Below, in pieces: positions 1-64,000 of a stretch of 64,000 nt of DNA (position 1 is the stretch's first letter; the number at the start of each line of letters is the position of its first letter). The notes under the pieces were generated by a model. That model was not told where the DNA came from. It searched no databases and worked only from the letters and a program-made list of their open reading frames with translations. Where the stretch lies: the NCBI GenBank assembly GCA_019239775.1, contig JAFAZN010000231.1, positions 12,741 through 76,740 of the forward strand. The letters are read 5' to 3'. The position numbers were made by a program, and so were the translations under genes. Origin of the DNA: Chloroflexota bacterium (GTDB lineage Bacteria; Chloroflexota; UBA6077; CF-72).

Positions 1-880
1 GGAACTCGGTGATGCCATCCGGCTGTATGTTGGGCACAACGCGGGATGCGCTAAACCACCACAGGCCATTCAGCGGCGGCCAGACGCCGGGCAGAATGCC
101 ATCGCCAAAGTTCTTGATGCCCAGCGCTGCGCCAGCATCCGCCGCGAGCCACCCGCGTGAGAGCGCAAACTCGAAGAACGCACGCAGGTTGCCGCAGAAC
201 AGTGCCAGCACCGTGGCGATCGCGGAACCGGTTGCTGACCACAGCGTGGAGACCTGTGCCGCCCTGGCCAGACTCCACGCCAGTGACGCGAGCCCGACGG
301 TGGCAAGGGCGGGGACGGTTGCCGCCGCGAGGTTGTAGGCGACCCCCGGCTCCACGCCGCTGAGCTTTCCCAGACTCGCTGCGATGAAGTAGCCGAAGTA
401 GTAGTAGGGAACGCCATAGCCCGAAAGCCAGGTGTCTTGAGTGGGCAGGCTTTGGGCAGTCATGAAGCCATTGACGAACGCCATGTCCATCGGCTTTTCG
501 AAGAACTGAATGGCTGGTTCGTGGGCGCGGAGCAATGCGAACAGCACAAACGTCGCGGCGAACAGCGCCTCCCAGATCGCCACGAGGCTGGCGTGCCGGA
601 AGAGCCAGTTGCGCAATGCTGGCAGGCGGCCGGTCCGCCATGCCCATATCCACGCCGCAACACCTATGCCGATGAACGCGAACGCCAGGGTCGCGCGGGT
701 GAACGGCACCGACGCGAGCATGCATACGAACCAGACCAACCAGGCGAGTGCGAGCACGCCAGCAGCCTTGGCCGCGGCCCAACCGCGGTCCTTGAGTGGC
801 GCCAGCGCCTCGCTCAGCAGCGGCCAGATGGCCAGCGCCGCTACCTGCACCACCAGGTACCAGGTGAGGGCGTCGCGCAT
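1..880 (-). CDS. YYY-motif polytopic membrane protein (DUF2298 / chlor_Arch_YYY family), 5' part only; gene runs off the left edge
   Basis: Absent from the ORF track because there is no stop in the window. Reverse-strand ATG at 880-878, 4 nt after the stop of the upstream gene. My translation MRDALTWYLVVQVAALAIWPLL...FFEKPMDMAFVNGFMTAQSLPTQDTWLSGYGVPYYYFGYFIAASL is helix-rich and carries the YYYxG signature. It is collinear with the FGGEKPMNFAYLNAIV...INYYYFG stretch of the 1458-aa protein at 1909-6285. Confidence 0.7.
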   Translation of the reverse strand, partial: MRDALTWYLVVQVAALAIWPLLSEALAPLKDRGWAAAKAAGVLALAWLVWFVCMLASVPFTRATLAFAFIGIGVAAWIWAWRTGRLPALRNWLFRHASLVAIWEALFAATFVLFALLRAHEPAIQFFEKPMDMAFVNGFMTAQSLPTQDTWLSGYGVPYYYFGYFIAASLGKLSGVEPGVAYNLAAATVPALATVGLASLAWSLARAAQVSTLWSATGSAIATVLALFCGNLRAFFEFALSRGWLAADAGAALGIKNFGDGILPGVWPPLNGLWWFSASRVVPNIQPDGITEF

Positions 881-883
881 GGC

Positions 884-1852
884 TCAGAGTTCGGCGGAAA
901 CAGGCGCAGCCACGCCGCCGCGCGAGCGACTGCCCTTGAGCACGTCGCTAAACGTGTAGCCGCCCGTCCAAAGCGCGATCAGGCCGACCACCACCAGCGA
1001 GCCGTAAGAAAAAGCGTGGGTGATAAGGGCAACGCCGAGAGCCGTCGCGGTATCGACGCCGAACGTGGTGAGCGCGAGCGTGGCGGCGGCGTGGTACACA
1101 CCCACGTAGCCCGGGCTGGACGGCACTGCCTGGCCGGTGCTGGTGAGGACCACGACGAACAACGCCATCGGGATGTCCGGTGGCACGTTCAGCGACAGCA
1201 TGCCTGCCAGCGTTGAGCCGACGGAGAACAGCCATGTGATCGCCGTCCAGCCAAGCAGCAGCAGCCACAGACGCCCGTCACGTAAAGAGTCCGTCCCTTC
1301 GGCGAAATGCATTGCAGCCTCGCGCAAGCGGAGCCTCGTACTGAGGCCGAACGGCAAGTGTTGCTCGAAGAAACCGACGAGGTTCAGTGTTGGTTCTCGC
1401 CAGATGGCCAACGCGACGACGAAACCGAAGCCAACGAGGATCACCGAGGTGATCGAGACGCCGGCCACCTGGGCAGCGGCTGGCAATGAATTGGCCTGCA
1501 GAACAAGCAAAACGGCGAGGATGACGCCGATGGCCAGAAAGTCGAAGAGTTTTTCGACCAGGATGGTGCCAACGATCCCCGGGATGGGGATCCGCTGGCG
1601 CTGCCCCAGGAACACCGCGCGGACCAACTCCCCAGCGCGCAGCGGCAAGAACGCGCTCGCCATGTAGCTGATGGACAGCGTGCCCAGCAAAGACCTGAAC
1701 GGCACCCGCCGCTTCGGCAGAAAGTAGATCTGCCAGCGGGCGGCGCGCGTAATCAGCGAGCCCATGACGCAGGCAACAAGCGCCACAACAGGACCAGGCT
1801 GGGCGCGCCCAAGCGCTTCACCCACCTGCTCGATCGAGACCTGTTGCAGCAA
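884..1852 (-). CDS. UPF0104 / LPG-synthase-TM-like (flippase-like) integral membrane protein
   Basis: 322-aa ORF with multiple hydrophobic helices and an FLPLRAGELVRAVFLGQR loop typical of this family. It sits between two YYY-domain genes. Confidence 0.55.
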   Translation of the reverse strand: MLQQVSIEQVGEALGRAQPGPVVALVACVMGSLITRAARWQIYFLPKRRVPFRSLLGTLSISYMASAFLPLRAGELVRAVFLGQRQRIPIPGIVGTILVEKLFDFLAIGVILAVLLVLQANSLPAAAQVAGVSITSVILVGFGFVVALAIWREPTLNLVGFFEQHLPFGLSTRLRLREAAMHFAEGTDSLRDGRLWLLLLGWTAITWLFSVGSTLAGMLSLNVPPDIPMALFVVVLTSTGQAVPSSPGYVGVYHAAATLALTTFGVDTATALGVALITHAFSYGSLVVVGLIALWTGGYTFSDVLKGSRSRGGVAAPVSAEL

Positions 1853-1908
1853 GTAGTAGATAGCCAGCGCGCTGACGGCGAACCCAAGCGTGACCTGGAT
1901 GACCCGGC

Positions 1909-4900
1909 CTATGACTGCACCACCTCGTAGATCTGCACGCCGTCGGCATCGTACGCGAGCCGCAGGCCTGGCATGCTGGCGAATTTATCGAGGCCAGTGG
2001 CCGGGTAGTACTTGTGCTCCAGCCCGCCAATCACGATGTAACGCACCTGGTATTTACTCAGGATCGCCTGCGCCTCTTGAACGTTCGTGGAGGCGTACGC
2101 GCGCTCGACGTCGTTGATCCGCTCCTGGATCATGCCGTTGTAACCAGTCCGCTGCTGGGTCTGGTGCACGTCCCAGCCAAGGATCGTTGGCAGTCCGGTA
2201 TAGATCGAGATGCGCGAACCCCAGCGGTAGACTGGCGAGCGGCCCTCGAGCACCACCGGCGTGCCGCTCACGTTGTCCTGCAGCCAGCGGATGGCATTTG
2301 CGTCACCGGGCAGGTTGAGATCCGTCCCGTCGTCCAGGTACTGGGCGTAGTTCATGTACTGCATGCCGTCGAGCGAGAGAGGCAGGTCGGCGAATCGCAA
2401 CCCGACCTTGCCCTTGCTGGCCAGCAGTGGATAGGCCGCCGCGGCGATAACTAGCACCGCCAGGAGCGCGACCCAGGTCGGCCGCACAAGGCGCAGGAGG
2501 TGATCGCGGCCCGAGCGCCGTATCAACCAGCCAAAGGCAACCGCCGCGGTAATCGAGAGCAACACCCAGGCCTGCAGGTAGAACTTGAAGACGGTATTCA
2601 TGCGACCAATGTCGCCCTGCAATGCGACGAACTCAGGGATGAGCGTGGCGAACAGCGCCACGCCGAAGAGAGCGGCCTGGAGCGCGCGATTTGACTGGCG
2701 CCAATGCGCCACGCACGCCGCCGCCGCAGCGAAGATGCCGACCGCCAGGAAGGCACGGGTTGGATAGCCCGCGAGTACGAAAACCGCACCGATCAAGGCG
2801 CCCGACGCGAATAGCCACGCCGCAAGAGTGTTGAATCGGCTCAAACCTTCGAGCGGGACAATGGTGCTGTAATAGCCCGGTTCGGGCACCAGGTGAGTAC
2901 GGACGTAAACCGCAGTGGCGCGGCGGGCCGCCTGAACCCCGTACCACACCAGCAGCGATGCGCCGAGATAGAAGAACAGGCCGTGAATCGTGAGAAATTG
3001 GCTCAACGCCGTTTTGGCCTTGACCGGATCGACGCCGGTATAGAACAGCTGGTAGCGCTGCAGGTACGGCGCAAAGGCCACCTGCGCGATAACCCCAAAT
3101 AGTGCCAGGCTAATGATCAGCGTGGAGATCGCCTGTCGGTCGAGTCGAAGTAACCCAGGCAGGCTGCCAAGCACGAGCGTCAGCGCGACTATGGCGGCAT
3201 ACGTCGGGAAGTCCCAGGTGTTGGTCGCGCGCAACATGGCCACCAGCACGCCACTGATGGCCACTGGGGCCCAGGGCACGTGGTGTGGGTCGGCACGCAG
3301 CGCACGCATGAGGCTCAGGCCAATCAGCACAACCGTGACGGTCAGCGGCAACGCGAGCTGGTGCGCGTGCAGGTCGCCATACAGGAACGTGAAGTACGGA
3401 AACTCGTGAATTGGTCCAACGTCTTCGGGGCCAATGAAGCGCGTGCTCCGCCAGAAATCGAGCACTGGGAAATGTGCGCCCTCGAGGATTGCGAGGACGC
3501 CCGCGGCCAGTCGGACGATGCCTCCCGTCAATGGCGCAAGCTCGCCGCCCAATCGCCACAGCTGATCGAGCACCTGGAGGCCGGCGTCGAGGTTGCCCAA
3601 CACGCCAGTGAGGAGGACCGCGGCGGCGCCTGCCAGGTAGGCATGCGCACGGTGTACTCGGCCGCGCAGTGGGAGGCTGAGCGAGAAGGCTACCGCGAAG
3701 ACGCCCGCGCACAGCGCGCCATAGAGCGTTGGTTCAGCCAGGTTGAAGGCTATTTGAGGCAGGATCGAGGTGAGCTTGATCGGAACCGCGACCAGGACCA
3801 GCCCAAAGTAGTAGTAGTTGATGATTCCGCCCGCAAACCACGGGTCATACGGCGGGAAGTAGTCGCTTTTGACAATCGCGTTAAGATACGCGAAGTTCAT
3901 TGGCTTTTCGCCGCCGAAGACCGGATGCCAGAGATCGGGATTGGCGGCACGGATCCACGCGAAGAGCGCAAAACCTGCGAGGAAGACCGCCTCGATGACC
4001 AGGAGTAACCGACTCTCTTTGCGCAACCACGCGACGAACCGCGCACGCCGTGGCCAGGTTGCCGCGAACGACAGCGCCAGCAGGAGCAGCCACGCCAGAA
4101 GGAGCAGCGGTCGTTCAAACGGCGCGAGTTTCAGGCTCGCTACTAGCCACCCCACGTATGCGACGAACGCAAGACCGAGGATCTTGCTCGCGCCGTAGCC
4201 GCGATCGGAGACAAACGGCAGTGCGCGCCAGAGCGCGGGTACGGCTGATAGCGACAGCAGCTCCACGACAATGAGCCACACGGGCAGCGAGACCTGATTC
4301 ACCAGTGCGTCGCGGTTGAAGAGCTGGCTCCACGTGCCCGCGACGAGCTGTGCCTGTTGCTCGAATGTTGTTTGCAGGAGCGCGCCTTTCCCACCGTCGA
4401 TCGGCCGCACGTTGACCACGCGGTCGAGCGAGACCGCGTCCAGCTGCGCCCGCATGCTCGCGCTAGAATAGTCGGGCCGTTTCTGCCAGACCTCGACCAA
4501 TGGATGGTCGTAAACCGTGAAGTCCTCCTGAGCCAGGCTGTCGTCGAACTGGAGTGGTCCGAGAGAGGGCTCGACCTGGAACCGACCCACCAGCTCGAAA
4601 CCGAGCTGCCCGGACTCGAGCAAGCGGTAATACGTCGTGGCTAGTGGGTAGCGTTCGGGCAGCCGTGGGATCGAGCCGATCAGCCGACGGCTCGCCATCA
4701 CGACGTACTGACTCTGGTCCAGGACGCCTTCGAGCTTCGTGCGCTTGTCAGGTGTCTCGGGGTCATACAGCGCGAGCTCGGCATAGCGGTACCGACCGGG
4801 ATCGCCGCCGGGTCGCGCCAGCGGTAGCCTGTCGTCCCAGTGCTCGGTCGCGAGCGTGGCTCCCGCGGGGACGTTCTTGTAGATCCAGTCCGACGCCGTG

Positions 4901-6285
4901 AAACGGGACAGCGGCTGGCCGTAGATGCCGTGGCTGAAAGCCAGCGCCCAGCCCGCCGTCAATGCGACCACCGCCGGAGCGATCAAACGATGCAGGCCTG
5001 CCAGCTGCCAGCCGCCGCGACGCCCGAGCCATTGAGTGCCCACGATCAGCACATATGCGCCCAGCATCACCAGGGTGAAGTACGTGGGCAGCAGGTACCG
5101 CAGGAACTTGGCGAACTGGCCACCAAAGTAGAACAGATTGACGACCGTCCACAGGATCACCAGGAGCGCCTCGCGCTCATATGCGTGGCCGCGTACGAGG
5201 CGCCAGCAGGCCACGCCCAATCCAACCAGGCAGGTGATGCCAAGCGCGGGCCCCATCGCCCACTGGACGATGTTCTGCAGCACAAACGTGTAGGCCGGTG
5301 TGCCCGCCCACTGGATCATGAACGGAACGTCGATCGTTCCGGAGCTGACCTCGACCTGGTACGCCTTATCGGTAAGCCACTGCGGATTGAGCCGAAGGCC
5401 CCAAACGGCAGGTCCCAGGAAGGCGTAGGGCTCCGTCAGACGAAACGCGAAAAACGCGCCGACCAGGGCGACGCCAAAGGCGGTCACGCCGTCGAAGAAC
5501 TGCGTCACGTTTGGTCGGCTGTGCCTGGGCCAGATGAATGTGAGGCCCAGTACGGGCAGGAGCAGCAGTGCGCTGATCTTCGATGCGGCCGCGAGCCCGA
5601 CGAAAACGCCCGTGATCAGGCCGTCGAGCAGGCTCTCGCGCTGCCAGGTGCGCTGCCCAAAGTACAGCGCACCAGCCGCGAAGCAGGTCGCGAACGTGTC
5701 GACCGCGAAGAAGTGCGCCAGTTGGATGTGCAGCACCGTCAGCGCAAGCAGCAGCGCTGTGAGGTGCGCGGTACGCACGCCAAACACGCGTCGTGCCAGC
5801 AGCCAGGCGAACACGATCGTGCCCAGGTCCGCCATGGCCGACAGCGCACGTCCGACCTGGTAGACGCGGTCATAGCTGGTAAATGCGACACACCCGCCGC
5901 ACACTGGCAGCAGCTCCGCAACCGCGCGGGTCAACGTCAGCGGGAACTGGCCGTAGGCGTAGTTCGACTGCCCGTTCGCGTACGGGTTCAGGCTCGAACG
6001 TGGCGTGTTGAAGTACTCGCCAAGTGAGGCGGGCATGCTCACCTGGCTGGCCACGATGGTCATGAACCGCTCGTCGGGGTGCTGGTGGCTGTTGTCGTCC
6101 CAGGACTCGAGCGCGTTGAAGCGGAACGCGGCTGCGACCAGCAGGATCAGCCCCAGCACCACCAGGTGCTTAAGCAGGCCGCCAGATCGCCAGGCGGACA
6201 ACACGCGTGATAGAAGCTCTACCAAGGCCATCAGCCGTATCCGGGGGTGACCGGGATTCTCGCATCGCCGGCCAACTTCTCGCAC
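1909..6285 (-). CDS. 1458-aa polytopic membrane protein: PMT/ArnT-like GT-C N-terminal module plus a DUF2298/YYY module
   Basis: Longest ORF in the region, with many hydrophobic segments. SWDDNSHQHPDERFMTIV and NYAYGQFP lie near the N-terminus; FGGEKPMNFAYLNAIV...GGIINYYYFGLVL lies mid-protein. Alternative start ATG at 6231 (MALVELL). Confidence 0.8.
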   Translation of the reverse strand: MREVGRRCENPGHPRIRLMALVELLSRVLSAWRSGGLLKHLVVLGLILLVAAAFRFNALESWDDNSHQHPDERFMTIVASQVSMPASLGEYFNTPRSSLNPYANGQSNYAYGQFPLTLTRAVAELLPVCGGCVAFTSYDRVYQVGRALSAMADLGTIVFAWLLARRVFGVRTAHLTALLLALTVLHIQLAHFFAVDTFATCFAAGALYFGQRTWQRESLLDGLITGVFVGLAAASKISALLLLPVLGLTFIWPRHSRPNVTQFFDGVTAFGVALVGAFFAFRLTEPYAFLGPAVWGLRLNPQWLTDKAYQVEVSSGTIDVPFMIQWAGTPAYTFVLQNIVQWAMGPALGITCLVGLGVACWRLVRGHAYEREALLVILWTVVNLFYFGGQFAKFLRYLLPTYFTLVMLGAYVLIVGTQWLGRRGGWQLAGLHRLIAPAVVALTAGWALAFSHGIYGQPLSRFTASDWIYKNVPAGATLATEHWDDRLPLARPGGDPGRYRYAELALYDPETPDKRTKLEGVLDQSQYVVMASRRLIGSIPRLPERYPLATTYYRLLESGQLGFELVGRFQVEPSLGPLQFDDSLAQEDFTVYDHPLVEVWQKRPDYSSASMRAQLDAVSLDRVVNVRPIDGGKGALLQTTFEQQAQLVAGTWSQLFNRDALVNQVSLPVWLIVVELLSLSAVPALWRALPFVSDRGYGASKILGLAFVAYVGWLVASLKLAPFERPLLLLAWLLLLALSFAATWPRRARFVAWLRKESRLLLVIEAVFLAGFALFAWIRAANPDLWHPVFGGEKPMNFAYLNAIVKSDYFPPYDPWFAGGIINYYYFGLVLVAVPIKLTSILPQIAFNLAEPTLYGALCAGVFAVAFSLSLPLRGRVHRAHAYLAGAAAVLLTGVLGNLDAGLQVLDQLWRLGGELAPLTGGIVRLAAGVLAILEGAHFPVLDFWRSTRFIGPEDVGPIHEFPYFTFLYGDLHAHQLALPLTVTVVLIGLSLMRALRADPHHVPWAPVAISGVLVAMLRATNTWDFPTYAAIVALTLVLGSLPGLLRLDRQAISTLIISLALFGVIAQVAFAPYLQRYQLFYTGVDPVKAKTALSQFLTIHGLFFYLGASLLVWYGVQAARRATAVYVRTHLVPEPGYYSTIVPLEGLSRFNTLAAWLFASGALIGAVFVLAGYPTRAFLAVGIFAAAAACVAHWRQSNRALQAALFGVALFATLIPEFVALQGDIGRMNTVFKFYLQAWVLLSITAAVAFGWLIRRSGRDHLLRLVRPTWVALLAVLVIAAAAYPLLASKGKVGLRFADLPLSLDGMQYMNYAQYLDDGTDLNLPGDANAIRWLQDNVSGTPVVLEGRSPVYRWGSRISIYTGLPTILGWDVHQTQQRTGYNGMIQERINDVERAYASTNVQEAQAILSKYQVRYIVIGGLEHKYYPATGLDKFASMPGLRLAYDADGVQIYEVVQS

Positions 6286-6294
6286 GGAGGACGC

Positions 6295-6627
6295 ATGTCA
6301 GATACAGCCTTTGCTGATTTGCGGTACGACCGGGTGTGTCGCACACCGCAGTCGGAAGCCTATTTGCTGAGCGAGGGTGATCAGCCGTTCGGGCGGGTTG
6401 ATCTTCACTTTGGCACCAGCGTGGTGCACGGTGTGCTCATCGTGGAGCGCGATCTCGGGGACGAAGACCTGCACGGGCTGGTGCAGCGCATCGACGATGA
6501 CCTGGTGTGGACTGCCGATCGGCCGCGCGACGACTTCCTCGTCACCGTCTATCAGGGGATGGAACGCGGAGTTATCTCTGACGGCAACGGCTCAGAGGAC
6601 GACGATGCCGATGACGAGGACGACTGA
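6295..6627 (+). CDS. hypothetical 110-aa protein with poly-acidic C-terminus (SEDDDADDEDD)
   Basis: In-frame ATG at 6295 preceded by GGAGG (6286-6290). The ORF-track start at 6247 would overlap the divergent gene. No family recognised. Confidence 0.45.
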   Translation: MSDTAFADLRYDRVCRTPQSEAYLLSEGDQPFGRVDLHFGTSVVHGVLIVERDLGDEDLHGLVQRIDDDLVWTADRPRDDFLVTVYQGMERGVISDGNGSEDDDADDEDD

Positions 6628-6670
6628 GGTGCGGGCTGCTAACGCCCAGGTGTTGCGCATCACGCGAAAC

Positions 6671-6756
6671 GTTCTCACCACACGAGTTTCTCACCACGGA
6701 CGGTTGTCACCACACGAAGGAAACATTCATCACCTGACGGTGTCATCACCCAGAGG
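6671..6756. repeat. Five imperfect tandem ~16-nt repeats with core TCACCAC / TCATCACC
   Basis: Cores start at 6675, 6691, 6707, 6727 and 6743 (spacing 16, 16, 20, 16) in the gap between convergent genes (6627 and 6776). Confidence 0.8.
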
Positions 6757-6775
6757 ATTTCGGCGGGTCGGGTGA

Positions 6776-7534
6776 TCAGGCCTTGAGGCCCCAGGTGGCG
6801 ATGTGCTCGATCAAGTCGTGGTTGGTGAGGTCCAGCTGCACAGGGGTGATGGAGACGTAGCCGGCTGCCACCGCGTGGAGGTCGGTGCCAGGCTCGCCTG
6901 TCCCCCCGGGCGGGCCGCCGCCAATCCAGAAGTAGTCACGCCCGAATGGGTCTTTGCGGCGAATGAGCTCGTCGTTGTATTCGCGTCTGCCCAGCCGGGT
7001 GACCTGAACACCGCGAATGTCGGTTCGCCGTCCGCTTGGGACGTTCACGTTCAACAAGACGTCGCGTTCGAGCCCGGACTTCAGCACTCTGCGGGCGAGG
7101 CGAGCCGCGAATTGTGCGGCATAGTGAAAATCCCACTGGTAATAGTCGGCGAGTGAAATGGCGATCGCGGGAACCCCAGATACGACGCCTTCCATCGCCG
7201 CGGAAACGGTGCCTGAGTACGTGATGTCGCTGCCCATATTTGGCCCCGTATTGATCCCAGAAACCACGAGCCGAGGTCGCTCGGGCGCAAGGCCGAGGAA
7301 CCCCAGCGCGACACAATCCGATGGCGATCCATCGCTGGAGAATGCCTTCAAGCGAGACCCGGGCAGCGTGATCTCGGCGACGCGTAGCGGACGGTCCAAT
7401 GTCTTGGTGTGGCCTGCCGCGGTCCAGTTGCGGTTCGGGGCAATCACACAGATCTCTTCCACGCTGGTGAGCGCGCGGGCCAGCGCCACAAGTCCTGGCG
7501 AGTCGATACCGTCGTCATTGGTAACCAAAATCAT
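6776..7534 (-). CDS. surE: 5'/3'-nucleotidase SurE
   Basis: MILVTNDDGIDSPGLVALARAL N-terminus and a ~250-aa length are typical of SurE. Confidence 0.9.
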   Translation of the reverse strand: MILVTNDDGIDSPGLVALARALTSVEEICVIAPNRNWTAAGHTKTLDRPLRVAEITLPGSRLKAFSSDGSPSDCVALGFLGLAPERPRLVVSGINTGPNMGSDITYSGTVSAAMEGVVSGVPAIAISLADYYQWDFHYAAQFAARLARRVLKSGLERDVLLNVNVPSGRRTDIRGVQVTRLGRREYNDELIRRKDPFGRDYFWIGGGPPGGTGEPGTDLHAVAAGYVSITPVQLDLTNHDLIEHIATWGLKA

Positions 7535-7539
7535 CGTGT

Positions 7540-7965
7540 GTGCTGCAAGCTACACTGTCGGCGCCGACGCTCGTGGGTGACCTGGATGCCCTGATCGTGC
7601 GGGCGCGCGAGGTTGCGTCGCGCGCCTATGCCCCCTACTCACACTTCCGCGTAGGCGCCGCCCTGGTGGACGCGCAGGGCGCAGTCCACGTCGGCTGCAA
7701 CGTTGAAAACGCCAGCTATGGGCTTACCGTCTGCGCGGAGCGCAACGCCATTTTCGGCGCGATCGCGGCGAGTGCCGCTCGGCCGTTTGCGGCCCTGGCG
7801 GTGAGTTGCGTCGACGCCACCGAAGGTGGGTGTTCACCGTGCGGGGCCTGTCGCCAGGTCATCGTCGAGCATTTTCGCGGCGATGCACCAGTCCAGGTAG
7901 ATGGCCTTGGCTGCTTCACCGTAAGCGAGCTGCTACCGCACAGCTTTCAGATGGAGCGCGCGTGA
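7540..7965 (+). CDS. cdd: cytidine deaminase
   Basis: Zinc motifs CAERNAIFGAI and SPCGACRQVI. GTG at 7540 is only 5 nt from the divergent surE start, so in-frame GTG at 7573 (VGDLDALIV) is an equally likely start. Confidence 0.85.
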   Translation: MLQATLSAPTLVGDLDALIVRAREVASRAYAPYSHFRVGAALVDAQGAVHVGCNVENASYGLTVCAERNAIFGAIAASAARPFAALAVSCVDATEGGCSPCGACRQVIVEHFRGDAPVQVDGLGCFTVSELLPHSFQMERA

Positions 7966-9620
7966 GCGTTCTGGCGCAGCGGAACGCGAGCCTGGAAGCG
8001 CTCGAACGAACCCAGTTCGATGCGCTGGTTGTGGGTGGCGGCATCGTCGGCACAGGTATCGCCCGCGACCTCGCGCTGCGCGGGCTGAAGGTTGCGTTGG
8101 TGGAGAAAAACGATCTTGCTTCGGGAACCTCGTCGCGCCCGACGCGGTTGATCCACGGCGGCCTCCGGTACCTCGAAATGTTCGATTTCGGCCTGGTGCG
8201 CACCGACATGCGCGAACGTGAGGTCCTGCTGCACCTGGCGCCGCACCTCGTTCAGCCGCTGCAGTTCTTGATGCCGATGTACGGGCGTGGTGTGCTGTAC
8301 CGCGCCAAGCTGCAAGCCGGCATGCAGCTGTACGACGCCCTGTCATTCGACAAAAGCCTGCCCACGCGCCAGTGGCTCAACAAGCGGCAGCTCTTGCGAG
8401 TCGAACCCGGCCTCAGCCCTACCGCGTTGCAAGGTGCCTGGCAGTTCTACGATGGCCAGCTGTCGCTGGTTGAACGCCTGGTTGTGGAGAACGCACTCGA
8501 CGCAGCGCAGCACGAGGCGGTAGTCGCCACATGCGCTCACGTCGTCGAGTTTCTGCGCGACGACCTGGGCGGCGTCGTCGGCGCACGCGTGCAGGATCGC
8601 CTGAGCGGCCAGTCTCTTGATGTACGGGCGCGGCTAACCGTAAACGCAACCGGCCCGTGGCTGGACCTCACCACGCAGACGCTTCGGCCCGGAAGACGAC
8701 CGTTGCTGCGGCTCACCAAGGGCGTACATCTCGTGACGCCCTCAGCAACACGGAAAGCGCATGTTCTTTTCGCCCAGAAGGACGGACGTCTGTTTTTCGT
8801 CATTCCCTGGTTGGGCTACTCGCTGGTCGGGACAACCGACACGGACTACGTCGGCGACCCCGCGGATGCCGCGGCAACCGATGAGGATGTCGAGTACCTC
8901 GTCAGCGAGGCGCGAAGCGTGTTCCCCGATGGGCAGTTCGATCAGATCTACTACGCATACGCTGGGGTGCGAGCCTTAGTTCGCATCGAGCATGTTGCTG
9001 AAGGCAAGGTGTCGCGCAAACACGCCCTGTACGACCATGCTCGACGTGACGGCGTCCCAGGGCTGGTATCCGTCGTCGGCGGAAAGATCACTGGCTACCG
9101 CGCGATTGCCGAGGAAGTTGGCGACCTGGTCGCGCGCAAGCTTCGCTGGCCCCGACGTGAGTTGCCCACCGACGCCGAGCCATTGCCTGGCGGCCACTTG
9201 CGGGACCTCGAAACCTATGTCATCGACGAAGTCTGGCCGCGAGCGGCCGCGTTCGGACTGGATCGAGAACAGGCCGAACACCTTGGGTCCATGTACGGCT
9301 CGATGACACCAGCGGTTTTGGCCCGTATTGAGCGCAATCCGCGGCTTGCCGAACGCGTGTGTCCGAACGAACCGACCATAGCCGCCCAGTTGGAGCACGC
9401 CGTGGAGTCGGAATGGGCGCTGTCGCTTGGAGACGTCCTGCTGCGCCGCACCGCACTCGGGCTGCGAGCCTGCCAGGCCCTGGACTGCCTGGACACCGTC
9501 GTGGAGCGCGTCGCGCCGCTGCTCGGCTGGGATACGGCTGAACGCGCCAGTCAGGTAGAGGCGTACCGACGCGAGCTCGCGCCGATGCGCCGCTTCAGTC
9601 GAGAGCCGGCCACGGTATGA
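7962..9620 (+). CDS. glpD: FAD-dependent glycerol-3-phosphate dehydrogenase
   Basis: [56 protein letters not shown] at 7962 overlaps the cdd stop (GTGA). The track start at 7806 gives an Arg-rich extension inside cdd. Confidence 0.9.
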
Positions 9621-11122
9621 GGCAACACGTGCTGGCGTTGGACCAGGGCACTACCGGCTCGGCCGCGCTGGTGTTCAACGACAGTGGGAACGTCGTCGCC
9701 ACTGCGGATTGCGAGATTGCGCAGAGCTACCCGCAACCGGGATGGGTGGAACATGATCCGGAGGAGATCTTCCGGACAACCATCGCGGTGGGACGCGAAG
9801 CGTTGGACCGAGCAGGAGCGCAGCCGCGTGATGTAACGGCAATCGGCATCACCAACCAGCGCGAAACAACCGTTGTCTGGGACGCAGCGACCGGCGAGCC
9901 GATCTACCCGGCGGTTGTCTGGCAGAGTCGCGCCACCGCCGAAATCTGCAGCCGTCTCAAGGCCGACGGATTGGAGCCGCTCTTTCGCGAACGCACCGGC
10001 CTCGTTATTGACGCGTACTTCTCGGGCACCAAAATCCGCTGGCTCCTCGACCGAGTACCAGGCGCCCGAGAACGCGCTGCGGCCGGCGAACTTCGTTTCG
10101 GCACCATCGACAGTTGGCTCATCTGGAAGTTGACGGGCGGTCGCGTGCACTGCACCGACGTGTCCAACGCATCGCGAACGCTGCTGTTCAACATTCGCAC
10201 GCTGGACTGGGATCGGGAGCTCCTCAACATCTTGGACGTGCCCCGCGCGATGCTGCCCGAGGTGCGTTCGTGCGCGGAGGTGTACGGCGAGACCGATGCA
10301 TTCGGCGGCTCGATCCCTATCGCCGGTATCGCGGGTGACCAGCAAGCGGCGCTATTTGGTCAGACCTGTTTTGAGCTCGGACAGGCCAAAAACACCTATG
10401 GGACAGGCTGCTTCCTGCTGGTGAATGCAGGCCACCAGGTGTCAACACTCTCTGGGGGCCTCCTTACCACGGTTGCGTGGCGGGTTGGCGCCGAAACGAC
10501 GTATGCGCTCGAAGGAAGTGCCTTTATCACGGGTGCAGCAGTGCAGTGGCTGCGGGATGAGTTGGGATTGATCGCAGATGCAGCCGAAACGGAGGATTTG
10601 GCCACGTCCGTCGCAGACAACGGTGGCACGTACCTCGTGCCCGCGTTCGTTGGCCTCGGCGCACCGCACTGGGACATGTACGCGCGCGGCGCGTTGGTCG
10701 GCATCACCCGCGGTACAAGTCGAGCTCACGTGGTGCGTGCCACCCTCGAAAGCATTGCCTACCAGACGCGTGATCTGGCAGCGGCCATGCGCGAGGCTGG
10801 CAAACCGGTACAGGTGCTGAAGGTCGATGGCGGCGGCACCGCGAATGGCTTCTTGATGCAGTTCCAGGCCGACATCCTGGGCGTCCCCGTCGAGGTTTCC
10901 TCAATCCAGGAGACAACGGCGCTTGGCGCCGCAAGCCTCGCGGGCATAGGAGCGGGTCTCTGGCAGAGTGGGGACCTCGCAGCGCGGTGGCTTTGCGCCA
11001 GGCGCTACGAGCCAAGCATGGGCGAAGACCAGCGCGAAGGGCTCTACCACGATTGGCTGCGCGCCGTTGAGCGCGCTAAAGGGTGGGCAAGCCCGAAACC
11101 CGTACACTTCGGGGGCACTTAA
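9617..11122 (+). CDS. glpK: glycerol kinase
   Basis: [15 protein letters not shown]...[10 protein letters not shown], 501 aa. Its ATG overlaps the glpD stop (ATGA). Confidence 0.95.
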
Positions 11123-12384
11123 TGTTCGACAAGACCGTCCTGCAGAACGGCCTGCGGATCGTCAGCAGTTCGCTGCCGCACACGCGCTCGGTCAGCATCA
11201 GCATTTTCATCGGCGCGGGTTCGCGTTACGAGAGCGACGACGTCGCCGGCGTCTCGCACTTCCTGGAACACATGCTGTTCAAGGGCACGAAGCGGCGACC
11301 GACCGCACGTGAGATCTCCGAGGAGATCGAAGGCATCGGCGGCGTCATGAACGCCGGTACCGACAAGGAGCTGACGGTCTACTGGGCGAAAGTTGGCGAC
11401 CATCGTTTCGCAGCCACCCTCGACATCCTCGCCGACAGCCTCCTGAATTCGCTCCTGGATCCCGAAGAGCTTGAGAAAGAGCGGGCGGTCATTCTCGAAG
11501 AGCTCGCGATGACCGAGGACAGCCCCGCCGACATCGTCAACATCCTGATTGACGAGGTCGTCTGGCCACATCAGCCACTTGGCCGCGACACCGGCGGTAC
11601 GCCCGACTCCGTGAAGGCGATCACGCGCGACGACGTGATCCGCTACATGGGCCAGCTGTACGTGCCGCAGAACACCGTGGTCGCCATCGCCGGCAACGTC
11701 ACCCACCAGGAGGTGGTCGATCGCGTGAGCGAGTACCTGGGCAAGTGGCAGCCGCGCGAGTTCGCGACCTGGTACCCAGCGCAGATCCCCGACGACACGC
11801 CGCGCTTGCGTTTGCGATCGAAGCGCACCGAGCAGGCGCATTTCTGTCTGGCGACGCCCGGCCTCTCCGCCGCCCATCCGGACCGCTACGTGCTGGACGT
11901 CCTGAACGCCGTTCTCGGCGAGGGCATGAGCAGCCGTTTGTTCCTGGAGATCAGGGAAAAGCGCTCGCTATGTTACGACGTGCATTCTTACGTCAATCAC
12001 TACCTCGACACGGGCTCGACCGTGGTGAACGCGGGCGTCGACCCCTCCAAGCTGGACGAGGCCCTACGCGCCACGATCGAGGAACTCGCCAAGATGGCCC
12101 AGCGCGTGCCCGATAAAGAGCTGGTCAAGGCCAAAGAATTTATCAAGGGTCGCCTGCAGCTTCGTATGGAGGACACCCGCGCGGTCGCCTCCTGGCTGGG
12201 CGGTCAAGAGTTGCTGCGGCGCGAAATTCTTACTGTGGACGAGGTGCTGGAGATTGTTGACGGCGTCACCGCGGACAGCCTCCAGCGGGTTGCTACCGAG
12301 CTGTGGCGCCCAGAGGCCTTCCGCCTCGCGGTGGTCGGTCCTTTCCGCTCAGAGACTCGCTTTCACAAGCTACTGGCTGCGTAG
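11122..12384 (+). CDS. M16-family (pitrilysin-like) zinc peptidase
   Basis: HFLEHMLFKGT (HxxEH) motif. ATG at 11122 overlaps the glpK stop (TAATG); the upstream 13 codons of the track ORF lie inside glpK. Confidence 0.85.
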   Translation: MFDKTVLQNGLRIVSSSLPHTRSVSISIFIGAGSRYESDDVAGVSHFLEHMLFKGTKRRPTAREISEEIEGIGGVMNAGTDKELTVYWAKVGDHRFAATLDILADSLLNSLLDPEELEKERAVILEELAMTEDSPADIVNILIDEVVWPHQPLGRDTGGTPDSVKAITRDDVIRYMGQLYVPQNTVVAIAGNVTHQEVVDRVSEYLGKWQPREFATWYPAQIPDDTPRLRLRSKRTEQAHFCLATPGLSAAHPDRYVLDVLNAVLGEGMSSRLFLEIREKRSLCYDVHSYVNHYLDTGSTVVNAGVDPSKLDEALRATIEELAKMAQRVPDKELVKAKEFIKGRLQLRMEDTRAVASWLGGQELLRREILTVDEVLEIVDGVTADSLQRVATELWRPEAFRLAVVGPFRSETRFHKLLAA

Positions 12385-13206
12385 TTTCTGCTCCTTTGGG
12401 CAGAAAAACGCGCTGCGTTGACCAATGACGATGCGGCGGATCAGCGCGCCGCAACGCGGGCACGGCTGACCTTCTCGACCATAGGCGTTGAGAAACTCCT
12501 GGTTCTCACCAGGCACGCCATCGGAGTCGCGGTACGTGGAAAACGAAGTGCCGCGACGTTCGATGCCCATAACCAGGACGGCCTTTATGGCCCTCGCCAG
12601 TCGATACACCTCGCGTGTTGACAGGCTTTCGGCGCTACGCAGCGGATGCAGCCGCGCCTCCCAGAGAGCCTCGTCCGCGTAGAGATTGCCCACGCCGGCG
12701 ACGAACGCCTGATCGAGCAGCAATGTCTTGATGCGACCCTTCCGTTTGTGGAGCTTGGCGGCGAGCAGTTTCTCGTCGAGCTCGAGAAGCGAGTCTGGTC
12801 CGAGGCGTTCCGCCAGAAACTCGTCCAGTTGATCGCGCCCGTGGAAGAGGTAGACGCGCCCGAACTTGCGCGCGTCCACCAGGCGCAGGTCTTCGCCGCC
12901 TTCCAACGCCACGACCAGGTGCGTATGCGCTTCGAGCGGCATTTCCCCTGGCACGAGCAGCAGATTGCCGCTCATCTTGCGATGCACCATTACCCACTGC
13001 TCGTCGTCGAATCCGATCAGCAAGTATTTGCCACGGCGATCGACCTCCGTCACCGTGTGACCGCACAGCGCTGCTTGCATGTCTGCCTCAGAGGTGTTGG
13101 GCAGCATGCGCGGCCAGTCCACGCCGCGCACGCCCGTTACGCGGCGACCAGTGATGCGCGGCCGCAGAGTGCGCGCAGTGGTCTCAACCTCCGGCAGTTC
13201 AGGCAA
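12370..13206 (-). CDS. mutM: formamidopyrimidine-DNA glycosylase (Fpg/MutM family)
   Basis: MPELPEVET N-terminus and a C-terminal zinc-finger region CPRCG-x16-CPKE (fourth Cys absent). Its 3' end overlaps the convergent peptidase gene by 15 nt. Confidence 0.85.
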   Translation of the reverse strand: MPELPEVETTARTLRPRITGRRVTGVRGVDWPRMLPNTSEADMQAALCGHTVTEVDRRGKYLLIGFDDEQWVMVHRKMSGNLLLVPGEMPLEAHTHLVVALEGGEDLRLVDARKFGRVYLFHGRDQLDEFLAERLGPDSLLELDEKLLAAKLHKRKGRIKTLLLDQAFVAGVGNLYADEALWEARLHPLRSAESLSTREVYRLARAIKAVLVMGIERRGTSFSTYRDSDGVPGENQEFLNAYGREGQPCPRCGALIRRIVIGQRSAFFCPKEQKLRSQ

Positions 13207-14077
13207 CGGCTACCGCCACCGGGGGTTTCTGGCATTTGGGGCAGAAATGTGTACCGCGGCCGCCGACCCACTCCTTCTGAATGATGGTGCCGCAGCGCGG
13301 ACATGGTGAGCCGGCCCGACCGTGGCAGTACGGAAAGTCACGGTCGGAGATCGCCTTGCCATGCGGTACGAACGTCGCACCTTCGCGGACGGCGTAGTCG
13401 AGCACCGCGCGTATTGCGCGATGCAGCCGTGTCACCTCTTGTGTCGTCAGCGAATTGGCAGGTCGACGCGGGTGGAGCCTGGCGCGCCACAGCGACTCGT
13501 CGGCGTAAATGTTGCCGACGCCGCCCATTACGGATTGATCCATGATCGTGGTCTTCAGCGGAATACTTCGACGTCGCAGCTTTTCCGCCAGCTGTGCAGA
13601 CGTGAACTTGCGGGTCAGCGGCTCGACGCCGATGCGCTGCTGTTTGATGAATGCCTCGACCTCGGTCTGCGGCATCAGGTGGAGTCGCGCGAACTGGCGA
13701 ATGTCAGTGAGATAGAGGACTGAGCCGTCGTCGAGGCAGAAGACCACATGGGAGGACTTGTGCGGCATGGGTGTGCCCCACATGGGCACAGGATGGCCGC
13801 CATGGCCTAGCTCGTGGCCGCCGTTGTCGAGATGCACCATCTGGCCAGCCAACTTCAGGTGCACCACCAGGGTGAGGCCACCTGAGAGTTGCCAGATGGT
13901 GAACTTGCCCCGACGCCAGATGCGCTCGATGCATCGGCCGATGAGATCGTCGAGGTTAAGACCTGCGGCCGCGCTGAACAGCTTGGGCTTATGGAGCTCT
14001 ACGCCAACGATGCTCCGGCCAACCAGTCCCGGTGACATGTCACGGACTAACGCTTCCAACTCCGGGAGTTCAGGCAA
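13199..14077 (-). CDS. second Fpg/Nei-family DNA glycosylase
   Basis: MPELPELEAL N-terminus and a complete zinc finger CPRCG...FCPKCQ. It overlaps the downstream fpg start by 8 nt and the polA stop by 8 nt. Confidence 0.8.
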   Translation of the reverse strand: MPELPELEALVRDMSPGLVGRSIVGVELHKPKLFSAAAGLNLDDLIGRCIERIWRRGKFTIWQLSGGLTLVVHLKLAGQMVHLDNGGHELGHGGHPVPMWGTPMPHKSSHVVFCLDDGSVLYLTDIRQFARLHLMPQTEVEAFIKQQRIGVEPLTRKFTSAQLAEKLRRRSIPLKTTIMDQSVMGGVGNIYADESLWRARLHPRRPANSLTTQEVTRLHRAIRAVLDYAVREGATFVPHGKAISDRDFPYCHGRAGSPCPRCGTIIQKEWVGGRGTHFCPKCQKPPVAVAVA

Positions 14078-16847
14078 CTGCGGGTACTGGAAGCGCGAGT
14101 GGCTTCATGTCCTCCCAGTTCGGGCCCATTTTGAGATCCACGTGTAGAGGCGCCTTCATGTCGAGCGCGCCGCCCATGATTCGCACCAGCTCTGGCGCGA
14201 TGCGCCGCAGCTCATCTTCGGACCCCTCGAACAGCAGTTCATCGTGCACCTGCAACAGCATGCGCACCGAAGGCGCCTGCTCACGCAAGAAGGCGTGCAC
14301 CCGAATCATCGCGAGCTTCACGATGTCGCTGGCCGAGCCCTGGATCGGCGCGTTGATGATCTGCCGCAACGCCGCCTGCCGCACGCCGTAGATGCGTGAA
14401 CGGATCTCAGGCACGTATCGCCGCCGCCCGAGCAGCGTCTCCGTGTAGCCCTCATCCTCGGCCTTGTGGATCACCGTGTCCTGGAACGCCTTCACGGTGC
14501 CGAAGCGCTGAAAGTAGCGCTGGATGAACCCGGAGGCATCCTCGGAGGGCAGCCCGGTCCTTTCGGCGAGACCGTAATCGCTCATGCCGTAGAGAACGCC
14601 GTAGTTGACCATCTTGGCAACGCGACGGTGATCGGACGTGACGTCGGCGAAGGGGATACCGAGGACCTCCGCTGCAGTGACCGCGTGCGGGTCTTCGCCC
14701 TGCTCGAAGGCCTCGAGCAACGTGGGCTCGTCGGCCATGTGCGCCAGGACCCGGAGCTCGATCTGGCTGTAATCAGCCGACAGGAGAACCGCGCCGGCCC
14801 TGGCAATGAACGCACGTCTCACGCGCTTGCCGATGTCGGTCCGTATCGGAATGTTCTGCAGGTTCGGATCGCTGGAGCTCAAACGGCCGGTGGCCGCACC
14901 GGTCTGGTTGAACGAGGTGTGCACGCGACCCGTCACCGGGTCGACGAGCTGCTGCAGCGCATCAACATACGTGCCCTGCAGCTTCTGGAGATGGCGATGT
15001 TCCAGGATGAGCTCGATGATTGGATGGGTGCCGCGAAGCTCTTCGAGCACATCGCTGCCCGTGGAGATGTGCCCAGTCTTCGTCTTGTTGCGACGCTTGC
15101 GTTTATCGACTTCCAGGTGCAGCTCGTTGAAGAGCACGTCGCTCAAGCGCTGCGTCGAGCCGATGTTGAACTCGTGCCCGACGTGGCCGTAGATCTCGGC
15201 CTCCAGCGCGGCGGTGCGCGCTTGCATTTCGCGGCCGAGCTCCGCCAGATAGGGCAGATCGACGGCGATGCCGTCGCGTTCCATGTCAGCCAACACGGGC
15301 ACCAGCGGCATCTCGACCTCGTCGAACAGCGTGGTCTGTGACGCTTCATCGAGTTCTTGCTGCAGAATCGGCACAAGACGTTCGACCAGCAACGCCTCGT
15401 TACACGCATAGCTGCCGCAGCCGGCGATTGGCAGCTCGGCCATGGTTATCGCCTTCTTGCCGATGCCGAGGAGTGATTGCACCGACGGTAGCTCGACCTG
15501 CACCTTGGCCCAGGCCAGATCGCGCAGCGCCAGCGCCCGTTGGCCGGACTCGAGCAGATAGGCAGCGATCATCGTGTCAAACGCGAGTCCCTGCACCTCC
15601 ACGCCGTATCGGGCCAGCACGACCATGTGGAACTTCGCGTTATGCGCTCGCTTGCGAATGCCTGGATCCTCAAAGAGCGGACGGAGCCGTTCGAGCGCAT
15701 CTTCAATTTGCAGCTGACTGCCTTTGACGTGTCCCAGCGGAACGTAGCCGGCTGTCTCGCCCGCGGCCAGACCAATGCCAACGAGCTCGGCGCGCATGGG
15801 CAAAAGGCCGGTGGCCTGGACGTTGAAGGCGAACGAACCGTGCTGGCGCGCCACCGCGATGAAGCGATCGAGGTCTTCGGCACTGGTGATCGTCTCACCG
15901 ACGGTGTTCAGGGGCTCTTCGCCCTCTGCCAGACCGTCAAAGAGTCCTGCCTGCGCGCGTCCATTGCGCGGCGGCGGTGGCGGCTGGAATTTCGGGATGC
16001 GATCGATCAGCGACTTGAAGCTCAGCTCCTGGAACATGCCGATCACCGCCGAGGTACGCAGGTCGCGCATGCGCACGCGCTCGACGTCGAGCTCGACGGG
16101 CAGGTCGGTAACGATCGTGGTCAGCTTCTTTGCGAGAAGCACCTGTTCCCGAAGTGGTTCAAGCAAGTCGCGTTGTTTCTGTGGAACTTTGTCGAGGTTT
16201 TCAAGTAGGTTTTCGACCGTTCCAAATTCAAGAAGGAGTTTCTGCGCGCCTTTGTCGCCGATGCCGGCGACGCCCGGAATGTTGTCGGTGCTGTCGCCAC
16301 GAATGGCCTTGAAGTCCGGCAGCTGGTTGGGCCGTAAGCCACCGTATTTCTCGATGACCTTGGCCTCGTCGTACAGGATCGTGTCGGTGATGCCACGGCG
16401 CGACGTCAGCACCTTGACCTTTGGATTGACCAGCTGCAGCAGGTCGTTGTCGCCGCTCAGGATCGTGACGCTGAGCCCCTGCTCGACGGCCTTGACGGAT
16501 AGCGCGCCAAGCACGTCGTCAGCCTCGTAGCCTTCGACCTCGAACATCGGAATCTGCATCGCTTCGAGAACCCGCCGACTCCAGGTGATCTGGTCGCGGA
16601 AGCCGGGCGGCGCTGCGGTGCGTGTGCCCTTGTATGCAGCGAATGCGTTCAGCCGATGGATCGGCCGGCTCATGTCGAACGCGGCCCCAGCATATTGTGG
16701 CTTCAGGTCTTCCAGCGCTTTCAGCAGCATGCTGGTGAACGCGTAGACGCCGGTGGTCAGCTCGCCCTTGGCATTGGTAAACGGCCGTCCGAGCTCTTGT
16801 AGCGCGTAAAAGCCCCGAAACACGAGCGAATGCCCGTCGATGAGCAT
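14070..16847 (-). CDS. polA: DNA polymerase I
   Basis: MLIDGHSLVFRGFYAL (5' nuclease) through family-A polymerase motifs (RRVAKMVNYGVLYGMS, QVHDELLFE). ATG at 16847 lies 10 nt after the rimI stop. The track start at 16946 adds 33 implausible codons overlapping rimI. Confidence 0.95.
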   Translation of the reverse strand: MLIDGHSLVFRGFYALQELGRPFTNAKGELTTGVYAFTSMLLKALEDLKPQYAGAAFDMSRPIHRLNAFAAYKGTRTAAPPGFRDQITWSRRVLEAMQIPMFEVEGYEADDVLGALSVKAVEQGLSVTILSGDNDLLQLVNPKVKVLTSRRGITDTILYDEAKVIEKYGGLRPNQLPDFKAIRGDSTDNIPGVAGIGDKGAQKLLLEFGTVENLLENLDKVPQKQRDLLEPLREQVLLAKKLTTIVTDLPVELDVERVRMRDLRTSAVIGMFQELSFKSLIDRIPKFQPPPPPRNGRAQAGLFDGLAEGEEPLNTVGETITSAEDLDRFIAVARQHGSFAFNVQATGLLPMRAELVGIGLAAGETAGYVPLGHVKGSQLQIEDALERLRPLFEDPGIRKRAHNAKFHMVVLARYGVEVQGLAFDTMIAAYLLESGQRALALRDLAWAKVQVELPSVQSLLGIGKKAITMAELPIAGCGSYACNEALLVERLVPILQQELDEASQTTLFDEVEMPLVPVLADMERDGIAVDLPYLAELGREMQARTAALEAEIYGHVGHEFNIGSTQRLSDVLFNELHLEVDKRKRRNKTKTGHISTGSDVLEELRGTHPIIELILEHRHLQKLQGTYVDALQQLVDPVTGRVHTSFNQTGAATGRLSSSDPNLQNIPIRTDIGKRVRRAFIARAGAVLLSADYSQIELRVLAHMADEPTLLEAFEQGEDPHAVTAAEVLGIPFADVTSDHRRVAKMVNYGVLYGMSDYGLAERTGLPSEDASGFIQRYFQRFGTVKAFQDTVIHKAEDEGYTETLLGRRRYVPEIRSRIYGVRQAALRQIINAPIQGSASDIVKLAMIRVHAFLREQAPSVRMLLQVHDELLFEGSEDELRRIAPELVRIMGGALDMKAPLHVDLKMGPNWEDMKPLALPVPAVA

Positions 16848-16857
16848 GAGCCCCCGT

Positions 16858-17559
16858 TCAGGCACTCGGCAGGCTCCACACCGAACCACCCAATCGAACT
16901 TCGGCCGAACCCAACCGCTCACCCAGCTTGCGCTCGTTGACATCAAAGGTGGCCTGGAAAGAATCGGAGTCGAGCGCGTCGGTCCACATCACAAGCGCGT
17001 CCTCGCCGTTGTCGCTGTAGTAGCGGCGGCGTACGCCCATTTCTTTGAACGTGTATTTGCGATACAGATTCTGCGCGACCGCATTGGATGCGCGCACCTC
17101 GAGGGTCATCCAGCGCGCGCCAATCTCCATACCGCGATGAATCAGCGCCACGAGTAAGAACTCGCCGATGCCCTTGCCTCGCACTTCTGGGTGCGACGCA
17201 ATCGTCGTGATGTGGGCTTCGTCAGTCATCACCCAGATGCCTGCGTAGCCGACGATGCTGCGCAGCTCGGCGTCGAGCTCCACCGATCGCGTTGCCTCGG
17301 CTGGCCTGAGCAGTCGACCCAGTCGCCCCAGGAGATCGTTGGACTGTTGTGGCTGTGCCGCGGGCGGAGGCGCAGCCTCAACCTCATGGTCCCTGAGACG
17401 CCGCGCCACGATGTAGTGCGCCATGCGATTTTCGGTGATCTCGCGGCGGTACGCGTTCTGTGGCCAGGGCTGCGGAAACGACAGCTTCTCGATCGCGCTC
17501 ACCGCCGGAATGTGCTCCAGGCGCATGGGCTCGACGACGAATGCGGTGGCCACCTTCAC
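16858..17559 (-). CDS. rimI: GNAT acetyltransferase, ribosomal-protein-alanine N-acetyltransferase-like
   Basis: IEKLSFPQPWP...GKGIGEFLL...LEVRASNAVAQNLYRKYTF, positioned after tsaE-tsaB. It carries a ~50-aa insertion relative to short RimI proteins. Alternative start ATG at 17526 (MRLEHI). Confidence 0.7.
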   Translation of the reverse strand: MKVATAFVVEPMRLEHIPAVSAIEKLSFPQPWPQNAYRREITENRMAHYIVARRLRDHEVEAAPPPAAQPQQSNDLLGRLGRLLRPAEATRSVELDAELRSIVGYAGIWVMTDEAHITTIASHPEVRGKGIGEFLLVALIHRGMEIGARWMTLEVRASNAVAQNLYRKYTFKEMGVRRRYYSDNGEDALVMWTDALDSDSFQATFDVNERKLGERLGSAEVRLGGSVWSLPSA

Positions 17560-17602
17560 AATAACCCGAAGTGTACCCCCGTTCTAAACGGCGGCCGAGT
17601 AC

Positions 17603-18247
17603 TTATGTGAGATAAATCGCGTCCAACAAACGCGGGTCGCCGGGGTCGCCGGACTTGGCCATGCGCCAGCCGAGCTCGGCCAGAAAACCGGCTCGCCGCG
17701 CACTCGCCGCGACGGGTGCAAGTCGCACCTGCGGCAACGCCGCCAAGCGTCCGCGGAGCTCTGGTTGCATCTCGCCAGTCACCAGTGTGGGATCACTCAC
17801 ACTTGTGATGAGGTCCTCTACCGTTACGAGGTGGGCCTGCTCAACCGCGTGACCATCTACGTACAGCGCAGTGCCATAACGCCCGCGGCCCGCCTCTAGC
17901 ACGGCGCGCACGGGCAACATCGATGGCGCGGCCGCCAGCGCCACGACGTCGAGCGTGCTCGCACCCCACGCGGGGATCCCCATAGCGCCTGCGAGGCCCT
18001 TGGCCACACTCACGGCGACGCGCACACCGGTGAATGACCCGGGCCCGCGAGCAACCGCCATCCCGGTGAGCTCCTCAATTTTCCGTCCAACGCGCTCCAG
18101 CGCCACATCGACCTCCAGCAGCAGGCGGGTGGAGTGCTCACGTCCGGCGAGCCACGTTGTTTCGGACAACACGGTGGTTCCATCAAAGAGCGCCAGACTC
18201 GCCGTGCTCGTCGAGGTGTCCAGCGCCAGGATCAGCGGGTCGCTCAC
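17603..18247 (-). CDS. tsaB: tRNA t6A37 biosynthesis protein TsaB
   Basis: ILALDTSTSTASLALFDG N-terminus, ~214 aa. It overlaps the tsaE stop by 4 nt. Confidence 0.8.
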   Translation of the reverse strand: MSDPLILALDTSTSTASLALFDGTTVLSETTWLAGREHSTRLLLEVDVALERVGRKIEELTGMAVARGPGSFTGVRVAVSVAKGLAGAMGIPAWGASTLDVVALAAAPSMLPVRAVLEAGRGRYGTALYVDGHAVEQAHLVTVEDLITSVSDPTLVTGEMQPELRGRLAALPQVRLAPVAASARRAGFLAELGWRMAKSGDPGDPRLLDAIYLT

Positions 18248-18696
18248 AGCGCGTCCGTCGCCGCGCGTTCGAAGCGCTCCTCACCGCTCAGGTGGACTCG
18301 CCGCGTCTCGGTCTCCACGTCGAACCGCAACAGGGTTGCGCCTTCCTGTACCTGTGGCGGTAAGCGTTCAGCCCATTCGACCGCCGTGACTCCGTCACCG
18401 AACAGGTGCTCTTCCAGCTCCTCTAGCAGCGCCGGTTCAATTCGGTCCAGGCGGTAGAGGTCCACGTGATACAGGGTCAACCGGCCGCGGTACTGCGTCT
18501 CGATCACGAACGATGGACTGCCCACCGGCGACGTCACGCCAAGTCCCACGGCCAATCCCTGGACGAACGTGGTTTTGCCCGCCCCGAACGGGCCCTCGAG
18601 AAGAAACCTGTCCCCCGGCTGCGCCACCGCACCGAGCGCACAGCCCAGGTTGCGCATGGCCTCTGGGCTCGTGACCCGAAGCTCCAGAGTGCTCAC
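18244..18696 (-). CDS. tsaE: tRNA t6A37 biosynthesis ATPase TsaE
   Basis: P-loop LEGPFGAGKTTFVQGLA, HVDLYRL, ~150 aa. Confidence 0.85.
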   Translation of the reverse strand: MSTLELRVTSPEAMRNLGCALGAVAQPGDRFLLEGPFGAGKTTFVQGLAVGLGVTSPVGSPSFVIETQYRGRLTLYHVDLYRLDRIEPALLEELEEHLFGDGVTAVEWAERLPPQVQEGATLLRFDVETETRRVHLSGEERFERAATDAL

Positions 18697-19322
18697 GCGT
18701 GGGTCTTCGCCTCGTCTGCCTCCGATTGGCCATCCGCCGGCGGGGCCGCTGGGCGGGCGTACGTCTGATTGGCGACCACCTCGCTAAACACCGTCGCGTT
18801 CGGCACCAGCACCTGGACGTTATCCACCGTACGGAGTTGCGTCGTGCGTACGCCGATGTTCTCGACGACACCGGTCTGATCCTTGATGCGAATTGTGTCG
18901 CCGACGCGGAAGGGTCGTTCCAGCAGCAGGTAGATGCCGCTGAAGAAGTTCTTCAGTATGTCCTGGATGGCCAGGCTGAACGCCACCGCGAACGCGCCCG
19001 CAACTGCGACCAGGCCAGTCGGATTCACTCCCAGAATCCCGAGCACCCACAACAGCGTGACCAGAATCCAGCCAACCACCAGCGCACGCTTCACCAGGAT
19101 CTGCGTGCCGAGGTCCACTCGCGCCCGCCGCATCGCCCTGGTGGACCAGTTCATCACCAGGCGCGCACTGACGTACGCAACGACCACGACCACAAGTGCC
19201 TGAGCCTCGATCCACCCGCCAGCCTGCAGGTCGGTTAGCCACCCGTTGAGCGGCCCGAAGTTCATCGCCCCAAGTGTAGGCCCGCCCTCTGCGCTTGCCG
19301 CGCTGGAGAGTCTGCCTCCCAC
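18693..19322 (-). CDS. small mechanosensitive (MscS-family) channel protein
   Basis: TM helices followed by FRVGDTIRIKDQTGVVENIGVRTTQLRTVDNVQVLVPN. An alternative start downstream is possible (MNFGPLNG). Confidence 0.7.
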   Translation of the reverse strand: MGGRLSSAASAEGGPTLGAMNFGPLNGWLTDLQAGGWIEAQALVVVVVAYVSARLVMNWSTRAMRRARVDLGTQILVKRALVVGWILVTLLWVLGILGVNPTGLVAVAGAFAVAFSLAIQDILKNFFSGIYLLLERPFRVGDTIRIKDQTGVVENIGVRTTQLRTVDNVQVLVPNATVFSEVVANQTYARPAAPPADGQSEADEAKTHA

Positions 19323-19438
19323 GCTCCAGCGAAGACATTCGCGTCACTGCGTCGAAGCGCTCGACACTGTAGACCCGACGCCCACTGCGCTCCCGAAGTT
19401 AAACCAGAAACGTATCTGGAAGTCGTGTTTGGGGCGAA

Positions 19439-19762
19439 CTAGCTGGGTTCGGGGGCTTGCTGCGCCATCAACAGGCGCGCCTCTTCACCGACACCGAGAT
19501 CTTCACAATCGCGATAGGTGGAGTACAGCGCTTTGTTCACCAGGCGCATGTGCCAGTCGGATCCATCAGCGACGTTGACCATGTCGCGCCGCTGGCGCTG
19601 CAAGTGCGAGAGCCGCATCAAGAAGTGCAACTGAGTCGGCGAATAGGATTTGAGGTTGCTGCCGGCGCCCTGGGGAAGTCGGGGCAGAATGTTTCGGGCA
19701 TTCGATTGCTCGGCCTTCATGCCTTCTCCTCCGCGAACGTTTTCAGACTCAGTTGGGTTCAC
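19439..19762 (-). CDS. hypothetical protein
   Basis: 107-aa ORF with non-Arg-rich composition and no family recognised. Alternative start at M15. Confidence 0.4.
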   Translation of the reverse strand: MNPTESENVRGGEGMKAEQSNARNILPRLPQGAGSNLKSYSPTQLHFLMRLSHLQRQRRDMVNVADGSDWHMRLVNKALYSTYRDCEDLGVGEEARLLMAQQAPEPS

Positions 19763-19975
19763 GCCTGCTCTCGCGTCTCTAGGTACAGTCTACCAGCGAC
19801 TCGGTCCTCTCTCCCCGCTTTGTACGCGGGTCCGTCAACGATTCGCGCATCATAGGCCTGAGTCCGGCGGGGCACAAGATTTGGCCGCGTCACAATCACC
19901 GACGAGGAACGTACCACTGCAGATACAGTATCGACCGCGATTTCGCCGGGTACAGTTGCTGGACTGGAGCGCCAT

Positions 19976-20719
19976 TTGACCCGAGTTTTACGCGTACTCC
20001 CAGTTGTGTTCATCGTGCTGCTGACCGCCTGCGGCCAGAACGCGGCGCCACCGGCACCAACGTCCGCGGCCGCCAAGCCGGCGACAACGCCACCATCTGC
20101 AGGCCAGATCAGCAGTGGGCTGAGCCCACTTCCGCAACCATCCGCCTCACCGTCGAGCAGCGGCTCGCCGGCGGCCCAAGGAGCAGCTGTGTCGTCTTCC
20201 GCACCTAAACAGTTCTCGGCGCCCCCGCCGATGACTATCGATCCGTCGAAGAAATATACGGCAACAATCGATACCAGCATGGGCACCATGCATGCCGATT
20301 TGTTCGCCAGTGAAGCGCCAATGACCGTGAACAACTTCGTCTTTCTGGCGCAGCAGCATTTCTACGATGGTGTCACCTTTCACCGCGTCATCAACAACTT
20401 CATGATCCAGACCGGTGATCCAACTGGCACAGGAACTGGCGGGCCTGGCTATCGCTTCAACGACGAGCCCGTCAAACGTCAGTATGTACGCGGCACATTA
20501 GCGATGGCTAATGCGGGGCCAAACACCAACGGATCGCAGTTCTTTATCGTCCAGAAAGACTATCCGCTGCCGCCGAACTACACCATCTTCGGTCAGCTGA
20601 GTGACGGTCAAGATGTGCTGGACAAGATCGCAACGTCACCAACGGGTCCAGGTAAAGGTGGACCTGATACGCCAAAGACGCCAATCACGATCAACTCGAT
20701 CACAATCAGCGAGTCGTAA
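19976..20719 (+). CDS. cyclophilin-type peptidyl-prolyl isomerase, lipoprotein
   Basis: TTG start. Signal with lipobox LLTAC, a Pro/Ser linker, then HRVINNFMIQTGDPTGTGTGGPGYRFNDE. Confidence 0.9.
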   Translation: MTRVLRVLPVVFIVLLTACGQNAAPPAPTSAAAKPATTPPSAGQISSGLSPLPQPSASPSSSGSPAAQGAAVSSSAPKQFSAPPPMTIDPSKKYTATIDTSMGTMHADLFASEAPMTVNNFVFLAQQHFYDGVTFHRVINNFMIQTGDPTGTGTGGPGYRFNDEPVKRQYVRGTLAMANAGPNTNGSQFFIVQKDYPLPPNYTIFGQLSDGQDVLDKIATSPTGPGKGGPDTPKTPITINSITISES

Positions 20720-20722
20720 GAC

Positions 20723-21901
20723 CTAGCCGACCAGGCTAGGGGTCACTTCGCGGACGCGCTCCACAATGGCCGGCAGCACGTCGATCAGCCGCTCGACGTC
20801 GCCCTCGGTGGTGCGGACTCCCGTGGTCAAGCGCAGGCTGCCGCGGGCCTGCGCCTCGGGCAGGCCGAGTGCGCACAGGACGTGCGAGATCTCCAGCGTG
20901 CCAGACGTGCAGGCCGAGCCGCTGGACGCGTAGATGCCCTCCTGGTCGAGGTTCAACAGCAACGACTCGCCATCTGCGCCGTCAATGGCGAAGCTCGCGC
21001 TATTGGGCATCCTGTCAGTGGGGTGCCCGGTGAGCTGCGAGCCGTCAATCCTCGAAGTGACGCCGTCGATGAGGCGGTCGCGCAACGCGGACACGTGTGC
21101 GACCCGTTGCGAGAGCTCCGCATAGGCAAGTTCGAGAGCCACGGTCATCCCAACGATGTAGGCCACGTTTTCGGTCCCCGCGCGGATGCCCCGCTCCTGA
21201 CCGCCGCCACTGAGCAAGTGGACGAGCGGCGTACCGCGGCGAAGGTACAGCAGCCCAACCCCCTTCGGTGCGTAGAACTTGTGGCCAGAGAGCGCCAGCG
21301 CATCCACCCCGAGGGCTTCAACGTCCAGCGGCAGCAGACCGCCAGCCTGAACCGCATCGGTGTGAACCACGGTTAGCGGGTTCACCGCCTTCACCGCGCG
21401 GGCAATCTCGGCGACTGGCTCGATCGTGCCCACCTCGTTGTTGGCGTACATAATCGACACCACCGCTGTATCGGGTCGTACCGCCGCGGTCATGTCGGCC
21501 GGATCAACCCGGCCGTAACCGTCGACGTCGACGTAGGTGATCTCGAAACCCATGTGCTGGGCGAGCCATTCGCAGGCGTGCAGAACGGCGTGGTGCTCCA
21601 CCCGCGAGGTGACCACGTGCCGCCAGCCGCGCTGCTCGGCCATGGCCATCGCGCAGCCCTTGATCGCAAGGTTGTCGCTCTCGCTGCCACAGCCCGTGAA
21701 GATGATCTCGTTCGCGCGCGCATTCAGGATTTGCGCGCAGCGATCGCGGGCATTGTCGAGGGCTCGCCTGGCGCGCCGGCCGACCGCGTAGACACTCGAC
21801 GGGTTGCCCCATGTCTCGATCCAGAACGGCCGCATGGCCTCGAACACGCGCGGATCGACGGGCGTCGTGGCCGCGTTGTCCAGGTAAACGGTGTCGGCCA
21901 T
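20723..21901 (-). CDS. class-V PLP cysteine desulfurase (NifS/IscS-like)
   Basis: YLDNAATTP..., PLP lysine context SGHKFYAPKGVG, active-site loop SSGSACTSG. Confidence 0.9.
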   Translation of the reverse strand: MADTVYLDNAATTPVDPRVFEAMRPFWIETWGNPSSVYAVGRRARRALDNARDRCAQILNARANEIIFTGCGSESDNLAIKGCAMAMAEQRGWRHVVTSRVEHHAVLHACEWLAQHMGFEITYVDVDGYGRVDPADMTAAVRPDTAVVSIMYANNEVGTIEPVAEIARAVKAVNPLTVVHTDAVQAGGLLPLDVEALGVDALALSGHKFYAPKGVGLLYLRRGTPLVHLLSGGGQERGIRAGTENVAYIVGMTVALELAYAELSQRVAHVSALRDRLIDGVTSRIDGSQLTGHPTDRMPNSASFAIDGADGESLLLNLDQEGIYASSGSACTSGTLEISHVLCALGLPEAQARGSLRLTTGVRTTEGDVERLIDVLPAIVERVREVTPSLVG

Positions 21902-21913
21902 CTCAGCGGAATT

Positions 21914-22546
21914 CTAGCCCTGTTCGAGCGGAATCCGCCTGATCTCATTACGGGCGAAGTCCACCAGTGCAACGCTCGGCCCGCCTTTACCCGGGAACGG
22001 AAGTCCCGTCGTGCCGACGTTGATGCAGTAATACGCGGCTGCGTCGATGGGTACACACTCCGTTTCGACGAGGACCGGACCTTCACCGTCGAGCCGCCTT
22101 CTCCACACGCGCGCGTGGTGGCTGTGGCCGAACGCCCAGAGCCGAGCGCTATGCCGCTCGAGCTCGGGCCACACCCTTGCGAACTGACGGTTGATCTGGG
22201 ATGTGCTCAGCGACGGGGTGAGGCGCGAATCGCCGTGGCTGAGCAGGAGTTGATCTGCCTGGGCGGTTCTCGGCAGCCCAAGGACATACTCCCTGGAAGC
22301 GAGGGAGACGCGGTCCTGCCAGTCGAGGTCGCGGTTGCCGACGATCGCGATGTCCGCAAGCGCTCTGATCTTTGCGATACACCGGTCCGAATCGCCGCGG
22401 CCGAGGTAGTCACCCAAGAACGCCAATCGGTTGGCACCGGCCTGTTCCAGCAAGCGCAGCGCCTGCTCCAGCGCGGCGTAGTTGCCATGAACGTCGGAGA
22501 TCAAGCCCCAAGCGTCGCCAACCATCGCGCTCAGTGTCCCACACAA
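21914..22546 (-). CDS. calcineurin-like metallophosphoesterase
   Basis: ISDVHGN, FLGDYLGRG, GNRD and GHSH motifs. Confidence 0.75.
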   Translation of the reverse strand: MCGTLSAMVGDAWGLISDVHGNYAALEQALRLLEQAGANRLAFLGDYLGRGDSDRCIAKIRALADIAIVGNRDLDWQDRVSLASREYVLGLPRTAQADQLLLSHGDSRLTPSLSTSQINRQFARVWPELERHSARLWAFGHSHHARVWRRRLDGEGPVLVETECVPIDAAAYYCINVGTTGLPFPGKGGPSVALVDFARNEIRRIPLEQG

Positions 22547-22686
22547 AAATTGACATGACCGTTTACAGGATTCCGGTCATGTTGTTAGACTCGGACGCAG
22601 GTGCGACGGTCGCTCGGGCGCGAGCGCCGCACTGGCCGGTTCGACCCTTGGCCGGCGTCACTGCCACGCCCCATCTGAGGTGTGCC

Positions 22687-24402
22687 ATGTCTGTCGTCCT
22701 CGGTACTTCTATGTCCTTAGCTCAACCTGTCCTCGAACCGACTCCTCAAACGCCATTTGGTGCGGTTGTGGCGCGCCAGCTGTCGGTGTGGCCCTTTGGG
22801 GCCCGCACCGCGCGGCTGTTCGTGCTGGTCGATCCGTCGCTTGCCAGCCAGAGCCTGCGCAACGGTCTGTTGCGAGCGATGCAGCAGGGCTACTTTGGCT
22901 CGGACGGCTATTCGCAAACGCGTGCGGTGCGGGAGGCGGCGCTGGCCGCGCACTACGTCTTGCGCCACCACAACCGCGACGTTCTGCCGCTGAACCAGGT
23001 CAATGCCGCGTCCGCGGTCGCGGCTCTGCGCGGGAACGTCGCTTTCGTTGCGCTGGCCGGCCACGCCGCCGCGTTCGGCTGGCATGACGGTGAGCTGACC
23101 GCTCAGCGAGGGATCTTGCGGCTGCCGCGGCCACTCGGCCTCGAGCAGGACCCTGTGATCGCGCTGTGGCGCACGCCACTCACGGAGCCGGGCGATCGGC
23201 TAGTACTGGTGTGTGGCGCGAGTTGGCCGCCGGATGCCGAGCAACAGGTCCGAACGATCCTTGCCTCGACGCCGTCCACCACCGAGGCCGAGCAAAAACT
23301 TGCCCAGGTTCTCGGCGACACGCGTCCAGCGAGCGTGCTCGTGATCGCGCCGCATACGCGCGCGCCACACCTTCGCCTTGTGCCAACCTCCGAGCCGCTC
23401 GCCTCAGATACGCCGGCGCCCACGCCACCTGCCAGGCGGTCCAGTCCAATTCGGTGGCTCGCGACGGCCCTGGGCGCCCTGCTGTTCGGCCTGCTCGCGC
23501 TTGGTGCACTGGCGATGTCGCCGCACACGGTGTTGCCCACCGAACGCGTGGACGCCCTCAGCCCGCGTATGGCGGTCCGTCTAGGCGGCGCAGCGGCAAA
23601 CGTGGATGATCTCGCCGTCGGCAACGCCGCACTGTACACGCTCGACGCGGTCGAAGGCGCAGTACGGGCGTATGCGCTTGACGCGACCGAGCAGCGGCCT
23701 GGCCCTGAGACATTGCTCGCGCGCGCTGGCACCTGGTTCGCTGGCGCCAGTCGTCCCCTGGCCGAGCCAGTCGCAATCGAATACCTCCCTGGCTCGCCAG
23801 GTTCGCTGGCGGTCATCGATCAGTCTCGAACGCTGATGCAGCTCGGCGACGACGGCACGTCGAGCACGCTCGACGTTCCCACCTCAACATCGTGGCAAGA
23901 GCTCGGCGCCCTGGGCACGGGCGCGGCTGGTGAGCTGCTGTTCTTGGACAGCCGTGCCCGCCAATTACTGGCGTATGCGGCCTCCGGCCAGACCGTCCTC
24001 GATCCTCCGCGGCGCCTTCTGGACGGCGCGTCTCTTACAGGTCTGCGCTTCGAGCGGGTTGCGCAGGTCATTGGGACGCCGGACTCGGTCGTGATGCGAC
24101 TCGACGACGGAACGGTCCACCGGGTCAACTCGAACGGACTCGATCAGTTGCTCCAGCTTCCCGCGGTTGGCGGCACCACGTCGGCGATCAGCGCCATCGC
24201 GTCCGATCGCTTTGGTGGCATCTATCTGGCCGACCCGCTCGATGCGCGGGTGGTACAGACAACACTTGATGGCACGCTGGTGCGGCAGCTGCGAGCGCCC
24301 GCGCTGGCCGGCGTACGCGCGATCGAAGTTAGTCTGGATGGCCGCCGGCTGTACGCACTGGTTGCCACGGGGGTCCTGGTCGCCGATATTCCCGCGTTGT
24401 GA
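22687..24402 (+). CDS. single-pass membrane protein with a cytoplasmic N-domain and a C-terminal NHL/beta-propeller-like repeat region
   Basis: In-frame ATG at 22687. The track start at 22372 lies inside the divergent gene. TM helix WLATALGALLFGLLALGALAM. Repeats such as LYTLDAVEGAVRAYAL, LLFLDSRARQLLAY and GGIYLADPLDARVVQTTLDG. The exact start is uncertain (22555, 22687 or 22710). Confidence 0.6.
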   Translation: MSVVLGTSMSLAQPVLEPTPQTPFGAVVARQLSVWPFGARTARLFVLVDPSLASQSLRNGLLRAMQQGYFGSDGYSQTRAVREAALAAHYVLRHHNRDVLPLNQVNAASAVAALRGNVAFVALAGHAAAFGWHDGELTAQRGILRLPRPLGLEQDPVIALWRTPLTEPGDRLVLVCGASWPPDAEQQVRTILASTPSTTEAEQKLAQVLGDTRPASVLVIAPHTRAPHLRLVPTSEPLASDTPAPTPPARRSSPIRWLATALGALLFGLLALGALAMSPHTVLPTERVDALSPRMAVRLGGAAANVDDLAVGNAALYTLDAVEGAVRAYALDATEQRPGPETLLARAGTWFAGASRPLAEPVAIEYLPGSPGSLAVIDQSRTLMQLGDDGTSSTLDVPTSTSWQELGALGTGAAGELLFLDSRARQLLAYAASGQTVLDPPRRLLDGASLTGLRFERVAQVIGTPDSVVMRLDDGTVHRVNSNGLDQLLQLPAVGGTTSAISAIASDRFGGIYLADPLDARVVQTTLDGTLVRQLRAPALAGVRAIEVSLDGRRLYALVATGVLVADIPAL

Positions 24403-25427
24403 CGCGCATTCTGGGCATTGAGACCAGCTGCGACGAGACGGCGGTCGCCATTGTCCGGGACGGGTGCGATATCGAATCGAACGTCATCGCCTCCCAAATC
24501 GATCTCCACGCGCGCTACGGCGGTGTCATGCCCGAGCAGGCTTCGCGAGCCCACCTGCGCGCGATCCTGCCCACCCTGGAAGAGGCGCTTGCGTCGGCGC
24601 ACGCTGATTGGTCCTCACTGGATGCAGTCGCTGTCACCCATGGTCCAGGTCTGGCTGGTGCCCTTCTCGTTGGCGTAAATGTCGCCAAGGGCCTGGCGTT
24701 CGCTCAGAAAAAGCCGCTCCTCGGGATCAACCACCTGGAAGGCCACGTGTACGCCAACTGGCTGGACGCGGTTGAGGCACCAGACTTTCCACTTGTGGGC
24801 CTGATTGTCTCGGGTGGCCACACCGATCTCGTGTTGGCAGATGCTCACGGTCGCTACCGTAGGCTTGGCCGCACTCGCGACGATGCGGCTGGCGAAGCCT
24901 TCGACAAGGTTGCGCGCATGCTCGGCCTGGGCTTCCCCGGCGGGCCACTTATCGAGCGAGCCGCACAGGATGGCGACCCCCTCCGTTTTCGATTTCCTCG
25001 GGCGTGGCTGGAGCCAGACACCTGGGACGTATCTTTCTCGGGGTTGAAGACCGCCGTCCTCCACGGGGTCCGCGACCTTGGCATTGACACGGACCACGCC
25101 ACCCCGCAGGAGCGCCTTGCGAAGCTACCAGTTGCGGACCTCGCCGCGAGCTTCCAGGCGGCTGTCGTCGACGTGCTCGCGACCCGGGCGGTGCGCGCCG
25201 CCAGGGTTTTCGGCGCAAGTCGTCTCGTTCTGGGAGGTGGAGTTGCGGCTAATCGCACGCTCCTGAAGACCATCTCGGAGCGCGCTGACGTTCAGGTGCT
25301 GTGTCCGCCGCCGGCGTTGTGCACCGACAACGCCGCGATGATCGCTGCGGCGGCCTACTTCCGCTTCCGCGCCGGCGAGCGCTCCACTCTCGCCCTGGAC
25401 GTCGAGCCCAACCTTCCGATCGCCTGA
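24399..25427 (+). CDS. tsaD: tRNA N6-adenosine threonylcarbamoyltransferase TsaD
   Basis: ILGIETSCDETAVAIV..., 342 aa. Its GTG start overlaps the upstream stop (GTGA). Confidence 0.95.
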   Translation: MTRILGIETSCDETAVAIVRDGCDIESNVIASQIDLHARYGGVMPEQASRAHLRAILPTLEEALASAHADWSSLDAVAVTHGPGLAGALLVGVNVAKGLAFAQKKPLLGINHLEGHVYANWLDAVEAPDFPLVGLIVSGGHTDLVLADAHGRYRRLGRTRDDAAGEAFDKVARMLGLGFPGGPLIERAAQDGDPLRFRFPRAWLEPDTWDVSFSGLKTAVLHGVRDLGIDTDHATPQERLAKLPVADLAASFQAAVVDVLATRAVRAARVFGASRLVLGGGVAANRTLLKTISERADVQVLCPPPALCTDNAAMIAAAAYFRFRAGERSTLALDVEPNLPIA

Positions 25428-25435
25428 CTAAACGG

Positions 25436-25462
25436 CTAGCACTCTACCGTTGCAAGTGCTAA
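25436..25462. promoter_or_regulatory. CIRCE-like inverted repeat (imperfect)
   Basis: CTAGCACTC-N9-AAGTGCTAA versus the consensus TTAGCACTC-N9-GAGTGCTAA. Confidence 0.6.
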
Positions 25463-25488
25463 TTGAAGCTTGCTAGAGTAGGGTCTGC

Positions 25489-25515
25489 TTAGCACTCGCA
25501 CACCAAGAGTGCTAA
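25489..25515. promoter_or_regulatory. CIRCE operator (HrcA binding site), perfect consensus
   Basis: TTAGCACTC-gcacaccaa-GAGTGCTAA, 36 nt upstream of the groES ATG. Confidence 0.9.
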
Positions 25516-25551
25516 ATGTTTCAACGATTTTCGGAGGGAGAGGGACATCGC

Positions 25552-25860
25552 ATGGCGAGTCTCAACCTGCGCCCCCTCGGTGATCGGGTGGTGGTCAAGC
25601 CACTCGAACGCGAGGAGGTCACCGCGAGCGGCATCGTGCTGCCCGATACCGCCAAGGAAAAGCCCCAGCAGGGCGAAGTTCTGGCAGTTGGACCAGGCCG
25701 GGTGCTCGACACCGGCGAACGCGTCGTGCCCGATGTCAAGCAGGGCGAAAGGGTTCTCTTCGCCAAGTACTCGGGCACTGAGTTCAAGCTCGAACAGGAC
25801 GAGCTGCTGATTTTGCGCGAGTCCGACATTCTGGCCATCGTCACCTCGAACGGGAAGTAG
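25552..25860 (+). CDS. groES: co-chaperonin GroES
   Basis: [17 protein letters not shown]... The ATG is preceded by GGAGGGAGAGGG. The track start at 25516 lies inside CIRCE. Confidence 0.95.
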
Positions 25861-27498
<1,638 letters not shown>

Positions 27499-27500
27499 GC

Positions 27501-27541
27501 GGGGATTTGAAAGGGGCGCAGCCCCTTTGACCCCCGGAGGA
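27501..27541 (+). repeat. Copy 1 of a ~45-nt hairpin-containing intergenic element
   Basis: GGGGATTTGAAAGGGGCGCAGCCCCTTTGACCCCCGGAGGAAA aligns with 28912-28958. Confidence 0.7.
27510..27528. terminator. Hairpin between convergent groEL and the aminotransferase gene
   Basis: AAAGGGGC-gca-GCCCCTTT, a perfect 8-bp stem with A/T runs on both sides (bidirectional intrinsic terminator geometry). Confidence 0.7.
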
Positions 27542-27544
27542 AAT

Positions 27545-28897
27545 TTAGGCGAGGCCTTCGCGCTGGAGCGCTTCGAGCGACCGGTCGAAGGCCTCAACTG
27601 TCTTTGCCAGTTCGGCGTCTTCGTGGACGATCGAGGTGAAGCCGCCGCTGCGCATGAGGTCCACGCCGTTGAGCAGCATGGCCTTTCGGAGCGTATTCAC
27701 AGCGCCACGCCCCGCCATCAGACGTTGCACGTCAGTGGTGGCGACAGCCTCTTCCATACCCTCGCCGAGCAGGATCTGAAAGACTGAGGCTTCGCCCAGG
27801 ACGACGCCCGCGACGCCACGTCGTTCGAACACGTCGCGTAGTGCCACACGCAGTTGCTCACCAGCCTCAGCGGCCTGCTGCGTAGGCCAACCTTCACCCA
27901 CGAGTTGAAGCGCCGTCAAGCCAGCGGCCGCTGACATAGGGTTGGCGTTGAAGGTGCCCTGCTGCAGCACGCGCTCGTAGCGATCGTGATGCAGCTCGCC
28001 GGTGAACGATTGCACGTTCAGGATGTCGTGCTTACCAACCACCGCGCCGCCAGGCAGTCCGCCGGCCACGATCTTGGCAAGCGTCGTGACATCGGGGGTT
28101 ACGCCGTAGAGCTGCTGCGCACCACCCGGTGAGTAGCGGAACCCGGTGATGACCTCATCAAAAATCAACACCACGTTCCGTTCCGTACATAGTGTCCGCA
28201 ACTGCTTCAGGAAGTCCACGTTCGTCGGGATGATGCCGTTCGAGCCGCCCCCAGGTTCGACGATGACCGCGGCTACCTCACCAGGATGCGCATCCAGCAG
28301 CTCGCGAACAGACTCGATGTTGTTGGGATACGCCACGAGCATTGATTGCGCGACTCCAGCAGGCACTCCTGTAGACGTAGGCGTGTCGAACGGCGGCTGA
28401 TACCCCGCCATGGCGTAGTCGTGCCAGCCATGGAAATGGCCCGCAAAGCGGATGACCTTCTCGCGCCCGGTATACGCCCGCGCGTCGCGCATCGCGAGCA
28501 TGGTCGCTTCGGTGCCACTCATGGTGAAGCGCACCCATTCCGCGCTGGGTATCAGTCGCTGGATTTGCTCCGCCCAGGCAACTTCCAGCTCGTGGCACGC
28601 GCCGTAGTGGGTCCCGCGATGCACCTGTTCGGCCACCGCCGCGACGACATCAGGATGGTTGTGCCCCAACAGCAGCGCGCCGTGGCCCATCCAGTGGTCC
28701 AGCAATTCGTTGCCGTCCACGTCCCACTTGCGGCTGCCCTCGGCACGTTCCACGTAGATGGGAAAGGGCGCGAAGTTGCGGCTATCGTGGGTGATGCCGC
28801 CCGCAATCGCGGCGCGCGACCGCTGGTACAGCTCCGCCGACTTCGAGAATCGTTTGCGAAAGGAGTCGTCAATGGTTGACGGAGTTGTCACAGCCAT
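27545..28897 (-). CDS. class-III PLP aminotransferase (glutamate-1-semialdehyde aminomutase-like)
   Basis: ~450 aa with family-typical blocks (GGITHDSR..., FDEVITGFRYSPGGAQ). ATG at 28897 (MAVTTPS) is preferred over the TTG at 28924, which lies inside the repeat element. Confidence 0.8.
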   Translation of the reverse strand: MAVTTPSTIDDSFRKRFSKSAELYQRSRAAIAGGITHDSRNFAPFPIYVERAEGSRKWDVDGNELLDHWMGHGALLLGHNHPDVVAAVAEQVHRGTHYGACHELEVAWAEQIQRLIPSAEWVRFTMSGTEATMLAMRDARAYTGREKVIRFAGHFHGWHDYAMAGYQPPFDTPTSTGVPAGVAQSMLVAYPNNIESVRELLDAHPGEVAAVIVEPGGGSNGIIPTNVDFLKQLRTLCTERNVVLIFDEVITGFRYSPGGAQQLYGVTPDVTTLAKIVAGGLPGGAVVGKHDILNVQSFTGELHHDRYERVLQQGTFNANPMSAAAGLTALQLVGEGWPTQQAAEAGEQLRVALRDVFERRGVAGVVLGEASVFQILLGEGMEEAVATTDVQRLMAGRGAVNTLRKAMLLNGVDLMRSGGFTSIVHEDAELAKTVEAFDRSLEALQREGLA

Positions 28898-28911
28898 ATC
28901 TGAAGTGTAAA

Positions 28912-28958
28912 GGGGGGATTTCAAAGGGGGCGTCAGCCACCTTTGACCCTCGGAGAGA
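28912..28958 (+). repeat. Copy 2 of the ~45-nt hairpin-containing intergenic element
   Basis: GGGGGGATTTCAAAGGGGGCGTCAGCCACCTTTGACCCTCGGAGAGAA, in the same orientation as copy 1, with a few mismatches and two 1-nt indels. Confidence 0.7.
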
Positions 28959-28990
28959 ACCTCTTTGGCGGAGCGAAGCGGTCGCTCGTA

Positions 28991-29785
28991 CTAGTCGCGG
29001 TCGCCGCGGAGGGTAAGGATGTCGGGCCCATCGGCGGTGATGGCGACGGTGTGCTCGAAGTGACAGCTCAGGCTGCCGTCAACGGTGACAGCGGTCCATC
29101 CGTCCTCGAGCATGCGGACCTGGGCCGAGCCAAGATTGACCTGCGGCTCGATGGCGATAACCATGCCTGGCCGGAGCACCGGGCCGCGTCCCGCGGGTCC
29201 GTGGTGTTGCACCTGTGGCGCCTCGTGCATGTTCCGCCCGACGCCGTGACCGACAAAGTCGCGCACCACGTTCATGCGGTGCACTTTGACGTGCGCCTCG
29301 ATCGCCGCACCGATGTCGCTGAGGCGATTGCCCGGGCGCGCCTGGGCGATGCCGTGGAACAGCGCCTCCTGGGTGACCTGTACCAGCTCGCGGGCACGCT
29401 CCGAGAGCGTGTCGAGGCCGCCGATGGCGAAGCAGTGCGTACTGTCGCCCACATAACCGCGGTAACGGGCAGCGACGTCAACCTTAACCAGGTCGCCGCG
29501 CTTCAGCTTGCGCGGCCCGGGGATGCCGTGGACGACCTCGTCGTTGACCGAGACGCAAATATGGCCCGGGTAGCCAAAGTAGCCCAGCGCCGTCGATTCG
29601 GCGCCAACTTCCTTGAACTTGTGCGCGGCAATCTCATCCAGGTCGCGCGTGGTCATGCCCACTTCGGCTTCCGCCTCGAGGATCCGAATGGTGTCGGCCA
29701 CCACCTGGCCTGCCTCGCGCATGATCGCAATCTCGCGCGGTGATTTAAGGACGATCGTATTGTCCGCGGTCGGCTTGAGATGCAT
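28991..29785 (-). CDS. map: type I methionine aminopeptidase
   Basis: 264 aa with family-typical blocks (VCVSVNDEVVHGIP, DVAARYRGYVGD, HGVGRNMHE, AIEPQV). Confidence 0.9.
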   Translation of the reverse strand: MHLKPTADNTIVLKSPREIAIMREAGQVVADTIRILEAEAEVGMTTRDLDEIAAHKFKEVGAESTALGYFGYPGHICVSVNDEVVHGIPGPRKLKRGDLVKVDVAARYRGYVGDSTHCFAIGGLDTLSERARELVQVTQEALFHGIAQARPGNRLSDIGAAIEAHVKVHRMNVVRDFVGHGVGRNMHEAPQVQHHGPAGRGPVLRPGMVIAIEPQVNLGSAQVRMLEDGWTAVTVDGSLSCHFEHTVAITADGPDILTLRGDRD

Positions 29786-29818
29786 CGGGCGCGTCTATGT
29801 ATAGCAGAATGCGAACGC

Positions 29819-30436
29819 GTGGCTTTTATTCTGGGATTGACTGGCAACATCGCGTGCGGCAAGAGCAGCGTCGGCGCGCTACTGGCCGAACGCTACGCCG
29901 CCGACTACCTGGACGCGGACCGCATCGTTCACTCGCTGTACGCGGCCGCGACGCCCGAAACGCAGGCGATCGCCGGCCGTTTTGGCAGCGATCTGCTCAA
30001 ACCTGATGGCACCATCGACAGGCGCCGCTTGGGCGACATCGTCATGGCCGACCGCGGCGCGCTGCGCGAGCTGGAGCAGATTCTCGACCCGGGCGTGAGA
30101 GCCGCTATCGAAGCGCGCTTCGCCAACTCAACAGCGCCAGTCGTCGTGCTGGATGCCATTCGCCTCATCGAGGGCGGTCTCTACCAACGCTGCAACGCGG
30201 TCTGGGTCGTGACGTGCAATCCCGATGTGCAGGTGGAGCGGCTGAAGCAAACACGCAGCTTCAGTGAGGAGCAAGCGCGTCTGCGCGTTTCAGCCCAAGG
30301 GCCCGTGGAGGAGAAGCTGCGTCACGCAACCGCGGTGATCACCAATGACCGAAGTGTCGAAGAGCTCCATGACCAGGTTCAGCGGGCGTGGGCCGAGACG
30401 GTCCGGCCCTATTTGCTCCAGGACAGTCCGCCGTAG
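29819..30436 (+). CDS. coaE: dephospho-CoA kinase
   Basis: VAFILGLTGNIACGKSSV P-loop at the N-terminus. GTG at 29819 is preferred because the track start at 29780 overlaps the divergent map start. Confidence 0.85.
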   Translation: MAFILGLTGNIACGKSSVGALLAERYAADYLDADRIVHSLYAAATPETQAIAGRFGSDLLKPDGTIDRRRLGDIVMADRGALRELEQILDPGVRAAIEARFANSTAPVVVLDAIRLIEGGLYQRCNAVWVVTCNPDVQVERLKQTRSFSEEQARLRVSAQGPVEEKLRHATAVITNDRSVEELHDQVQRAWAETVRPYLLQDSPP

Positions 30437-31431
30437 CCGCCCGGGTCGACCAGTTTGGTCGTCGGGCCGCCCTGGCCATCCACCAAAAACAACGCTGCCA
30501 CCCCAAAAATCGCCAGCTTCGAACCGTCTGGCGACCAGGCCACCGTCGGATCGTCATCCTTGATGTCCGCCACGCGCTTCATGTCGCTGCCATCGAGGTT
30601 GAGCGAATACACATCGGCGGGTAGTCCATGCGCGTAGGCCGTATCTGGCTGCAGCCAGCCGACCAGGTCGAGACCGGACGGTGCCGAGGAGTGAGGATCG
30701 CCGCCACAACCGCTGGGGCTCATGTTCGGCTCGCCACTGCCGCCGAGTGCTACACGCTTGCCGTCCGGTGAGATGCGCGGCAGGCTGAGGTACTGGAAGA
30801 CCTGATCGGAAAGCAGCTCGCAACCGTCGCCAGACTCGCCGATGCTCTTCTTGAGCATTTGCTGGCCCGTCCGCGTGCTGCGCACGTAAATCAAGGTGGA
30901 CTCGTCGGGCGACGGCGCGGGATCGTAGGCGTCGGTGGCCACGGTCTCAGGTTGGCCGCCTTCGGTTTGCCGCACGATCGTGTCAATCTCGCGGCCGTTG
31001 TCGACCTTTCGCGTCGTGTAGTACACCCGACCGCTTGGCATCCAGATTGGCGTCTCGAGCACGGTGCTTGCGGCGTCGCGCTCGGCAAACGGCTGTGGGT
31101 TCGAGCCGTCTGCGTTGGCGATCATCAGATCGGAGCCGCTCGAGCGCTCGTTCGGCCGTCGCCAGAATTGCGCATAGACGACACGCTGACCGTCGGGTGA
31201 CCAGGTTGCGCCCGTGACCGCCGCGCCGGCGGTGGGCAGCTGGGTGATCTTGGTCTGCTGTTTCGAGGCCAGGTCGTAGACCCACAGGTCACCGTCTTTG
31301 GGCCAGGCAATCTTGCCCTGGGCACCCTGCGCGACATCGGATCGATTCAGCACCTGGCAGCTGGCCAGGGCGACACTGAACGCCAGTCCAACCAGCAATG
31401 CGCCTCGCGCAAGTCGGTGTCGCGGGTTCAC
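30409..31431 (-). CDS. TolB-like PD40/WD40 beta-propeller lipoprotein
   Basis: Lipobox LASC. Repeated WSPDG-type blades (ATWSPDGQRVVY, SPDESTLIYV, ISPDGKRVAL, AWSPDGSKLAIF). Confidence 0.75.
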   Translation of the reverse strand: MNPRHRLARGALLVGLAFSVALASCQVLNRSDVAQGAQGKIAWPKDGDLWVYDLASKQQTKITQLPTAGAAVTGATWSPDGQRVVYAQFWRRPNERSSGSDLMIANADGSNPQPFAERDAASTVLETPIWMPSGRVYYTTRKVDNGREIDTIVRQTEGGQPETVATDAYDPAPSPDESTLIYVRSTRTGQQMLKKSIGESGDGCELLSDQVFQYLSLPRISPDGKRVALGGSGEPNMSPSGCGGDPHSSAPSGLDLVGWLQPDTAYAHGLPADVYSLNLDGSDMKRVADIKDDDPTVAWSPDGSKLAIFGVAALFLVDGQGGPTTKLVDPGGYGGLSWSK

Positions 31432-31649
31432 GGTCTGGAGGGCGACGAACGTGGTGAGTCCTGCGGCTCCTTCCGTGCCGGCTCCTCGGGCATTTCGTCC
31501 AGCGCTACTTCGGCGTCGTCCTCGTCATCGTCGTCGTTGCCGCCCTTGCGCCCGGCGAGCTTCACAGCGACCCAGAGTACGGCCAGGGCTGCAACCGCAA
31601 TCGCGAGCTCATCCCATCCTCCGGCTGCGCCGTGCAGCAAAACTACCAT
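31428..31649 (-). CDS. small membrane protein with an acidic tail (hypothetical)
   Basis: 73 aa with one TM helix (LAIAVAALAVLWVAV) followed by GGNDDDDEDDAEV. It overlaps the downstream start by 4 nt. Confidence 0.4.
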   Translation of the reverse strand: MVVLLHGAAGGWDELAIAVAALAVLWVAVKLAGRKGGNDDDDEDDAEVALDEMPEEPARKEPQDSPRSSPSRP

Positions 31650-31676
31650 GTCGCTACGACCGCAAACAGCGTACCG

Positions 31677-33653
31677 TCACAGGCTCGTCTTGAGCACTTT
31701 TGCTTGCTTCAAGGTCATGCCTGGTACCGCCGCAAGCTCTTCGAGGGTGGCGGCGCGGATGCCGCGCACAGACCCGAAACGCCGAAGCAGCTCGCGCTTT
31801 CGTTTTGGACCAATGCCCTGCACCTCGTCCAACGCCGATCTGAGGCCGCTTCGGCCGCGGACTGCGCGGTGATAGGTGATCGCGAAGCGATGTGCCTCGT
31901 CGCGAATGCGCTGGACCAGGTACATCGCCTGGGAGCTGCGCGGCAGAAGCACCGGTTCGGGCAAGGCACGGCCGGTGGCTCGGTCGCGTACGAAGATCTC
32001 CTCATTCTCCTTCGCGAGCCCGACCACTGGCAGCTCGGTAATTTCCATGGTGTCCAAGATTTCGAGGGCGCCGTTCAACTGAGGCTTGCCACCATCGATG
32101 ATGACCAGGTCCGGCATGGCCGCCCAGCCACCCTCGGGCTCCTGCTCGGGTGCTCCATCTGGCAACGGTGCATCAGGCCCGTCCAGTCCATCAGGCGCCA
32201 GTGGCTCCGAGGTAGCCCAGCTCCCGAGCTCGCCCGCGCGGCGCAGCTGGCCTGTCAGGGCTCGACGGAAGCGTCGGCCGATCACTTCCTGCACGCTCAA
32301 CACGTCGTTACTGCCGAGCTCGTGCTTGATCTTGAATCGACGGTATGCCGACCGCTTGGGCTGACCATTTTCGAACACGACCATGCTCGCCACCTGATTG
32401 GTGCCCTGCACGTGCGAAACGTCGTAGCACTCGATGCGGTTCGGCAACTGCGGCAGATCCAGGATCTCCTGAAGCTCAACCACGGCGCCCGTCGTGCGCG
32501 CCTCGTCCGCAAGCCACTGCTGCCGCAAGCGCTCGAGTACCTCATGCGCGTTCTTGGTCGCCAACTCGACGAGCTTTCGCCGATCGCCCGTTCTCGGTGC
32601 ACTGACGCGGACCTTCTTTCGCCCTGGTGCGCCGACCTCCACGCGACGGTCAGCCAGCCACACGCGGACCGCGTCCATGTCGTCGATGGGAACCGGCAGC
32701 ACCACCTCGTCGGGAATGTCGCTGGTCTGGCTGTAGTACTGCACGACGAACGACCAGATGATCTCCGCTTCGGTGTCGTCGCCGTGCCCTTCGAGCACGA
32801 AGTGCTCGCGGCCGATCAGCCGACCGCCCCGAACCAGAAAGACCTGGACCGCCGAGTACGGTCCTTCGTGGTGGACGCCGATCACGTCTTCATCGGAGAT
32901 CGAGGAGTACACGATCTCCTGCTGTGTGATGACCCGTTCGGCGGCGCGAATACGATCGCGCAGGTCGGCCGCGCGTTCGAACTCGAGTACGTCGGCGGCT
33001 TGCTCCATCTCATGTCGCATGTCCGCCAGTACGCTGTCGGACTTGCCGTCGAGGAACGCGATCATCTGGTCGACAATCTGCCGATAGTCGTCGTTGTTGA
33101 TCGCGCCGATACACGGTGCTGGACACCGCTTGATGTGATAATACAGGCACGCGCGCGGATCGTTACCGGTGATCACGCGGTTGCACAGAATGTGCGGGAA
33201 GAGTCGATTGATGGTGTCGAGCGTTTGTCGAACCGAAGTCGCGTCCGTAAACGGTCCGAAGTAGCGCGCGCCGTCGCGCTGCATTTTGCGCGCGACCATC
33301 GTCTTTGGCCAGGGTTCCTGGACGTTGATGCGAATGTAGGGATAGTGCTTGTCGTCGCGCAGCTTGACGTTGTAACGCGGTCGTTCGCTGCGAACCAGGT
33401 CGGCCTCGAAGTGCAGCGCCTGAGTCGGCGTCTCAGCCAGCAGGTACTGGATGTTGGCGATCTCGGTCACCATCTGCTGCTTGTGCGGCTCGAGCACGGC
33501 GGTGCGCTGGAAGTACGAGCGCACGCGGTTGCGCAGCGACTTGGCCTTACCGACGTACAGCAGCACGCCCTTGGCGTCGAAGAACTTGTAGACGCCAGGT
33601 TGGTCAGGCAAGCGCGCCAGTTGCTGGTCGATCGGCAGGCTGACTTCGAGCAT
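31677..33653 (-). CDS. uvrC: excinuclease ABC subunit C
   Basis: GIY-YIG N-terminus (GVYKFFDAKGVLLYVGKAKSLRNRVRSYF) and a C-terminal HhH region, 658 aa. Confidence 0.95.
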   Translation of the reverse strand: MLEVSLPIDQQLARLPDQPGVYKFFDAKGVLLYVGKAKSLRNRVRSYFQRTAVLEPHKQQMVTEIANIQYLLAETPTQALHFEADLVRSERPRYNVKLRDDKHYPYIRINVQEPWPKTMVARKMQRDGARYFGPFTDATSVRQTLDTINRLFPHILCNRVITGNDPRACLYYHIKRCPAPCIGAINNDDYRQIVDQMIAFLDGKSDSVLADMRHEMEQAADVLEFERAADLRDRIRAAERVITQQEIVYSSISDEDVIGVHHEGPYSAVQVFLVRGGRLIGREHFVLEGHGDDTEAEIIWSFVVQYYSQTSDIPDEVVLPVPIDDMDAVRVWLADRRVEVGAPGRKKVRVSAPRTGDRRKLVELATKNAHEVLERLRQQWLADEARTTGAVVELQEILDLPQLPNRIECYDVSHVQGTNQVASMVVFENGQPKRSAYRRFKIKHELGSNDVLSVQEVIGRRFRRALTGQLRRAGELGSWATSEPLAPDGLDGPDAPLPDGAPEQEPEGGWAAMPDLVIIDGGKPQLNGALEILDTMEITELPVVGLAKENEEIFVRDRATGRALPEPVLLPRSSQAMYLVQRIRDEAHRFAITYHRAVRGRSGLRSALDEVQGIGPKRKRELLRRFGSVRGIRAATLEELAAVPGMTLKQAKVLKTSL

Positions 33654-33673
33654 GGCGCGTAAATTGTAAGAAC

Positions 33674-35206
33674 ATGGGCATGGTAGGGACTCCGCAATTA
33701 CTCGACGCTCTCCTGGCGGACGTCGAGGGTGCCCATCTGGTGCATGGCGACCCTGCCACCCTGGTGAGCGGCGTCACGCATGACAGCCGCCAGGTCTCAC
33801 CGGGTGACCTGTTCGTTGCCGTCCCCGGTTTCCGATACGACGGGCTGGAGTTCGTGCCCGATGCGCTCGACCGTGGAGCGCACGTCATCGTCATCGAGCA
33901 ACCCTCGGACCTGAATTTCCCACGGGTTGTTTCCTCGCGTCCGGGCGGACAGTTCGCGACCGTCGTGGTGCCGCGGGCGCGCGCCGCGCTGGCCGACCTG
34001 GCGGCGACGTTCTACGGCCACCCGTCGCGAACCGTGCCAGTGGTCGGCATCACTGGCACCGACGGCAAAACGTCGACCACGCATCTGCTCAGCGCGGTCC
34101 TGGAGGCGCACGGCCTGAGAACGGGCTGGCTGACCACGGTCAACACCCGCATCGGCGACCAGGTTCGAGCGAATGCCGCCGACCACACCACACCCGAGGC
34201 GCCAGTGGTGCAGCGCACGTTGGCCGAGATGCGCGATGCCCGTGTGGACGTGGCGATCCTGGAAACGAGCTCGCACGCACTTGCGCTCGATCGCGTGCGC
34301 AGCGTCTGCTATCGCGTCGGTGTTTTCACGAACCTCAGCCCCGAGCACATCAACTTCCACGGCTCGTTTGAGGCCTATCGCGACGCGAAGCGGCTGCTCT
34401 TCGAGCGGCTGTCGCCCGACGGCCTCGCCGTCTTGAACGCCGATGACGCCGTTTTGGGTGTGATGCGCGCCGCCACCTCCGCGCGCGTCATCACCTACGG
34501 CCTGGAGCAGCCCGCCGACATCACTGCGCGAGACATCTGCCTCACCCCACGCGGAACAGCATTCACGGTCGAACCTGGAGACGTTGTGATTCACTCGGGA
34601 CTGATCGGCCGGTTCAACGTCTCGAATTGGCTGGCAGCCTACGCTGCCGCGATGCAATTTGGGGCCACCCTCGAAGACTTGCAGCGCGCGGCGCTAACGC
34701 AGCCGCCCGTTCGGGGCCGCATGAACCTGGTCGAACGCGGCCAGCCGTTTGCCGTTGTTGTTGATTTCGCGCACACGCCGCAGGCGCTCGAAAAAGCCCT
34801 GGACACCGTGCGCTCCCTGGTCAGCGGCAACGTCCTGCTGGCCTTTGGCCTCGCGGGCGGTCGTGACGCCGCGAACCGTCCGGTGATGGGCGCGCTCGCC
34901 TCGCGAAAAAGCGACTTCTTCGTGATTTCGACGGACGACCCCGGTTATGAGGAGCCCGCCGCAATAGCCGACCAGATCAGTGCTGGCGCATACGCCGCGG
35001 GCGGCAATTTCACGGTCGAACTGGACCGCCGCGCCGCGATTCGGCTGCTGTTCGAGCGCGCCCGCCCCGGCGATGCGGTGCTGCTGGCGGGCAAGGGCCA
35101 CGAACAGCGCATGGTCGTACGCGACGAGAAGCTGCCGTGGAATGACGCGCGCGTCGCGGCCGAAGTGCTGGCAGACCTGGGCTTCGCGACCCAGGCTGTA
35201 CCATGA
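33674..35206 (+). CDS. murE: UDP-N-acetylmuramoyl-tripeptide synthetase (MurE ligase)
   Basis: VGITGTDGKTSTTHLL P-loop, 510 aa. The amino-acid specificity motif was not confidently read. Confidence 0.9.
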   Translation: MGMVGTPQLLDALLADVEGAHLVHGDPATLVSGVTHDSRQVSPGDLFVAVPGFRYDGLEFVPDALDRGAHVIVIEQPSDLNFPRVVSSRPGGQFATVVVPRARAALADLAATFYGHPSRTVPVVGITGTDGKTSTTHLLSAVLEAHGLRTGWLTTVNTRIGDQVRANAADHTTPEAPVVQRTLAEMRDARVDVAILETSSHALALDRVRSVCYRVGVFTNLSPEHINFHGSFEAYRDAKRLLFERLSPDGLAVLNADDAVLGVMRAATSARVITYGLEQPADITARDICLTPRGTAFTVEPGDVVIHSGLIGRFNVSNWLAAYAAAMQFGATLEDLQRAALTQPPVRGRMNLVERGQPFAVVVDFAHTPQALEKALDTVRSLVSGNVLLAFGLAGGRDAANRPVMGALASRKSDFFVISTDDPGYEEPAAIADQISAGAYAAGGNFTVELDRRAAIRLLFERARPGDAVLLAGKGHEQRMVVRDEKLPWNDARVAAEVLADLGFATQAVP

Positions 35207-36264
35207 TGGCCGTGCCGCGCCGACCCGACTACGCCGCGGACCAGGAGGCGGACACGCACGTCAACGGGACTAACGGCACCAATGGCACCGTCGACGCCAC
35301 GCCCGTAGCAACTGTGGCCGCCCAGGACGACGACCCCGAAGACGTCCCGCCCGAGGCTGAAACCACTCGCCTCCCGGTGCTGGCAGAAGAGAGCGCGCTC
35401 GCCACGCCGCTGCCGGCTTCCGTGCGGCCCGACCCGGGCCTGTACGCGGTGCTTGGACTGGGCCCCTCCGCCTCAGAGATCGCGATCCAGACCACCTATC
35501 GACGGCTGGCAGCCAAGCTGATCGGCAATGGCGGCAGCGATAACCAGGCCCTCAAGCAGCTGAACGTCGCCTACGAGGTGCTGGGGAACCCGGTGCGGCG
35601 TGCTGAATACGATCGCATGCGCCTGAGCCAGGCCCTGATGCCCGCCGGGGCACCCACGCCGATTCGGCCAGGCCCGAAAGTCGCTTCTCGCTCGACGAAG
35701 CGACGCCGACCGCGCCAGGCGGTCCAGCCACGTTACGCGGGCATGGGCGACGTCATTGTGGTCCTTACGGTCGTCGGCCTGGCCGTGATCGCTGGCTACC
35801 TGCTGATTCCTCGACTCAGTGTCAACCTCTCTGCGTTGAACGCGCTGCAGGCTGTGCTGCCGCTGTCCAATTCAACGCGGCGCGTTATCGACGTCACGGT
35901 CACCGCCGTGCCGACAGTCGAAGCGACGGCCACACCGCTGCCCAGCGTGTCGGCGCGCTACTCGAGCTCAAACGTCGCTGTTTCGAATCCCACGCCTGCG
36001 CAGAACAGCACCGAAACGGTGCAGATTCATCTGCGCCGCGATGGCGCGCCTGTGCCAAGCTCGGACGTTTGGGCCACGGTGCAGTACCGCACGACGCAGG
36101 AGCGCTGGCCGCCGACTGGGACCGTGAAAACTGATGCGAACGGAGCCGCCTCGATCACTTTCAACATCGGTGCGGCGACGCCAAACTATCCCGTGACCGT
36201 GCACGTCTTTACTCAGGCGGACGACCAGGAGCTGTCCTGGTCCACCACGTTCACGCCGCACTGA
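35203..36264 (+). CDS. J-like domain membrane protein (no HPD) with an extracytoplasmic Ig-like C-terminal region
   Basis: LYAVLGLGPSASEIAIQTTYRRLAAKLIGNGGSDNQALKQLNVAYEVLGNPVRRAEYD has GNG where HPD is expected. TM helix VIVVLTVVGLAVIAGYLLI. The C-terminus is beta-rich. Confidence 0.65.
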   Translation: MMAVPRRPDYAADQEADTHVNGTNGTNGTVDATPVATVAAQDDDPEDVPPEAETTRLPVLAEESALATPLPASVRPDPGLYAVLGLGPSASEIAIQTTYRRLAAKLIGNGGSDNQALKQLNVAYEVLGNPVRRAEYDRMRLSQALMPAGAPTPIRPGPKVASRSTKRRRPRQAVQPRYAGMGDVIVVLTVVGLAVIAGYLLIPRLSVNLSALNALQAVLPLSNSTRRVIDVTVTAVPTVEATATPLPSVSARYSSSNVAVSNPTPAQNSTETVQIHLRRDGAPVPSSDVWATVQYRTTQERWPPTGTVKTDANGAASITFNIGAATPNYPVTVHVFTQADDQELSWSTTFTPH

Positions 36265-36274
36265 TTCAGACGGG

Positions 36275-37150
36275 GTGTCCTCCATTGCTGTGCGTGCGCC
36301 CGCGACGAGCGCGAACCTCGGTGCGGGCTTCGATTGCCTTGGCCTGGCGCTGGATCTGTGGAACGAAGTCGTTGCGGCCCCTGGCCGTCTTGCCGAAGAC
36401 GATGCATCGAACCTCATCCTCCGGTCCGCCCGCGCGGTGTACGTCCTGGTAGGTGCGCCGTACCCGGGCTTCGAGCTGCGCTGTGAGAATCGGATCATCT
36501 TCAACCGTGGCCTCGGCAGCAGCGCGGCAGCGATCGCCTGCGGCGTCTTGCTCGGGAATGCCTGCCTCGGTGGTCCACTCGACACCAACGCCCTTCTGGA
36601 CCTCGCGACCTCTATCGAAGGCCACCCCGACAACGTTGCCCCGTGCCTCCTTGGTGGTGCACGCGTCGCGTTACTGACCGACACCGGTCACGTGCTTCAG
36701 TCGCCAGTCTCGGTCGCGCTGGAGTTGACGGCGGTGTGCTTCGTGCCCGAGCACAACGTCCCAACCGCGCATGCGCGTGGGTTGCTGCCCACGGCTGTGC
36801 CGCTGAGCGATGCAGTCTTCAACGTTGCCCGCGCGAGCCTGATGGTGGCTGCACTCACCGCCGGCCGCAGCGATCTCCTGGCCGAGGCTTGCCGCGACCG
36901 CCTGCATCAGCCGTTTCGGCTGCCACTCTTTCCCGCTGGCGCGCCGCTGCTCGAGGCGGCCGTGCAGGCGGGAGCGCTTGCCGCGTACATTTCTGGCGCC
37001 GGCCCGACGGTCCTGGCCCTGTGCCAGGGCGCCGATCAGGTTGCGTCCGTCAAGCACGCGTTCGAGACGCGCGCCGCGGACCTGGACGTCGCCGGCTCGA
37101 CTTTCGTTCTTGCACTGACTCAATCTGGAGCGCACGTTGTCCCCACCTGA
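36275..37150 (+). CDS. thrB: homoserine kinase
   Basis: APATSANLGAGFDCLG and GLGSSAAA (GHMP kinase) motifs. Confidence 0.85.
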   Translation: MSSIAVRAPATSANLGAGFDCLGLALDLWNEVVAAPGRLAEDDASNLILRSARAVYVLVGAPYPGFELRCENRIIFNRGLGSSAAAIACGVLLGNACLGGPLDTNALLDLATSIEGHPDNVAPCLLGGARVALLTDTGHVLQSPVSVALELTAVCFVPEHNVPTAHARGLLPTAVPLSDAVFNVARASLMVAALTAGRSDLLAEACRDRLHQPFRLPLFPAGAPLLEAAVQAGALAAYISGAGPTVLALCQGADQVASVKHAFETRAADLDVAGSTFVLALTQSGAHVVPT

Positions 37151-38393
37151 GATCCAAGGCTTGCTCGTCCAGAAATACGGTGGCTCGTCCCTAGCGACGG
37201 CCGAACGCATTCGCGCGGCCGCCCGCCGCGTCGCCCGGACCGCAGCCAGGGGCAAGCCTGTGATCGTGGTCGTCTCGGCCATGGGTGACACCACCGATGA
37301 GCTGATCGAGCTCGCGTACTCCGTGGCGCAACGACCCCCGGAGCGTGAGCTGGACCTCTTGCTTTCCACCGGAGAAACCGTCAGCGCGACCTTGATGGCC
37401 ATGGCGCTCCACGACCTTCAGCAACCCGCGGTTGCGCTGACCGGCCTGCAGGCTGGCATCCGCTCTACGCGCGTCTTTTCCCGCGCGCGAATCACCGATA
37501 TACAGCCTGCCCGCATTTCGACCGAGCTGCTCCACGGCAAAGTGGTCATTGTGACCGGCTTTCAAGGCGTGACCGAAGACCAGGACGTCACCACGCTCGG
37601 TCGCGGCGGCTCGGACACGACCGCTGTTGCGCTCGCTTGCGCACTCGGCGCCGAACGCTGCGACATCTACACCGACGTGGAAGGCATCTACACCGCCGAT
37701 CCGCGGGTGGTGCCAAGCGCCCGCAAGCTCAGCGAGGTTGGTTACGAGGAGATGCTCGAGCTGGCGCAGCTTGGCGCGCGCGTCATGCACCCGCGGGCGG
37801 TGGAGCTAGCAGAGCTCTACAGCATGCCGATTCTGGTCGCCTCGTCCTTCACCGACACGCCTGGCACCCTGATCCATCGCGACGGAGACTCTAAAAACAC
37901 CATGCCAATGGAAGTTCGCAAGAACGTGCGGGGCATCGCCCACGATACCGACGTTGCCCGCATCACGCTGGTACGCGTGCCCGACCGACCCGGCGTCGCC
38001 GCCGCGATCTTCGAGCCCCTGGCGGCTGCCAGCGTCAGTGTGGACACAATTGCTCAGTCTTCAGGCGCCGATGGGACGACGGATCTGTCGTTCACCATCT
38101 CACGCAGCGATTTGCCACGGGCGTTGGAGATTACGCAGTCCGTTGCTCCGTCGATCCACGCTGCTTCTGTAGACACCGCCGATGACCTGGCGAAAGTCAG
38201 CATCGTGGGGACAGGGATGCAGAGCGCACCTGGCTACGCCGCGCGCATGTTCGGCGCGCTGGCCAGGGCCGGGGTGAACATTAACATCATCAGCACCTCC
38301 GATATCCGCATCACGTGCGTGGTCTCGCGCGACCACGTCGAGGACGCCGTCCGTGTGCTGCACACCGCATTCGAGCTCGACCGCGAAGACTGA
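37137..38393 (+). CDS. ask: aspartate kinase with ACT domains
   Basis: [11 protein letters not shown]..., 418 aa. The start may be TTG at 37161, which would remove the overlap with thrB. Confidence 0.9.
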
Positions 38394-38403
38394 GGCTCCG
38401 CCG

Positions 38404-40746
38404 TCAGGCTGCGCGCGCCTGTGCGACCGACTCCAGCATCGCTGCGAGCTGATCCCGCGGCACGGGCCGCGAAAAGAGATATCCCTGCCCCCGGTCCGCC
38501 CCGGTACCGGCCAGATACTGCCGCTGGACCTCGGATTCAATTCCTTCCGCGGTGACCTGCATGCCCAAGGACCGCGCCAGCGCCACGATGGCGCGCACGA
38601 TTGCCGAGTCATGTCCGGACCCGCCAAGCCCCTCCACGAACGACTGGTCGATCTTTAGCGCATCCACCGGGAACCGCTTCAAGTAGCTCAGCGATGAATA
38701 GCCGGTGCCGAAGTCGTCGATCGCCACCCGAGTGCCCCACAGCTTGAGCAGCTCCAACGCAGCGGCAGTGGCCTCAGGATGCTCCATGGCCACACTCTCG
38801 GTGATCTCCAGGCAGAGAGAATCGGGCGGCAAGCCCGAGTCCTGCAGCGCCCGGTCGATGTCCTCGAACAGACTCGGGTGCTGGAATTGCCGTCCCGACA
38901 GGTTCACCGACACCCCGAGCTCAGCGCATCCGGCAAACCGCGTCTGCCACGAACGTACGTCGCGGCAAGCGGTTTCGAGCACGAACTGTCCCAGCGGCAC
39001 GATGATGCCGGTCTCCTCCGCGAGCGGAATGAAGTTGCTGGGCGCAACCAGGCCTCGGATTGGGTGGTTCCAGCGCACGAGCGCCTCGACTTCGATGATG
39101 CGCGAGTCCAGCAGCGAAACGATCGGCTGGTAGTAGACCTCGAATTCGCCCCGCTCGAGTCCCTGGCGCATGGAAGCCTCCAGCTCCAGCCGCTCCAGGG
39201 CGTTGCGCTCCATGCTGGCGTCGAATACGGCGTAGCGCGACTTTCCTTTGGCCTTGGCTGCGTACAGCGCCAGGTCGGCATTGCGCAGCAGGTCGTCCGG
39301 CGACCTGACGTCCGGGCTCGAGGCGGCGATCCCGATGCTGGCGCGAATAGGCAGCTCGCGTCCGGATAGATCAAACGGCCGTTCGAGCGCCCCCAGCACC
39401 TGCCTGGCCATCGCGACGAGCGCATTCATGGAGTCCGCCCCCGGTACGAGTACCGCGAACTCATCACCGCCGAGTCGCGCCGCGGTGGCCGAGTGATCCA
39501 GCGAGGCCTGCAATCGCCCGGCGACTTCGACGAGCAGACGGTCGCCAGCGGGGTGCCCCAGGCTGTCGTTGACGGTCTTGAAGTCGTCCAGGTCGAGAAA
39601 CAGAACCCCGGTGCGCTGGCCTGCTGAGAGCGCCTCGGCGAGCCGCGCCTGAAAGTGGGCGCGATTGGCAAGCCCGGTGAGAGCGTCCCCATATGCCTGC
39701 TGAGCGAGGCGCTGCTCGAGCGATTTGCGTTCGGTGATATCGCGCAGCACGACCAGCCGCGCCGAGAACCCGCGTGGCGCCTTACGCAATGGGGACACGT
39801 GCACGTCGAACGAGCGCTCGTCCAGCGTGAGCTCGGTCCGCACCTCCTGCTTGGCGTCGCTGGCATGAATCATTTCAGGCCAACCGTGGAGGACGTCGGG
39901 CGCGGGTCGTCCGCTGACCGCGGCGACCTCAACGCCGAGGATACGTGTGGCAGCCGCGTTCAGGTCGACGATGCGATTGAGACCGTCCAGGACCAGCACG
40001 GCGTCGCTCAGCTCCTCGAAGACGACGTCGCGAGCGACTGGCACGACGTCGAAGAAGTGGAAACGGAAAAGGCCCCAGGCGAAGACGATCGCCGTGGCGG
40101 TACAGGCCATCGGCGTCATGTCGAGGTCGGGTAGCGGCCCGAAGCCGAGATTGGTCGCGAGGTCGGCCAGCCACGGCAGCACAACGCCCATGAGCAGCAT
40201 CAGGATCTGCTGGTGGTACAGCCGCCGGGAACGGAACAGGGAGCGCGCAAGCATGACGATCCCCGAGACGATCACCACGTACGAGTAGGCCAGGTCGATC
40301 CAGAACCAGGTGCCTGGCTCGCCACGGACCGCCAGGAATGGGCCACCGGTGTCCTGGGTGAAGCTGCTCCAGATCAGCCCGGAGCGGTCGCCGCTGAGTA
40401 CGAACAACAACGAGATCAGAGGGACGACGGCCAGCCAGATGCGGCGCGAGGTGACAAAGCCGTGCGCCCGTCCGCCGGCATAGTGCGCCGCGAATATGAT
40501 CCAGGCGGGCGGGACGAGGTCGCCCACGACGTAGGTCCAGCGATGCCAGATGATCTCGATGTGGGCATCTGCCGCGGCAAGCTCGATCGAGTAGGCAATA
40601 GACCATGCCGCGACGGCCCCCATCAACGCCACGAAGGCACGCGCTCCTGCTGCGTTCGGCCGTCTGAGGACGAACAGCGCGAGACAGATCGGCAGCAAAG
40701 CCGAGCTGACGAGTGGCAGCAAGTACGGTGTGAATTGCCAGGACAT
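38404..40746 (-). CDS. membrane sensor with N-terminal multi-TM domain, PAS, GGDEF and EAL domains (c-di-GMP turnover)
   Basis: ~7 N-terminal helices, RLGGDEFAVL (GGDEF) and EVEALVRW (EAL), 780 aa. Confidence 0.9.
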   Translation of the reverse strand: MSWQFTPYLLPLVSSALLPICLALFVLRRPNAAGARAFVALMGAVAAWSIAYSIELAAADAHIEIIWHRWTYVVGDLVPPAWIIFAAHYAGGRAHGFVTSRRIWLAVVPLISLLFVLSGDRSGLIWSSFTQDTGGPFLAVRGEPGTWFWIDLAYSYVVIVSGIVMLARSLFRSRRLYHQQILMLLMGVVLPWLADLATNLGFGPLPDLDMTPMACTATAIVFAWGLFRFHFFDVVPVARDVVFEELSDAVLVLDGLNRIVDLNAAATRILGVEVAAVSGRPAPDVLHGWPEMIHASDAKQEVRTELTLDERSFDVHVSPLRKAPRGFSARLVVLRDITERKSLEQRLAQQAYGDALTGLANRAHFQARLAEALSAGQRTGVLFLDLDDFKTVNDSLGHPAGDRLLVEVAGRLQASLDHSATAARLGGDEFAVLVPGADSMNALVAMARQVLGALERPFDLSGRELPIRASIGIAASSPDVRSPDDLLRNADLALYAAKAKGKSRYAVFDASMERNALERLELEASMRQGLERGEFEVYYQPIVSLLDSRIIEVEALVRWNHPIRGLVAPSNFIPLAEETGIIVPLGQFVLETACRDVRSWQTRFAGCAELGVSVNLSGRQFQHPSLFEDIDRALQDSGLPPDSLCLEITESVAMEHPEATAAALELLKLWGTRVAIDDFGTGYSSLSYLKRFPVDALKIDQSFVEGLGGSGHDSAIVRAIVALARSLGMQVTAEGIESEVQRQYLAGTGADRGQGYLFSRPVPRDQLAAMLESVAQARAA

Positions 40747-41044
40747 GTTGGGTTGCGGAGCGCCATATCAAGCATCGGCCGAGATGGCTCGTGTGTTGAG
40801 CCGCCGGGCATCTGAGCCGAGAATCGCAATCTATCTAGGGATCGCGTTGTCATAACCGGAGCGGCGCGGCCGTTATCATCGCGAAGCAATGGACGGTCGC
40901 GAGGTGCAAAATGGTCGCGATCGCCGACGGGCGTTGCGCCCGGGTGCGGGCGAGCGCCCGTCAACGCGCCGCGGCTACACCTTTCCTCGCGCCGAGCATC
41001 GGCACCCCGTGTACGGTCGTCAGGCGCGGCGAGAGAGCCGTCAG

Positions 41045-41380
41045 ATGCCGTACATCATCGGCTTCATCGTGGTGGTGCTGGGCTTGGCTGGTTTTCTGTA
41101 CGTCGGCCTGAATTGGGCAACGGGCCCAGGTCGTGTTGCGGCGCTGGCGAACCCGCCAACGCCAACCGCGATTGCGGTCCTGCCGCCGCCCACGGCCGAG
41201 CCGAGCCCCACGCCGGCCTCGCAGACCTACATCGTGCAAGCGGGTGATAGCCCCGCGAGCATCGCGGCCAAGTTCAAGATCAAAACCGAGGACCTGGTCG
41301 CCGCCAACAACATCGACGATCCTCAGAAGCTGCAGATCGGCCAAAAACTGCAGATCCCCCTACCTGCGACGGGCCACTAG
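41045..41380 (+). CDS. membrane-anchored LysM-domain protein
   Basis: ATG at 41045 (MPYIIGFIVVVLGLAGFLYV), a Pro-rich linker, then LysM YIVQAGDSPASIAAKFKIKTEDLVAANNIDDPQKLQIGQKLQIP. The track start at 40889 adds an Arg-rich extension. Confidence 0.8.
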   Translation: MPYIIGFIVVVLGLAGFLYVGLNWATGPGRVAALANPPTPTAIAVLPPPTAEPSPTPASQTYIVQAGDSPASIAAKFKIKTEDLVAANNIDDPQKLQIGQKLQIPLPATGH

Positions 41381-41463
41381 CTCTTGCCTGGCAGCGCCTC
41401 GACGTCTTCTTAACCGCGCTCCAACCCGCGCTCGCGCCGTGCGCGACGTTTACTGAGCGCGTC

Positions 41464-41613
41464 ATGGACGGGGAGTGCGCTTTCTGTGGTCGCGCCGATG
41501 CGGCCACCCACCAGTTGTTTTGTCACGACTGCCAGGCTGATCACCGCGTCTGCCGACCCTGCGCCGACGACGCCACCCGCGACGCCGCCCAACTCGGCCT
41601 GCAAGCCGCCTGA
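41464..41613 (+). CDS. 49-aa Cys-rich (3x CxxC) putative zinc-ribbon protein
   Basis: Below the track length cutoff. My translation is MDGECAFCGRADAATHQLFCHDCQADHRVCRPCADDATRDAAQLGLQAA, with G/C-rich third codon positions like real genes here. No clear SD. Confidence 0.35.
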   Translation: MDGECAFCGRADAATHQLFCHDCQADHRVCRPCADDATRDAAQLGLQAA

Positions 41614-41643
41614 AAGGCGATTGCTATACTTGGTCGGCGCTAA

Positions 41644-41715
41644 GCCGACGTAGCTCAGGGGTAGAGCAATGCTTTCGTAAAGCATGGGTCGGGGGTTCGA
41701 ATCCCTTCGTCGGCT
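41644..41715 (+). tRNA. tRNA-Thr (anticodon CGT)
   Basis: Hand-folded cloverleaf: GCCGACG-TA-GCTC-AGGGGTA-GAGC-A-ATGCT-TTCGTAA-AGCAT-GGGTC-GGGGG-TTCGAAT-CCCTT-CGTCGGC-T. CCA is not encoded. Confidence 0.9.
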
Positions 41716-41796
41716 CCCACTTATTCGAGTTCAATTCAACCAGGATTGGACCCGTCCGGACGCCCTTAAGGCGCCGAGTACACCCATTCGTACACC

Positions 41797-42114
41797 TTAG
41801 AAATCGCAGGCAGCCTCCCCAATCGCCCGTTTCTGCGCGGCAACAGCTGCCTGGGTGCCGGTCGCGTCTATGCTCAGGCGGCGACGCTGATTGATAGTGG
41901 CGAGTTGAGGCTGGATGCGCTCCTCGGGCACTGGCAAACCGCGGGCGACCAATCCCTCGATATGGAGTGCAATCGCCTCCCGGGCGCGCTCACGACATTC
42001 GTCGACTGTCTCGCCTTATGTGACTACCCCTGGTAACGCGGGCACCGTGACGGTGTATCCCCCCTCCTCGTCGTCAGGGTCAAGCAGGATCGTGTAGCGT
42101 CGTTCGTCCGTCAT
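41797..42114 (-). pseudogene. hicB: hicB-family antitoxin gene with an in-frame TAA at codon 33
   Basis: My translation is MTDERRYTILLDPDDEEGGYTVTVPALPGVVT*GETVDECRERAREAIALHIEGLVARGLPVP... The stop (42018-42016) sits where HicB proteins usually have Q (CAA). Confidence 0.7.
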
Positions 42115-42131
42115 CAGCAGGTCACGTCGTT

Positions 42132-42206
42132 TTACAGCAGCCGGCGCAGATCATCCACGCTCAGCCCAACTTTGACGTACGCGTAACACCGCAGGGGCTC
42201 ATGGAC
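42132..42206 (-). pseudogene. hicA: 3' remnant of a hicA-family toxin gene
   Basis: Only ~24 codons are open (..YAYVKVGLSVDDLRRLL*), resembling a HicA C-terminus. It ends 17 nt upstream of the hicB start and the 5' two-thirds are missing. Confidence 0.4.
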
Positions 42207-42251
42207 TCATGCGCGGGTTCCGATAGTCGGAGCAACGAGGGGGTTTCGAGC

Positions 42252-42800
42252 ATGCGGGATCGTTTTGCGTTGGCTGGCGGGGGAAGTCTACTCGTGGCCA
42301 TCGTTCTCACGGCATGGTTCATTGTCAGCCGATCGGCTCCGGCGAATGATCAACCGCAGATCGCCGTCGATGTGCCTGCGCCGCGGCCTACCGCTACGCT
42401 AGCGACCTCGCCCACGCCTGTAGATCGCTCCGTTGCACTGGTGGTTCACCTGGATGGCATCTCAGGCTCGAGTAGCTTTGCCCAGGCCGGCGACCGTATC
42501 GATCTGTTGGCGTATCTGCCAGCTGAGCTCGCTGGTCAGGCCACCACTCGTGTGTTGTTGCACGATGTACTGGTCCTCGACTCTGGGACCGGCCCATCAG
42601 ATTCGGCACTGACGGTAGAGGTGTTACCCGAGGACGCCGTCCTGGTCGTGTCAGCTACGAACCTGGGGGCGAGGCCATTTGCGGTCATCCGCCCAGTCGA
42701 CACTACAGTCGATGCCCGCCTGCCAGATGGCGTGACGGATGAGGCCTTGCGAGCGCGCGTGGGCGGCCCTCCGATCCTTGCTGAGTCGTCGAGACACTGA
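42252..42800 (+). CDS. CpaB/RcpC-like Flp pilus assembly protein (short form)
   Basis: ATG at 42252 preceded by GAGGGGG. N-terminal TM helix, then GDRIDLLAY...TRVLLHDVLVLD...ALTVEVLPEDAVLVVSATNLGARPFAVIRP (RcpC-type C-domain). No clear SAF domain. Confidence 0.55.
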   Translation: MRDRFALAGGGSLLVAIVLTAWFIVSRSAPANDQPQIAVDVPAPRPTATLATSPTPVDRSVALVVHLDGISGSSSFAQAGDRIDLLAYLPAELAGQATTRVLLHDVLVLDSGTGPSDSALTVEVLPEDAVLVVSATNLGARPFAVIRPVDTTVDARLPDGVTDEALRARVGGPPILAESSRH

Positions 42801-43717
42801 TGCTCGGTCCGGATGCTGGCCTGATGATGGCGGTGGCTGCGCTTACGGGCGTCGGGGTCGGCTGCCTGGTGCTGGTTTTCATGCAGCGGCGAGCGCGTCG
42901 AGCACGCGGCCGCCGCATGGCGTTGTTGGTTGGCGTCGCGACGCCATCGAGCACAGCTAGCGAGTTCAGGTTTGCTCCGCAGCTCGCGGCATTCAATCGT
43001 GCCACCCAGCGTGCGCGCGGCATGCTACGAGCCCGAGCCGAGCTCGTTATTCGCCTGGCCACGCTGGCCGCCATCGGCTGCGCAATGGTTGGTCTGATCG
43101 GGGGACTGCCCGGTCTATTTCTCGTCACGGCCATTTGCGGGAGCCTGATCTTCTGGCTCCGCCGTGAATCCCAAGAACGCAATAAGCTGGATCGCCAGGC
43201 CGCGTCGGCATTCGAGATGCTGGCCAATGGCCTGCGCGCGGGCTACAGCATCCCGCAGGCAATCGCTCTGGTCGCGCGACAGAGCCCGCGGCCAACCGCC
43301 ACGGAATTCGCGACCGCCGAGCGCGAACTGACTCTCGGCTCGAGTCTGGCTGACTGTCTCGCGCGGCTCGCTGACCGGACTGCACTCGCTGACTACCGCC
43401 TGGTCAGCATCGTGATCTGGATCCAGTCCGAAGTCGGCGGCAATCTCCCGGTCGTCCTCGACGCCGTTGTCGCTACGTTGCGAGAGCGCATGGAGCTGCG
43501 CGATCAGGTCGCCGCGGTCACCGCCCAACAGCGCATGGCGTCCATGGTTTTGAGCCTGCTTCCGCTTGGGGTGCTGTTGCTGTTCATGGCGGTAGACCGC
43601 ACCTTCGTGGACCCGATGTTCACCCAGACGGTCGGGCGCGTCATGCTGACGATCGCGGCCATGTTGCTTGGCGCGGGCTGGTTCTTCATGCGCGCGGTAA
43701 GCAAGGTAGAGCTGTAG
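42800..43717 (+). CDS. tadB: TadB-like platform protein (T2SS-F family)
   Basis: FEMLANGLRAGYSIPQAI...ELTLGSSLADCL...IQSEVGGNLPVVLD...R, with flanking TM helices. Its ATG overlaps the upstream stop (TGATG). Confidence 0.75.
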   Translation: MLGPDAGLMMAVAALTGVGVGCLVLVFMQRRARRARGRRMALLVGVATPSSTASEFRFAPQLAAFNRATQRARGMLRARAELVIRLATLAAIGCAMVGLIGGLPGLFLVTAICGSLIFWLRRESQERNKLDRQAASAFEMLANGLRAGYSIPQAIALVARQSPRPTATEFATAERELTLGSSLADCLARLADRTALADYRLVSIVIWIQSEVGGNLPVVLDAVVATLRERMELRDQVAAVTAQQRMASMVLSLLPLGVLLLFMAVDRTFVDPMFTQTVGRVMLTIAAMLLGAGWFFMRAVSKVEL

Positions 43718-43719
43718 CG

Positions 43720-44637
43720 ATGCATCTCCCCGATCTGAGCGTGATCTTGCTCGCGGGTACCTGGAGCCTGGTCGCGGCGTTTGCCACTGCGTTCGTATTG
43801 CGCAGGCGTCGCCGCAAAGCGGTCCGGTCGCGCCTGGTCGCGCTTCACATCGGCGGCTTGCGACCACAGCCGGTGAGCAGTGCCCGGCCGAGGCTGTACT
43901 TCAATGCCGCCAAGTTCACCGCAATCGTCGCCAGGCGTGCGCCAAAATTGGTCGAGCGGCTGCAACACCAGATCGATGGCAGCGACCAGCTCGGCAAATT
44001 GACGTGGGTACGGTTGCTTTCGCTGCAAACCGCTTTCGCTGGGTGCGGATCCCTCGTCGGCGTTGTGCTGATGCTCAATCTCGGAGCACGAGGGATTGCG
44101 GTCGTCATCTTGCTCGGGGCTCTGGGCTGGTTCGCCCCCACGCTGTGGCTCGCTCAGCGGCGCCGCGCCCGCGTGCGCCAGATGACGCGTGATCTGCCGA
44201 CCGTCATCGATCTGTTGTCACTGAGCCTTCAGGCCGGTATGGGTCTGGACCGCGCGATTCGCGTCGTGAGTGAACGCGTGGAATCTCCACTCAGTGATGA
44301 GTTACGGCGCGTGCTGGGGGATATCTCGCTTGGTCTTTCCCGACGGGAGTCGTTTACACGCCTGTCAGACCGGCTGCAATCCGATGACATCCGGCTGTTG
44401 ACCACCAGCATCGTTCAGTCCGAGCAGCTTGGCACCAGCCTGGTCGGCACCATCAAGACTCAATCGCACCAGCTGCGCGTTTCCCGCCGGCGCGCCGCGG
44501 AAGCAGCCGCGCTCAAGGCGCCAATCAAGATGCTGGTTCCAATGGTGCTCTTCATCCTGCCAGCGCTGTTCCTCGTGGTGCTCGGTCCGGCGGGCATCAA
44601 TGTCGGCCTGGCGCTGACCGGCGGCGGGCACCCGTGA
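43720..44637 (+). CDS. tadC: TadC-like platform protein (T2SS-F family)
   Basis: DLPTVIDLLSLSLQAGMGLDRAI...LGLSRRESF...QSEQLGTSLVGTIKTQS...KAPIKMLVPMVLFILPALF. It starts 2 nt after the tadB stop. Confidence 0.75.
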   Translation: MHLPDLSVILLAGTWSLVAAFATAFVLRRRRRKAVRSRLVALHIGGLRPQPVSSARPRLYFNAAKFTAIVARRAPKLVERLQHQIDGSDQLGKLTWVRLLSLQTAFAGCGSLVGVVLMLNLGARGIAVVILLGALGWFAPTLWLAQRRRARVRQMTRDLPTVIDLLSLSLQAGMGLDRAIRVVSERVESPLSDELRRVLGDISLGLSRRESFTRLSDRLQSDDIRLLTTSIVQSEQLGTSLVGTIKTQSHQLRVSRRRAAEAAALKAPIKMLVPMVLFILPALFLVVLGPAGINVGLALTGGGHP

Positions 44638-45023
44638 TCGGGCGGCACAACGCCCAGGCGGCGGTGGAATTCGCATTGACGATGCCGCTACTGATGCTGT
44701 TGCTGCTTGGCATCCTCGATGCAGGCAGGGCCGTCGTCGCGGCGGTTTCGATTGATAACGCGGCCCGCGAAGGTGCACGCTACATCGCCGTTCACTTCAA
44801 CGACGGAACGTGCGCCAGCCCGAACTGCCAGACGGAGGCCAGGCAGGTCGTCCTCAACAGCGCGCTCGCACTGGATTCGGGCCAGCTGAGCTCGACCGTG
44901 ACGATCGCGGGCGGCAACGCGAGTATTTTGCTCAGCTACCCGTTCCAGCCCGTCGCGCCGCTCATCACCTCAGTATTCGGTACTCCCGTGCTGACAACGA
45001 CCAGCAGCATGCGGATCCGCTGA
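44634..45023 (+). CDS. TadE-like pseudopilin
   Basis: AQAAVEFALTMPLLMLLLLGILDAGRAV...NAAREGARY. The GTG start overlaps the tadC stop. Confidence 0.75.
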   Translation: MIGRHNAQAAVEFALTMPLLMLLLLGILDAGRAVVAAVSIDNAAREGARYIAVHFNDGTCASPNCQTEARQVVLNSALALDSGQLSSTVTIAGGNASILLSYPFQPVAPLITSVFGTPVLTTTSSMRIR

Positions 45024-45078
45024 CTCTGCTCACCTATCCATCCTGCAATCAACCCACGCTCGTTTACAGGAGAACTTC

Positions 45079-45579
45079 ATGGACACCGCCAACGTCGACC
45101 TGTTTCTTTCTACGCGCCGCCTGCGAGCTGAAATTCCGCTCCGCGGCTTCAGCCGCCTATCGGACGTGCTGAACAACACGCCGGGCGACTTTCTCGCTGG
45201 AACGCTGCGCGGAATCAGCGACGTCCGCTTCTCGGTCAAGCCACTGGCCGACGGATCGGTCGAGCGCGACCTGGTGGTGCGGATCCAGGATGTGTTGATG
45301 GTGCAGCCACTCGACCCGCCCACAGTGTCTCCGGGTTCAACGGCAGAGCGCCGCGATCGCATCCTGCAGCGCATGGTGCTGGAATTGGGCGATTGGCGTC
45401 TGGAAGGCAGCCTGCACCTCGTCGACTGCGTGCGTTGGGTGGACTTTGCGACTGCCAACAATGAACGGTTCCTCGCCATGACGCAGGCTACCGTGGCCAT
45501 GCCTGGCGCCGAGGCGTCATTCGAGAGCTCGTTGGTGCTGGTCAACGGCGCACGGGTCAGCGCGCTCTACGAGTGCTAA
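45079..45579 (+). CDS. hypothetical 166-aa soluble protein in the tad operon
   Basis: AGGAGA lies 5 nt upstream of the ATG. Same strand, 55 nt after tadE-like. No family recognised. Confidence 0.6.
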   Translation: MDTANVDLFLSTRRLRAEIPLRGFSRLSDVLNNTPGDFLAGTLRGISDVRFSVKPLADGSVERDLVVRIQDVLMVQPLDPPTVSPGSTAERRDRILQRMVLELGDWRLEGSLHLVDCVRWVDFATANNERFLAMTQATVAMPGAEASFESSLVLVNGARVSALYEC

Positions 45580-45604
45580 CCGAGTACGGCACGGCAGCCA
45601 AGGG

Positions 45605-46654
45605 CTAGGTGGTCAGAACGACGACCGCGTTGCCCTGAAGCGGCCCGCTCTGGCGGGCGGTACTGGTCGGATCGACAACATACGGCAGGAAGTAGCCGAT
45701 CAAATGCGTCGTGGAGATCTGGCTTTGCTGCAGATAAAACCGCGCAAAGCCAACGATTGTCACCGTTGGCCCCCCACATGGGTTGCACAGCGGCACGTCG
45801 AGCAAGATGTAAGGCGGGACTCCCATCCCGTTGTACGTCGGGTCGTTCGGCAGATTTTGCCGCCGAACATTGTCCTGTAGCCCGGTTTGCACGTCGGTCG
45901 CATAGCCTGCTCCGGCCAATCCGACCGTCGAGCCCACCGCCAGCGTGCCAACGGCATGGCTGCCATCTGACCAGTACTGCATGCTGGTATGCGCGTTGCC
46001 GTACAAAGGTGCAGTCGACCCGCCGCTTCCTGCACTCGTGGTTAAATCCAGAAATGGCGCAGCCAGGCTGTAGAGGTCGTATGCGTTGCCACCGCTAGCC
46101 ACATAGGACGCCCGCGGTATCACGAGCGGCACCATAGTCGTCAGCGAGGTCGGTGGCGCAACAGGTACTAGGCGCGCTTGTGAAGTGGCGCTGATCTGAA
46201 TGTTGCCCAGGCCAACGAAAGGCATCAGCACCGTATGGAAGGCTCCGTTCAGGGATACCTGGACGCCTGCGCTCGTCACGGGCATCATGCCACCGCCAAC
46301 CGTGCCGACAGTCGCGCCAGTCTGATCCACATACATTGCCTGGAGGGCAGCGTCGGTGGGGACGGACACCTGGTTCTGGGTAGCCATGCTCTGAGCCTGT
46401 CCAAGCACGGCCGAATCGAGATACACCCGCGATGTTTGCTCGTCCAGCACACGCCACGTCGCCGCGAGCGCCATCGCGTCGGCCGCATTCTGCAGATGGC
46501 GGCGCTGAACGAGGAAGAAACCCATGTTCAGGACAAGACCAACGAAGGCGAGAACGCCTACCAGCGCGAACGCGGTGAAGACGAGTGCCTGCCCGCGGGT
46601 GCGTCCTCGGGCGGTCTGAGCTAAGGAAGGCCTTCGAAATGCCGATACTTGCAT
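45605..46654 (-). CDS. TadG-like (Tad N-terminal domain) pilus-associated protein
   Basis: ATG at 46654 (MQVSAFRR...). RGQALVFTAFALVGVLAFVGLVLNMGFFLVQRRHLQNAADAMALAA is typical of the TadE/G-like N-domain. The track start at 46837 overlaps the divergent gene. Confidence 0.65.
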   Translation of the reverse strand: MQVSAFRRPSLAQTARGRTRGQALVFTAFALVGVLAFVGLVLNMGFFLVQRRHLQNAADAMALAATWRVLDEQTSRVYLDSAVLGQAQSMATQNQVSVPTDAALQAMYVDQTGATVGTVGGGMMPVTSAGVQVSLNGAFHTVLMPFVGLGNIQISATSQARLVPVAPPTSLTTMVPLVIPRASYVASGGNAYDLYSLAAPFLDLTTSAGSGGSTAPLYGNAHTSMQYWSDGSHAVGTLAVGSTVGLAGAGYATDVQTGLQDNVRRQNLPNDPTYNGMGVPPYILLDVPLCNPCGGPTVTIVGFARFYLQQSQISTTHLIGYFLPYVVDPTSTARQSGPLQGNAVVVLTT

Positions 46655-46709
46655 GGATGCTGACGACGGAGAAGCGGCCGAGTATACGTTCTGTCCCCAG
46701 GGACGCCAA

Positions 46710-47690
46710 ATGAACGTGCTCAACCGCTGGCGCACGTTCACCGAGCGACGCGCAGTGGCTCGATTGACTGGCCCTGTGATAGCGGCCGGCGTCGGGGTGT
46801 TTACGTTCGCCGCCGTACTGCTCGTACTCAGTTCCACTTTGAACGGTCAGACGCAAAACACAGCGCCAGCAAGTGCGGCGACACCCGTCGAAGAGGCGCC
46901 ACAGCCTACCGCCGTCGTCGCTGCGGCAAACATTTCGATCTCGACACATCTACCGCCGGGCCACGTAGCGATCGGGGTGCCGTTTTCGGGCGGCAGTGCG
47001 CCACTGAACGAAATCCACGTTGGCGTCCATGTCGACGTGCTGGCTTCGTTCCCCGAAAGCGCGTCGGGCCCTGGCTTTGTGGGCCAGATCGTCTCGGGCG
47101 CGCAAGTGCTGCAGCTGGCCGCCAGCGGCGATCACTCGGCGTCGGCATTGCTCGACGTGCCCGCGGAATCGGGCATGTGGCTGGGCCATCTGGTTCGCGA
47201 GGGTGTGCCGCTGACCTACACCGTCCGCACCGAGCAGCAGACCGGCTCGGCGTATCCCTCACTCACGGCGTCCGAGGTTCTAGCGCGTTTGACTGGCCTG
47301 CGCGCGAGCGGCAAACCCACGGCGGTACCAGCGGCCACTCCTGAACCTCAGACGGTGCAAGATCACGAGGTGTCGCAGGTCGACTTCGTGGCGTACGAAG
47401 GGGTGACAGTAACTGACATCCAACAGCGGTTTGGCGTGACCGAGGCCGCGCTGCGGGCAGCCAATCCGACCGTGGACGACATTGCGGTTCTGGAACCGGG
47501 AACGGAATTGGTTATTCCGGGTCTCTATGGCTTTGCGTACACCGTGCGGGTGGGCGATACGTGGACGTCGCTATCGAGTACCTTCGGCATCTCAGTTGAA
47601 GCACTTGCGCGCGTTAACGGCCTGCCCGAAGAGACGCTGCCAGCAGTCAATACCCTGCTGTTGATCCCTGCGCCGGGCCACGCGCCTTAG
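46710..47690 (+). CDS. CpaB/RcpC-like protein fused to two C-terminal LysM domains
   Basis: ATG at 46710 (MNVLNRW) and a TM helix. GHVAIGVPF...GVHVDVLASF...IVSGAQVLQL...GVPLTYTVR (RcpC-like). Two LysM-like repeats follow (YEGVTVTDIQQRFGVTEAALRAANP...; YTVRVGDTWTSLSSTFGISVEALARVNGL...). Confidence 0.6.
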   Translation: MNVLNRWRTFTERRAVARLTGPVIAAGVGVFTFAAVLLVLSSTLNGQTQNTAPASAATPVEEAPQPTAVVAAANISISTHLPPGHVAIGVPFSGGSAPLNEIHVGVHVDVLASFPESASGPGFVGQIVSGAQVLQLAASGDHSASALLDVPAESGMWLGHLVREGVPLTYTVRTEQQTGSAYPSLTASEVLARLTGLRASGKPTAVPAATPEPQTVQDHEVSQVDFVAYEGVTVTDIQQRFGVTEAALRAANPTVDDIAVLEPGTELVIPGLYGFAYTVRVGDTWTSLSSTFGISVEALARVNGLPEETLPAVNTLLLIPAPGHAP

Positions 47691-48865
47691 CGCGCGTCTG
47701 GTGCGACCGCGGCGGCCATTTCGCGTACTTTGGCAACGAGCGGATCGAAGGCTTGCTGGAATTGCGCACCAAGCGTAGGCCTACCGTCATTGATCGACTC
47801 GGTGAGCTGAGCGCCCACGCTTGGGAGCTTCAGGATCTGACGGGTGCCCACAACGCCGGCGACGTCGTCGAATGTCAGCCCGCCAGTACTGTTGGCTCTG
47901 TTGAGCACGAAAATCATGCGTTCTCTCGAGTAGCCGAGTCGCTCCGCAAGGCCAAGGTACTGGTGCACATTGCGTAGCGCCCCAAGCGTCGCGGTCATCA
48001 CGATGACCTGAACGTCGGCCACGTCAAGTGAGGCCAGCGCGCGTTCGTCGTAGAAGCGAGCTGTGTCGGTGACGACCCATTCGTAGGATCGCGCCAAGGC
48101 GCTCAAAACACTGCGCATGTGGTCACTCGAGACAGTGTCGACCAGTTCTGGGCGATTCGGACGGTCGAGTAGTCCAACGCCGCTGCCGTGCTTGGCGACG
48201 GCACTCTCGATCGTCGAGGAGTCCAGCGCGTCGATGTGCGGCAGCAAATCAATGACTGAATGCTCGCCAGCCATACCGAGATGAATTCCCGCATCACCGT
48301 ACTGCAGGTCGGCATCGAACAGGAGAACAGACCGTTGCGTCTGTCGGCGCAGCGAGAGAGCGAGATTTGCGGCGACCGTCGTGCTGCCGACGCCACCTTT
48401 TGTGCCAAGTACCGCAATCCGCTTGCCGAGCGCCAGTGAGACGGGCGGCGGCGCCTTGGTGACTGTGGTCACTCGACGACCTTGCAGGCGTTGGTGGGTC
48501 TCACGGACGGTCTGCAGCAGGCTCTCACCGTTGCCAAAGGGTTTCAAGACGTAGCCCTGGGCACCGGCACTCATGGCCTTTTGCAGGAAGTCGATGCGCT
48601 CTTCGGACGTGACCATGATGACGGCGCCGTTTGGCACTTGCGACGACACAAGCCACGTGGCCTGGATTCCATCCATGTCCGGCATGTGGATGTCCATGAG
48701 CACCACATCCGGTTGCAGCTCACTCGCCCGCCGCACCGCATCCTGACCGCTCGAGGCGTTTGCCACGACCTGCATGTCCTGCTGCTCTGCGATCAGCTGC
48801 GTAAGATGCGCACGCTGCAGCGCGCTGTCGTCAGCTATCAGGATCCTGATGCGCTGTTCAGTCAT
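47687..48865 (-). CDS. response-regulator receiver fused to a CpaE/TadZ-type MinD/ParA ATPase
   Basis: ATG at 48865 overlaps the kinase stop (ATGA). IRILIADDS...VVLMDIHMPDMDG...VIMVTSE...YVLKPF (canonical REC), then VLGTKGGVGSTTVAANLA (deviant Walker A). Confidence 0.8.
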   Translation of the reverse strand: MTEQRIRILIADDSALQRAHLTQLIAEQQDMQVVANASSGQDAVRRASELQPDVVLMDIHMPDMDGIQATWLVSSQVPNGAVIMVTSEERIDFLQKAMSAGAQGYVLKPFGNGESLLQTVRETHQRLQGRRVTTVTKAPPPVSLALGKRIAVLGTKGGVGSTTVAANLALSLRRQTQRSVLLFDADLQYGDAGIHLGMAGEHSVIDLLPHIDALDSSTIESAVAKHGSGVGLLDRPNRPELVDTVSSDHMRSVLSALARSYEWVVTDTARFYDERALASLDVADVQVIVMTATLGALRNVHQYLGLAERLGYSRERMIFVLNRANSTGGLTFDDVAGVVGTRQILKLPSVGAQLTESINDGRPTLGAQFQQAFDPLVAKVREMAAAVAPDAR

Positions 48866-51800
48866 GCCGCTTTCGGCAATTGGAGCAGTTCGAAGGCCTT
48901 CCGGGCGCGGTCCAGTGCGGCGTCCAGCTGCGGAACCAGTAGCTCGCACCCGTCCAGCTCGCCAGCGCGGCCGCGCTGTTCGAGTTCGCGGCAGAGCACC
49001 GCCACCTCGAGCGCGCCGACACTCGCAGCGTCGCCCTTGAATGCGTGCGCTGCCTTATGTAGTGCAGTTGAATCGCCGCCAGAAACCGCGGCCCTGACGT
49101 GTTCAAAACGTGATGCCGTTTCCTCGAAGAAGATGCTCAAGAGATTATCCCGCAAGCTGGCGGGCAGTGTCTCCAGGGTGGCTTTATCGAGCGCCTCAGG
49201 TTTTGGTTCCGGAGCGGGCGGCCCCTCGACATCGGGTGCGGCTGTTGCTCCAGCACAGCGTGCGAGGGCGGCCGACAAGTCGTCGAGACGCACAGGCTTG
49301 GACACGTAGTCATCCATCCCGGCCTCGATGCACCGCTCTCGGTCGCCGGCCATGGCGTTAGCCGTCATGGCGATGATGGGTAGCCGAGGCCCAGAGCCCT
49401 GGCGATTGCGAATCTCACGCGTGGCACCGAAACCGTCCATCTCTGGCATCTGACAGTCCATCAATACCACGGCATAGGTGGTACTTTCGATCGCTTCGAG
49501 CGCTTCGAGACCGTTGTTGACAACGTCGGCTTCCAGTCCGAGCTTGGCGAGCAAACCGAGCGCCACCATCTGGTTGACCTTGGAGTCCTCCGCCACCAGC
49601 AGTCTGCCCGGCAGATGCAGGGTTGGTCGTTGCTGCATGAGCCTGTTGCGTAGTGGCGCAATGGCTTGGGAACCCTGAAATGCCTCCGCGAGCACGTCGA
49701 ACAATTGCGATGGGCGGATTGGCTTGGTCACCTGGCCTGCGACGCGCAAGCCGTGTTCCGGCTCGCCTTGCAGACCCAGGAGCACCAGTTTGACCGTGCT
49801 CAGCGCCGGGTCCTCCGCGACGACGCGTTCGAGCTCTCCGCCATCGGTGCTCGCGATCCGCACGTCCACGAGGCAGGCAGCAAACGGCTGCTGGAGATCG
49901 ACTGCGCTGCGCAAAGCCACCAGCGCGGCACTTGAGCTCTCGGCCTCATCGGCGACCATTCGCCAGGCGGCCAGGTGGTCGCGCAGCATCTCGCGACTGG
50001 CTCGACTCTCATCAACGATCAGGACACGCCGGCCTTCGAACGCCGAAAAGTCAGTCACGTCCTCCGCTTGTGGGCCGGCCTCGAAAGATGCGGTGAACCA
50101 GAACGTGCTGCCGTGGCCGAGCTCGCTGTCAACGCCGATCTCGCCGTCCATCATATCCACGAGTCGGCGGCAGATCGCGAGGCCGAGTCCCGTGCCGCCA
50201 AACTGGCGGGTAGTCGACCCGTCCGCTTGCACGAAAGGCTGGAACAGACGTTCGCGGCTCTCTTGGCTGATGCCGATGCCGGTATCAGACACCTCGAAGC
50301 GCACCTTGACGCAATCGTGATCGTTCTCGACGATCCGCGCTCGCACGACGACTTCGCCCTGATGCGTGAACTTCACCGCGTTCCCGGCCAGGTTGAGCAG
50401 AATCTGCCGCAACCGAGTTGGGTCGCCGCGAAGCGTTCTCGGGATGTCATGACCGATCACGCAAGCCAGCTCGACGCCCTTCTTGTATGCCGCCTTGCCG
50501 AGCAACTCGGCCACATCTTCCGCGACGTCGCGCACGTCCATGTCGACCCGTTCCAGGACGAGCTTGCCCGCTTCAATCTTCGAGAAGTCGAGTATATCGT
50601 TGATCAATGTCAGTAGCGCCTCACCCGACCTGCTAAGTGCCTCGACGTATCCAACCTGCCGAGGCGTCAGATCGGTGTCCAGCAGCAGCTCAGTCATGCC
50701 GATCACACCATTCATCGGCGTGCGGATTTCATGGCTCATGGTCGCCAGGAACTCGCTCTTCGCGCGACTCGCATCGAGCGCTGCGTCGCGAGCTTCGGCC
50801 AGCGCCAGCAGCATCACCTCGCGCTCGGTGAGATCTGTGACCGCCATCACCAGTCCTTCGAATTCTGTGCTTTTGAAGCGCGCCGCGACGGTGATCAAGG
50901 CGCGGAAAGTGGATCCGTCCAGGCGCGTCAGCTGCGCGTCGAAGCTGCCGATTTCGGTGCCCCAATCGCGCAGGTCGATCGCCGTGAGCGCTTCGCGATC
51001 CTCATCGCAGTAGAAGTCGAGGACCGACTTTCCGAGCAAGTCCTCCGAATTGCAGCCGAGCATCTGGGCAAGTGCGGGGTTCGCGTATAAGAAGTGGCCG
51101 CCCGGCCCGGTGACACCCAGGCCCTGCGCCATCGTAGTGAGCACTAGCTGGGCGAAATCACGCTCGTCCTGCAGTTTGGTCTCGGCTTCTTTGCGTTCGG
51201 TGACGTCGTGGCTGACGACCACGAAATGAGTCACCGCGTCGAGCTCCCCGCGCACGGGTGTGATTGTCATTTCCTCGTTGTAAGGCGTTCCATCCTTGCG
51301 GCGGTTGACAATCACGCCCTTCCAACTTCGCCCGGCTAGCACCGTTCGGCGGATGTCGGCATAGACCTCGGGCGACTCGGGTTCGGACTTCAACATGCTG
51401 AGCGCGTGACCGCGCGCCTCTTCCACTGTGTAGCCCGTCAACTCCGAGAATGCCGCGTTGGCCCATTCGATCGCTCCCTGGCCATCCGTCAAGACGATCG
51501 CGTTGGCGCTCGCCTCCAATGCCGTGGTCAGGAGTTGTTGCCGAGCAGCAGACTGACGCTGCGCAGTAATGTCGCGCGCGATGGCTTCGAAGCCAACCAG
51601 CGTGCCGCCATCATCGACGACCATCTGGACGTGCTGGCCAAGCCAGAGGAGTTCGCCGTCAGACCGTGCGCACGGGAACTCGTAGTAGGTGCTGACGACG
51701 CGGTCGCGGACCTGTCGTCTGTAAAAGCGGGCGGCTTCACGACGAAAATCGCTGTGGATCAACTCCAGGTAATGACGGCCCAGGATCTCTTCAGAGGTGT

Positions 51801-52962
51801 AGCCGGTCACCTGGGTAGCGACAGGGTTGGCGAAGGTGAAACGGCCACGCCCATCGGTGCGATAGATGATGTCTCGGGCGTGTTCAACCAGGTGAACGGT
51901 GCGCGCCTCGTTTTCGCGCGCTCTCTCCGCTATGTCTTGAAATTGCCGCACCTCGACCTGCACGTCGTCGGCCATCGAGTCGAATGCATGGCGAAACCTC
52001 CGTGCGAGGCGACGCCACCACAAGAAGCTGAATAAGACAATCGCCGCAGAGACCAGCGCTCCGAGCACCAGTTGGCGTGTCGCTGACTCGTAGTCCGAGC
52101 CAGTGACCAGGTCGCTGGGTTCCGTGACCACGGCTGCCCACGGTGTGCTCGCGACCCTGGTTGAGGCCTCTAGCCAATCACGGCCGTCTGCCGCCAGCAC
52201 GTGCCGGGTCGCGTCCTCGCCACGCAGGTCGTCGAGTAGATCATGATTGACTTCGGTCGCCCACAGGGCCGGGGCCTTGCTCTGTCCCAGGACGGCGCCA
52301 GTGCGCAGATCGACCAGCGATGCCGAAGCGCCACGGGGTAGGTCGAGCGTGCTCCATCCGGCTAGTGAGCCGCCCAGGCGCAACCCAGCAACGATGTATC
52401 CGTGATGCAAGCCATTTGGCTCGTCGATGGGCACCGCGATCGGCAGGAGCACGGGTGTGCCTGGGTCGGCGAGCTGCATTTGAGTGGGGTCACCGAAGGC
52501 GATCATGTGGGTCGCCGCAGCGTCCTCAACGTACGGGCTCGACGTGAAGTCGGCGCGCGCCTCCACGGGTGCGTCGACCGAATGCCCGTGATCCATAAGG
52601 TCTTCGCCAACAAAGGTGAGACCGGAGAACAGCTCTGAGTTTCCGTTCATCGCGACAAGAAGCGCGTCGCGGCTGGCGTCTGTGCCATCCCAGAAGCCGG
52701 GCAGACGCGCGGCAGTGGCGCTCGCACGGCGCAACTGGTCGACTACGTCCACCAGTTGCACAGCCGCGGACCTGGTCTGGAGCGACGCTTGCCGTAGGGC
52801 CGTTGCTTCCGCGTCCTGCTTGGCTCGGTGGATTCCCAACAGAGTGCCCGTACAGCTGAGCAGCAACATTGCTCCGATCAGGCAGGCAAAGCGTGCCCCG
52901 ACCGACAGGCGGCCCTGATTGAACTGCGCCAAGCCGCGCGTCAGATGCGGTGTGGACTTCAT
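48862..52962 (-). CDS. hybrid sensor histidine kinase: TM, extracytoplasmic Cache-like region, TM, multiple PAS, HisKA, HATPase, REC, REC, Hpt
   Basis: H-box FLATMSHEIRTPMNGV, N-box LLNLAGNAVKFT, G-boxes DTGIGIS and GGTGLGLAI, REC VVLMDCQMPEMDG...YVSKPV, Hpt HKAAHAFKGDAASVG. 1366 aa. Confidence 0.9.
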   Translation of the reverse strand: MKSTPHLTRGLAQFNQGRLSVGARFACLIGAMLLLSCTGTLLGIHRAKQDAEATALRQASLQTRSAAVQLVDVVDQLRRASATAARLPGFWDGTDASRDALLVAMNGNSELFSGLTFVGEDLMDHGHSVDAPVEARADFTSSPYVEDAAATHMIAFGDPTQMQLADPGTPVLLPIAVPIDEPNGLHHGYIVAGLRLGGSLAGWSTLDLPRGASASLVDLRTGAVLGQSKAPALWATEVNHDLLDDLRGEDATRHVLAADGRDWLEASTRVASTPWAAVVTEPSDLVTGSDYESATRQLVLGALVSAAIVLFSFLWWRRLARRFRHAFDSMADDVQVEVRQFQDIAERARENEARTVHLVEHARDIIYRTDGRGRFTFANPVATQVTGYTSEEILGRHYLELIHSDFRREAARFYRRQVRDRVVSTYYEFPCARSDGELLWLGQHVQMVVDDGGTLVGFEAIARDITAQRQSAARQQLLTTALEASANAIVLTDGQGAIEWANAAFSELTGYTVEEARGHALSMLKSEPESPEVYADIRRTVLAGRSWKGVIVNRRKDGTPYNEEMTITPVRGELDAVTHFVVVSHDVTERKEAETKLQDERDFAQLVLTTMAQGLGVTGPGGHFLYANPALAQMLGCNSEDLLGKSVLDFYCDEDREALTAIDLRDWGTEIGSFDAQLTRLDGSTFRALITVAARFKSTEFEGLVMAVTDLTEREVMLLALAEARDAALDASRAKSEFLATMSHEIRTPMNGVIGMTELLLDTDLTPRQVGYVEALSRSGEALLTLINDILDFSKIEAGKLVLERVDMDVRDVAEDVAELLGKAAYKKGVELACVIGHDIPRTLRGDPTRLRQILLNLAGNAVKFTHQGEVVVRARIVENDHDCVKVRFEVSDTGIGISQESRERLFQPFVQADGSTTRQFGGTGLGLAICRRLVDMMDGEIGVDSELGHGSTFWFTASFEAGPQAEDVTDFSAFEGRRVLIVDESRASREMLRDHLAAWRMVADEAESSSAALVALRSAVDLQQPFAACLVDVRIASTDGGELERVVAEDPALSTVKLVLLGLQGEPEHGLRVAGQVTKPIRPSQLFDVLAEAFQGSQAIAPLRNRLMQQRPTLHLPGRLLVAEDSKVNQMVALGLLAKLGLEADVVNNGLEALEAIESTTYAVVLMDCQMPEMDGFGATREIRNRQGSGPRLPIIAMTANAMAGDRERCIEAGMDDYVSKPVRLDDLSAALARCAGATAAPDVEGPPAPEPKPEALDKATLETLPASLRDNLLSIFFEETASRFEHVRAAVSGGDSTALHKAAHAFKGDAASVGALEVAVLCRELEQRGRAGELDGCELLVPQLDAALDRARKAFELLQLPKAA

Positions 52963-53105
52963 TGCGTCGGCGGGCTCCGGCTTCAGGTATCGGCACGTCA
53001 GGACGCCAGCTTGAGCCCGTCCGGCCTATCAACGACTAGCGGCTAGCCCGATGGTGACTTGCGGCTCTCGGGATTGTGACCGCTCGAAACGAGAATCGAA
53101 ATGGC

Positions 53106-54371
53106 ATGTCGGACCGGTTCAAGGGCCAATCCATCGTCGAGTTTGCCCTCATGGTCCCCGTGCTGCTCGTCCTGGCGTTAATCACTCTCGACGTTGGGCG
53201 TCTGTACGTCTTCTGGGTGGACCTGTCGAACGCCGCGCGCGAAGGCGCGTACGTGGCCTCGATCGCCTATTCGGGCGCCACGCCGAACGCAACGGTCGTC
53301 GACGCGGTCATCAACGAGAATCCCTCGCTGGGCCTTCAGGCCAGCCAGGTCAGCGTGAGCTACCTGTCCGCCGGCACCATCGTCAGCGTCCAGGTGAGCT
53401 ATCCGTTCCAGCCGATCGCCCCCCTGGTGCGCAGCGTGTTCGGCAACTCGCTGTCTGTCACCGCCAGCGCCGAGTTCCCGGTCCGACTCCAGCCAACCGT
53501 TGCGCCGACCGTGGCGCCCAGCACGGCGACACCTACCTCGACGCCTATACCAACAGCGACCAACACGCCAACCGCAACGCCGTCTCCGACTAATACGCCG
53601 ACCGCGACGGCCACGCCCACCAACACCCCAACTGCCACGCCGTCTCCGACCAATACGCCGACCGCGACGGCCACGCCCACCAACACGCCAACCGCAACGC
53701 CGTCTCCAACCAACACCCCAACCGCGACGACCAGACCAACGAATACGCCGACGTCGACCAACACGCCTACTCCAACGAACACACCCACCAAAACGCCGAC
53801 CCCAACAAATACACCGACAAACACCCCGTCACCAACCCCGTCGCCGACCAATACGCCAAGCCCGACGCCGACGCCGGTCGCTACCGTCGTTCTCGTCGGC
53901 GACACCACCATCGAGTCGCAAGATGACAGCATCTCGGGCGGTACTGCGTACGCCTATGTGTTCCAGGCCCAAGCCACCGGTACGAGCGGCAGAGCGCACA
54001 TCTATGTGGCCGCAGGCAGTGCCATCAGCAAGGTCATCGTAGGTCTCTACGCTGACGGCGGCGGACAGCCGGGTACGCTGCTCGGTACGACGTCGATCAG
54101 TGCACCGGCCGTAGGCGCCTGGAACACCGCTGCGCTCCCCGGTGTCACGGTGAGCAATGGCAATCTCTACTGGATCGCGGTGCTACCTATCGGCAACCAC
54201 GTGGTTGTCGAAGACCGTCCTGCCGATTTCTTCTGGTTGCTGTGGTGGTTCCTCAATGGCTCGCCGCCGGCTGAAGCGAGTTCCTCGAGCACGCTCACAG
54301 CGCTGCCCGCGACGTGGGCCGCGGGCAGCGACGCGTTCGCCTACTACGTCTCGGCCTACGTCACCAATTGA
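53106..54371 (+). CDS. TadE-like pseudopilin with a prepilin motif, long Pro-Thr linker and ~170-aa C-terminal globular domain
   Basis: [32 protein letters not shown] (G/xxxxEF), NAAREGAY, then ([10 protein letters not shown])n, then a beta-rich C-domain ([15 protein letters not shown]...[10 protein letters not shown]). GTG at 53076 is an alternative start. Confidence 0.75.
53527..53878 (+). repeat. Coding tandem repeat (Pro-Thr linker) containing three ~60-bp units at 53560, 53620 and 53680
   Basis: Units 53560-53619 and 53620-53679 differ at only a handful of positions. Flanking copies are more degenerate. Confidence 0.9.
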
Positions 54372-54413
54372 CGGTGGGCCGGCATCAGCAGGTGAGCCAG
54401 CCCTGCCGTCCGA

Positions 54414-57167
54414 TCAGCTTGCGTCCGCCCGCGCCAGTATCTCCGCGATCACACGCCCCGGGACCCGCCAGTTCGGCTCTGTCGGCCGATGGTTGTTCGG
54501 CGCGTTTCGATCATTGAAATACACCAACGCTCGCACCAGGGGATACTCCGAGAGCGCGTTCAGTCCGCTCTCGAGCCAGGTGCGCTGCTCATCCTCCGTT
54601 CCAGATGTGCCGACTTCCGCGAGTAGGACCGGTTTGCCCAGGTTTGCCACCTCGGCGTAGCGCGGTTGCAAGATCTGGGACAGGGAGCGCGGCGTCTCAA
54701 AGCCCATGTCCCAGTCCCATTCGGCGTCCCCGAGCACCGTCAGGCCAACATAGTCGACCACGTCCGCACCGGGGTCGTACGCGGTGGCCCCCGCCTCCCC
54801 GGCCGGCGACCACACCCAGCGCGCATTCGTCGCGCCTTCGGCTCTGAAGACACTGACTACATGACGGAACGCCGCGCGATAGCTGTTCGGGTCGTTCGCC
54901 GACCATGGATACAGTCCACTCAAATCCATTTCTTGACCCCAGCGCAGTAGGACGACCTGTGGCTGCCGTTCCGCGACGAGCCGAGCTGCCGCACGCAGCT
55001 CATCGTCCGCCAGTCCCCAGCTCACCCGCTCGAGAACGGGCATGTGCTCACGGTGCGGGAAGGGCTCGATCGTGATCATAGGCACGCGGCCCGATTTGGC
55101 GGCGTGGTCCAGGGCGTCGGCAAACAGGCGGGGATCGTCCTGACGGACGTACCAGTGCTCGATGCCGAGCTGGAGATCAGCGCCGTCCTGCCAAGGGTCA
55201 TAGGCGCCGATCAGTATCCGGCTATCCGACGCCTGGATCTGGTTCAGTGCCGGCGGATTGATGGGCGCTTCTTTCTGCGGCGCAACGGGAACCGGCTCAT
55301 TCTCAATAGCCTCGGCCAGGTCCGCCCTAGCCTGAGCAGTCGCGATCCTCGATTCGTGGTCGCGAGAAGAGGCCGCAACGGATTCGGTCGACTCTAAAAC
55401 TTGACGTGCGGCGGACGCGCCCGGAGAGAGGGCATCGGACGCGGCGTCACTGCTGTTCCAAACCGCGGCGGCGACCAGCAAATCGTGGCTTGCGCACGCG
55501 GTAAGGGCCAAGCTGCAGGAAACGACAGCAACCGTGGCGAGCATCGAGCCCCGCAGACGCAGTGCTCGCACCCGACTTTGTCCTCGTCGATGCAACTCGA
55601 GCAGGTCCATGCTGACGTTTGTTACGACGACCCACAGCATGTAGGCGGCCCCCAGCAACGCGAACGCCACGTACCCGTCGACCTGATCATCGGTGTCCGA
55701 CAGTAGATAGCGCCAGACAATGCCGAGGCCGATCACGACCATCGACAAGTAGACCGCTTGTGACCTGAGGCTGAAAACGGGTACTGCGGCGGTTTCGCCT
55801 TTTGGCGTAATCATGTACGGGTGGCGAATGTGCAGTACTGCGTTGACCAGTGCCCACAACACAATCGGCCAGCGGGCTATGTGCAGCACGATTCCGCGCC
55901 AGGAGAGTCCGAGCCCTTGCGGGAGCTGCCAGCGCCGCGTCCAGCGCCAAGCGACATAGGCGGTAAGTGCCTGCGGCATGCTCGCCGCGCCGAACTGCCA
56001 CAGCACCGATCGAGCCGGCTGGCGGCCCGTTAAGAGCGCAAGAAGGGGTATCCCGAACAGCACGAGCATGCTGGCCGACCAGAGCGGATACCACGTTTCG
56101 GCGAATAGAACCTGCACCGCCTGACCAAAGCGGTACCGACTGACGAGGCGCGGCGTGAAACTAAACAGCACTTGGATCATCGACAGCGCCCAAGCAAATT
56201 GCTGGCGCAGGTAGGTTTCGAAAGTCTCGGGTCCGTCGCCTACAGCTAGGGTCTCAGGGACGAACACACCTCGGTACCCATGCGCTGCGAGCACCACGGT
56301 ATCGAGATGGTCCTCGGCGCGCGTCGGTTGAAAGCCGCCGATCTCGTTGATCGCACTTGTGCGATAAGTGGAGTGCGACCCGATGATGAACGGGGTTTCA
56401 GAGTGCCCGAAGAAGCCGCGCTGGAGCGGGCCCTGGAGCACCAACTCTTGCTCAGCGGCGCCGCGAGCAACCCAGCTTTGGCCGACGTTGCCGTATAGCG
56501 ATGGCGCCTGGACCCAGGCGATACGGCTGTCCGCGAAATAACCCAACACCCGATGGATGTACTCGGGGTACGGCCGGTGGTCGATGTCGAACTGTGCGAA
56601 AAAGTCGTATGCCGCGCCGTGTGCGTCCAGCCAGGCATTGACGTTGCCCGCCTTGGTCTTGGCCTTGTACGGCGGCCGTGGTTGGTTGTAGTGCTCGATG
56701 CCCCGACGCGAGAAATACCTCACCCCAAAACGAGCCGCACTGGCTTGCACACGTGGATCGTTGCCTTCGTCCAGAATCCACGAGTCGTGCGGGTACCTGA
56801 CGTCGGCGAGTGCGGCGAGTTGCCGCTCGATGACGTCGAGTGTCTCCTGCGCGGGCACGCATAACGTGATGAGCGCGACGCGTCGACCGCAGGGAGCTGG
56901 CATGTGCCGCGGTCGCCGCATACGACCCACGAAGAACAGGTACATGCTGGGCAGGACCGTAGCCTCGTACGCCCAAGCCGCTGTGAACAATCCGTATAGC
57001 AGCAAGTCCCCGGCGTTACCGGGGCGCAGCCACCATGCCCAGAAGATGCTGTTGCCCGCGATCCACACGACGACCATCAGCCAATAGACAACCGCGTCAC
57101 CGTGGGTGAGAACTGCCTCCGATCGCACGCGTGCGCTTAGGTTCGGTGCGGTGTCGACCCCTCGCAA
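54414..57167 (-). CDS. processive GT2 (cellulose-synthase-like) glycosyltransferase fused via TM helices to a C-terminal GH26-like glycoside hydrolase domain
   Basis: ILDEGND, QFDIDHRP, FIIGSHSTYR, TRAEDHLDT and QQFAWA (QxxRW position) in the N-terminal half. The C-terminal half has LLRWGQEMD and VLLAEVGTSG, paralogous to the GH26-like protein at 57308. Confidence 0.8.
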   Translation of the reverse strand: MRGVDTAPNLSARVRSEAVLTHGDAVVYWLMVVVWIAGNSIFWAWWLRPGNAGDLLLYGLFTAAWAYEATVLPSMYLFFVGRMRRPRHMPAPCGRRVALITLCVPAQETLDVIERQLAALADVRYPHDSWILDEGNDPRVQASAARFGVRYFSRRGIEHYNQPRPPYKAKTKAGNVNAWLDAHGAAYDFFAQFDIDHRPYPEYIHRVLGYFADSRIAWVQAPSLYGNVGQSWVARGAAEQELVLQGPLQRGFFGHSETPFIIGSHSTYRTSAINEIGGFQPTRAEDHLDTVVLAAHGYRGVFVPETLAVGDGPETFETYLRQQFAWALSMIQVLFSFTPRLVSRYRFGQAVQVLFAETWYPLWSASMLVLFGIPLLALLTGRQPARSVLWQFGAASMPQALTAYVAWRWTRRWQLPQGLGLSWRGIVLHIARWPIVLWALVNAVLHIRHPYMITPKGETAAVPVFSLRSQAVYLSMVVIGLGIVWRYLLSDTDDQVDGYVAFALLGAAYMLWVVVTNVSMDLLELHRRGQSRVRALRLRGSMLATVAVVSCSLALTACASHDLLVAAAVWNSSDAASDALSPGASAARQVLESTESVAASSRDHESRIATAQARADLAEAIENEPVPVAPQKEAPINPPALNQIQASDSRILIGAYDPWQDGADLQLGIEHWYVRQDDPRLFADALDHAAKSGRVPMITIEPFPHREHMPVLERVSWGLADDELRAAARLVAERQPQVVLLRWGQEMDLSGLYPWSANDPNSYRAAFRHVVSVFRAEGATNARWVWSPAGEAGATAYDPGADVVDYVGLTVLGDAEWDWDMGFETPRSLSQILQPRYAEVANLGKPVLLAEVGTSGTEDEQRTWLESGLNALSEYPLVRALVYFNDRNAPNNHRPTEPNWRVPGRVIAEILARADAS

Positions 57168-57307
57168 CGTGAGCAGTCATTGTGCAAGTAACCTGCCAGG
57201 CTTCGGTGGACGTCGCCAGCTGAACACCGCTCGCGCGGGGGATCCCCCATCAGGGGGCTGTATTGACCCCTGTGGGGCGGGATGCACACACACCGACGCG
57301 GCGATGC

Positions 57308-58390
57308 TTGAATGTGAATACTCGAGCGGGCTGGCTGGTGGCGCTGCTGTTGTGCCTTAGCACGGCGCTGACGGCTGACCTAGCGTATGCTGCCGGCGTC
57401 GATGCCACGGCAGCTACCGACCTTCAGACTGCGGCCGCACCTGACCTGAGTCGTCCGCCAGTGCCGTACTCAGCCAACGACTCGGCGGTCGCACTTGGCA
57501 TTTATCGTCCGAGTCTGCCTGACGACCTTTCTTCTCTCGCTGTTGAGGAGCGTGCCCTCACACACCCGGTGTCGATTGTCCACTGGTTTGCGCTTTGGGG
57601 AGGCTGGAAGAGCGCCTTCAGTCGCACCGATCTGGATGTGGTGAGTGCGCACGGTTCTTTGCCGATGATCACCTGGGAGCCGTGGGCAGGGGTCGGCGCC
57701 GACCCGAGCTGGTCGCTCAAGTCGGCCATTTTGTCGGGCCGTATGGACGCATACATCGCGTCCTGGGCGGAGGGTATGGCTGCGTACGGCAAACCTGTGC
57801 TACTGCGATTCGCCCACGAAATGCACAACCAGCCGAACTACGCGTGGGCGGTGGGTGTAAATGGCAACACGGCCGCCGATTACGTGGCGGCATGGAGATA
57901 TGTCCGCGGGTTCTTCCAGCGTGCAGGGGCCACCAACGTGTTGTGGGTGTGGAATCCGAATACTCTCGGCGATGCGCCCGCGCTTTCGTACTCGTCTGTG
58001 TATCAGTCCCTATACCCGGGCGATGACGAGGTCGACTACGTCGGTCTTGATATCTACAACACCGGTCCGGCCCTCAACTGGGGGGCGCCGTACTGGCGGA
58101 GCTTCGCTGCCGCGTTGTCCCAGCCCTACGCAGCGATCACGAGTGTCTCATCGAGGCCGGTGATTCTGCCTGAGGTCAGCTCAGGTGAAGTTGGCGGATC
58201 GAAGGCAGCCTGGATACAGGCTGCCTTAACGAGCGGCCTGAATCAGTTTCCGAAAGTTCGCGCGCTGGTTTGGTTTGACGTGAACAAAGAGCTGCCCTGG
58301 AACTTGGGCTCGAGCGACTCGAGTCTAGCCGCCTGGTTAGCGGTGAGCGGGTCGCAACGTTTCGACGTTGGCCCTACCGTTCCCAGCTGA
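57308..58390 (+). CDS. secreted GH26-like glycoside hydrolase
   Basis: Signal-like WLVALLLCLSTALTADLAYAAG. LLRFAHEMHNQPNYAW and VILPEVSSGE (candidate acid/base and nucleophile Glu). Start is TTG 57308 or GTG 57314; the track start at 57263 is less likely. Confidence 0.75.
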   Translation: MNVNTRAGWLVALLLCLSTALTADLAYAAGVDATAATDLQTAAAPDLSRPPVPYSANDSAVALGIYRPSLPDDLSSLAVEERALTHPVSIVHWFALWGGWKSAFSRTDLDVVSAHGSLPMITWEPWAGVGADPSWSLKSAILSGRMDAYIASWAEGMAAYGKPVLLRFAHEMHNQPNYAWAVGVNGNTAADYVAAWRYVRGFFQRAGATNVLWVWNPNTLGDAPALSYSSVYQSLYPGDDEVDYVGLDIYNTGPALNWGAPYWRSFAAALSQPYAAITSVSSRPVILPEVSSGEVGGSKAAWIQAALTSGLNQFPKVRALVWFDVNKELPWNLGSSDSSLAAWLAVSGSQRFDVGPTVPS

Positions 58391-58477
58391 AGCGCACTTT
58401 TGCCTAAAAGCGAAACTCTGCATCGAGCGGCTCGCCACGTGGCACTCTTCACGCTACGCTGAAGAATCAATCTCGAT

Positions 58478-58774
58478 ATGACGTTCAAACGCCCAACGCC
58501 TCGCGATGCCGCCCGCCAGCCGGATACGTCCAACGCAGCACATGACCAGACGCAGCGCTCGCCTTATAGCGCGCGAGCGCTTGGCATCCGCGCTGAGTTA
58601 GGAAGTCGATTACAGGAATTGCGGCTGATGCAACTCGAACTAGAGCGCCACGGCGGTAGCCGGGAGGACTCTGCGACCGTGGTTGACGCTGCCAAACATG
58701 TCGAGGCTGCCATGGCAGCACTCTCGCGAGTGGGTGGCGGTGGCCACGATCAGAACGCGACACCGAAAGAATGA
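58478..58774 (+). CDS. hypothetical 98-aa protein (weak call)
   Basis: ORF with A/T-ending codons atypical for this genome. No SD and no family recognised. Confidence 0.3.
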   Translation: MTFKRPTPRDAARQPDTSNAAHDQTQRSPYSARALGIRAELGSRLQELRLMQLELERHGGSREDSATVVDAAKHVEAAMAALSRVGGGGHDQNATPKE

Positions 58775-58982
58775 TGCGCATGGCCCCAAACCAAGTCCAG
58801 GGGGCATTTACTGGTGTCGTCGTGGAGACGTCTGTGACTCCACCAACCGATCTGCCTGTACACCCCTTCGGACACCTTAGCCAACGGACGGCGACGGAAC
58901 TTTGCGGCCTTAGGAGGACTATTCGCCCGACCTGGAACTCGGCGCGGACGAGCTTAGACGCCGCTGGACGGACCGCGTGGCA

Positions 58983-59023
58983 TTCGTAAAGCCTGGGTCG
59001 GGGGTTCAAATCCCTTCGTCGGC
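58983..59023 (+). repeat. Partial tRNA-Thr 3' half (candidate attR)
   Basis: TTCGTAAAGCcTGGGTCGGGGGTTCaAATCCCTTCGTCGGC matches 41674-41714 at 39/41 positions. There is no D-arm or 5' acceptor strand upstream. Confidence 0.8.
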
Positions 59024-59059
59024 GCCGGACTTGGCCGACCCAGGCGGAACGGTCGGTAC

Positions 59060-59971
59060 TTAGCTGGACAGGTCGGCGATCCAGCCTTCTACTTGGGCTC
59101 GGTCGGAGGCGTTGGGGGTTAGGGACAGGTAGGCCTGGTAGTCCGAGATTGCTTCGGTTGAGTCGCCGAGCGAGGTTCGCGCCAGGCCGCGCGCTCGGTA
59201 GGCCCACGCGGAGATGCGATCGGGACTCGTGCCTTTGTCGATCGCGAAGTTCAGATCGTCCAAGGCCGCCTGCACGTCGCCTAGCCAGAGGTGTGCAATG
59301 CCGCGGCCGACTCGGCTCGGCCGATCGTCCGGCATCAACTGGATGGCCTGGTCGAAATCTGCCGCCGCGTCGGCATAGCTGTTCATGCGAATACGCGTAT
59401 CACCGCGCCAGTAATAGAAGTTGCCCGTGGTGGGCGCTTCCTGGATCGCTTGCGTGAGCAACTGGTCAGCGGTCGTGAAGTCATTGTCCAGCCGCGCGGC
59501 CATTGCTTTTTCAAATGCCACGCGCCCTGGCCACGGCCCCATGTCGATGGCGTTCGTCGAGACCCAGGCAAGCAACTTCTTCTCGCCCTTGAACAGGCCA
59601 GCCACGAGGGTGAGGGTCTTTACTTCAGGCCGCAGCGTGTAGTTGATGTCCAGGACCATCTGTCCCGAGCCCTGCTGCACCGGGATCGCATTCGAACTGT
59701 CCTGGGTCGACTGATCGGAGCTGTTTTCGAACAGGAACAACAGCACGGTGCCTGACGATACCGACGTCAATCGGTAGTTGATCGTCGCCTCAAATTGGAC
59801 GTCCTGCGGCGGACTATCAGCGCTCGGCTGACGTGTGGTCAATCCAACCAGCTCAACCTTGTCACCCTGCGCCGGCGCTGGGTTGGACTGTGCCAGGGCG
59901 GGCAACGACCCGACCGACATCAGCAGCGCGAGCGCCAGCATCGGGACGGATAGCCGCCAGGACGATGGCAT
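59060..59971 (-). CDS. secreted protein with a beta-rich N-domain and C-terminal TPR repeats
   Basis: ATG at 59971 (MPSSWRLSVPMLALALLMSVGSLPALAQS signal). TPR-like ADFDQAIQLMPDDRPSRVGRGIAHLWLGDVQAALDDLNFAI... The track start at 60043 overlaps the upstream gene. Confidence 0.75.
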   Translation of the reverse strand: MPSSWRLSVPMLALALLMSVGSLPALAQSNPAPAQGDKVELVGLTTRQPSADSPPQDVQFEATINYRLTSVSSGTVLLFLFENSSDQSTQDSSNAIPVQQGSGQMVLDINYTLRPEVKTLTLVAGLFKGEKKLLAWVSTNAIDMGPWPGRVAFEKAMAARLDNDFTTADQLLTQAIQEAPTTGNFYYWRGDTRIRMNSYADAAADFDQAIQLMPDDRPSRVGRGIAHLWLGDVQAALDDLNFAIDKGTSPDRISAWAYRARGLARTSLGDSTEAISDYQAYLSLTPNASDRAQVEGWIADLSS

Positions 59972-60012
59972 TTTGATGTTTGTGCGAATTGACAAGGTAA
60001 GCCTCCTCCCGT

Positions 60013-63000
60013 TTACCCGAGGCGCAGAACGCTGAGGATCCAAAGACGCATGGCACTGAGAATCAATCGAAGGGCGGTCAGCCGACGCGCTGTGCCGCGG
60101 AACATGCCGCCATTACGAGGTGGCAGGACGAACACACGTCGAACGCGACGGACCGCGCGTGCGCCGCGGTCGACCAGGTTGCGGAGGAGCAGACGGCCGC
60201 GCGGTGTCGCACCCAACAGGGCGAGGACTGCGCCGAGAAGCGCAACCACGGCCGCCTCCAGGCCGCCTGGCCCGGTGGAGTCCGCCTGATCGGCCGCCGC
60301 AGCACTGGAGTCGTCGGTACTGGTCGCGACAGCAGCGCTCGATCGAGCTGCTGGCACCGGCATTGGCAGGGCCTCGGCGTCCGGCCAGCCTGCCGACACG
60401 TTGTAGATGCCGAGAAGCGGCAGCGGTCCACCGTCATCATCCTCACTGTTGGCGCCAATGCCCTGGTCAGAGGACGCAGTGCGAATAAGTCGGGCGGGCG
60501 TTCGACCCGACGCAGCTGGAGCCGGACCGGTCGAGCTGGCAACCTCGATCAAACTTGGCATCGGTAGCTCGTCGGCGCCGGGCCAACCGTTCAACGACAC
60601 ATTGACGTCAGTTCCAGCTGGCTTGTGCGTCTGCATGTTCGGCATCGGTGGCAGACGCCGTCCAGGCCACTGATCCCATAGGTCGACGTCTACGGTGTAA
60701 CCGGTGGGCATTAGACCGGGACTGATAGTGGTGAACTGCGTGAAGCTCCGGTGCCGGCTGCCACCGTTGGAACCCCCGGCATCTGACGAATCGGAGCCGG
60801 TGCGCGTTTGCGTTCCAGCAGACCCCGTCCCAGTGTTGGTTTTTGGGGAGGGCGTCGGAGTTGGTGTACTGTTCACGCCCACGAACGAACCGTTGGCGCA
60901 AATGCCACAGTCCGACTGCGAGCCCGTTTGATTCGAACCCGGTTGATTCGAGGTGGGATCCAGGGGGTTCGACACGTCAGCAGAGCTGAAGGTCATGGCT
61001 GCGAGGTTGCGCGACAGACAAGCAACCTCCGGATCCTGGCAAGCAGCCATCTGGATGTTCTGCTGTTGGAGTGTCGTGTGCATGCCGGTAGCGACCGAAT
61101 CGCCGCCGGTCGACGTGATTCCGGCCTGCGGAGTCGGAGTTGCCGCCGACGGTAGCTGGCGTTGAAGGAGTGGATTGGCGGCATCCGACGGCATGCTCTG
61201 CAGCAGCTGCGTGATCATTGCGGATGACACCGAACCACCGCCATTTCCACCGGCGATCTGCATGGAGGTAATCGTCGCGTCTGCAGAGTTGGCGACCGCG
61301 ACGGTGTTGCCACCCTTGGCGCCAACGGTCCAGGAGGAGGATCCGGAGGAAACGGTGCCACCGCTCGAGCCGTTGACTCCCGCAGGGTTCGAGGAGTGCG
61401 ATTGTGGTGCGGACGATGCGGAGCCGGTTGCCGCCGGACCTCCCACGGCGACGTTGCCGCTCGCGGCAGAGGCGGCGCCGTAATTGCGGATACGCGTATT
61501 GAAGTCGATGATGACCGTGATCGGAGCGTAGTTGTTGCCGTCGACTTCGACGGATGCATCTGCCCACATGTTGACCAGGTTCACCACCTGAAGCCCGGTC
61601 GCACTCACGCGCCCGCTGCTGGCCGTGCCGCCTCCCCCAGCGCCACCCGCCTGGGCATCGCCGGATTGACCAGCGCCAAGGCCCCAGTTGAGTAGATCCG
61701 CCGCCAGGTTGAGCATGACATTAATGGGGCTGTGGTTGTCACCTGTCACGTGCACCGAGGCGGAGGTCTGCATGTTCACGGTGTTCTGGACGGTGGCACC
61801 GGTCACCTGGACATCGCCGCTGGAGGCCTTGGTGGACGACTGGCTGGTCGTCCCTCCGCCGTTGCCAGTGGCGGTCGCGTCACCCGAACTTGCCGTCGCC
61901 GCTCCCCAATTCAGAATTTGCGTCAGGCTGTTGATGACGACCTGGATCGGGGCGAAGTTCTGGCCATGCACGTCGACCGAGACTCTTGCGTTGGTATTGA
62001 CGGTATTCTGCGCGACAACGCCCTCAGCACTGGTCGCACCACTCGCGGCCCGTGCGGCCTGGACACCCGCGGCGGTGAGCGGGGCTCCACCACTTGCGAT
62101 TCCGGTGGAACCCGAGGCTGCCGTCGCCGAGGCACCGTTGACAATCGACACCGAGTCGCTCGGTTGCACGTTGATCGGAGCGGTTGGCGCGGAGCTGCCT
62201 GGCACGGTAACAGTCGCGTTGGACGAAGTGGAAACGGTGTTCGCCGCTGACAGTCCAGTTGTCGAGACCGAAACGCTGTTCGGAGCGCCGCCAGTGACCA
62301 CGGGCGTCTTCACATTGCTCGGCGCACCGTTCGCGCCGGCCGCGACTGCCCATGCCTGACCAGACTGCGCCAGCGAGGCTGCTGTGTCGTTGATCGTTGC
62401 GCCGGATAGTGCCGTCACCGCCACTGGCGCCTGGCTCTGGCCTTGAACCGCGACGGCACCAGCCTGGGTGTTCGAAACCGTGTTCTGTGCGAGCACTCCG
62501 GTGCTGCTTGCGGCGCCTGATGAAGCGGTGGTGATACCTGGAGCTGGAGATGCGCCCGGAGCTGGCGTCGGAGCAAGCGCGATGCTATTGCCTGAGCGCG
62601 ATGTCGCGCTGCCAGTTTCCTGAACCTGACTCAGATGCGCATTGGTGGCAGTGACACTGCCGGTACCCCCGGCCACCAGCGCGCCAGTTATCTGCAAGTT
62701 GTCAGTTGTGGTGTTTACGTTTCCCGCGTTGGCAGTGGCGTTACCGCTGCTCGCGTTGGTGGCCGACGACGGGTCAACCGGGGCTGGATTCGCGATGGCC
62801 GCGGCCGGATTGGTGTTGGCGGGGGCTGCGGTGACGGCGGTGGTGCTGGGACTCGGAGTCACCGACGCGACCGGTGTCGTCTGCGCGGACGGAGATGCAA
62901 CGGCCGCTGCCACCAGTGGACTCACAACCGTCGCAACCGTTGTTGTCGCCGCGTTTGTGGTGCCTGTGCTCGCAGTCGACGTCGAGGACGAAGTTGCGGT

Positions 63001-64000
63001 TGAGGACGAACTCGCGGTCGAAGTGGAGGTGGAGACGGCTGTCGAGGTGGTGCTCGCGGCGACGGTTGTCGTTGCCGTAGTGGACGCAAGCGTTGCGTCG
63101 GCGACCGCGGCGGACTTCGGCGCACTCGTGCTGGGCGATGGCGAAGCGCTCGCGACCGGCGAGGTACTCGCCACCGGCGAGGTACTCGCCACCGGAGAGG
63201 TACTCGCCACCGGAGAGGTGCTCGCCACCGGAGAGGTGCTGGCCACCGGAGAGGTGCTGGCAGCCGGAGAGGTGCTGGCGGCCGGAGAGGTGCTGGCGGC
63301 CGGAGAACTGCTCGCGACCGGAGTTGACTCCTTGCCCTTGGACGTGTCACTTGAATTGTCTGCCGCACTGGTGTTCGTGACCGGCGTGCTCGCGGAGGTT
63401 GTCGTCTGGGTGGTGGTCTTGCTTGCCGTCTGCGTATTCGAGGACGAAGCGGTGGTGGAGGACGTCGCCGGCGCGGCCGCCGGAGCAGCTACGCTGGCGG
63501 TGTCAGGCAACTTCTTGGTCTGAACGGCGGGCTGAGGTTTCGGCGTCGCGGCGACGGTTGTCGACGGCGGTTTCGCAGCACCTGCGGCGGCGCCATTGCT
63601 CGAGCTGCTGTCCGTGGTCGACTTGTCGCTGCTCTTGGCCTTGTTGGCGTTGGACGTGCTGGACGTTTGCGACGACGTGGACGAATTGGAAGCGGAGGTT
63701 GTGCTACTGCTCGCGGTGTTGCCACTGCTCGCGGTGGTGCCACTGTTCGTGGTGGTGGAGCTGCTCGTACTGTTCGAAGCCTTGGAGCTGCTGGAGCTAT
63801 CGGTGCTCTTTGACGCGTTGCTCGGCGACTTATCTGTTGTCGTGTTCGACTGCGTGTTGCTCGACTTGGTGGTGTTGTCGGGTTTTGAAGCGGTCTGGCT
63901 GGACTGATTAGTACCGGAGGACGAGTAGACGTAGGGCAACGTCCAGATGGGCCCAAAGACAATCGCCGCCGCGAGGAAGGCGCAGAGCGCCGCGCGGAAG
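60013..64000 (-). CDS. giant (>1320 aa) Ser/Thr/Ala-rich modular repeat surface protein; 5' end runs off the window
   Basis: The frame stays open upstream of the track's TTG start to the window edge (..FRAALCAFLAAAIVFGPIWTLPYVY, a hydrophobic N-terminal helix). It has a low-complexity S/T region, (STSPxA)n, about five ~65-aa modules and C-terminal hydrophobic helices. Confidence 0.8.
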   Translation of the reverse strand, partial: FRAALCAFLAAAIVFGPIWTLPYVYSSSGTNQSSQTASKPDNTTKSSNTQSNTTTDKSPSNASKSTDSSSSSKASNSTSSSTTTNSGTTASSGNTASSSTTSASNSSTSSQTSSTSNANKAKSSDKSTTDSSSSNGAAAGAAKPPSTTVAATPKPQPAVQTKKLPDTASVAAPAAAPATSSTTASSSNTQTASKTTTQTTTSASTPVTNTSAADNSSDTSKGKESTPVASSSPAASTSPAASTSPAASTSPVASTSPVASTSPVASTSPVASTSPVASTSPVASASPSPSTSAPKSAAVADATLASTTATTTVAASTTSTAVSTSTSTASSSSTATSSSTSTASTGTTNAATTTVATVVSPLVAAAVASPSAQTTPVASVTPSPSTTAVTAAPANTNPAAAIANPAPVDPSSATNASSGNATANAGNVNTTTDNLQITGALVAGGTGSVTATNAHLSQVQETGSATSRSGNSIALAPTPAPGASPAPGITTASSGAASSTGVLAQNTVSNTQAGAVAVQGQSQAPVAVTALSGATINDTAASLAQSGQAWAVAAGANGAPSNVKTPVVTGGAPNSVSVSTTGLSAANTVSTSSNATVTVPGSSAPTAPINVQPSDSVSIVNGASATAASGSTGIASGGAPLTAAGVQAARAASGATSAEGVVAQNTVNTNARVSVDVHGQNFAPIQVVINSLTQILNWGAATASSGDATATGNGGGTTSQSSTKASSGDVQVTGATVQNTVNMQTSASVHVTGDNHSPINVMLNLAADLLNWGLGAGQSGDAQAGGAGGGGTASSGRVSATGLQVVNLVNMWADASVEVDGNNYAPITVIIDFNTRIRNYGAASAASGNVAVGGPAATGSASSAPQSHSSNPAGVNGSSGGTVSSGSSSWTVGAKGGNTVAVANSADATITSMQIAGGNGGGSVSSAMITQLLQSMPSDAANPLLQRQLPSAATPTPQAGITSTGGDSVATGMHTTLQQQNIQMAACQDPEVACLSRNLAAMTFSSADVSNPLDPTSNQPGSNQTGSQSDCGICANGSFVGVNSTPTPTPSPKTNTGTGSAGTQTRTGSDSSDAGGSNGGSRHRSFTQFTTISPGLMPTGYTVDVDLWDQWPGRRLPPMPNMQTHKPAGTDVNVSLNGWPGADELPMPSLIEVASSTGPAPAASGRTPARLIRTASSDQGIGANSEDDDGGPLPLLGIYNVSAGWPDAEALPMPVPAARSSAAVATSTDDSSAAAADQADSTGPGGLEAAVVALLGAVLALLGATPRGRLLLRNLVDRGARAVRRVRRVFVLPPRNGGMFRGTARRLTALRLILSAMRLWILSVLRLG
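63139..63322 (-). repeat. ~10 tandem 18-bp coding repeats (hexapeptide STSP[AV]A)
   Basis: Plus strand reads CGGCGAGGTACTCGCCAC / CGGAGAGGTGCTGGCGGC variants head to tail. Confidence 0.9.

Follow-up and report, generated by a model that had tools for sequence, protein, structure and literature searches.

Islander-type tRNA islands, which are associated with a tyrosine integrase, combine an intact tRNA gene with a displaced 3' fragment of it, share between the two a block of identity that begins in the anticodon loop and continues to the 3' end, and carry a cargo unrelated to mobility (Hudson, Lau and Williams 2015, PMC4383910). All these features recur at a tRNA-Thr(CGT) gene in the Chloroflexota DNA analysed here (the window, a single stretch of 64 kb), and the relatives of this locus carry a Phage_integrase gene beside the tRNA. 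The copy in the window differs from the Islander-type islands in that it has no integrase gene and is host-like in composition.

In the same phylum, islands have been described at ssrA in Dehalococcoides, 15 of which lack an integration module (McMurdie et al. 2011, PMC3146451). Like the island in the window, they are placed 3' of a gene for a small RNA, the 3' end of which is directly repeated at their two boundaries, with a conserved motif beside the repeats; they also include integrase-less members, and their integration module is located on the reverse strand beside attL. However, their target is the tmRNA gene, their repeat measures 20 bp, their recombinase is a CcrB-like serine enzyme and their cargo comprises dehalogenases, whereas in the window the target is tRNA-Thr, the core spans ~45 bp, the relatives carry tyrosine integrases and the cargo is related to pilus, signalling and glycan functions. 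The CIMEs derived from Streptococcus ICEs and IMEs (PMC5704250) resemble the window in having lost the integration genes while keeping attL and attR with their arms, in being apparently deletion-derived (in the window, as judged from a hicA stub) and in occupying a hot spot for related integrase-bearing elements. They differ in that no member of the present family that was seen carries conjugation or mobilisation genes, the island not being known to descend from an ICE or IME.

The only tRNA gene in the window is that of tRNA-Thr(CGT) (ARAGORN), which Rfam places at 41644-41715 with 67 bits, and the same gene, with the same left synteny, is found at ~40 metagenome loci. Its 3' part recurs as a direct repeat (repeat family D6, 43 of 47 positions identical) whose copy starts are 17309 nt apart, and which includes a 41-mer core, 41674-41714 versus 58983-59023, identical at 39 of 41 positions. 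The 41-mer is present exactly twice in the window, while no copy is expected in shuffles. One mismatch falls in the anticodon stem (A41684/C58993) and the other in the T-loop (G41699/A59008), the G-to-A change of the right copy being polymorphic within the species; the anticodon-loop segment TTCGTAA is the same in both copies. Neither a D-arm nor a 5' acceptor strand lies 5' of the right copy, and tRNA searches at both loci recovered a full tRNA at the left one only, with no Rfam match at the right copy. A preliminary description of the locus had reported an intact tRNA-Thr, a 41-nt repeat with these two mismatches and a second copy devoid of D-arm and 5' acceptor strand, all of which was confirmed.

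Both ends of the island (Table 1) also carry conserved arms. The P' arm is conserved in five relatives (L112, L146, L117, L115 and L150), where its paired GTACACC motif always lies ~104 nt from the core start. The P arm, a module of ~125 nt, is also conserved in five contigs whose flanks are unrelated, in each case 5' of a tRNA fragment: L134 (80% over 182 nt), L113, L142, L143 and L108. In the window, one motif pair lies 5' of the right copy, at a distance of 124 nt, and the other lies 105 nt 3' of the start of the left copy. Throughout the window and ~10 further loci, the pattern TACACC-N6-[T/G]ACACC was confined to two placements, -124/-128 relative to fragment cores and +104/+105 relative to full-tRNA cores, with no occurrence elsewhere in the ~230 kb scanned, and the same layout recurs in ~10 independent soil-metagenome contigs with different flanks. 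The paired GTACACC motifs, which flank the core at fixed distances, would most likely be bound by the integrase as arm-type sites. The P-arm module corresponds to no known RNA, the tRNA being the sole Rfam match in the window, and the segment outside it (58777-58855), 79 nt long in the window and in L089, is replaced by 164 unrelated nt in L090. As a point against integration, the TTGAGTTCA trailer is absent 3' of attR, unlike the 3' side of this tRNA in other lineages. The reading of L115 as a full element on account of its P'-arm motif was discarded, since its downstream genes are ordinary chromosomal ones, including rho, and its arm is taken as a remnant. Scans of IMG/VR gave no match with the 41-mer and, with the arm motif, only AT-rich chance matches, none with a tRNA core, while the relatives of the L103-type integrase found there are at most 32% identical; the element family is thus not a catalogued virus.

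Table 1. Features of the island and of its right chromosomal flank (positions in the window).
Feature	Position	Strand	Basis
Intact tRNA-Thr(CGT), 3' part taken as the regenerated target (attL)	41643-41719	+	ARAGORN, Rfam
attL core, identity block from anticodon loop to 3' acceptor end	41671-41717	+	Repeat D6; L130/L131 breakpoint at TTCGTAA
P' arm: trailer TTCGAGTTCAA, hairpin, paired GTACACC motif at 41778-41800	41718-41830	+	Conserved in relatives
hicB antitoxin gene, in-frame TAG at 42016-42018, aberrantly extended C-terminus	41797-42114	-	Pfam HicB_lk_antitox, E=9e-13
hicA 3' stub, final 11 codons (GLSVDDLRRLL) and stop	42132-42167	-	Alignment to L112
RcpC/CpaB-like protein	42201-42800	+	Pfam
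TadB/TadC-like T2SSF protein, first	42800-43717	+	Pfam
TadB/TadC-like T2SSF protein, second	43720-44637	+	Pfam
TadE-like pseudopilin	44634-45023	+	Pfam
DUF6812 protein	45079-45579	+	Pfam
TadG-like protein with Tad domain	45605-46837	-	Pfam PF13400
Membrane-anchored protein, two LysM domains	46653-47690	+	Pfam
Receiver domain fused to ParA/CpaE-like ATPase	47687-48949	-	Pfam
Hybrid histidine kinase: 3 PAS, HisKA, HATPase, 2 REC, Hpt	48862-52962	-	Pfam
TadE-like protein with Pro/Thr-rich repeat linker	53076-54371	+	Pfam; repeat families D1, D3
Family-2 glycosyltransferase fused to GH26-like domain	54414-57167	-	Pfam
GH26 glycoside hydrolase	57263-58390	+	Pfam
orf98, weak coding signal, no Pfam match	58478-58774	+	GC by codon position 0.72/0.54/0.61
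Intraspecies variable segment, its end coinciding with the outer P-arm edge	58777-58855		Same-species contig alignment
P arm: paired GTACACC motif at 58858-58880, repeated GGAC/TGCAC-type motifs	58856-58979	+	Conserved in relatives
attR core, displaced tRNA-Thr 3' fragment gathering substitutions	58980-59026	+	Repeat identity
TPR lipoprotein-like gene, right chromosomal flank	59060-60043	-	Pfam

In another lineage, the same core is found in its two states. The contigs of one strain pair, L130 and L131, are 98.7% identical over 2031 nt, the identity starting exactly at TTCGTAA; 5' of this point L131 carries the P arm and L130 the 5' half of the tRNA, so that they represent attR (occupied) and attB (empty), respectively, with the breakpoint at the anticodon loop. 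This sublocation of tRNA integration was reportedly recognised by Williams in 2002. Furthermore, the backbone of the relatives at tRNA-Thr consists of tRNA-hicB-hicA-tyrosine integrase. In L112 the tRNA and the P' motif are followed on the minus strand by hicB, hicA and the C-terminus of an integrase, assignments that Pfam confirmed, and L150 has the same layout. Three lines of evidence that are independent of the repeat itself, namely the conserved arms, the relatives with an integrase beside this tRNA and the attB/attR pair elsewhere, establish the repeat pair as a genuine attL and attR and support the earlier proposal of an integration into the 3' half of tRNA-Thr.

The most informative relative is an 18,146-nt JGI contig (sample 3300047160), in which AspK, LysM, a gap that would hold the tRNA, hicB, hicA, the integrase, small ORFs, HTH and TPR genes succeed one another, and whose hicB is 91% identical to that of the window. 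Its HTH and TPR genes are separated by 339 nt.

HicAB is a type II toxin-antitoxin system that stabilises islands, and in the intact relatives of the window hicA-hicB adjoins the integrase and attP, the usual position of an addiction module. In contrast, the module in the window is defunct, since only 11 codons of the toxin gene are left, while hicB, whose homologs usually encode 75-81 aa, bears a polymorphic nonsense codon. This codon reads TAG in L081, L083 and the window, and CAG, leaving the gene intact, only in the same-species contig L082. The decayed hicAB pair formerly noted at the left edge is therefore a real remnant, but its hicB is not badly decayed, with this one polymorphic codon. 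The alignment of the window to L112 extends from the tRNA through hicB into the final hicA codons and ends near 42170, a deletion or replacement junction that marks the present structure as a rearranged derivative, and beyond which L112 has the full hicA and then the integrase C-terminus. The hicA stub and the end of homology at this point thus indicate that the integrase module was deleted, or replaced by the 16.7 kb cargo. Pfam searches detected no recombinase domain in the island ORFs, the search for recombinase remnants in the six-frame translation of both edges returned only hicB and the hicA stub, and integrase, excisionase, relaxase and type IV secretion genes are absent from the island; the lack of a recognisable integrase had already been pointed out.

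As regards the cargo, the Pfam assignments agree with the surface-structure and signalling functions first attributed to it. The RcpC/CpaB, TadB, TadC, TadE-like, TadG-like and CpaE-like proteins are those of Tad/Flp pilus loci, from which the window differs in lacking the CpaF/TadA ATPase, the Flp pilin and the prepilin peptidase: neither the island nor the rest of the window contains a CpaF/TadA (T2SSE) ATPase, a Flp pilin or an A24 prepilin peptidase, and tblastn and motif searches for a Flp pilin in the island were equally negative. The pilus set of the island is, in its gene content, incomplete on its own. Among strains, the linker of the second TadE-like protein varies in length, its gene encoding 381, 431 or 481 aa, while the DUF6812 protein has an exact match on six same-species contigs.

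The composition of the island is almost host-like. Its GC3 is 0.74 versus 0.78 in the flanks (p=0.01), its tetranucleotide distance lies inside the range of flank chunks, and GC at 58-59 kb is 0.605 versus ~0.64 elsewhere. The compositional deviation contemplated in the preliminary description was not observed, the island being almost indistinguishable from its flanks, and the right edge, then held to be AT-richer, is so, but only mildly. The species occurs in samples ERZ27313880, ERZ27313870 and SRR8113284 and in the reads behind GCA_019237995.1. The island is present in all seven same-species contigs covering either junction, the SNP density is equal inside and outside, and there is no sign of recent mobility.

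An empty site, with tRNA-Thr abutting the TPR gene as had been predicted, was found neither in this species nor in the sister species nor in any relative. Contig L094, which like L087 comes from the sister species in sample 3300085371, can be aligned to the window between 60643 and 59067; on the island side the homology breaks off there, 7 nt past the TPR stop codon and 41 nt from the attR core. The adjoining sister DNA is unrelated to the cargo, lacks an att fragment and carries a Flp pilin gene, so that Tad-type DNA may be old at the TPR-adjacent position. TPR orthologs are 68-79% identical and none lies beside a tRNA; three of them (L092, L093 and L095) were considered as empty sites and rejected, neither a tRNA nor an att fragment adjoining them. 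On the left side, the best among the aspartokinase matches listed has 81% identity, on a contig that stops before the tRNA, and the others listed reach at most 64%, with no tRNA-Thr downstream. The GGDEF-EAL search of the left flank yielded a single contig of the sister species, L087, whose sequence stops ~70 nt short of the tRNA; a further match, P0006, was set aside as a paralogue with an unrelated gene context. In ~15 relatives with the AspK-LysM-Zn-ribbon-tRNA left flank, offering 1.5-7.5 kb of sequence 3' of the syntenic tRNA, no island genes were found there.

The segment 41720-59026 is thus probably the remnant of a site-specific integrative element, one of a family in soil Chloroflexota whose target is tRNA-Thr(CGT), in the 3' half of the gene. 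The preliminary statement that its 17309 bp arrived as one element is plausible, but accretion in tandem with a later deletion fits the junction near 42170 equally well. An older att-bounded island with the Tad, kinase and GT2 genes could already have been present at tRNA-Thr when a 3.5-kb int-hicAB mini-element entered the tRNA in front of it, a deletion later starting within hicA and taking away all that followed, namely the integrase, the internal P arm with its fragment and the P' end of the older island; the two ends would then derive from different events and the 17.3 kb would not have arrived together. Such a course would explain the abrupt junction within hicA, and is consistent with the ~3.5-kb mini-elements with the same ends in the same chromosomal slot (the JGI contig, with putative attR and TPR orthology), with the integrase-less att-bounded islets that recur at tRNA-Thr, such as the 2.2-kb MazF islet in L108, and with accretion and subsequent decay as a documented route (PMC5704250, PMC3146451). 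However, no internal att fragment or additional arm motif is left in the island, and one deletion within a large element that bore an integrase would account for the same observations in fewer steps, so that this two-step history, while a real possibility, is considered rather unlikely.

It is improbable that the cargo is ancestral DNA 3' of tRNA-Thr and that only the P' arm, hicB and the P-arm fragment were mobile and placed by rearrangement. The near-native composition, the fixation in the species and the Flp pilin gene close to the TPR gene of the sister would agree with it, but none of the ~15 relatives with a syntenic tRNA carries island genes downstream, the sister DNA by the TPR gene has no homology to the cargo of the window, and correctly oriented attL and attR with their arms outside native DNA would call for an unlikely series of rearrangements. 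As for a repeat arising by chance, or as a duplicated tRNA pseudogene fragment foreign to site-specific recombination, the substitutions in the right copy and the absence of a recombinase nearby could be adduced. Yet no chance matches are expected, the copy begins in the anticodon loop, which is typical of att fragments, a fixed-distance arm module conserved in other contigs lies 5' of it and an attB/attR pair is known for the same core; this origin is very improbable, being to all appearances refuted by the arm module, the motif spacing and the L130/L131 pair.

The preferred interpretation is that of a decayed integrative element. In its intact relatives the backbone comprises, in this order, the tRNA, the P' arm, hicB, hicA, the tyrosine integrase, small ORFs together with an HTH gene, the P arm and the tRNA fragment. 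By analogy with known tyrosine integrases, the enzyme would join attP to the tRNA gene by recombination within the anticodon loop, the element-borne 3' half restoring the gene at attL and the original 3' half staying as a fragment at attR. The copy in the window keeps both att sites and both arms, but it lacks the integrase, the beginning of hicA (its 5' part) and the remaining recombination module, in place of which stands the 16.7 kb cargo with its incomplete Tad pilus, the hybrid histidine kinase with the REC-CpaE regulator and the GT2/GH26 polysaccharide enzymes. With the integrase and the recombination module gone, the island presumably cannot move by itself. After the loss of the toxin, hicB is an orphan antitoxin gene beginning to decay, attR drifts, and in this species the island has the behaviour of a fixed part of the chromosome. 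Movement would be conceivable only if a related integrase acted on the att sites in trans, in a manner like that of cis-mobilizable elements. To judge by its sequence, the element resembles a decayed island or a cis-mobilizable element, ordinary in kind and now stranded.

The att architecture, in which the core begins in the anticodon loop and reaches the 3' end, with GTACACC repeat pairs at -124 and +104, is so far undescribed and could be used to find related metagenome islands and their cargo (Shedu, MazF, HNH, hicAB). It is a doubtful proposal that int-hicAB elements at tRNA-Thr(CGT) drive much larger integrase-less cassettes in which the att arms are all that is left of the family, the 16.7-kb cassette, though devoid of mobility genes, being still exchangeable between strains through an integrase acting in trans or through accretion and co-excision; if true, a driver-and-passenger system at one tRNA would shuffle surface-structure modules in uncultured Chloroflexota. 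While the general understanding of genomic islands stays unchanged, the locus offers a clean case, at the sequence level, of a tRNA-targeting element decaying to a fixed segment in uncultured soil Chloroflexota, with the integrase lost, the toxin deleted, the antitoxin amid pseudogenisation and attR drifting.

The 3' part of the tRNA-Thr gene (Rfam match at 41644-41715, 67 bits) is repeated in the same orientation with 43 of 47 positions identical, the starts of the two copies lying 17309 nt apart. A 41-mer inside this repeat (41674-41714 and 58983-59023) has exactly two copies in the window, none being expected by chance, and these are identical at 39/41 positions, one mismatch (A41684/C58993) lying in the anticodon stem and the other (G41699/A59008) in the T-loop. 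Nothing similar to a D-arm or a 5' acceptor strand was found upstream of the right copy, where Rfam calls no tRNA, and the direct repeat of the tRNA-Thr 3' half is thus as first described.

A second repeat, ACACCCNTTCGNACACCTTAG, likewise present just twice in the window against a chance expectation of none, lies 61 nt past the tRNA end and 100 nt short of the right copy. JGI metagenomes scanned with the 41-mer gave 51 loci: about 40 are full tRNA-Thr genes after the same aspartokinase-LysM-Zn-ribbon synteny, and six (L113, L142, L134, L131, L143 and, from the species of the window, L123) are fragments that lack the 5' half; L108 holds an additional decayed fragment 2.2 kb past its tRNA. The P arm of the window, upstream of the right core (58856-58979), aligns with about 125 nt upstream of the fragments (with L134, 80% identity over 182 nt), and the contigs differ everywhere else. 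Moreover, all fragment loci that are long enough hold a paired motif, TACACC-N6-[T/G]ACACC, at -124 to -128 relative to the start of the core, and the full tRNAs of the window, L112, L115, L117, L146 and L150 have it downstream at +104/+105; among the latter some 110-150 nt after the tRNA are also conserved. The motif occurs nowhere else in the scanned fragment and tRNA sequences. Such a layout is expected for an attP with putative arm-type sites flanking the core, which integration would split into attL (the tRNA end) and attR (the fragment end). Furthermore, L131 and L130 share 98.7% identity over 2031 nt, and this similarity sets in precisely at the TTCGTAA of the anticodon loop; on the upstream side the P arm is found in L131, the tRNA 5' half in L130. 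The two are an attR and an attB within one lineage, and the element family has thus been mobile.

Several relatives retain a recombination module. On its minus strand L112 carries, in this order, an integrase C-terminus (LGHSSIATTGNVYAH, Pfam Phage_integrase), HicA, HicB, P' motif and tRNA, and L150 has P' motif, hicB remnant, hicB and hicA. An 18-kb JGI contig carries TPR, HTH, three small ORFs, an integrase (SAM_3 and Phage_integrase), HicA, a HicB 91% identical to that of the window, a 538-nt gap, LysM, and aspartokinase onward; the contig seems to hold a mini-element of 3.5 kb, apparently in the same chromosomal slot, its TPR gene being a presumed ortholog and its attR putative. Related integrases with different cargo occur in other elements at tRNA-Thr: in L103 (87-2515) a Shedu SduA (SduA_C) defence gene lies between tRNA and integrase, in L096 the integrase directly follows the tRNA, and in L146 an HTH_17 and an HNH protein precede hicB. 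L108 (9325-11600) has a 2.2-kb islet without integrase, containing a MazF/PemK toxin gene, between tRNA-Thr and a decayed fragment with its own P arm.

The window aligns with L112 from the tRNA through hicB to the last 11 hicA codons (GLSVDDLRRLL, stop), and the homology stops near 42170, about 30 nt ahead of the RcpC start; since it ends inside hicA, the integrase and most of hicA have been deleted or replaced. Moreover, the TAG of hicB (42016-42018) reads CAG in L082, a contig of the same species, and, against a usual length of 75-81 aa, the HicB of the window is aberrantly extended at its C-terminus. The hicAB remnant reported at the left edge is real, with hicB only lightly decayed.

The junction inside hicA makes the present structure a derivative, and two histories fit it. 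A large integrase-bearing element may have lost its integrase later, or a mini-element may have inserted ahead of an island that was already there, with an internal deletion following. The latter has precedents, accretion and decay having been described as a route for CIMEs, cis-mobilizable elements (PMC5704250), and suggested for integrase-less ssrA islands of Dehalococcoides (PMC3146451). An internal att remnant, which could separate the two origins, was sought within the island and none is left. The preliminary description had the whole interval arriving as one element: integration at tRNA-Thr is supported, but a single event fits no better than accretion of a mini-element plus deletion.

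The empty site proposed as a check, tRNA-Thr adjoining the TPR gene, was found neither in the same species, nor in the sister species, nor in relatives with TPR orthologs, the more distant of which have no adjoining tRNA. The sister species has about 80% nucleotide identity to the window in both flanks; its contig L087 stops 70 nt short of the tRNA, and in L094 homology is gone 7 nt beyond the TPR stop, giving way to 2.4 kb of unrelated DNA without an att fragment. This DNA encodes (2960-3989) a secreted Gly/Asn-rich protein, whose C-terminal anchor resembles a PEP-CTERM signal, and a Flp pilin (Pfam Flp_Fap, E=2e-7); the window has no counterpart of either protein. Nor did the proposed compositional comparison set the island apart in tetranucleotides, which fall inside the spread of flank chunks, or in GC (0.626-0.634, flanks 0.626-0.657); GC3 alone is lower (0.738 vs 0.780, Mann-Whitney p=0.01).

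Exact protein matches assign the window to an uncultured Chloroflexota species (NCBI assembly GCA_019237995.1). Within the species the island looks fixed, since all seven contigs spanning one or other junction carry it (98-99.9% identity) and SNP density against L081 is 1.7 per kb for the island and 2.0 per kb for the flank. Of the 20 SNPs inside the island, 14 fall within a 1.1-kb stretch (49525-50596) of the gene for the hybrid histidine kinase, a cluster that looks like either a tract of recombination or a sensor region undergoing local diversification. The T-loop change of attR is polymorphic, and L090 has one more substitution. In L090, moreover, 164 unrelated nt take the place of the 79 nt that separate orf98 from the P arm (58777-58855), the boundary coinciding with the edge of the P arm; the 164 nt (about 4319-4481) encode a short HTH-reminiscent peptide, MEIVEVVRRW...AVKKYL, with no Pfam match, perhaps left over from a regulator or transposase that was lost.

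Features of the tRNA-Thr island and its flanks
Feature	Position	Strand	Location and remarks
polA, groEL, uvrC, murE, ispE, aspartokinase			left flank, housekeeping
HisKA_7TM-PAS-GGDEF-EAL gene	38404-40746		left flank, between aspartokinase and LysM genes
LysM protein			left flank
Cysteine-rich 49-aa zinc-ribbon ORF	41464-41613		left flank, directly upstream of tRNA-Thr; double zinc-ribbon match weak
tRNA-Thr(CGT)	41643-41719	+	sole tRNA gene in window
tRNA-Thr 3' part, left copy	41671-41717
tRNA-Thr 3' part, right copy	58980-59026
Second repeat	41780-41800; 58860-58880
hicB		-	inside repeats, left edge
hicA, last 11 codons	42132-42167	-
Cargo	42170-58855
RcpC/CpaB-like, two T2SSF (TadB/C-like), TadE-like proteins			between repeats
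DUF6812 protein	45079-45579		between repeats, embedded among Tad genes
TadG-like protein			between repeats
Protein with two LysM domains			between repeats
REC-ParA/CpaE-like ATPase	47687-48949		between repeats, beside hybrid kinase
Hybrid histidine kinase, 1366 aa			between repeats
TadE-like protein, Pro/Thr-rich linker	53527-53890 (linker)		between repeats
GT2-GH26 fusion, then GH26 hydrolase			between repeats
Right island edge			600 nt, gene-poor
TPR gene	59060-60043	-	right flank
Ser/Thr/Ala-rich protein, 1308 aa	60013-63939		right flank, next to TPR gene; no Pfam match
18-nt tandem repeat array	63104-63337		in 1308-aa protein gene

No recombinase, excisionase, relaxase or phage genes were found between the repeats, and this inventory matches the earlier account of an element without integrase or excisionase, gene-poor at its right edge and carrying surface and signalling cargo. 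The Tad set is incomplete by itself, since no CpaF ATPase, Flp pilin or prepilin peptidase was found for it. The fusion of REC to a CpaE-like ATPase adjoining the hybrid kinase suggests phosphorelay control of a pilus-like apparatus. The TadE-like linker consists of 30-nt and 18-nt repeats, whose strain-variable length gives products of 381, 431 and 481 aa. In the flanks, the TPR gene and the gene of the 1308-aa protein remain paired in L092, L093 and L095, and the zinc-ribbon ORF keeps its position in most relatives. At its position the GGDEF-EAL gene is confined to the species of the window and the sister species (L087); about 10 other relatives have LysM directly after aspartokinase, which makes the gene a lineage-specific insertion in its own right, adjoining the tRNA hot spot. 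A homolog 51% identical to its product lies 4 kb downstream of the tRNA in L144.

The reading of an integrase-less island integrated at the tRNA-Thr 3' half is therefore upheld, with refinements, by the att arms, the integrase-bearing relatives and the L131/L130 pair. The structure has the defining end features of Islander-type tRNA-integrated islands (PMC4383910), but lacks their integrase and distinct composition. Like a CIME, it keeps att sites with the recombination genes gone; however, no member of the tRNA-Thr family shows conjugation or mobilisation genes, and mobilisation in trans would be hypothetical. No description of the tRNA-Thr int-hicAB family was found in the literature searched, IMG/VR or Rfam. 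Thus, the island belongs to a well-known kind of element, within a family for which no earlier description was found, and provides an example from an under-studied phylum, at an instructive stage of element decay.

Follow-up and report, generated by a model that had tools for sequence, protein, structure and literature searches.

Tad systems are almost exclusively encoded at a single locus, with tadA beside tadB and tadC, which makes a platform relying on a distant ATPase unusual; systems split over several loci exist and are very rare (Denise et al. 2019, PMC6668835). In Chloroflexota, the canonical Tad/Flp (type IVc) locus has the order flp-cpaB(rcpC)-cpaE(tadZ)-cpaF(tadA)-tadB-tadC, Longilinea arvoryzae (L004) being one instance. 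A precedent for a component supplied from outside in type IV filament systems is given by prepilin peptidases that are shared (PilD/GspO/ComC, or TadV where it occurs as a 'loner' gene), which are commonly encoded away from the system they serve, although the documented sharing concerns the peptidase and not the motor ATPase (PMC6668835). The Kil system of Myxococcus xanthus is a Tad-like apparatus whose genes lie in two loci (PMC8460266, PMC12075869). Kil resembles the module studied here in being a Tad-derived machine with genes not in one locus and with specialised minor pilins or tips. The Mycobacterium tuberculosis or actinobacterial tad cluster (Rv3654c-Rv3660c) resembles the module as a monoderm-type Tad system. 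Unlike the module, Kil has kept an ATPase, a peptidase and a major pilin (KilP) of its own, and as a diderm apparatus it includes a secretin. The M. tuberculosis cluster, whose peptidase is encoded elsewhere, has tadA and flp and is not known to have Hpt, DUF6812 or a LysM-bearing CpaB.

The locus was analysed in a 64-kb window of Chloroflexota DNA, to which the absence searches apply; it belongs to a contig of 78,129 bp, of which approximately 14 kb lie outside the window. In common with canonical Tad/Flp, the module (Table 1) encodes an adjacent T2SSF pair, TadB and TadC, with 2 nt between them (Pfam), a putative RcpC-type protein, pseudopilins of the TadE/TadG type that carry the G/xxxxE class-III signal motif (Pfam and motif search) and a TadZ/CpaE ParA/MinD-type protein with a receiver domain and an atypical, lysine-less Walker A (Pfam, Walker A census). 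Unlike the canonical locus it is devoid of CpaF, Flp and the peptidase, its CpaE is encoded on the opposite strand, and its CpaB-like protein has no SAF domain and abuts TadB directly. The module's additions are DUF6812, a CpaB-like protein bearing LysM domains, and an Hpt function. The single-locus completeness of the usual Tad layout is therefore lacking, core genes being absent from the module locus.

An initial annotation had placed a Tad/Flp-type set without ATPase, Flp or prepilin peptidase at 42,252-48,865, with closely spaced genes from cpaB-like to orf166 (the DUF6812 gene) and an adjacent tadG-like gene, second cpaB-like gene and receiver-CpaE gene. This gene set stands, and Pfam agrees with the identities of the adjacent genes, the RcpC match of the second cpaB-like protein being weak (E = 0.025). 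The spacing is likewise borne out by the coordinates, as CpaB1 and TadB share 1 nt, TadC and TadE overlap by 4 nt, and TadE and the DUF6812 gene are 55 nt apart. The limits, however, have to be extended to take in the large TadE-type gene and the gene for the hybrid kinase with its Hpt domain, which ends in an ATGA overlap with the start of CpaE.

Table 1 Features of the module and of the island around it (positions within the 64-kb window).
Feature	Position	Strand	Evidence
tRNA-Thr(CGT)	41643..41719	+	ARAGORN; Rfam tRNA 67 bits
hicB antitoxin gene, TAA nonsense at codon 33	41797..42114	-	translation
hicA remnant, last ~24 codons + stop, abutting left end of module	42132..42206	-	translation
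CpaB1, small membrane-anchored RcpC/CpaB-like protein without SAF domain	42252..42800 (ORF 42201/42252-42800)	+	Pfam RcpC E=1.7e-6
TadB, inner-membrane platform protein	42800..43717	+	Pfam T2SSF 4.5e-15
TadC, inner-membrane platform protein, distinct subfamily	43720..44637	+	Pfam T2SSF 3.3e-18
TadE pseudopilin, class-III signal motif AQAAVEF	44634..45023	+	Pfam TadE 5.4e-16
DUF6812 protein (orf166), module signature gene	45079..45579	+	Pfam DUF6812 2.9e-6, 27.6 bits vs cut-off 27.1
TadG-like: Tad N-terminal domain, then ~280 aa of no recognised fold	45605..46654	-	Pfam Tad 6.7e-8
CpaB-LysM: membrane anchor, weak RcpC-like domain, two LysM	46710..47690	+	Pfam LysM 1e-15, RcpC 0.025
Receiver-CpaE/TadZ: CheY-like receiver, ParA/MinD-type domain	47687..48865	-	Pfam Response_reg 4.7e-27, AAA_31/CbiA 7e-11
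Hybrid histidine kinase: 3 PAS, HisKA, HATPase, 2 REC, C-terminal Hpt	48862..52962	-	Pfam
Large TadE-type pseudopilin, motif GQSIVEF	53106..54371	+	Pfam TadE 1.7e-11 + motif
47-nt partial copy of tRNA-Thr 3' part, attR-like	58980..59026	+	DNA search, repeat detection, alignment

HMM, motif and tblastn searches over 64 kb confirmed that motor, pilin and peptidase are missing. Pfam gave no match to T2SSE or Peptidase_A24 for any large ORF of the window, and GxxGxGK[ST] occurs only once in its six frames, in a TsaE-like gene at 18,594. Neither CpaF nor Flp had a tblastn match in the island carrying the module, the queries being a CpaF of 465 aa and an Flp of 48 aa from Chloroflexota, verified by Pfam. 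Searching the six frames for the Flp/TadE motif matched the two TadE-type genes alone and no Flp. When every ORF of 25-110 aa between 41.7 and 59.1 kb was screened for a leader preceding a transmembrane segment, no pilin emerged, the yield being confined to an antisense repeat artefact and a fragment from within TadB. Both scans uphold the earlier observation, made by eye, that Flp-like small ORFs are absent, and no overlooked ATPase or pilin ORF was found in the island. Since the TadE-type proteins keep the class-III signal motif and the module encodes no peptidase, a peptidase from outside is needed.

Synteny comparison with relatives revealed that the same motor-less set recurs: approximately ten genes, always without ATPase and Flp, occur in other Chloroflexota on some 20 independent contigs, and comparison of gene neighbourhoods showed flanking genes that differ among related contigs. 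In these related loci we found no T2SSE ATPase, no CpaF-type Walker A and no tblastn match to CpaF or Flp, and their gene tables contain no Peptidase_A24 (Pfam). The shared order is Hpt, RcpC, T2SSF, T2SSF, DUF6812 ortholog and RcpC/LysM, next on the opposite strand REC-CpaE and TadE, and last TadG with the large TadE-type gene. When metagenomes were scanned with the DUF6812 profile, 35 loci were added; all 15 of those with at least 4 kb carry the same set, and none has CpaF or Flp. The receiver-CpaE is the most conserved module protein (51-54% identity), TadB orthologs are 41-53% and TadG-like orthologs 31-67% identical, and all related loci contain orthologs of CpaB-LysM and, upstream of TadB, of CpaB1 (33-38%). 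TadC forms a subfamily with members at E ≤ 1e-50 and 80-100% coverage, after which E-values jump to approximately 1e-37 for canonical TadC. In canonical Chloroflexota tad loci, by contrast, CpaF is encoded immediately upstream of TadB in 36 out of 37 and Flp in most, and Hpt was found in none of them, so that the Hpt linkage is specific to the module. Given this recurrence without ATPase and Flp against the position of CpaF in the canonical loci, the ATPase-less layout is ancestral to the module family.

Regarding the individual proteins, CpaB1 reaches 28.3 bits against Pfam RcpC, just below the cut-off of 28.8, and 27 bits (1.9e-6) against TIGR03177 with a cut-off of 71, and hhalign aligned it to canonical Chloroflexota CpaB with 42% probability over 38 columns only. 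In every locus, TadE and the large TadE-type protein have a short basic leader that is followed by [G/A/S]Q[A/S][A/L]VE[F/L/M]AL; the large protein also contains a Thr/Pro-rich tandem-repeat linker (53,557-53,836) and differs in length by strain (381, 421 and 481 aa). The best NCBIfam matches of TadE and the TadG-like protein, both sub-threshold, are the Rv3655c and Rv3654c families. The DUF6812 gene is always located directly downstream of TadC or TadE, and its product is predicted to be soluble and to consist of two tandem small beta-barrels (AlphaFold2, pLDDT 83.7), with weak Sm/LSm-like Foldseek matches (E~7e-3). Among 1.84 billion proteins this family counts just 46 representatives (E ≤ 1e-10), and a distant member sits in a non-Tad context.

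CpaE matches CheY and ParA (3ea0) in the PDB, and its CheY-like receiver has the DD, D56, T84 and K106 residues. Its Walker A, KGGVGST, is of the TadZ type; because it has no P-loop lysine, as in TadZ and in canonical CpaE of the phylum, CpaE is on sequence grounds not a motor. TadZ serves as a localisation hub, and its ATPase activity is low (Denise et al. 2019, PMC6668835). The Hpt domain of the hybrid kinase (48,898-49,143) is 38-43% identical to standalone Hpt proteins, and is orthologous to the standalone Hpt gene heading the module elsewhere. Together with HisKA, HATPase_c, two REC domains and the CpaE receiver with its phospho-acceptor Asp, the parts for a predicted His-Asp-His-Asp relay are present.

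This copy of the module lies in a degenerate integrative island of 17.3 kb, as evident from the tRNA-Thr at one end and its 47-nt partial copy at the other. The two copies form a direct repeat (41,671-41,717 and 58,980-59,026; 47 nt, 91% identical, two matches versus zero expected), of which the left, attL-like one is the 3' 47 nt of tRNA-Thr. No integrase was detected by Pfam on the larger island ORFs or by translation of the island ends; 41.7-42.2 kb holds just the hicB gene with its nonsense codon and the hicA fragment, and 58.4-59.0 kb has no convincing ORF. In the strain variant L047, codon 33 of hicB is CAA and the gene is intact (Pfam HicB-like match on the L047 gene call).

A deletion truncated hicA at the left end of the island, and the initial annotation had considered that the left part of the module was lost there. 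In its full form, this reading holds that a once-complete tad locus was deprived of flp, tadV, cpaE-cpaF or others. The abutment of the hicA remnant on CpaB1, the tRNA-derived repeats flanking an island without integrase, and the lack here of the separate Hpt gene found ahead of CpaB1 in other lineages would agree with such a loss. It is nevertheless highly improbable as the cause of the missing genes, because all relatives are without CpaF and Flp in other contexts, with unrelated genes upstream of Hpt-CpaB1, and tblastn found no CpaF remnant. Moreover, CpaB1 and TadB lie so close together, in the window as well as in the gene calls of L038/39, L042 and L044 (an overlap, a distance of 1 nt or 1 shared nt), that no room is left for the cpaE-cpaF pair found there in canonical loci. 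The hicA-side deletion removed at most island functions such as an integrase, or the standalone Hpt gene. There is just as little to be expected from a decaying remnant with non-functional genes on their way to pseudogenes, which the damaged hicB and hicA next to the module and a truncated module variant in L077, L078 and L082 might suggest. Four strain variants, and likewise lineages diverged to 30-55% identity, have all ten module genes intact, the module ORFs of the window and the strain variants contain no frameshifts or stop codons, and dN/dS is 0.07-0.26 against type-W relatives (55-70% identical), which strengthens the earlier argument that intact genes speak against plain decay; the module genes are under purifying selection.

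More weight, albeit still as an unlikely reading, has to be given to an autonomous, motor-less derivative, a repurposed Tad-derived envelope complex that would form no dynamic pilus and might serve as a static pseudopilus or anchor or as a surface-signalling scaffold, with DUF6812 in the place of CpaF at the cytoplasmic face and the phosphorelay-controlled CpaE as organiser. The selected, ancestrally ATPase-less layout points in this direction, as do the Hpt linkage, the possession of platform, organiser and conduit proteins beyond pilins alone, and DUF6812 as a specific, invariant partner. However, the pseudopilins keep the prepilin-peptidase motif, so that one outside factor at least is required in any case, the fold of DUF6812 provides no hint of function, its Foldseek matches being weak and a distant family member lying in a non-Tad context, and to our knowledge no T2SSF platform works without a hexamer of the PilB/GspE/CpaF family. 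Clearly less probable still is a self-sufficient type IV filament derivative without any PilB/CpaF-family motor, in which phosphorelay-gated TadZ, TadB/TadC, RcpC(LysM) and three pseudopilins would act together and the double-beta-barrel DUF6812, in translational coupling with TadC, would take the place of the ATPase on the cytoplasmic side of the platform.

We favour, with a probability of roughly 0.55, an accessory, phosphorelay-gated platform and pseudopilin set that would borrow its ATPase and prepilin peptidase from elsewhere in the genome. Of the options in the initial annotation, which included a repurposed platform, this corresponds to service in trans by another tad locus. Counting against a borrowed motor, the module duplicates everything but ATPase, pilin and peptidase, and its TadB/TadC are only about 25-42% identical to the canonical ones, so that one ATPase serving both would need to dock on two platforms that have diverged. 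By its gene content, the module provides a second inner-membrane platform in TadB and TadC, two RcpC/CpaB-like proteins predicted to span the wall, one of them held to peptidoglycan by LysM, and three prepilin-type minor pilins in TadE, the TadG-like protein and the large repeat-bearing TadE-type protein. TadZ/CpaE with its predicted phosphorylatable receiver is the organiser, the Hpt function is fused here to the hybrid kinase, and DUF6812 is a family-specific cytoplasmic protein. In the borrowing model, platform and pseudopilins would be assembled with a CpaF-type ATPase, a TadV-type peptidase and possibly also Flp, for which a canonical flp-cpaB-cpaE-cpaF-tadB-tadC locus, typical of the phylum, is the likely source, and a His-Asp-His-Asp relay with the CpaE receiver as its end point may switch on or position this assembly.

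In conclusion, the locus represents an accessory module of the Tad type, conserved and lineage-restricted in soil Chloroflexota, and not the wreck of a normal pilus locus, and its large variable TadE-type protein may be displayed as a tip or adhesin subunit.

The gene set at 42252–48865, described as Tad-type in the initial annotation, was confirmed by Pfam, and a hybrid kinase and a large TadE-type protein are further members of it. The genes lie in a window with a G+C content of about 64%, and the stop codon of the kinase gene overlaps the start codon of the receiver-CpaE gene (ATGA). Together they supply a TadB/TadC platform pair, two RcpC-type membrane-anchored proteins, one of them with peptidoglycan-binding LysM domains, and three proteins with prepilin-type N-termini. 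The sole nucleotide-binding protein among them is CpaE, which combines a CheY-like receiver domain retaining all phospho-acceptor residues with a Walker A motif (KGGVGST) that, like that of TadZ, has no P-loop lysine. In TadE and the large TadE-type protein of every lineage, a short basic leader precedes the motif [G/A/S]Q[A/S][A/L]VE[F/L/M]AL. Motifs of this type are class-III signals recognised by A24 peptidases, so their retention implies that the module relies on one or more factors encoded outside it. The Thr/Pro-rich linker of the large TadE-type protein is encoded by tandem repeats of 30/60 nt (53557–53836), and repeat copy number varies among near-identical strains, giving proteins of 381, 421 and 481 aa.

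Table. Module genes and associated features; coordinates refer to the window unless a locus is named.
Feature	Coordinates	Strand	Match or description
tRNA-Thr(CGT)	41643–41719		complete
tRNA-Thr 3' part, first copy	41671–41717		47 nt
tRNA-Thr 3' part, second copy	58980–59026		91% identical, same orientation
hicB	41797–42114	minus	nonsense codon
CpaB1	42252–42800		Pfam RcpC 1.7e-6, marginally under cut-off
TadB	42800–43717		Pfam T2SSF 4.5e-15
TadC	43720–44637		Pfam T2SSF 3.3e-18
TadE	44634–45023		Pfam 5.4e-16
orf166	45079–45579		Pfam DUF6812
TadG-like gene	45605–46654	minus	
CpaB-like protein	46710–47690		two LysM domains
Receiver-CpaE/TadZ	47687–48865	minus	
Hybrid kinase	48862–52962	minus	1366 aa, C-terminal Hpt domain
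Large TadE-type protein	53106–54371		421 aa, TadE-type N-terminus
39-aa peptide	L038 15036–15155; L042 15371–15490; L045 10727–10846		single-transmembrane

What defines a type IV filament machine is the combination of platform, hexameric ATPase and major pilin. The absence of a secretion ATPase, an Flp pilin and a prepilin peptidase, also part of the initial annotation, was borne out by HMM, motif, tblastn and small-ORF scans of the window, which covers 64 kb of the 78,129-bp source contig (the other ~14 kb lie outside); contigs of strain variants reach about 1.3 kb past its left end and offer nothing useful on the right. The motif GxxGxGK[ST] occurs once in the six-frame translation of the 64 kb, within a TsaE-like gene, no window ORF matched Peptidase_A24 in Pfam, and tblastn found in the window neither the CpaF (Pfam-verified, T2SSE 9e-65) nor the 48-aa Flp of a canonical Longilinea arvoryzae locus. 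A CpaF-like tblastn match at 32490–32612 (E = 0.006, 48 aa) falls in an ORF without Pfam support and was rejected as chance. The Flp/TadE N-terminal motif is confined to the two TadE-type genes, and a leader preceding a transmembrane stretch was seen in just two of the 25–110-aa ORFs of the surrounding island, neither of them a pilin: one is an antisense repeat artefact, the other an internal TadB fragment. The module thus shares the platform, organiser and pseudopilins with the canonical Tad system, while of the marks of a complete system the ATPase, Flp and the single locus are all missing. An NCBIfam search gave no above-threshold names, an Rfam search no riboswitch, and consensus promoter and terminator scans nothing above shuffled expectation.

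The closest public matches of the window are MAGs labelled Chloroflexi or Chloroflexota. In a protein search its TadC fell into a separate subfamily, whose members are 40–55% identical over 80–100% of the length (E ≤ 1e-50), with E-values jumping to about 1e-37 at canonical TadC. Contigs of this subfamily encode on one strand an Hpt protein (118 aa), an RcpC-like protein, two T2SSF proteins, a 165–186-aa protein and an RcpC/LysM protein, on the opposite strand REC-CpaE and TadE, and then, on the first strand again, a TadG-like and a large TadE-type protein. According to BLAST, every one of these genes is an ortholog of a window gene (REC-CpaE 51–54%, TadB 41–53%, TadC 40–52% and DUF6812 40–48% identity), the standalone Hpt protein being 38–43% identical to the Hpt domain of the hybrid kinase. 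What flanks the set varies by contig (inositol-catabolism genes with LacI, GntR, GrpE/DnaK, or a small kinase). Scanning metagenomes with the DUF6812 profile brought in a further 35 loci, and the same gene set was present in all 15 of those of at least 4 kb, none of which had a CpaF or Flp match. Two gene orders occur: the majority follows the Hpt-first layout, and the window, in which TadG is inverted and TadE lies between TadC and DUF6812, shares its order with three closer relatives (L050–L052, 55–72% identity). In three related loci a conserved 39-aa peptide, M..KPxWVDALEESLLLAI...GH, sits at the end of the module or just beyond it; it was rejected as a cryptic pilin or module part, since its would-be cleavage site lacks a conserved Gly and the window has no homolog. 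A module variant in L077, L078 and L082 breaks off within the DUF6812 gene, near residue 116, followed by a reverse-strand histidine kinase, and the LysM, CpaE, TadE and TadG genes are missing.

Species-representative genomes, scanned with exact peptide words from TadC alone, yielded only distant canonical loci (31–42% identity). All have REC-CpaE, a gene of about 1.4 kb, TadB and TadC; the ~1.4-kb gene before TadB is CpaF in 36 of 37 loci, the exception ending at a contig edge, and Flp and a SAF-RcpC CpaB lie upstream in most. Hpt, a component of the module, occurs in none of the 37. Module carriers include the assemblies GCA_019237995.1, GCA_019244775.1 and GCA_035309865.1, and the two closest canonical-type TadC matches that were looked up are both in assemblies other than the carriers.

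The 3' part of the tRNA-Thr gene left of the module recurs to its right as a direct repeat, where chance expects none. Elements that integrate into tRNA genes usually leave such a repeat. The two copies delimit a 17.3-kb segment comprising hicB, a hicA stump, the module, the kinase, the large TadE-type gene, GT2 and GH26, which, judging from its sequence, looks like a degenerate tRNA-integrated island; no integrase was found in the segment, and no tRNA lies near the other, majority-order module loci. Codon 33 of hicB is TAA in the window and in strain variant L046 and CAA (Gln) in L047, so that pseudogenisation of hicB is still segregating; of the upstream hicA, about 24 codons are left. Further right (54414–63939), a GT2 glycosyltransferase (917 aa), a GH26 hydrolase, a secreted TPR protein and a 1308-aa ORF without Pfam match, whose N-terminus is rich in Ser/Thr and which contains tandem repeats of 18 nt (63148–63323), may form a surface-glycan or matrix group, which other lineages do not have beside the module. 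Directly adjoining the tRNA on its left (38404–41380), a 7TM-PAS-GGDEF-EAL protein, accompanied by a small LysM protein, could tie the surface module to c-di-GMP, an arrangement specific to this lineage. The rest of the window is housekeeping (PolA, two Fpg/Nei paralogs, GlpK/GlpD, TsaB/D/E, GroEL, Mur ligase, aspartokinase); the Fpg/Nei-type DNA glycosylases (278 and 292 aa) are adjacent on the minus strand directly downstream of polA (12370–14077).

A local deletion of the motor genes, for which the hicA scar had been cited, is very improbable. The scar is real, but what it records is the decay of functions that maintained the island and not the loss of a pilus motor, since related loci elsewhere also have neither CpaF nor Flp, and the CpaB1–TadB junction is tight in both gene orders, exactly where the canonical cpaE-cpaF sit. 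Equally hard to sustain is plain decay of the whole set, as dN/dS against the closer relatives is 0.07–0.26 (approximate, synonymous sites being saturated) and the genes are intact in four strain variants (99.7–99.99% identical), whose SNPs are too few for a selection test. Because the same set recurs elsewhere with this tight junction, under these dN/dS values and intact in strains, the sequence comparisons argue that the layout without an ATPase represents a conserved module and not a local accident, functional and ATPase-less from its origin.

The initial observation is thus confirmed and its interpretation partly supported. In our preferred reading, a CpaF-type hexamer encoded elsewhere, either shared with a canonical locus or a dedicated orphan, would power assembly on the module's second platform, a relay from the kinase through REC and Hpt to the CpaE receiver would gate or position the machine, and the large pseudopilin would be surface-exposed. 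That the module is instead a motor-less, repurposed complex seems unlikely to us, though clearly less so than deletion or decay. [quoted passage not shown] No link between TadZ and an Hpt relay was found in the literature.

The DUF6812 protein is predicted to be soluble, with two small beta-barrels (AlphaFold2, pLDDT 83.7) that gave only weak Foldseek matches to Sm/LSm-like barrels. The family is tiny (46 representatives at E ≤ 1e-10 among 1.84 billion proteins), and a literature search found no published account of it. A distant member (189 aa) lies among GHMP-kinase, GDPD, AA_kinase and HAD genes, with no tad genes, in L085–L087, so the fold is not restricted to Tad-type modules.

In conclusion, this conserved ten-gene module has a platform, organiser, conduit and minor pilins of its own, while an ATPase, a major pilin and a peptidase are always absent, so that automated system finders requiring the ATPase may miss or misclassify it, and it gives the uncharacterised DUF6812 family a concrete genomic context. 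It points either to one motor for two divergent platforms, i.e., modular sharing, or to motor-free platform use, and its interest would be higher if the carrier genomes prove to be without any CpaF. Furthermore, with its TadZ-type organiser directly tied to an Hpt phosphorelay, the module would have a means of switching pilus-type assembly post-translationally.

Follow-up and report, generated by a model that had tools for sequence, protein, structure and literature searches.

TadZ/CpaE proteins of Tad (Flp, type IVc) systems, such as Eubacterium rectale TadZ (PDB 3FKQ), Aggregatibacter TadZ and Caulobacter CpaE, consist of two domains, a receiver fold and, behind it, a MinD/ParA ATPase whose Walker A motif is deviant. 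According to a model for Caulobacter, CpaE dimers join via their receiver-like domains to form a ring that encircles the CpaF motor. In Pseudomonas aeruginosa, pprA and pprB presumably adjoin the tad/flp locus, and PprB is a DNA-binding regulator acting on transcription.

The receiver domains of the studied TadZ/CpaE proteins are atypical (bioRxiv 10.64898/2026.07.08.737194; PMC11217815; PMC13170226), and the second lysine of the deviant Walker A motif of TadZ is variable (PMC13170226). One report ties the PprAB two-component system to Tad/Flp pilus biology (PMC3510237). In two others, type IVa pili are described under CheY-like regulators, single-domain or PATAN-fused: PilG/PilH of Pil-Chp, PixG/PixH of Synechocystis Tax1, and Xanthomonas DrdR acting on PilB/PilT (PMC11181946; PMC13507683).

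Here we describe REC-CpaE, a TadZ/CpaE-like response regulator encoded in a window (the whole stretch of DNA analyzed, 64,000 nucleotides) from a soil Chloroflexota bacterium. Its gene lies among tadB, tadC, tadE, tadG and cpaB-like genes, like that of a Tad-system TadZ/CpaE, and its relatives elsewhere in the phylum are directly upstream of cpaF. In contrast to PprB, it has the assembly ATPase-like hub itself as its output domain. Whereas the receivers of the studied TadZ/CpaE proteins are atypical and not phosphorylated (10.64898/2026.07.08.737194; PMC13170226), as the original prediction also had it, that of REC-CpaE possesses the full catalytic quintet; in further contrast to them, no cpaF is adjacent and a candidate Hpt donor is encoded alongside. 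REC-CpaE would resemble the regulators of the type IVa reports (PMC11181946; PMC13507683) as a receiver protein through which a Che or phosphorelay signal acts post-translationally on a type IV filament machine from its cytoplasmic side. However, those are separate receiver proteins binding motor or polarity factors, whereas REC-CpaE carries its receiver as a fusion to the TadZ-type hub of a Tad-class machine.

Receiver and ATPase Domains of REC-CpaE

The ORFs of REC-CpaE (P0003; 392 aa; 47687..48865) and of the neighboring kinase (P0002) were both recovered on the minus strand, where the original prediction had placed them. The start of REC-CpaE was assigned to the ATG at 48865 rather than to the GTG further upstream with which the longest ORF opens, because the closest homologue begins at the equivalent residue (MTDQRIRVL versus MTEQRIRIL in REC-CpaE). 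This ATG (48865-48863) shares the four nucleotides ATGA (48862..48865, minus strand) with the TGA stop codon of the kinase gene (48864-48862), as read directly from the junction sequence GCGGCATGACTGAA; the overlap had been predicted, and the coordinates agree.

Pfam analysis of the 392-aa protein detected Response_reg (PF00072) at residues 8-119 (48509..48844, minus strand) with 95 bits against a cut-off of 30.2, and AAA_31, CbiA and ParA from residue 148. The TadZ-specific atypical-receiver N-domain family was absent from its Pfam matches; ARD-type TadZ proteins are encoded elsewhere in the same genome, on contigs C390 and C164. D12/D13, D58, T86 and K108 were aligned with the active-site columns of the solved CheY and CheB receivers (6ekg, 3t8y), and the four motifs in which the original prediction had located the signature residues are all present. 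Among 120 homologues with at least 51% identity, D12, D58, T86 and K108 were invariant where the residue was aligned, with a Ser at T86 as the single exception, and in a subset of 25 sequences D13 was conserved to 90% or more. The CheY/CheB alignment and the homologues agree on D58 (codon 48692-48694, minus strand) as the acceptor, so that a misassignment of this residue was not borne out. In the AF2 model (mean pLDDT 85), residues 1-130 form five strands and five helices with pLDDT of ~77-94. Mean pairwise identity is higher in the receiver (76%) than in the ATPase domain (57%). Judged from its sequence, REC-CpaE is a genuine response regulator with an intact phosphorylation active site.

The MinD/ParA-type ATPase domain (residues 148-365; 47771..48424, minus strand) carries the deviant Walker A motif KGGVGST. 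Its signature lysine, Lys156, is invariant among the homologues, and the classical P-loop lysine position (S161) varies among A, S, R, K, T and G. In the Foldseek search, E. rectale TadZ (3fkq) was aligned over the full length of REC-CpaE and the top match was the ParA-family ATPase 3ea0. Fold and architecture match these two structures; the output domain is a TadZ/CpaE-type ATP-binding dimerisation domain. A terminal helix, a candidate for the amphipathic membrane-targeting helix at the C-terminus of TadZ/CpaE proteins, was predicted by AF2 at residues 374-386 (FDPLVAKVREMAAAV). The NCBIfam family CpaE_hom_Actino/Ssd (TIGR03815) was rejected for REC-CpaE, with 49.3 bits against a cut-off of 154.45.

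The Overlapping Hybrid Histidine Kinase

The kinase (1366 aa; 48862..52962, minus strand, as are all its parts) had been predicted to contain a sensor region, several PAS domains, an H-box, two receivers and a terminal Hpt. All of these parts were found (Pfam: three PAS, HisKA, HATPase_c, two Response_reg and Hpt), but only the second receiver is canonical. Kyte-Doolittle peaks mark hydrophobic helices at about aa 19-46 and 293-318, and the region from TM1 to TM2 (aa 19-318; 52009..52908) encloses ~250 extracytoplasmic residues, in which no Pfam match was obtained. The catalytic core (aa 734-959; 50086..50763) comprises HisKA at 734-799, with the H-box SHEIRTP, and HATPase at 846-959. Receiver 1 (about aa 979-1098; 49669..50028) is degenerate in the alignment: DE, Asp and Lys are kept, and the Thr/Ser and the MPxMDG loop are missing. 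Receiver 2 (aa 1122-1233; 49264..49599) possesses ED, D, T and K. The Hpt domain (aa 1274-1355, HKAAHAFKGDAASVGA; 48898..49143; Pfam Hpt 54.8 bits) contains the motif HKAAHAFKG and is 38-55% identical to the Hpt domains of homologous clusters.

HisKA, HATPase, receiver and Hpt thus occur in one chain, as in kinases of the BarA/TorS/ArcB type, which also gave the best NCBIfam matches. Since all of these scores were under the cut-offs (BarA 457 versus 890), the kinase is of the same type and not an orthologue. It could also serve another regulator.

The Gene Neighborhood

The cpaB-like, tadB, tadC, tadE and orf166 genes form a convergent operon (42201..45579, plus strand; Pfam RcpC, two T2SSF and TadE) whose order recurs in homologous clusters, where the TadG-like pseudopilin gene (45605..46837, minus strand; Pfam Tad, PF13400; start codon uncertain) is conserved as well. 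The end of a gene for a LysM protein (46653..47690, plus strand; two Pfam LysM matches) converges on the end of REC-CpaE, and faint RcpC/LysM matches were seen at the homologous position in L005-L009 and L013. Divergent from the kinase is a gene for a TadE-like protein (53076..54371, plus strand; Pfam TadE at 17-58) with a Pro/Thr repeat linker and a C-terminal domain; it contains tandem repeats at 53527-53890, and its equivalent in L006 carries Laminin_G_3. A GT2 synthase gene (a GT2/GH26 fusion; 54414-57167) lies in the same island, 1.5 kb beyond the kinase.

No T2SSE (CpaF) match was detected anywhere on the 78-kb contig, and neither Flp pilin nor prepilin peptidase was found in the island or on this contig. 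The REC-CpaE gene, adjoined by the tadB, tadC, tadE, tadG-like and cpaB-like genes, does not stand beside a motor gene cpaF/tadA as a TadZ/CpaE gene would. Since CpaF, Flp and prepilin peptidase are missing, the cluster may not build a pilus alone. In addition, the 3' half of a tRNA-Thr (CGT) gene (41643..41719, plus strand; ARAGORN) is repeated at 58980-59026 (47 nt, 91%), and the whole cluster is bracketed by the two. Both observations would suit a non-functional remnant on an integrated tRNA-Thr island, in which a Tad set minus motor, pilin and peptidase leaves nothing to regulate. We consider such a remnant very improbable. No frameshifts were seen in the genes of the window, and the receiver hardly varies within the clade described below; moreover, many genomes and metagenomes contain the same set without a motor, its ORFs intact, and this genome has two further copies.

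REC-CpaE across the Chloroflexota

Full-length REC-CpaE homologues were spread over the 301 Chloroflexota genomes of the survey sample. The order REC-CpaE, CpaF, TadB, TadC was present in 17 of 20 inspected loci, including that of the cultured Herpetosiphon, and the copies of cultured genera are already auto-annotated as 'response regulator'. Across the phylum, CpaE ordinarily carries a canonical receiver, also in CpaF-adjacent operons, and the rarity that the original prediction had implied does not hold. That prediction was to fall if the architecture proved to be the common, characterised form in the clade. Since the canonical receiver is ordinary across the Chloroflexota, it is indeed common; as for characterised, the literature search returned no experimental or biochemical work on the family.

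The CpaF-linked REC-CpaE proteins of Herpetosiphon, Kouleothrix and Roseiflexus (annotated as 'response regulator' or 'pilus assembly protein CpaE') share the canonical receiver and the same ATPase domain with REC-CpaE of the window at 31-40% identity. However, the operons that encode them (cpaB-cpaE-cpaF-tadB-tadC) have no Hpt or kinase gene linked to them, whereas the protein described here belongs to a separate clade with a linked Hpt and no CpaF. The motifs also differ, being DIHMPD, VTSEER and KPFGNG here versus DINMP and MSVQGE in the CpaF-linked proteins. One relative (G104) possesses a single CpaF and two sets of REC-CpaE with TadB/TadC; motor sharing between Tad sets is plausible in the light of this genome.

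The Clade Linked to Hpt Genes

In the tree, the Hpt-linked, CpaF-less proteins, including REC-CpaE of the window, formed a separate clade (support 100/99) apart from the CpaF-linked REC-CpaE of the phylum. No CpaF, Flp pilin or prepilin peptidase was found in the clusters of this clade, and no T2SSE match in the flanks of its loci. An Hpt-bearing gene was present in 11 of 12 readable loci, in three gene architectures. A hybrid kinase-REC-Hpt gene is directly upstream in the window and L005-7; a solo Hpt gene heads the cpaB-tadB-tadC operon in L008/9, L012, L013 and contig C77 of the same genome; and an Hpt-pseudoreceiver gene, mostly at the end of a CheA-CheB operon, is directly upstream in L010/G131, L016, L140, L141 and L142. 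No linked Hpt was found at the basal member L121. Tad genes (tadB/tadC/tadE/tadG/cpaB-like) adjoin nine of the 12 loci, namely the window and eight others. Thus, members of this subfamily are almost always encoded beside an Hpt gene, in Tad gene sets without their own motor.

Four or five clade members end Che operons, and no Tad genes are near three of them (L016, L140, L141). These loci raise the question of whether REC-CpaE is the output of a phosphorelay or chemosensory system whose cargo is not a Tad machine. It might position chemoreceptor arrays, like the ParA-like ParC and PpfA; che operons are known to encode ParA/MinD ATPases with this role (PMC11407121). It might otherwise have a role like that of the related BcsQ for the GT2 synthase close to the kinase, in keeping with a local CBP_BcsQ match in the protein. 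That match is, however, limited to the Walker A region (residues 149-185), and the GT2 gene is not conserved beside the homologues. Furthermore, the nearest group to the clade in the tree is the CpaF-adjacent CpaE proteins of the phylum, and the Tad genes at most of the loci, together with L142, where a Che operon and Tad genes are in a single cluster, argue for a Tad machine as the cargo. A different cargo is therefore unlikely.

The whole 7.2-Mb genome contains seven Hpt matches; since Hpt is this rare, the linkage is unlikely to have arisen by chance. In G131, both Hpt matches are upstream of its REC-CpaE. In the window, L140, L141 and L142, the start of REC-CpaE either overlaps the Hpt gene before it or lies almost directly behind that gene. 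By genomic association, the hybrid kinase whose gene overlaps that of REC-CpaE is the candidate cognate phosphodonor, and the original prediction of a multistep phosphorelay ending on REC-CpaE gains strong comparative support from the Hpt linkage in its three architectures.

A phosphorylatable receiver could also obtain its phosphoryl group from an orphan kinase or acetyl phosphate, the adjacency to Hpt being an operon of convenience. The CpaF-linked CpaE proteins of Chloroflexota must have such a donor anyway, as no kinase is encoded next to them: at the four of these loci with upstream ORFs listed, the gene immediately before is cpaB, and the operon has neither a kinase nor an Hpt gene as its neighbor. 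In five control genomes, no Hpt match was found closer than 300 kb to the CpaF-linked REC-CpaE, nor elsewhere on its contig. The receiver sequence is also very similar across the three Hpt classes. On the side of the adjacent Hpt, helix alpha1, the usual partner-specificity surface of receivers, varies with Hpt class: its identity is 67% within Hpt classes and 40% between them, against 85% and 77% for the remainder of the receiver, which barely changes. The Hpt classes coincide with clades, however, so that phylogeny confounds this pattern. Nevertheless, a linkage that recurs in independent architectures, the overlapping or nearly touching gene starts and the confinement of both G131 Hpt matches to the REC-CpaE cluster make a donor other than the adjacent Hpt unlikely.

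Discussion

We consider it probable that a phosphorelay ends on REC-CpaE, a genuine response regulator, and gates the CpaE ring and the recruitment of CpaF encoded elsewhere. The upstream kinase would sense an extracytoplasmic and/or PAS-borne signal and autophosphorylate on His743. The phosphoryl group would pass to the canonical second receiver of the kinase, then to the histidine in the Hpt motif, and from the Hpt to Asp58 of REC-CpaE. By analogy with the Caulobacter ring, phosphorylation may switch the receiver-receiver contacts of REC-CpaE and so decide whether the ring forms on the TadB/TadC platform of the island. Machinery recruitment or positioning would then be gated by the phosphorelay, as originally proposed. 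Because the island contains no CpaF, pilin or prepilin peptidase, this recruitment would have to use parts encoded elsewhere in the genome, and the ring would draw the CpaF motor and the pilins from there. The canonical receiver itself is normal for Chloroflexota; what sets this clade apart is the Hpt linkage and the motor-less Tad context.

A wider reading is tentative, and we hold it to be possible rather than likely: in one soil Chloroflexota lineage, phosphorylated REC-CpaE may be a steering output for Tad pili, whose inputs are hybrid kinases or complete Che systems acting via Hpt. Phosphorylation would close the ring on an alternative, motor-less TadB/TadC platform; since the ring would thereby capture the shared CpaF of the cell, signals would decide which Tad machine is powered. 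If this is true, REC-CpaE would supply the link that is missing between the chemoreceptor arrays of Chloroflexota and their gliding by Tad pili.

Receiver and ATPase domains of REC-CpaE

Both open reading frames of the original prediction were found on the minus strand, the 392-aa REC-CpaE at 47687-48865 and the 1366-aa hybrid kinase at 48862-52962. The longest frame of REC-CpaE begins with a GTG at 48949; the homologues instead start at the position of the ATG at 48865 (MTEQRIRIL in the window protein versus MTDQRIRVL in a 73%-identical relative). This ATG overlaps the stop codon of the kinase gene as ATGA.

In the Pfam analysis of the 392-aa protein, Response_reg covered residues 8-119 (95 bits) and MinD/ParA-type families matched from residue 148. 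The receiver was aligned without gaps to archaeal CheY and Thermotoga CheB structures, and D12/D13, D58, T86, and K108 fell on the catalytic columns. Thus, the predicted intact canonical receiver was confirmed. The Walker A motif of the ATPase domain is KGGVGST. Its "signature" Lys is invariant among homologues; the position of the classical P-loop Lys is Ser in the window protein and varies freely among homologues. This motif fits TadZ, which has a deviant motif, binds ATP, and hydrolyses it poorly (PMC13170226).

In the AF2 model (mean pLDDT 85), a disordered linker at residues 132-143 joins a (beta-alpha)5 receiver to a MinD-like domain. The best Foldseek match was 3ea0, a ParA-family ATPase of Chlorobium. 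The E. rectale TadZ structure, 3fkq, ranked fourth and was the sole TadZ/CpaE-type structure among the matches listed; Foldseek aligned it with the model over the full length (392 columns, TM ~0.5), with a different domain orientation.

In the kinase, two hydrophobic helices flank a region of ~250 aa without a Pfam match, and three PAS stretches, an H-box (SHEIRTP), and a HATPase domain were detected. Neither the Thr/Ser nor the MPxMDG loop survives in the first receiver. The second is canonical and is followed by an Hpt with the motif HKAAHAFKG.

Canonical receivers on CpaE in Chloroflexota

The window protein matches more than 1,200 database clusters. PF00072 was present in 119 of the best 120 of these, the exception being a 289-aa fragment. 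Matches at E <= 1e-20 were detected in 234 of 301 sampled Chloroflexota genomes, and well over 100 had full-length matches. One sampled genome encodes a REC-CpaE identical to a Herpetosiphon entry, and annotation pipelines have labelled the Kouleothrix and Roseiflexus relatives automatically as "response regulator" or "pilus assembly protein CpaE". Herpetosiphon and Roseiflexus, both cultured, have REC-CpaE in its CpaF-linked form. The gene order REC-CpaE, CpaF, TadB, TadC was found in 17 of 20 fetched Chloroflexota loci. Of the 26 homologues examined, none lacks the acidic pair, acceptor Asp, or Lys, and 25 also have the Thr/Ser. Thus, a canonical receiver on CpaE is not unusual in the phylum, and the rarity implied by the original prediction does not hold.

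A locus search based on receiver motifs yielded full- or near-full-length REC-CpaE in 7 of 80 loci (L010-L016). In the other 73, the receiver part alone matched, and none had a REC-CpaE match past query residue 200; the search is therefore uninformative on other phyla.

Response-regulator censuses reportedly include a class of canonical-receiver CpaE. In the literature searched, TadZ/CpaE receivers are described solely as atypical (10.64898/2026.07.08.737194; PMC11217815; PMC13170226), and a cryo-ET paper on Chloroflexales lists rcpC-tadZABC and passes over the receiver without comment (PMC7332563). No description of a phosphorylatable CpaE receiver was found in the literature searched. Since these proteins are widespread in the sampled genomes and the literature describes atypical receivers alone, canonical-receiver CpaE is common in Chloroflexota but uncharacterised in the literature searched.

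Linkage of a motor-less clade to Hpt genes

In the maximum-likelihood tree, the window protein and its relatives (at least 47% identity) split from the CpaF-linked REC-CpaE proteins with 100/99 support. CpaF was never found in the fetched flanks of the window-clade loci. An Hpt-bearing gene is linked in 11 of the 12 window-clade loci with readable context; the exception is the basal member L121.

The Hpt occurs in three forms. In the window and loci L005-7, a hybrid kinase-REC-Hpt lies directly upstream of REC-CpaE. In L008/9, L012, L013, and C77 (a contig of the window genome that carries its second paralogous cluster), a solo Hpt of 120-150 aa heads a convergent cpaB-tadB-tadC operon. In L010/G131, L016, L140, L141, and L142, an Hpt fused to a receiver-like domain is encoded directly upstream, usually by the gene that closes a CheW-CheR-MCP-CheA-CheB operon. 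These fused proteins (L010, 3500-4330; L016, 9200-9990; L141, 9186-10004; L142, 9195-10001) are ~260-270 aa long, and their genes often overlap the start of REC-CpaE. They consist of a CheA-P1-like Hpt (AHSIKGGAAMLG) and the receiver-like domain, which has Gly (VVSGIE, VVAGVE) in place of the acceptor Asp.

Hpt domains are scarce in these genomes. The window genome has seven Hpt matches; the genome G131 has two, both inside the REC-CpaE cluster. The five control genomes, all complete or nearly so, have one to four Hpt matches apiece; none of these shares a contig with a CpaF-linked REC-CpaE or lies within 300 kb of one. An adjacent kinase as a general trait of Chloroflexota CpaE was rejected, as cpaB and unrelated genes, with no Hpt nearby, lie upstream in the CpaF-linked loci. 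Thus, the phosphorelay part of the original prediction, unlike the rarity, is supported, as an association, by the Hpt linkage. Three independent architectures, each with an Hpt retained beside the gene, make it difficult to maintain that the Hpt is not the phosphodonor of REC-CpaE.

Within the window clade, mean identity is 76% in the receiver, which is near-invariant, versus 57% in the ATPase domain. Helix alpha1, the usual partner-specificity surface of receivers, departs from this conservation, with 67% identity within Hpt classes and 40% between them. That alpha1 tracks the Hpt class hints at Hpt-receiver co-evolution, a pattern that is suggestive only, because the Hpt classes are also clades and the comparison covers 12 sequences. 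Recent gene conversion as the source of the near-identical receivers of the window protein and C77 was rejected, because all members of the clade have nearly the same receiver sequence.

Gene surroundings of the pair

Near the gene pair, cpaB-like, tadB, tadC, and tadE genes and a conserved 166-aa ORF lie on the plus strand. A tadG-like gene and a gene for a LysM protein, whose equivalents in homologous clusters give faint RcpC/LysM matches, are also near the pair, and a TadE-like protein with a Pro/Thr repeat linker is encoded past the kinase. A CpaF/TadA-type ATPase is absent from the entire 78-kb contig. The window genome (7.2 Mb, 507 contigs, 91% complete) is assigned to Chloroflexota by the source names of homologues. 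Its three CpaF genes are found on the contigs C161, C390, and C473 instead, where a separate tadB/tadC accompanies each of them, and its Flp pilins and prepilin peptidase are encoded outside the cluster. No Flp pilin was found at 41.3-42.25 kb, which holds tRNA-Thr only. The view that the cluster is a decaying remnant is contradicted by the intact clusters, which are strongly conserved across genomes.

The 166-aa ORF after tadE (45079-45579; weak DUF6812 match) occupies the same position in the motor-less clusters L008, L012, L013, L014, L120, and C77, which marks it as a genuine component of the module. The linker of the TadE-like protein (431 aa) corresponds to 12 overlapping copies of a 30-nt-period repeat at 53527-53890. 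Since the L006 equivalent of this gene carries Laminin_G_3, the domain content suggests that the protein is a pilus-displayed adhesin.

The 3' half of the tRNA-Thr (CGT) gene at 41643-41719 is repeated directly at 58980-59026 (47 nt, 91% identical), 17.3 kb apart. Because the tRNA-Thr and this repeat bracket the Tad-like cluster, together with the kinase, REC-CpaE, and GT2/GH26 genes, the bracketed segment is a candidate for an integrated island, on which the cluster may sit. No gene was recognised as an integrase, and a 240-aa ORF at 58485-59207 has no Pfam match. At 54414-58390, the segment also encodes a 917-aa GT2 glycosyltransferase with a C-terminal GH26-like region and a divergently transcribed 375-aa GH26-like paralogue. 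A role of REC-CpaE in positioning arrays like ParC/PpfA, or a BcsQ-like role for the GT2 synthase, is possible for members that have no Tad genes nearby; it is disfavoured by the phylogeny and by the predominance of Tad genes around the clade members.

Paralogues and related proteins

The window genome holds two further paralogues of the cluster. On C77 (42-5199), REC-CpaE is convergent with Hpt, cpaB-like, tadB, tadC, and the 166-aa ORF. Contig C281 (59-1879) carries tadG-like, tadE, and a REC-CpaE fragment ending at the contig edge. Besides the canonical-receiver proteins, this genome encodes TadZ proteins with atypical receivers. The TadZ on C390 (2148-3353), directly upstream of a CpaF, lacks the acceptor Asp (SVEEP); that on C164 (10059-10718), with a Flp-like gene nearby, keeps an Asp, but its acidic pair and Thr are lost. 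In three further CpaE/TadZ-like ATPases, on C95 (~3034-5095, two genes) and C238 (14979-15542), a cyclic-nucleotide-binding (Crp-type) N-domain, called by eye from motifs, replaces the receiver. Judged by these domain assignments, the input domain of the CpaE/TadZ family appears modular.

A more distant REC-ParA/CpaE-like paralogue (390 aa, 32% identity), present in one control genome, was found at L143 (8962-16308; G263), L144, and L145. The genes that precede it encode a hybrid kinase of 1208 aa, a single-domain receiver, and an Hpt-containing protein of 731 aa, and no Tad genes were found nearby. This looks like a second family of phosphorelay-fed MinD-like regulators in Chloroflexota.

Discussion

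In a recent in-situ model of Caulobacter CpaE, six dimers ring the CpaF hexamer; contacts between neighbouring dimers run through the receiver-like domains, and the piliated and non-piliated states differ by a shift of the ring (PMC13170226). At this inter-dimer contact, a live receiver would be a natural switch; we therefore propose that phosphorylation acts as one. Hpt~P would phosphorylate D58 of REC-CpaE, a step to which the gene association points. Phospho-D58 would alter the receiver-receiver contacts, and by analogy with Caulobacter the altered contacts may control ring formation on the TadB/TadC platform of the island, where the ring would capture a CpaF encoded elsewhere in the genome. 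Such motor sharing fits the related genome G104 (96% complete), whose single CpaF lies in a CpaF-linked operon on C161 and which has a second set of REC-CpaE, TadB, and TadC without a motor on C119. A phosphorelay ending on REC-CpaE is a well-defined, testable hypothesis.

The literature casts TadZ/CpaE as a hub for localisation whose receiver is dead. Our results change this picture: a whole phylum, Chloroflexota, keeps the receiver alive, and one clade couples it firmly to Hpt donors, complete chemosensory operons among them. The live receiver and the Hpt wiring together lead to the prediction that phosphorylation controls Tad machines directly and post-translationally. Whether a single CpaF can serve several platforms is a further question posed by the motor-less Tad sets. 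In Chloroflexota, which have pili of the Tad type only, glide, and possess chemoreceptor arrays (PMC7332563), the pair of kinase and REC-CpaE genes provides a concrete, testable link from sensing to the motility apparatus.
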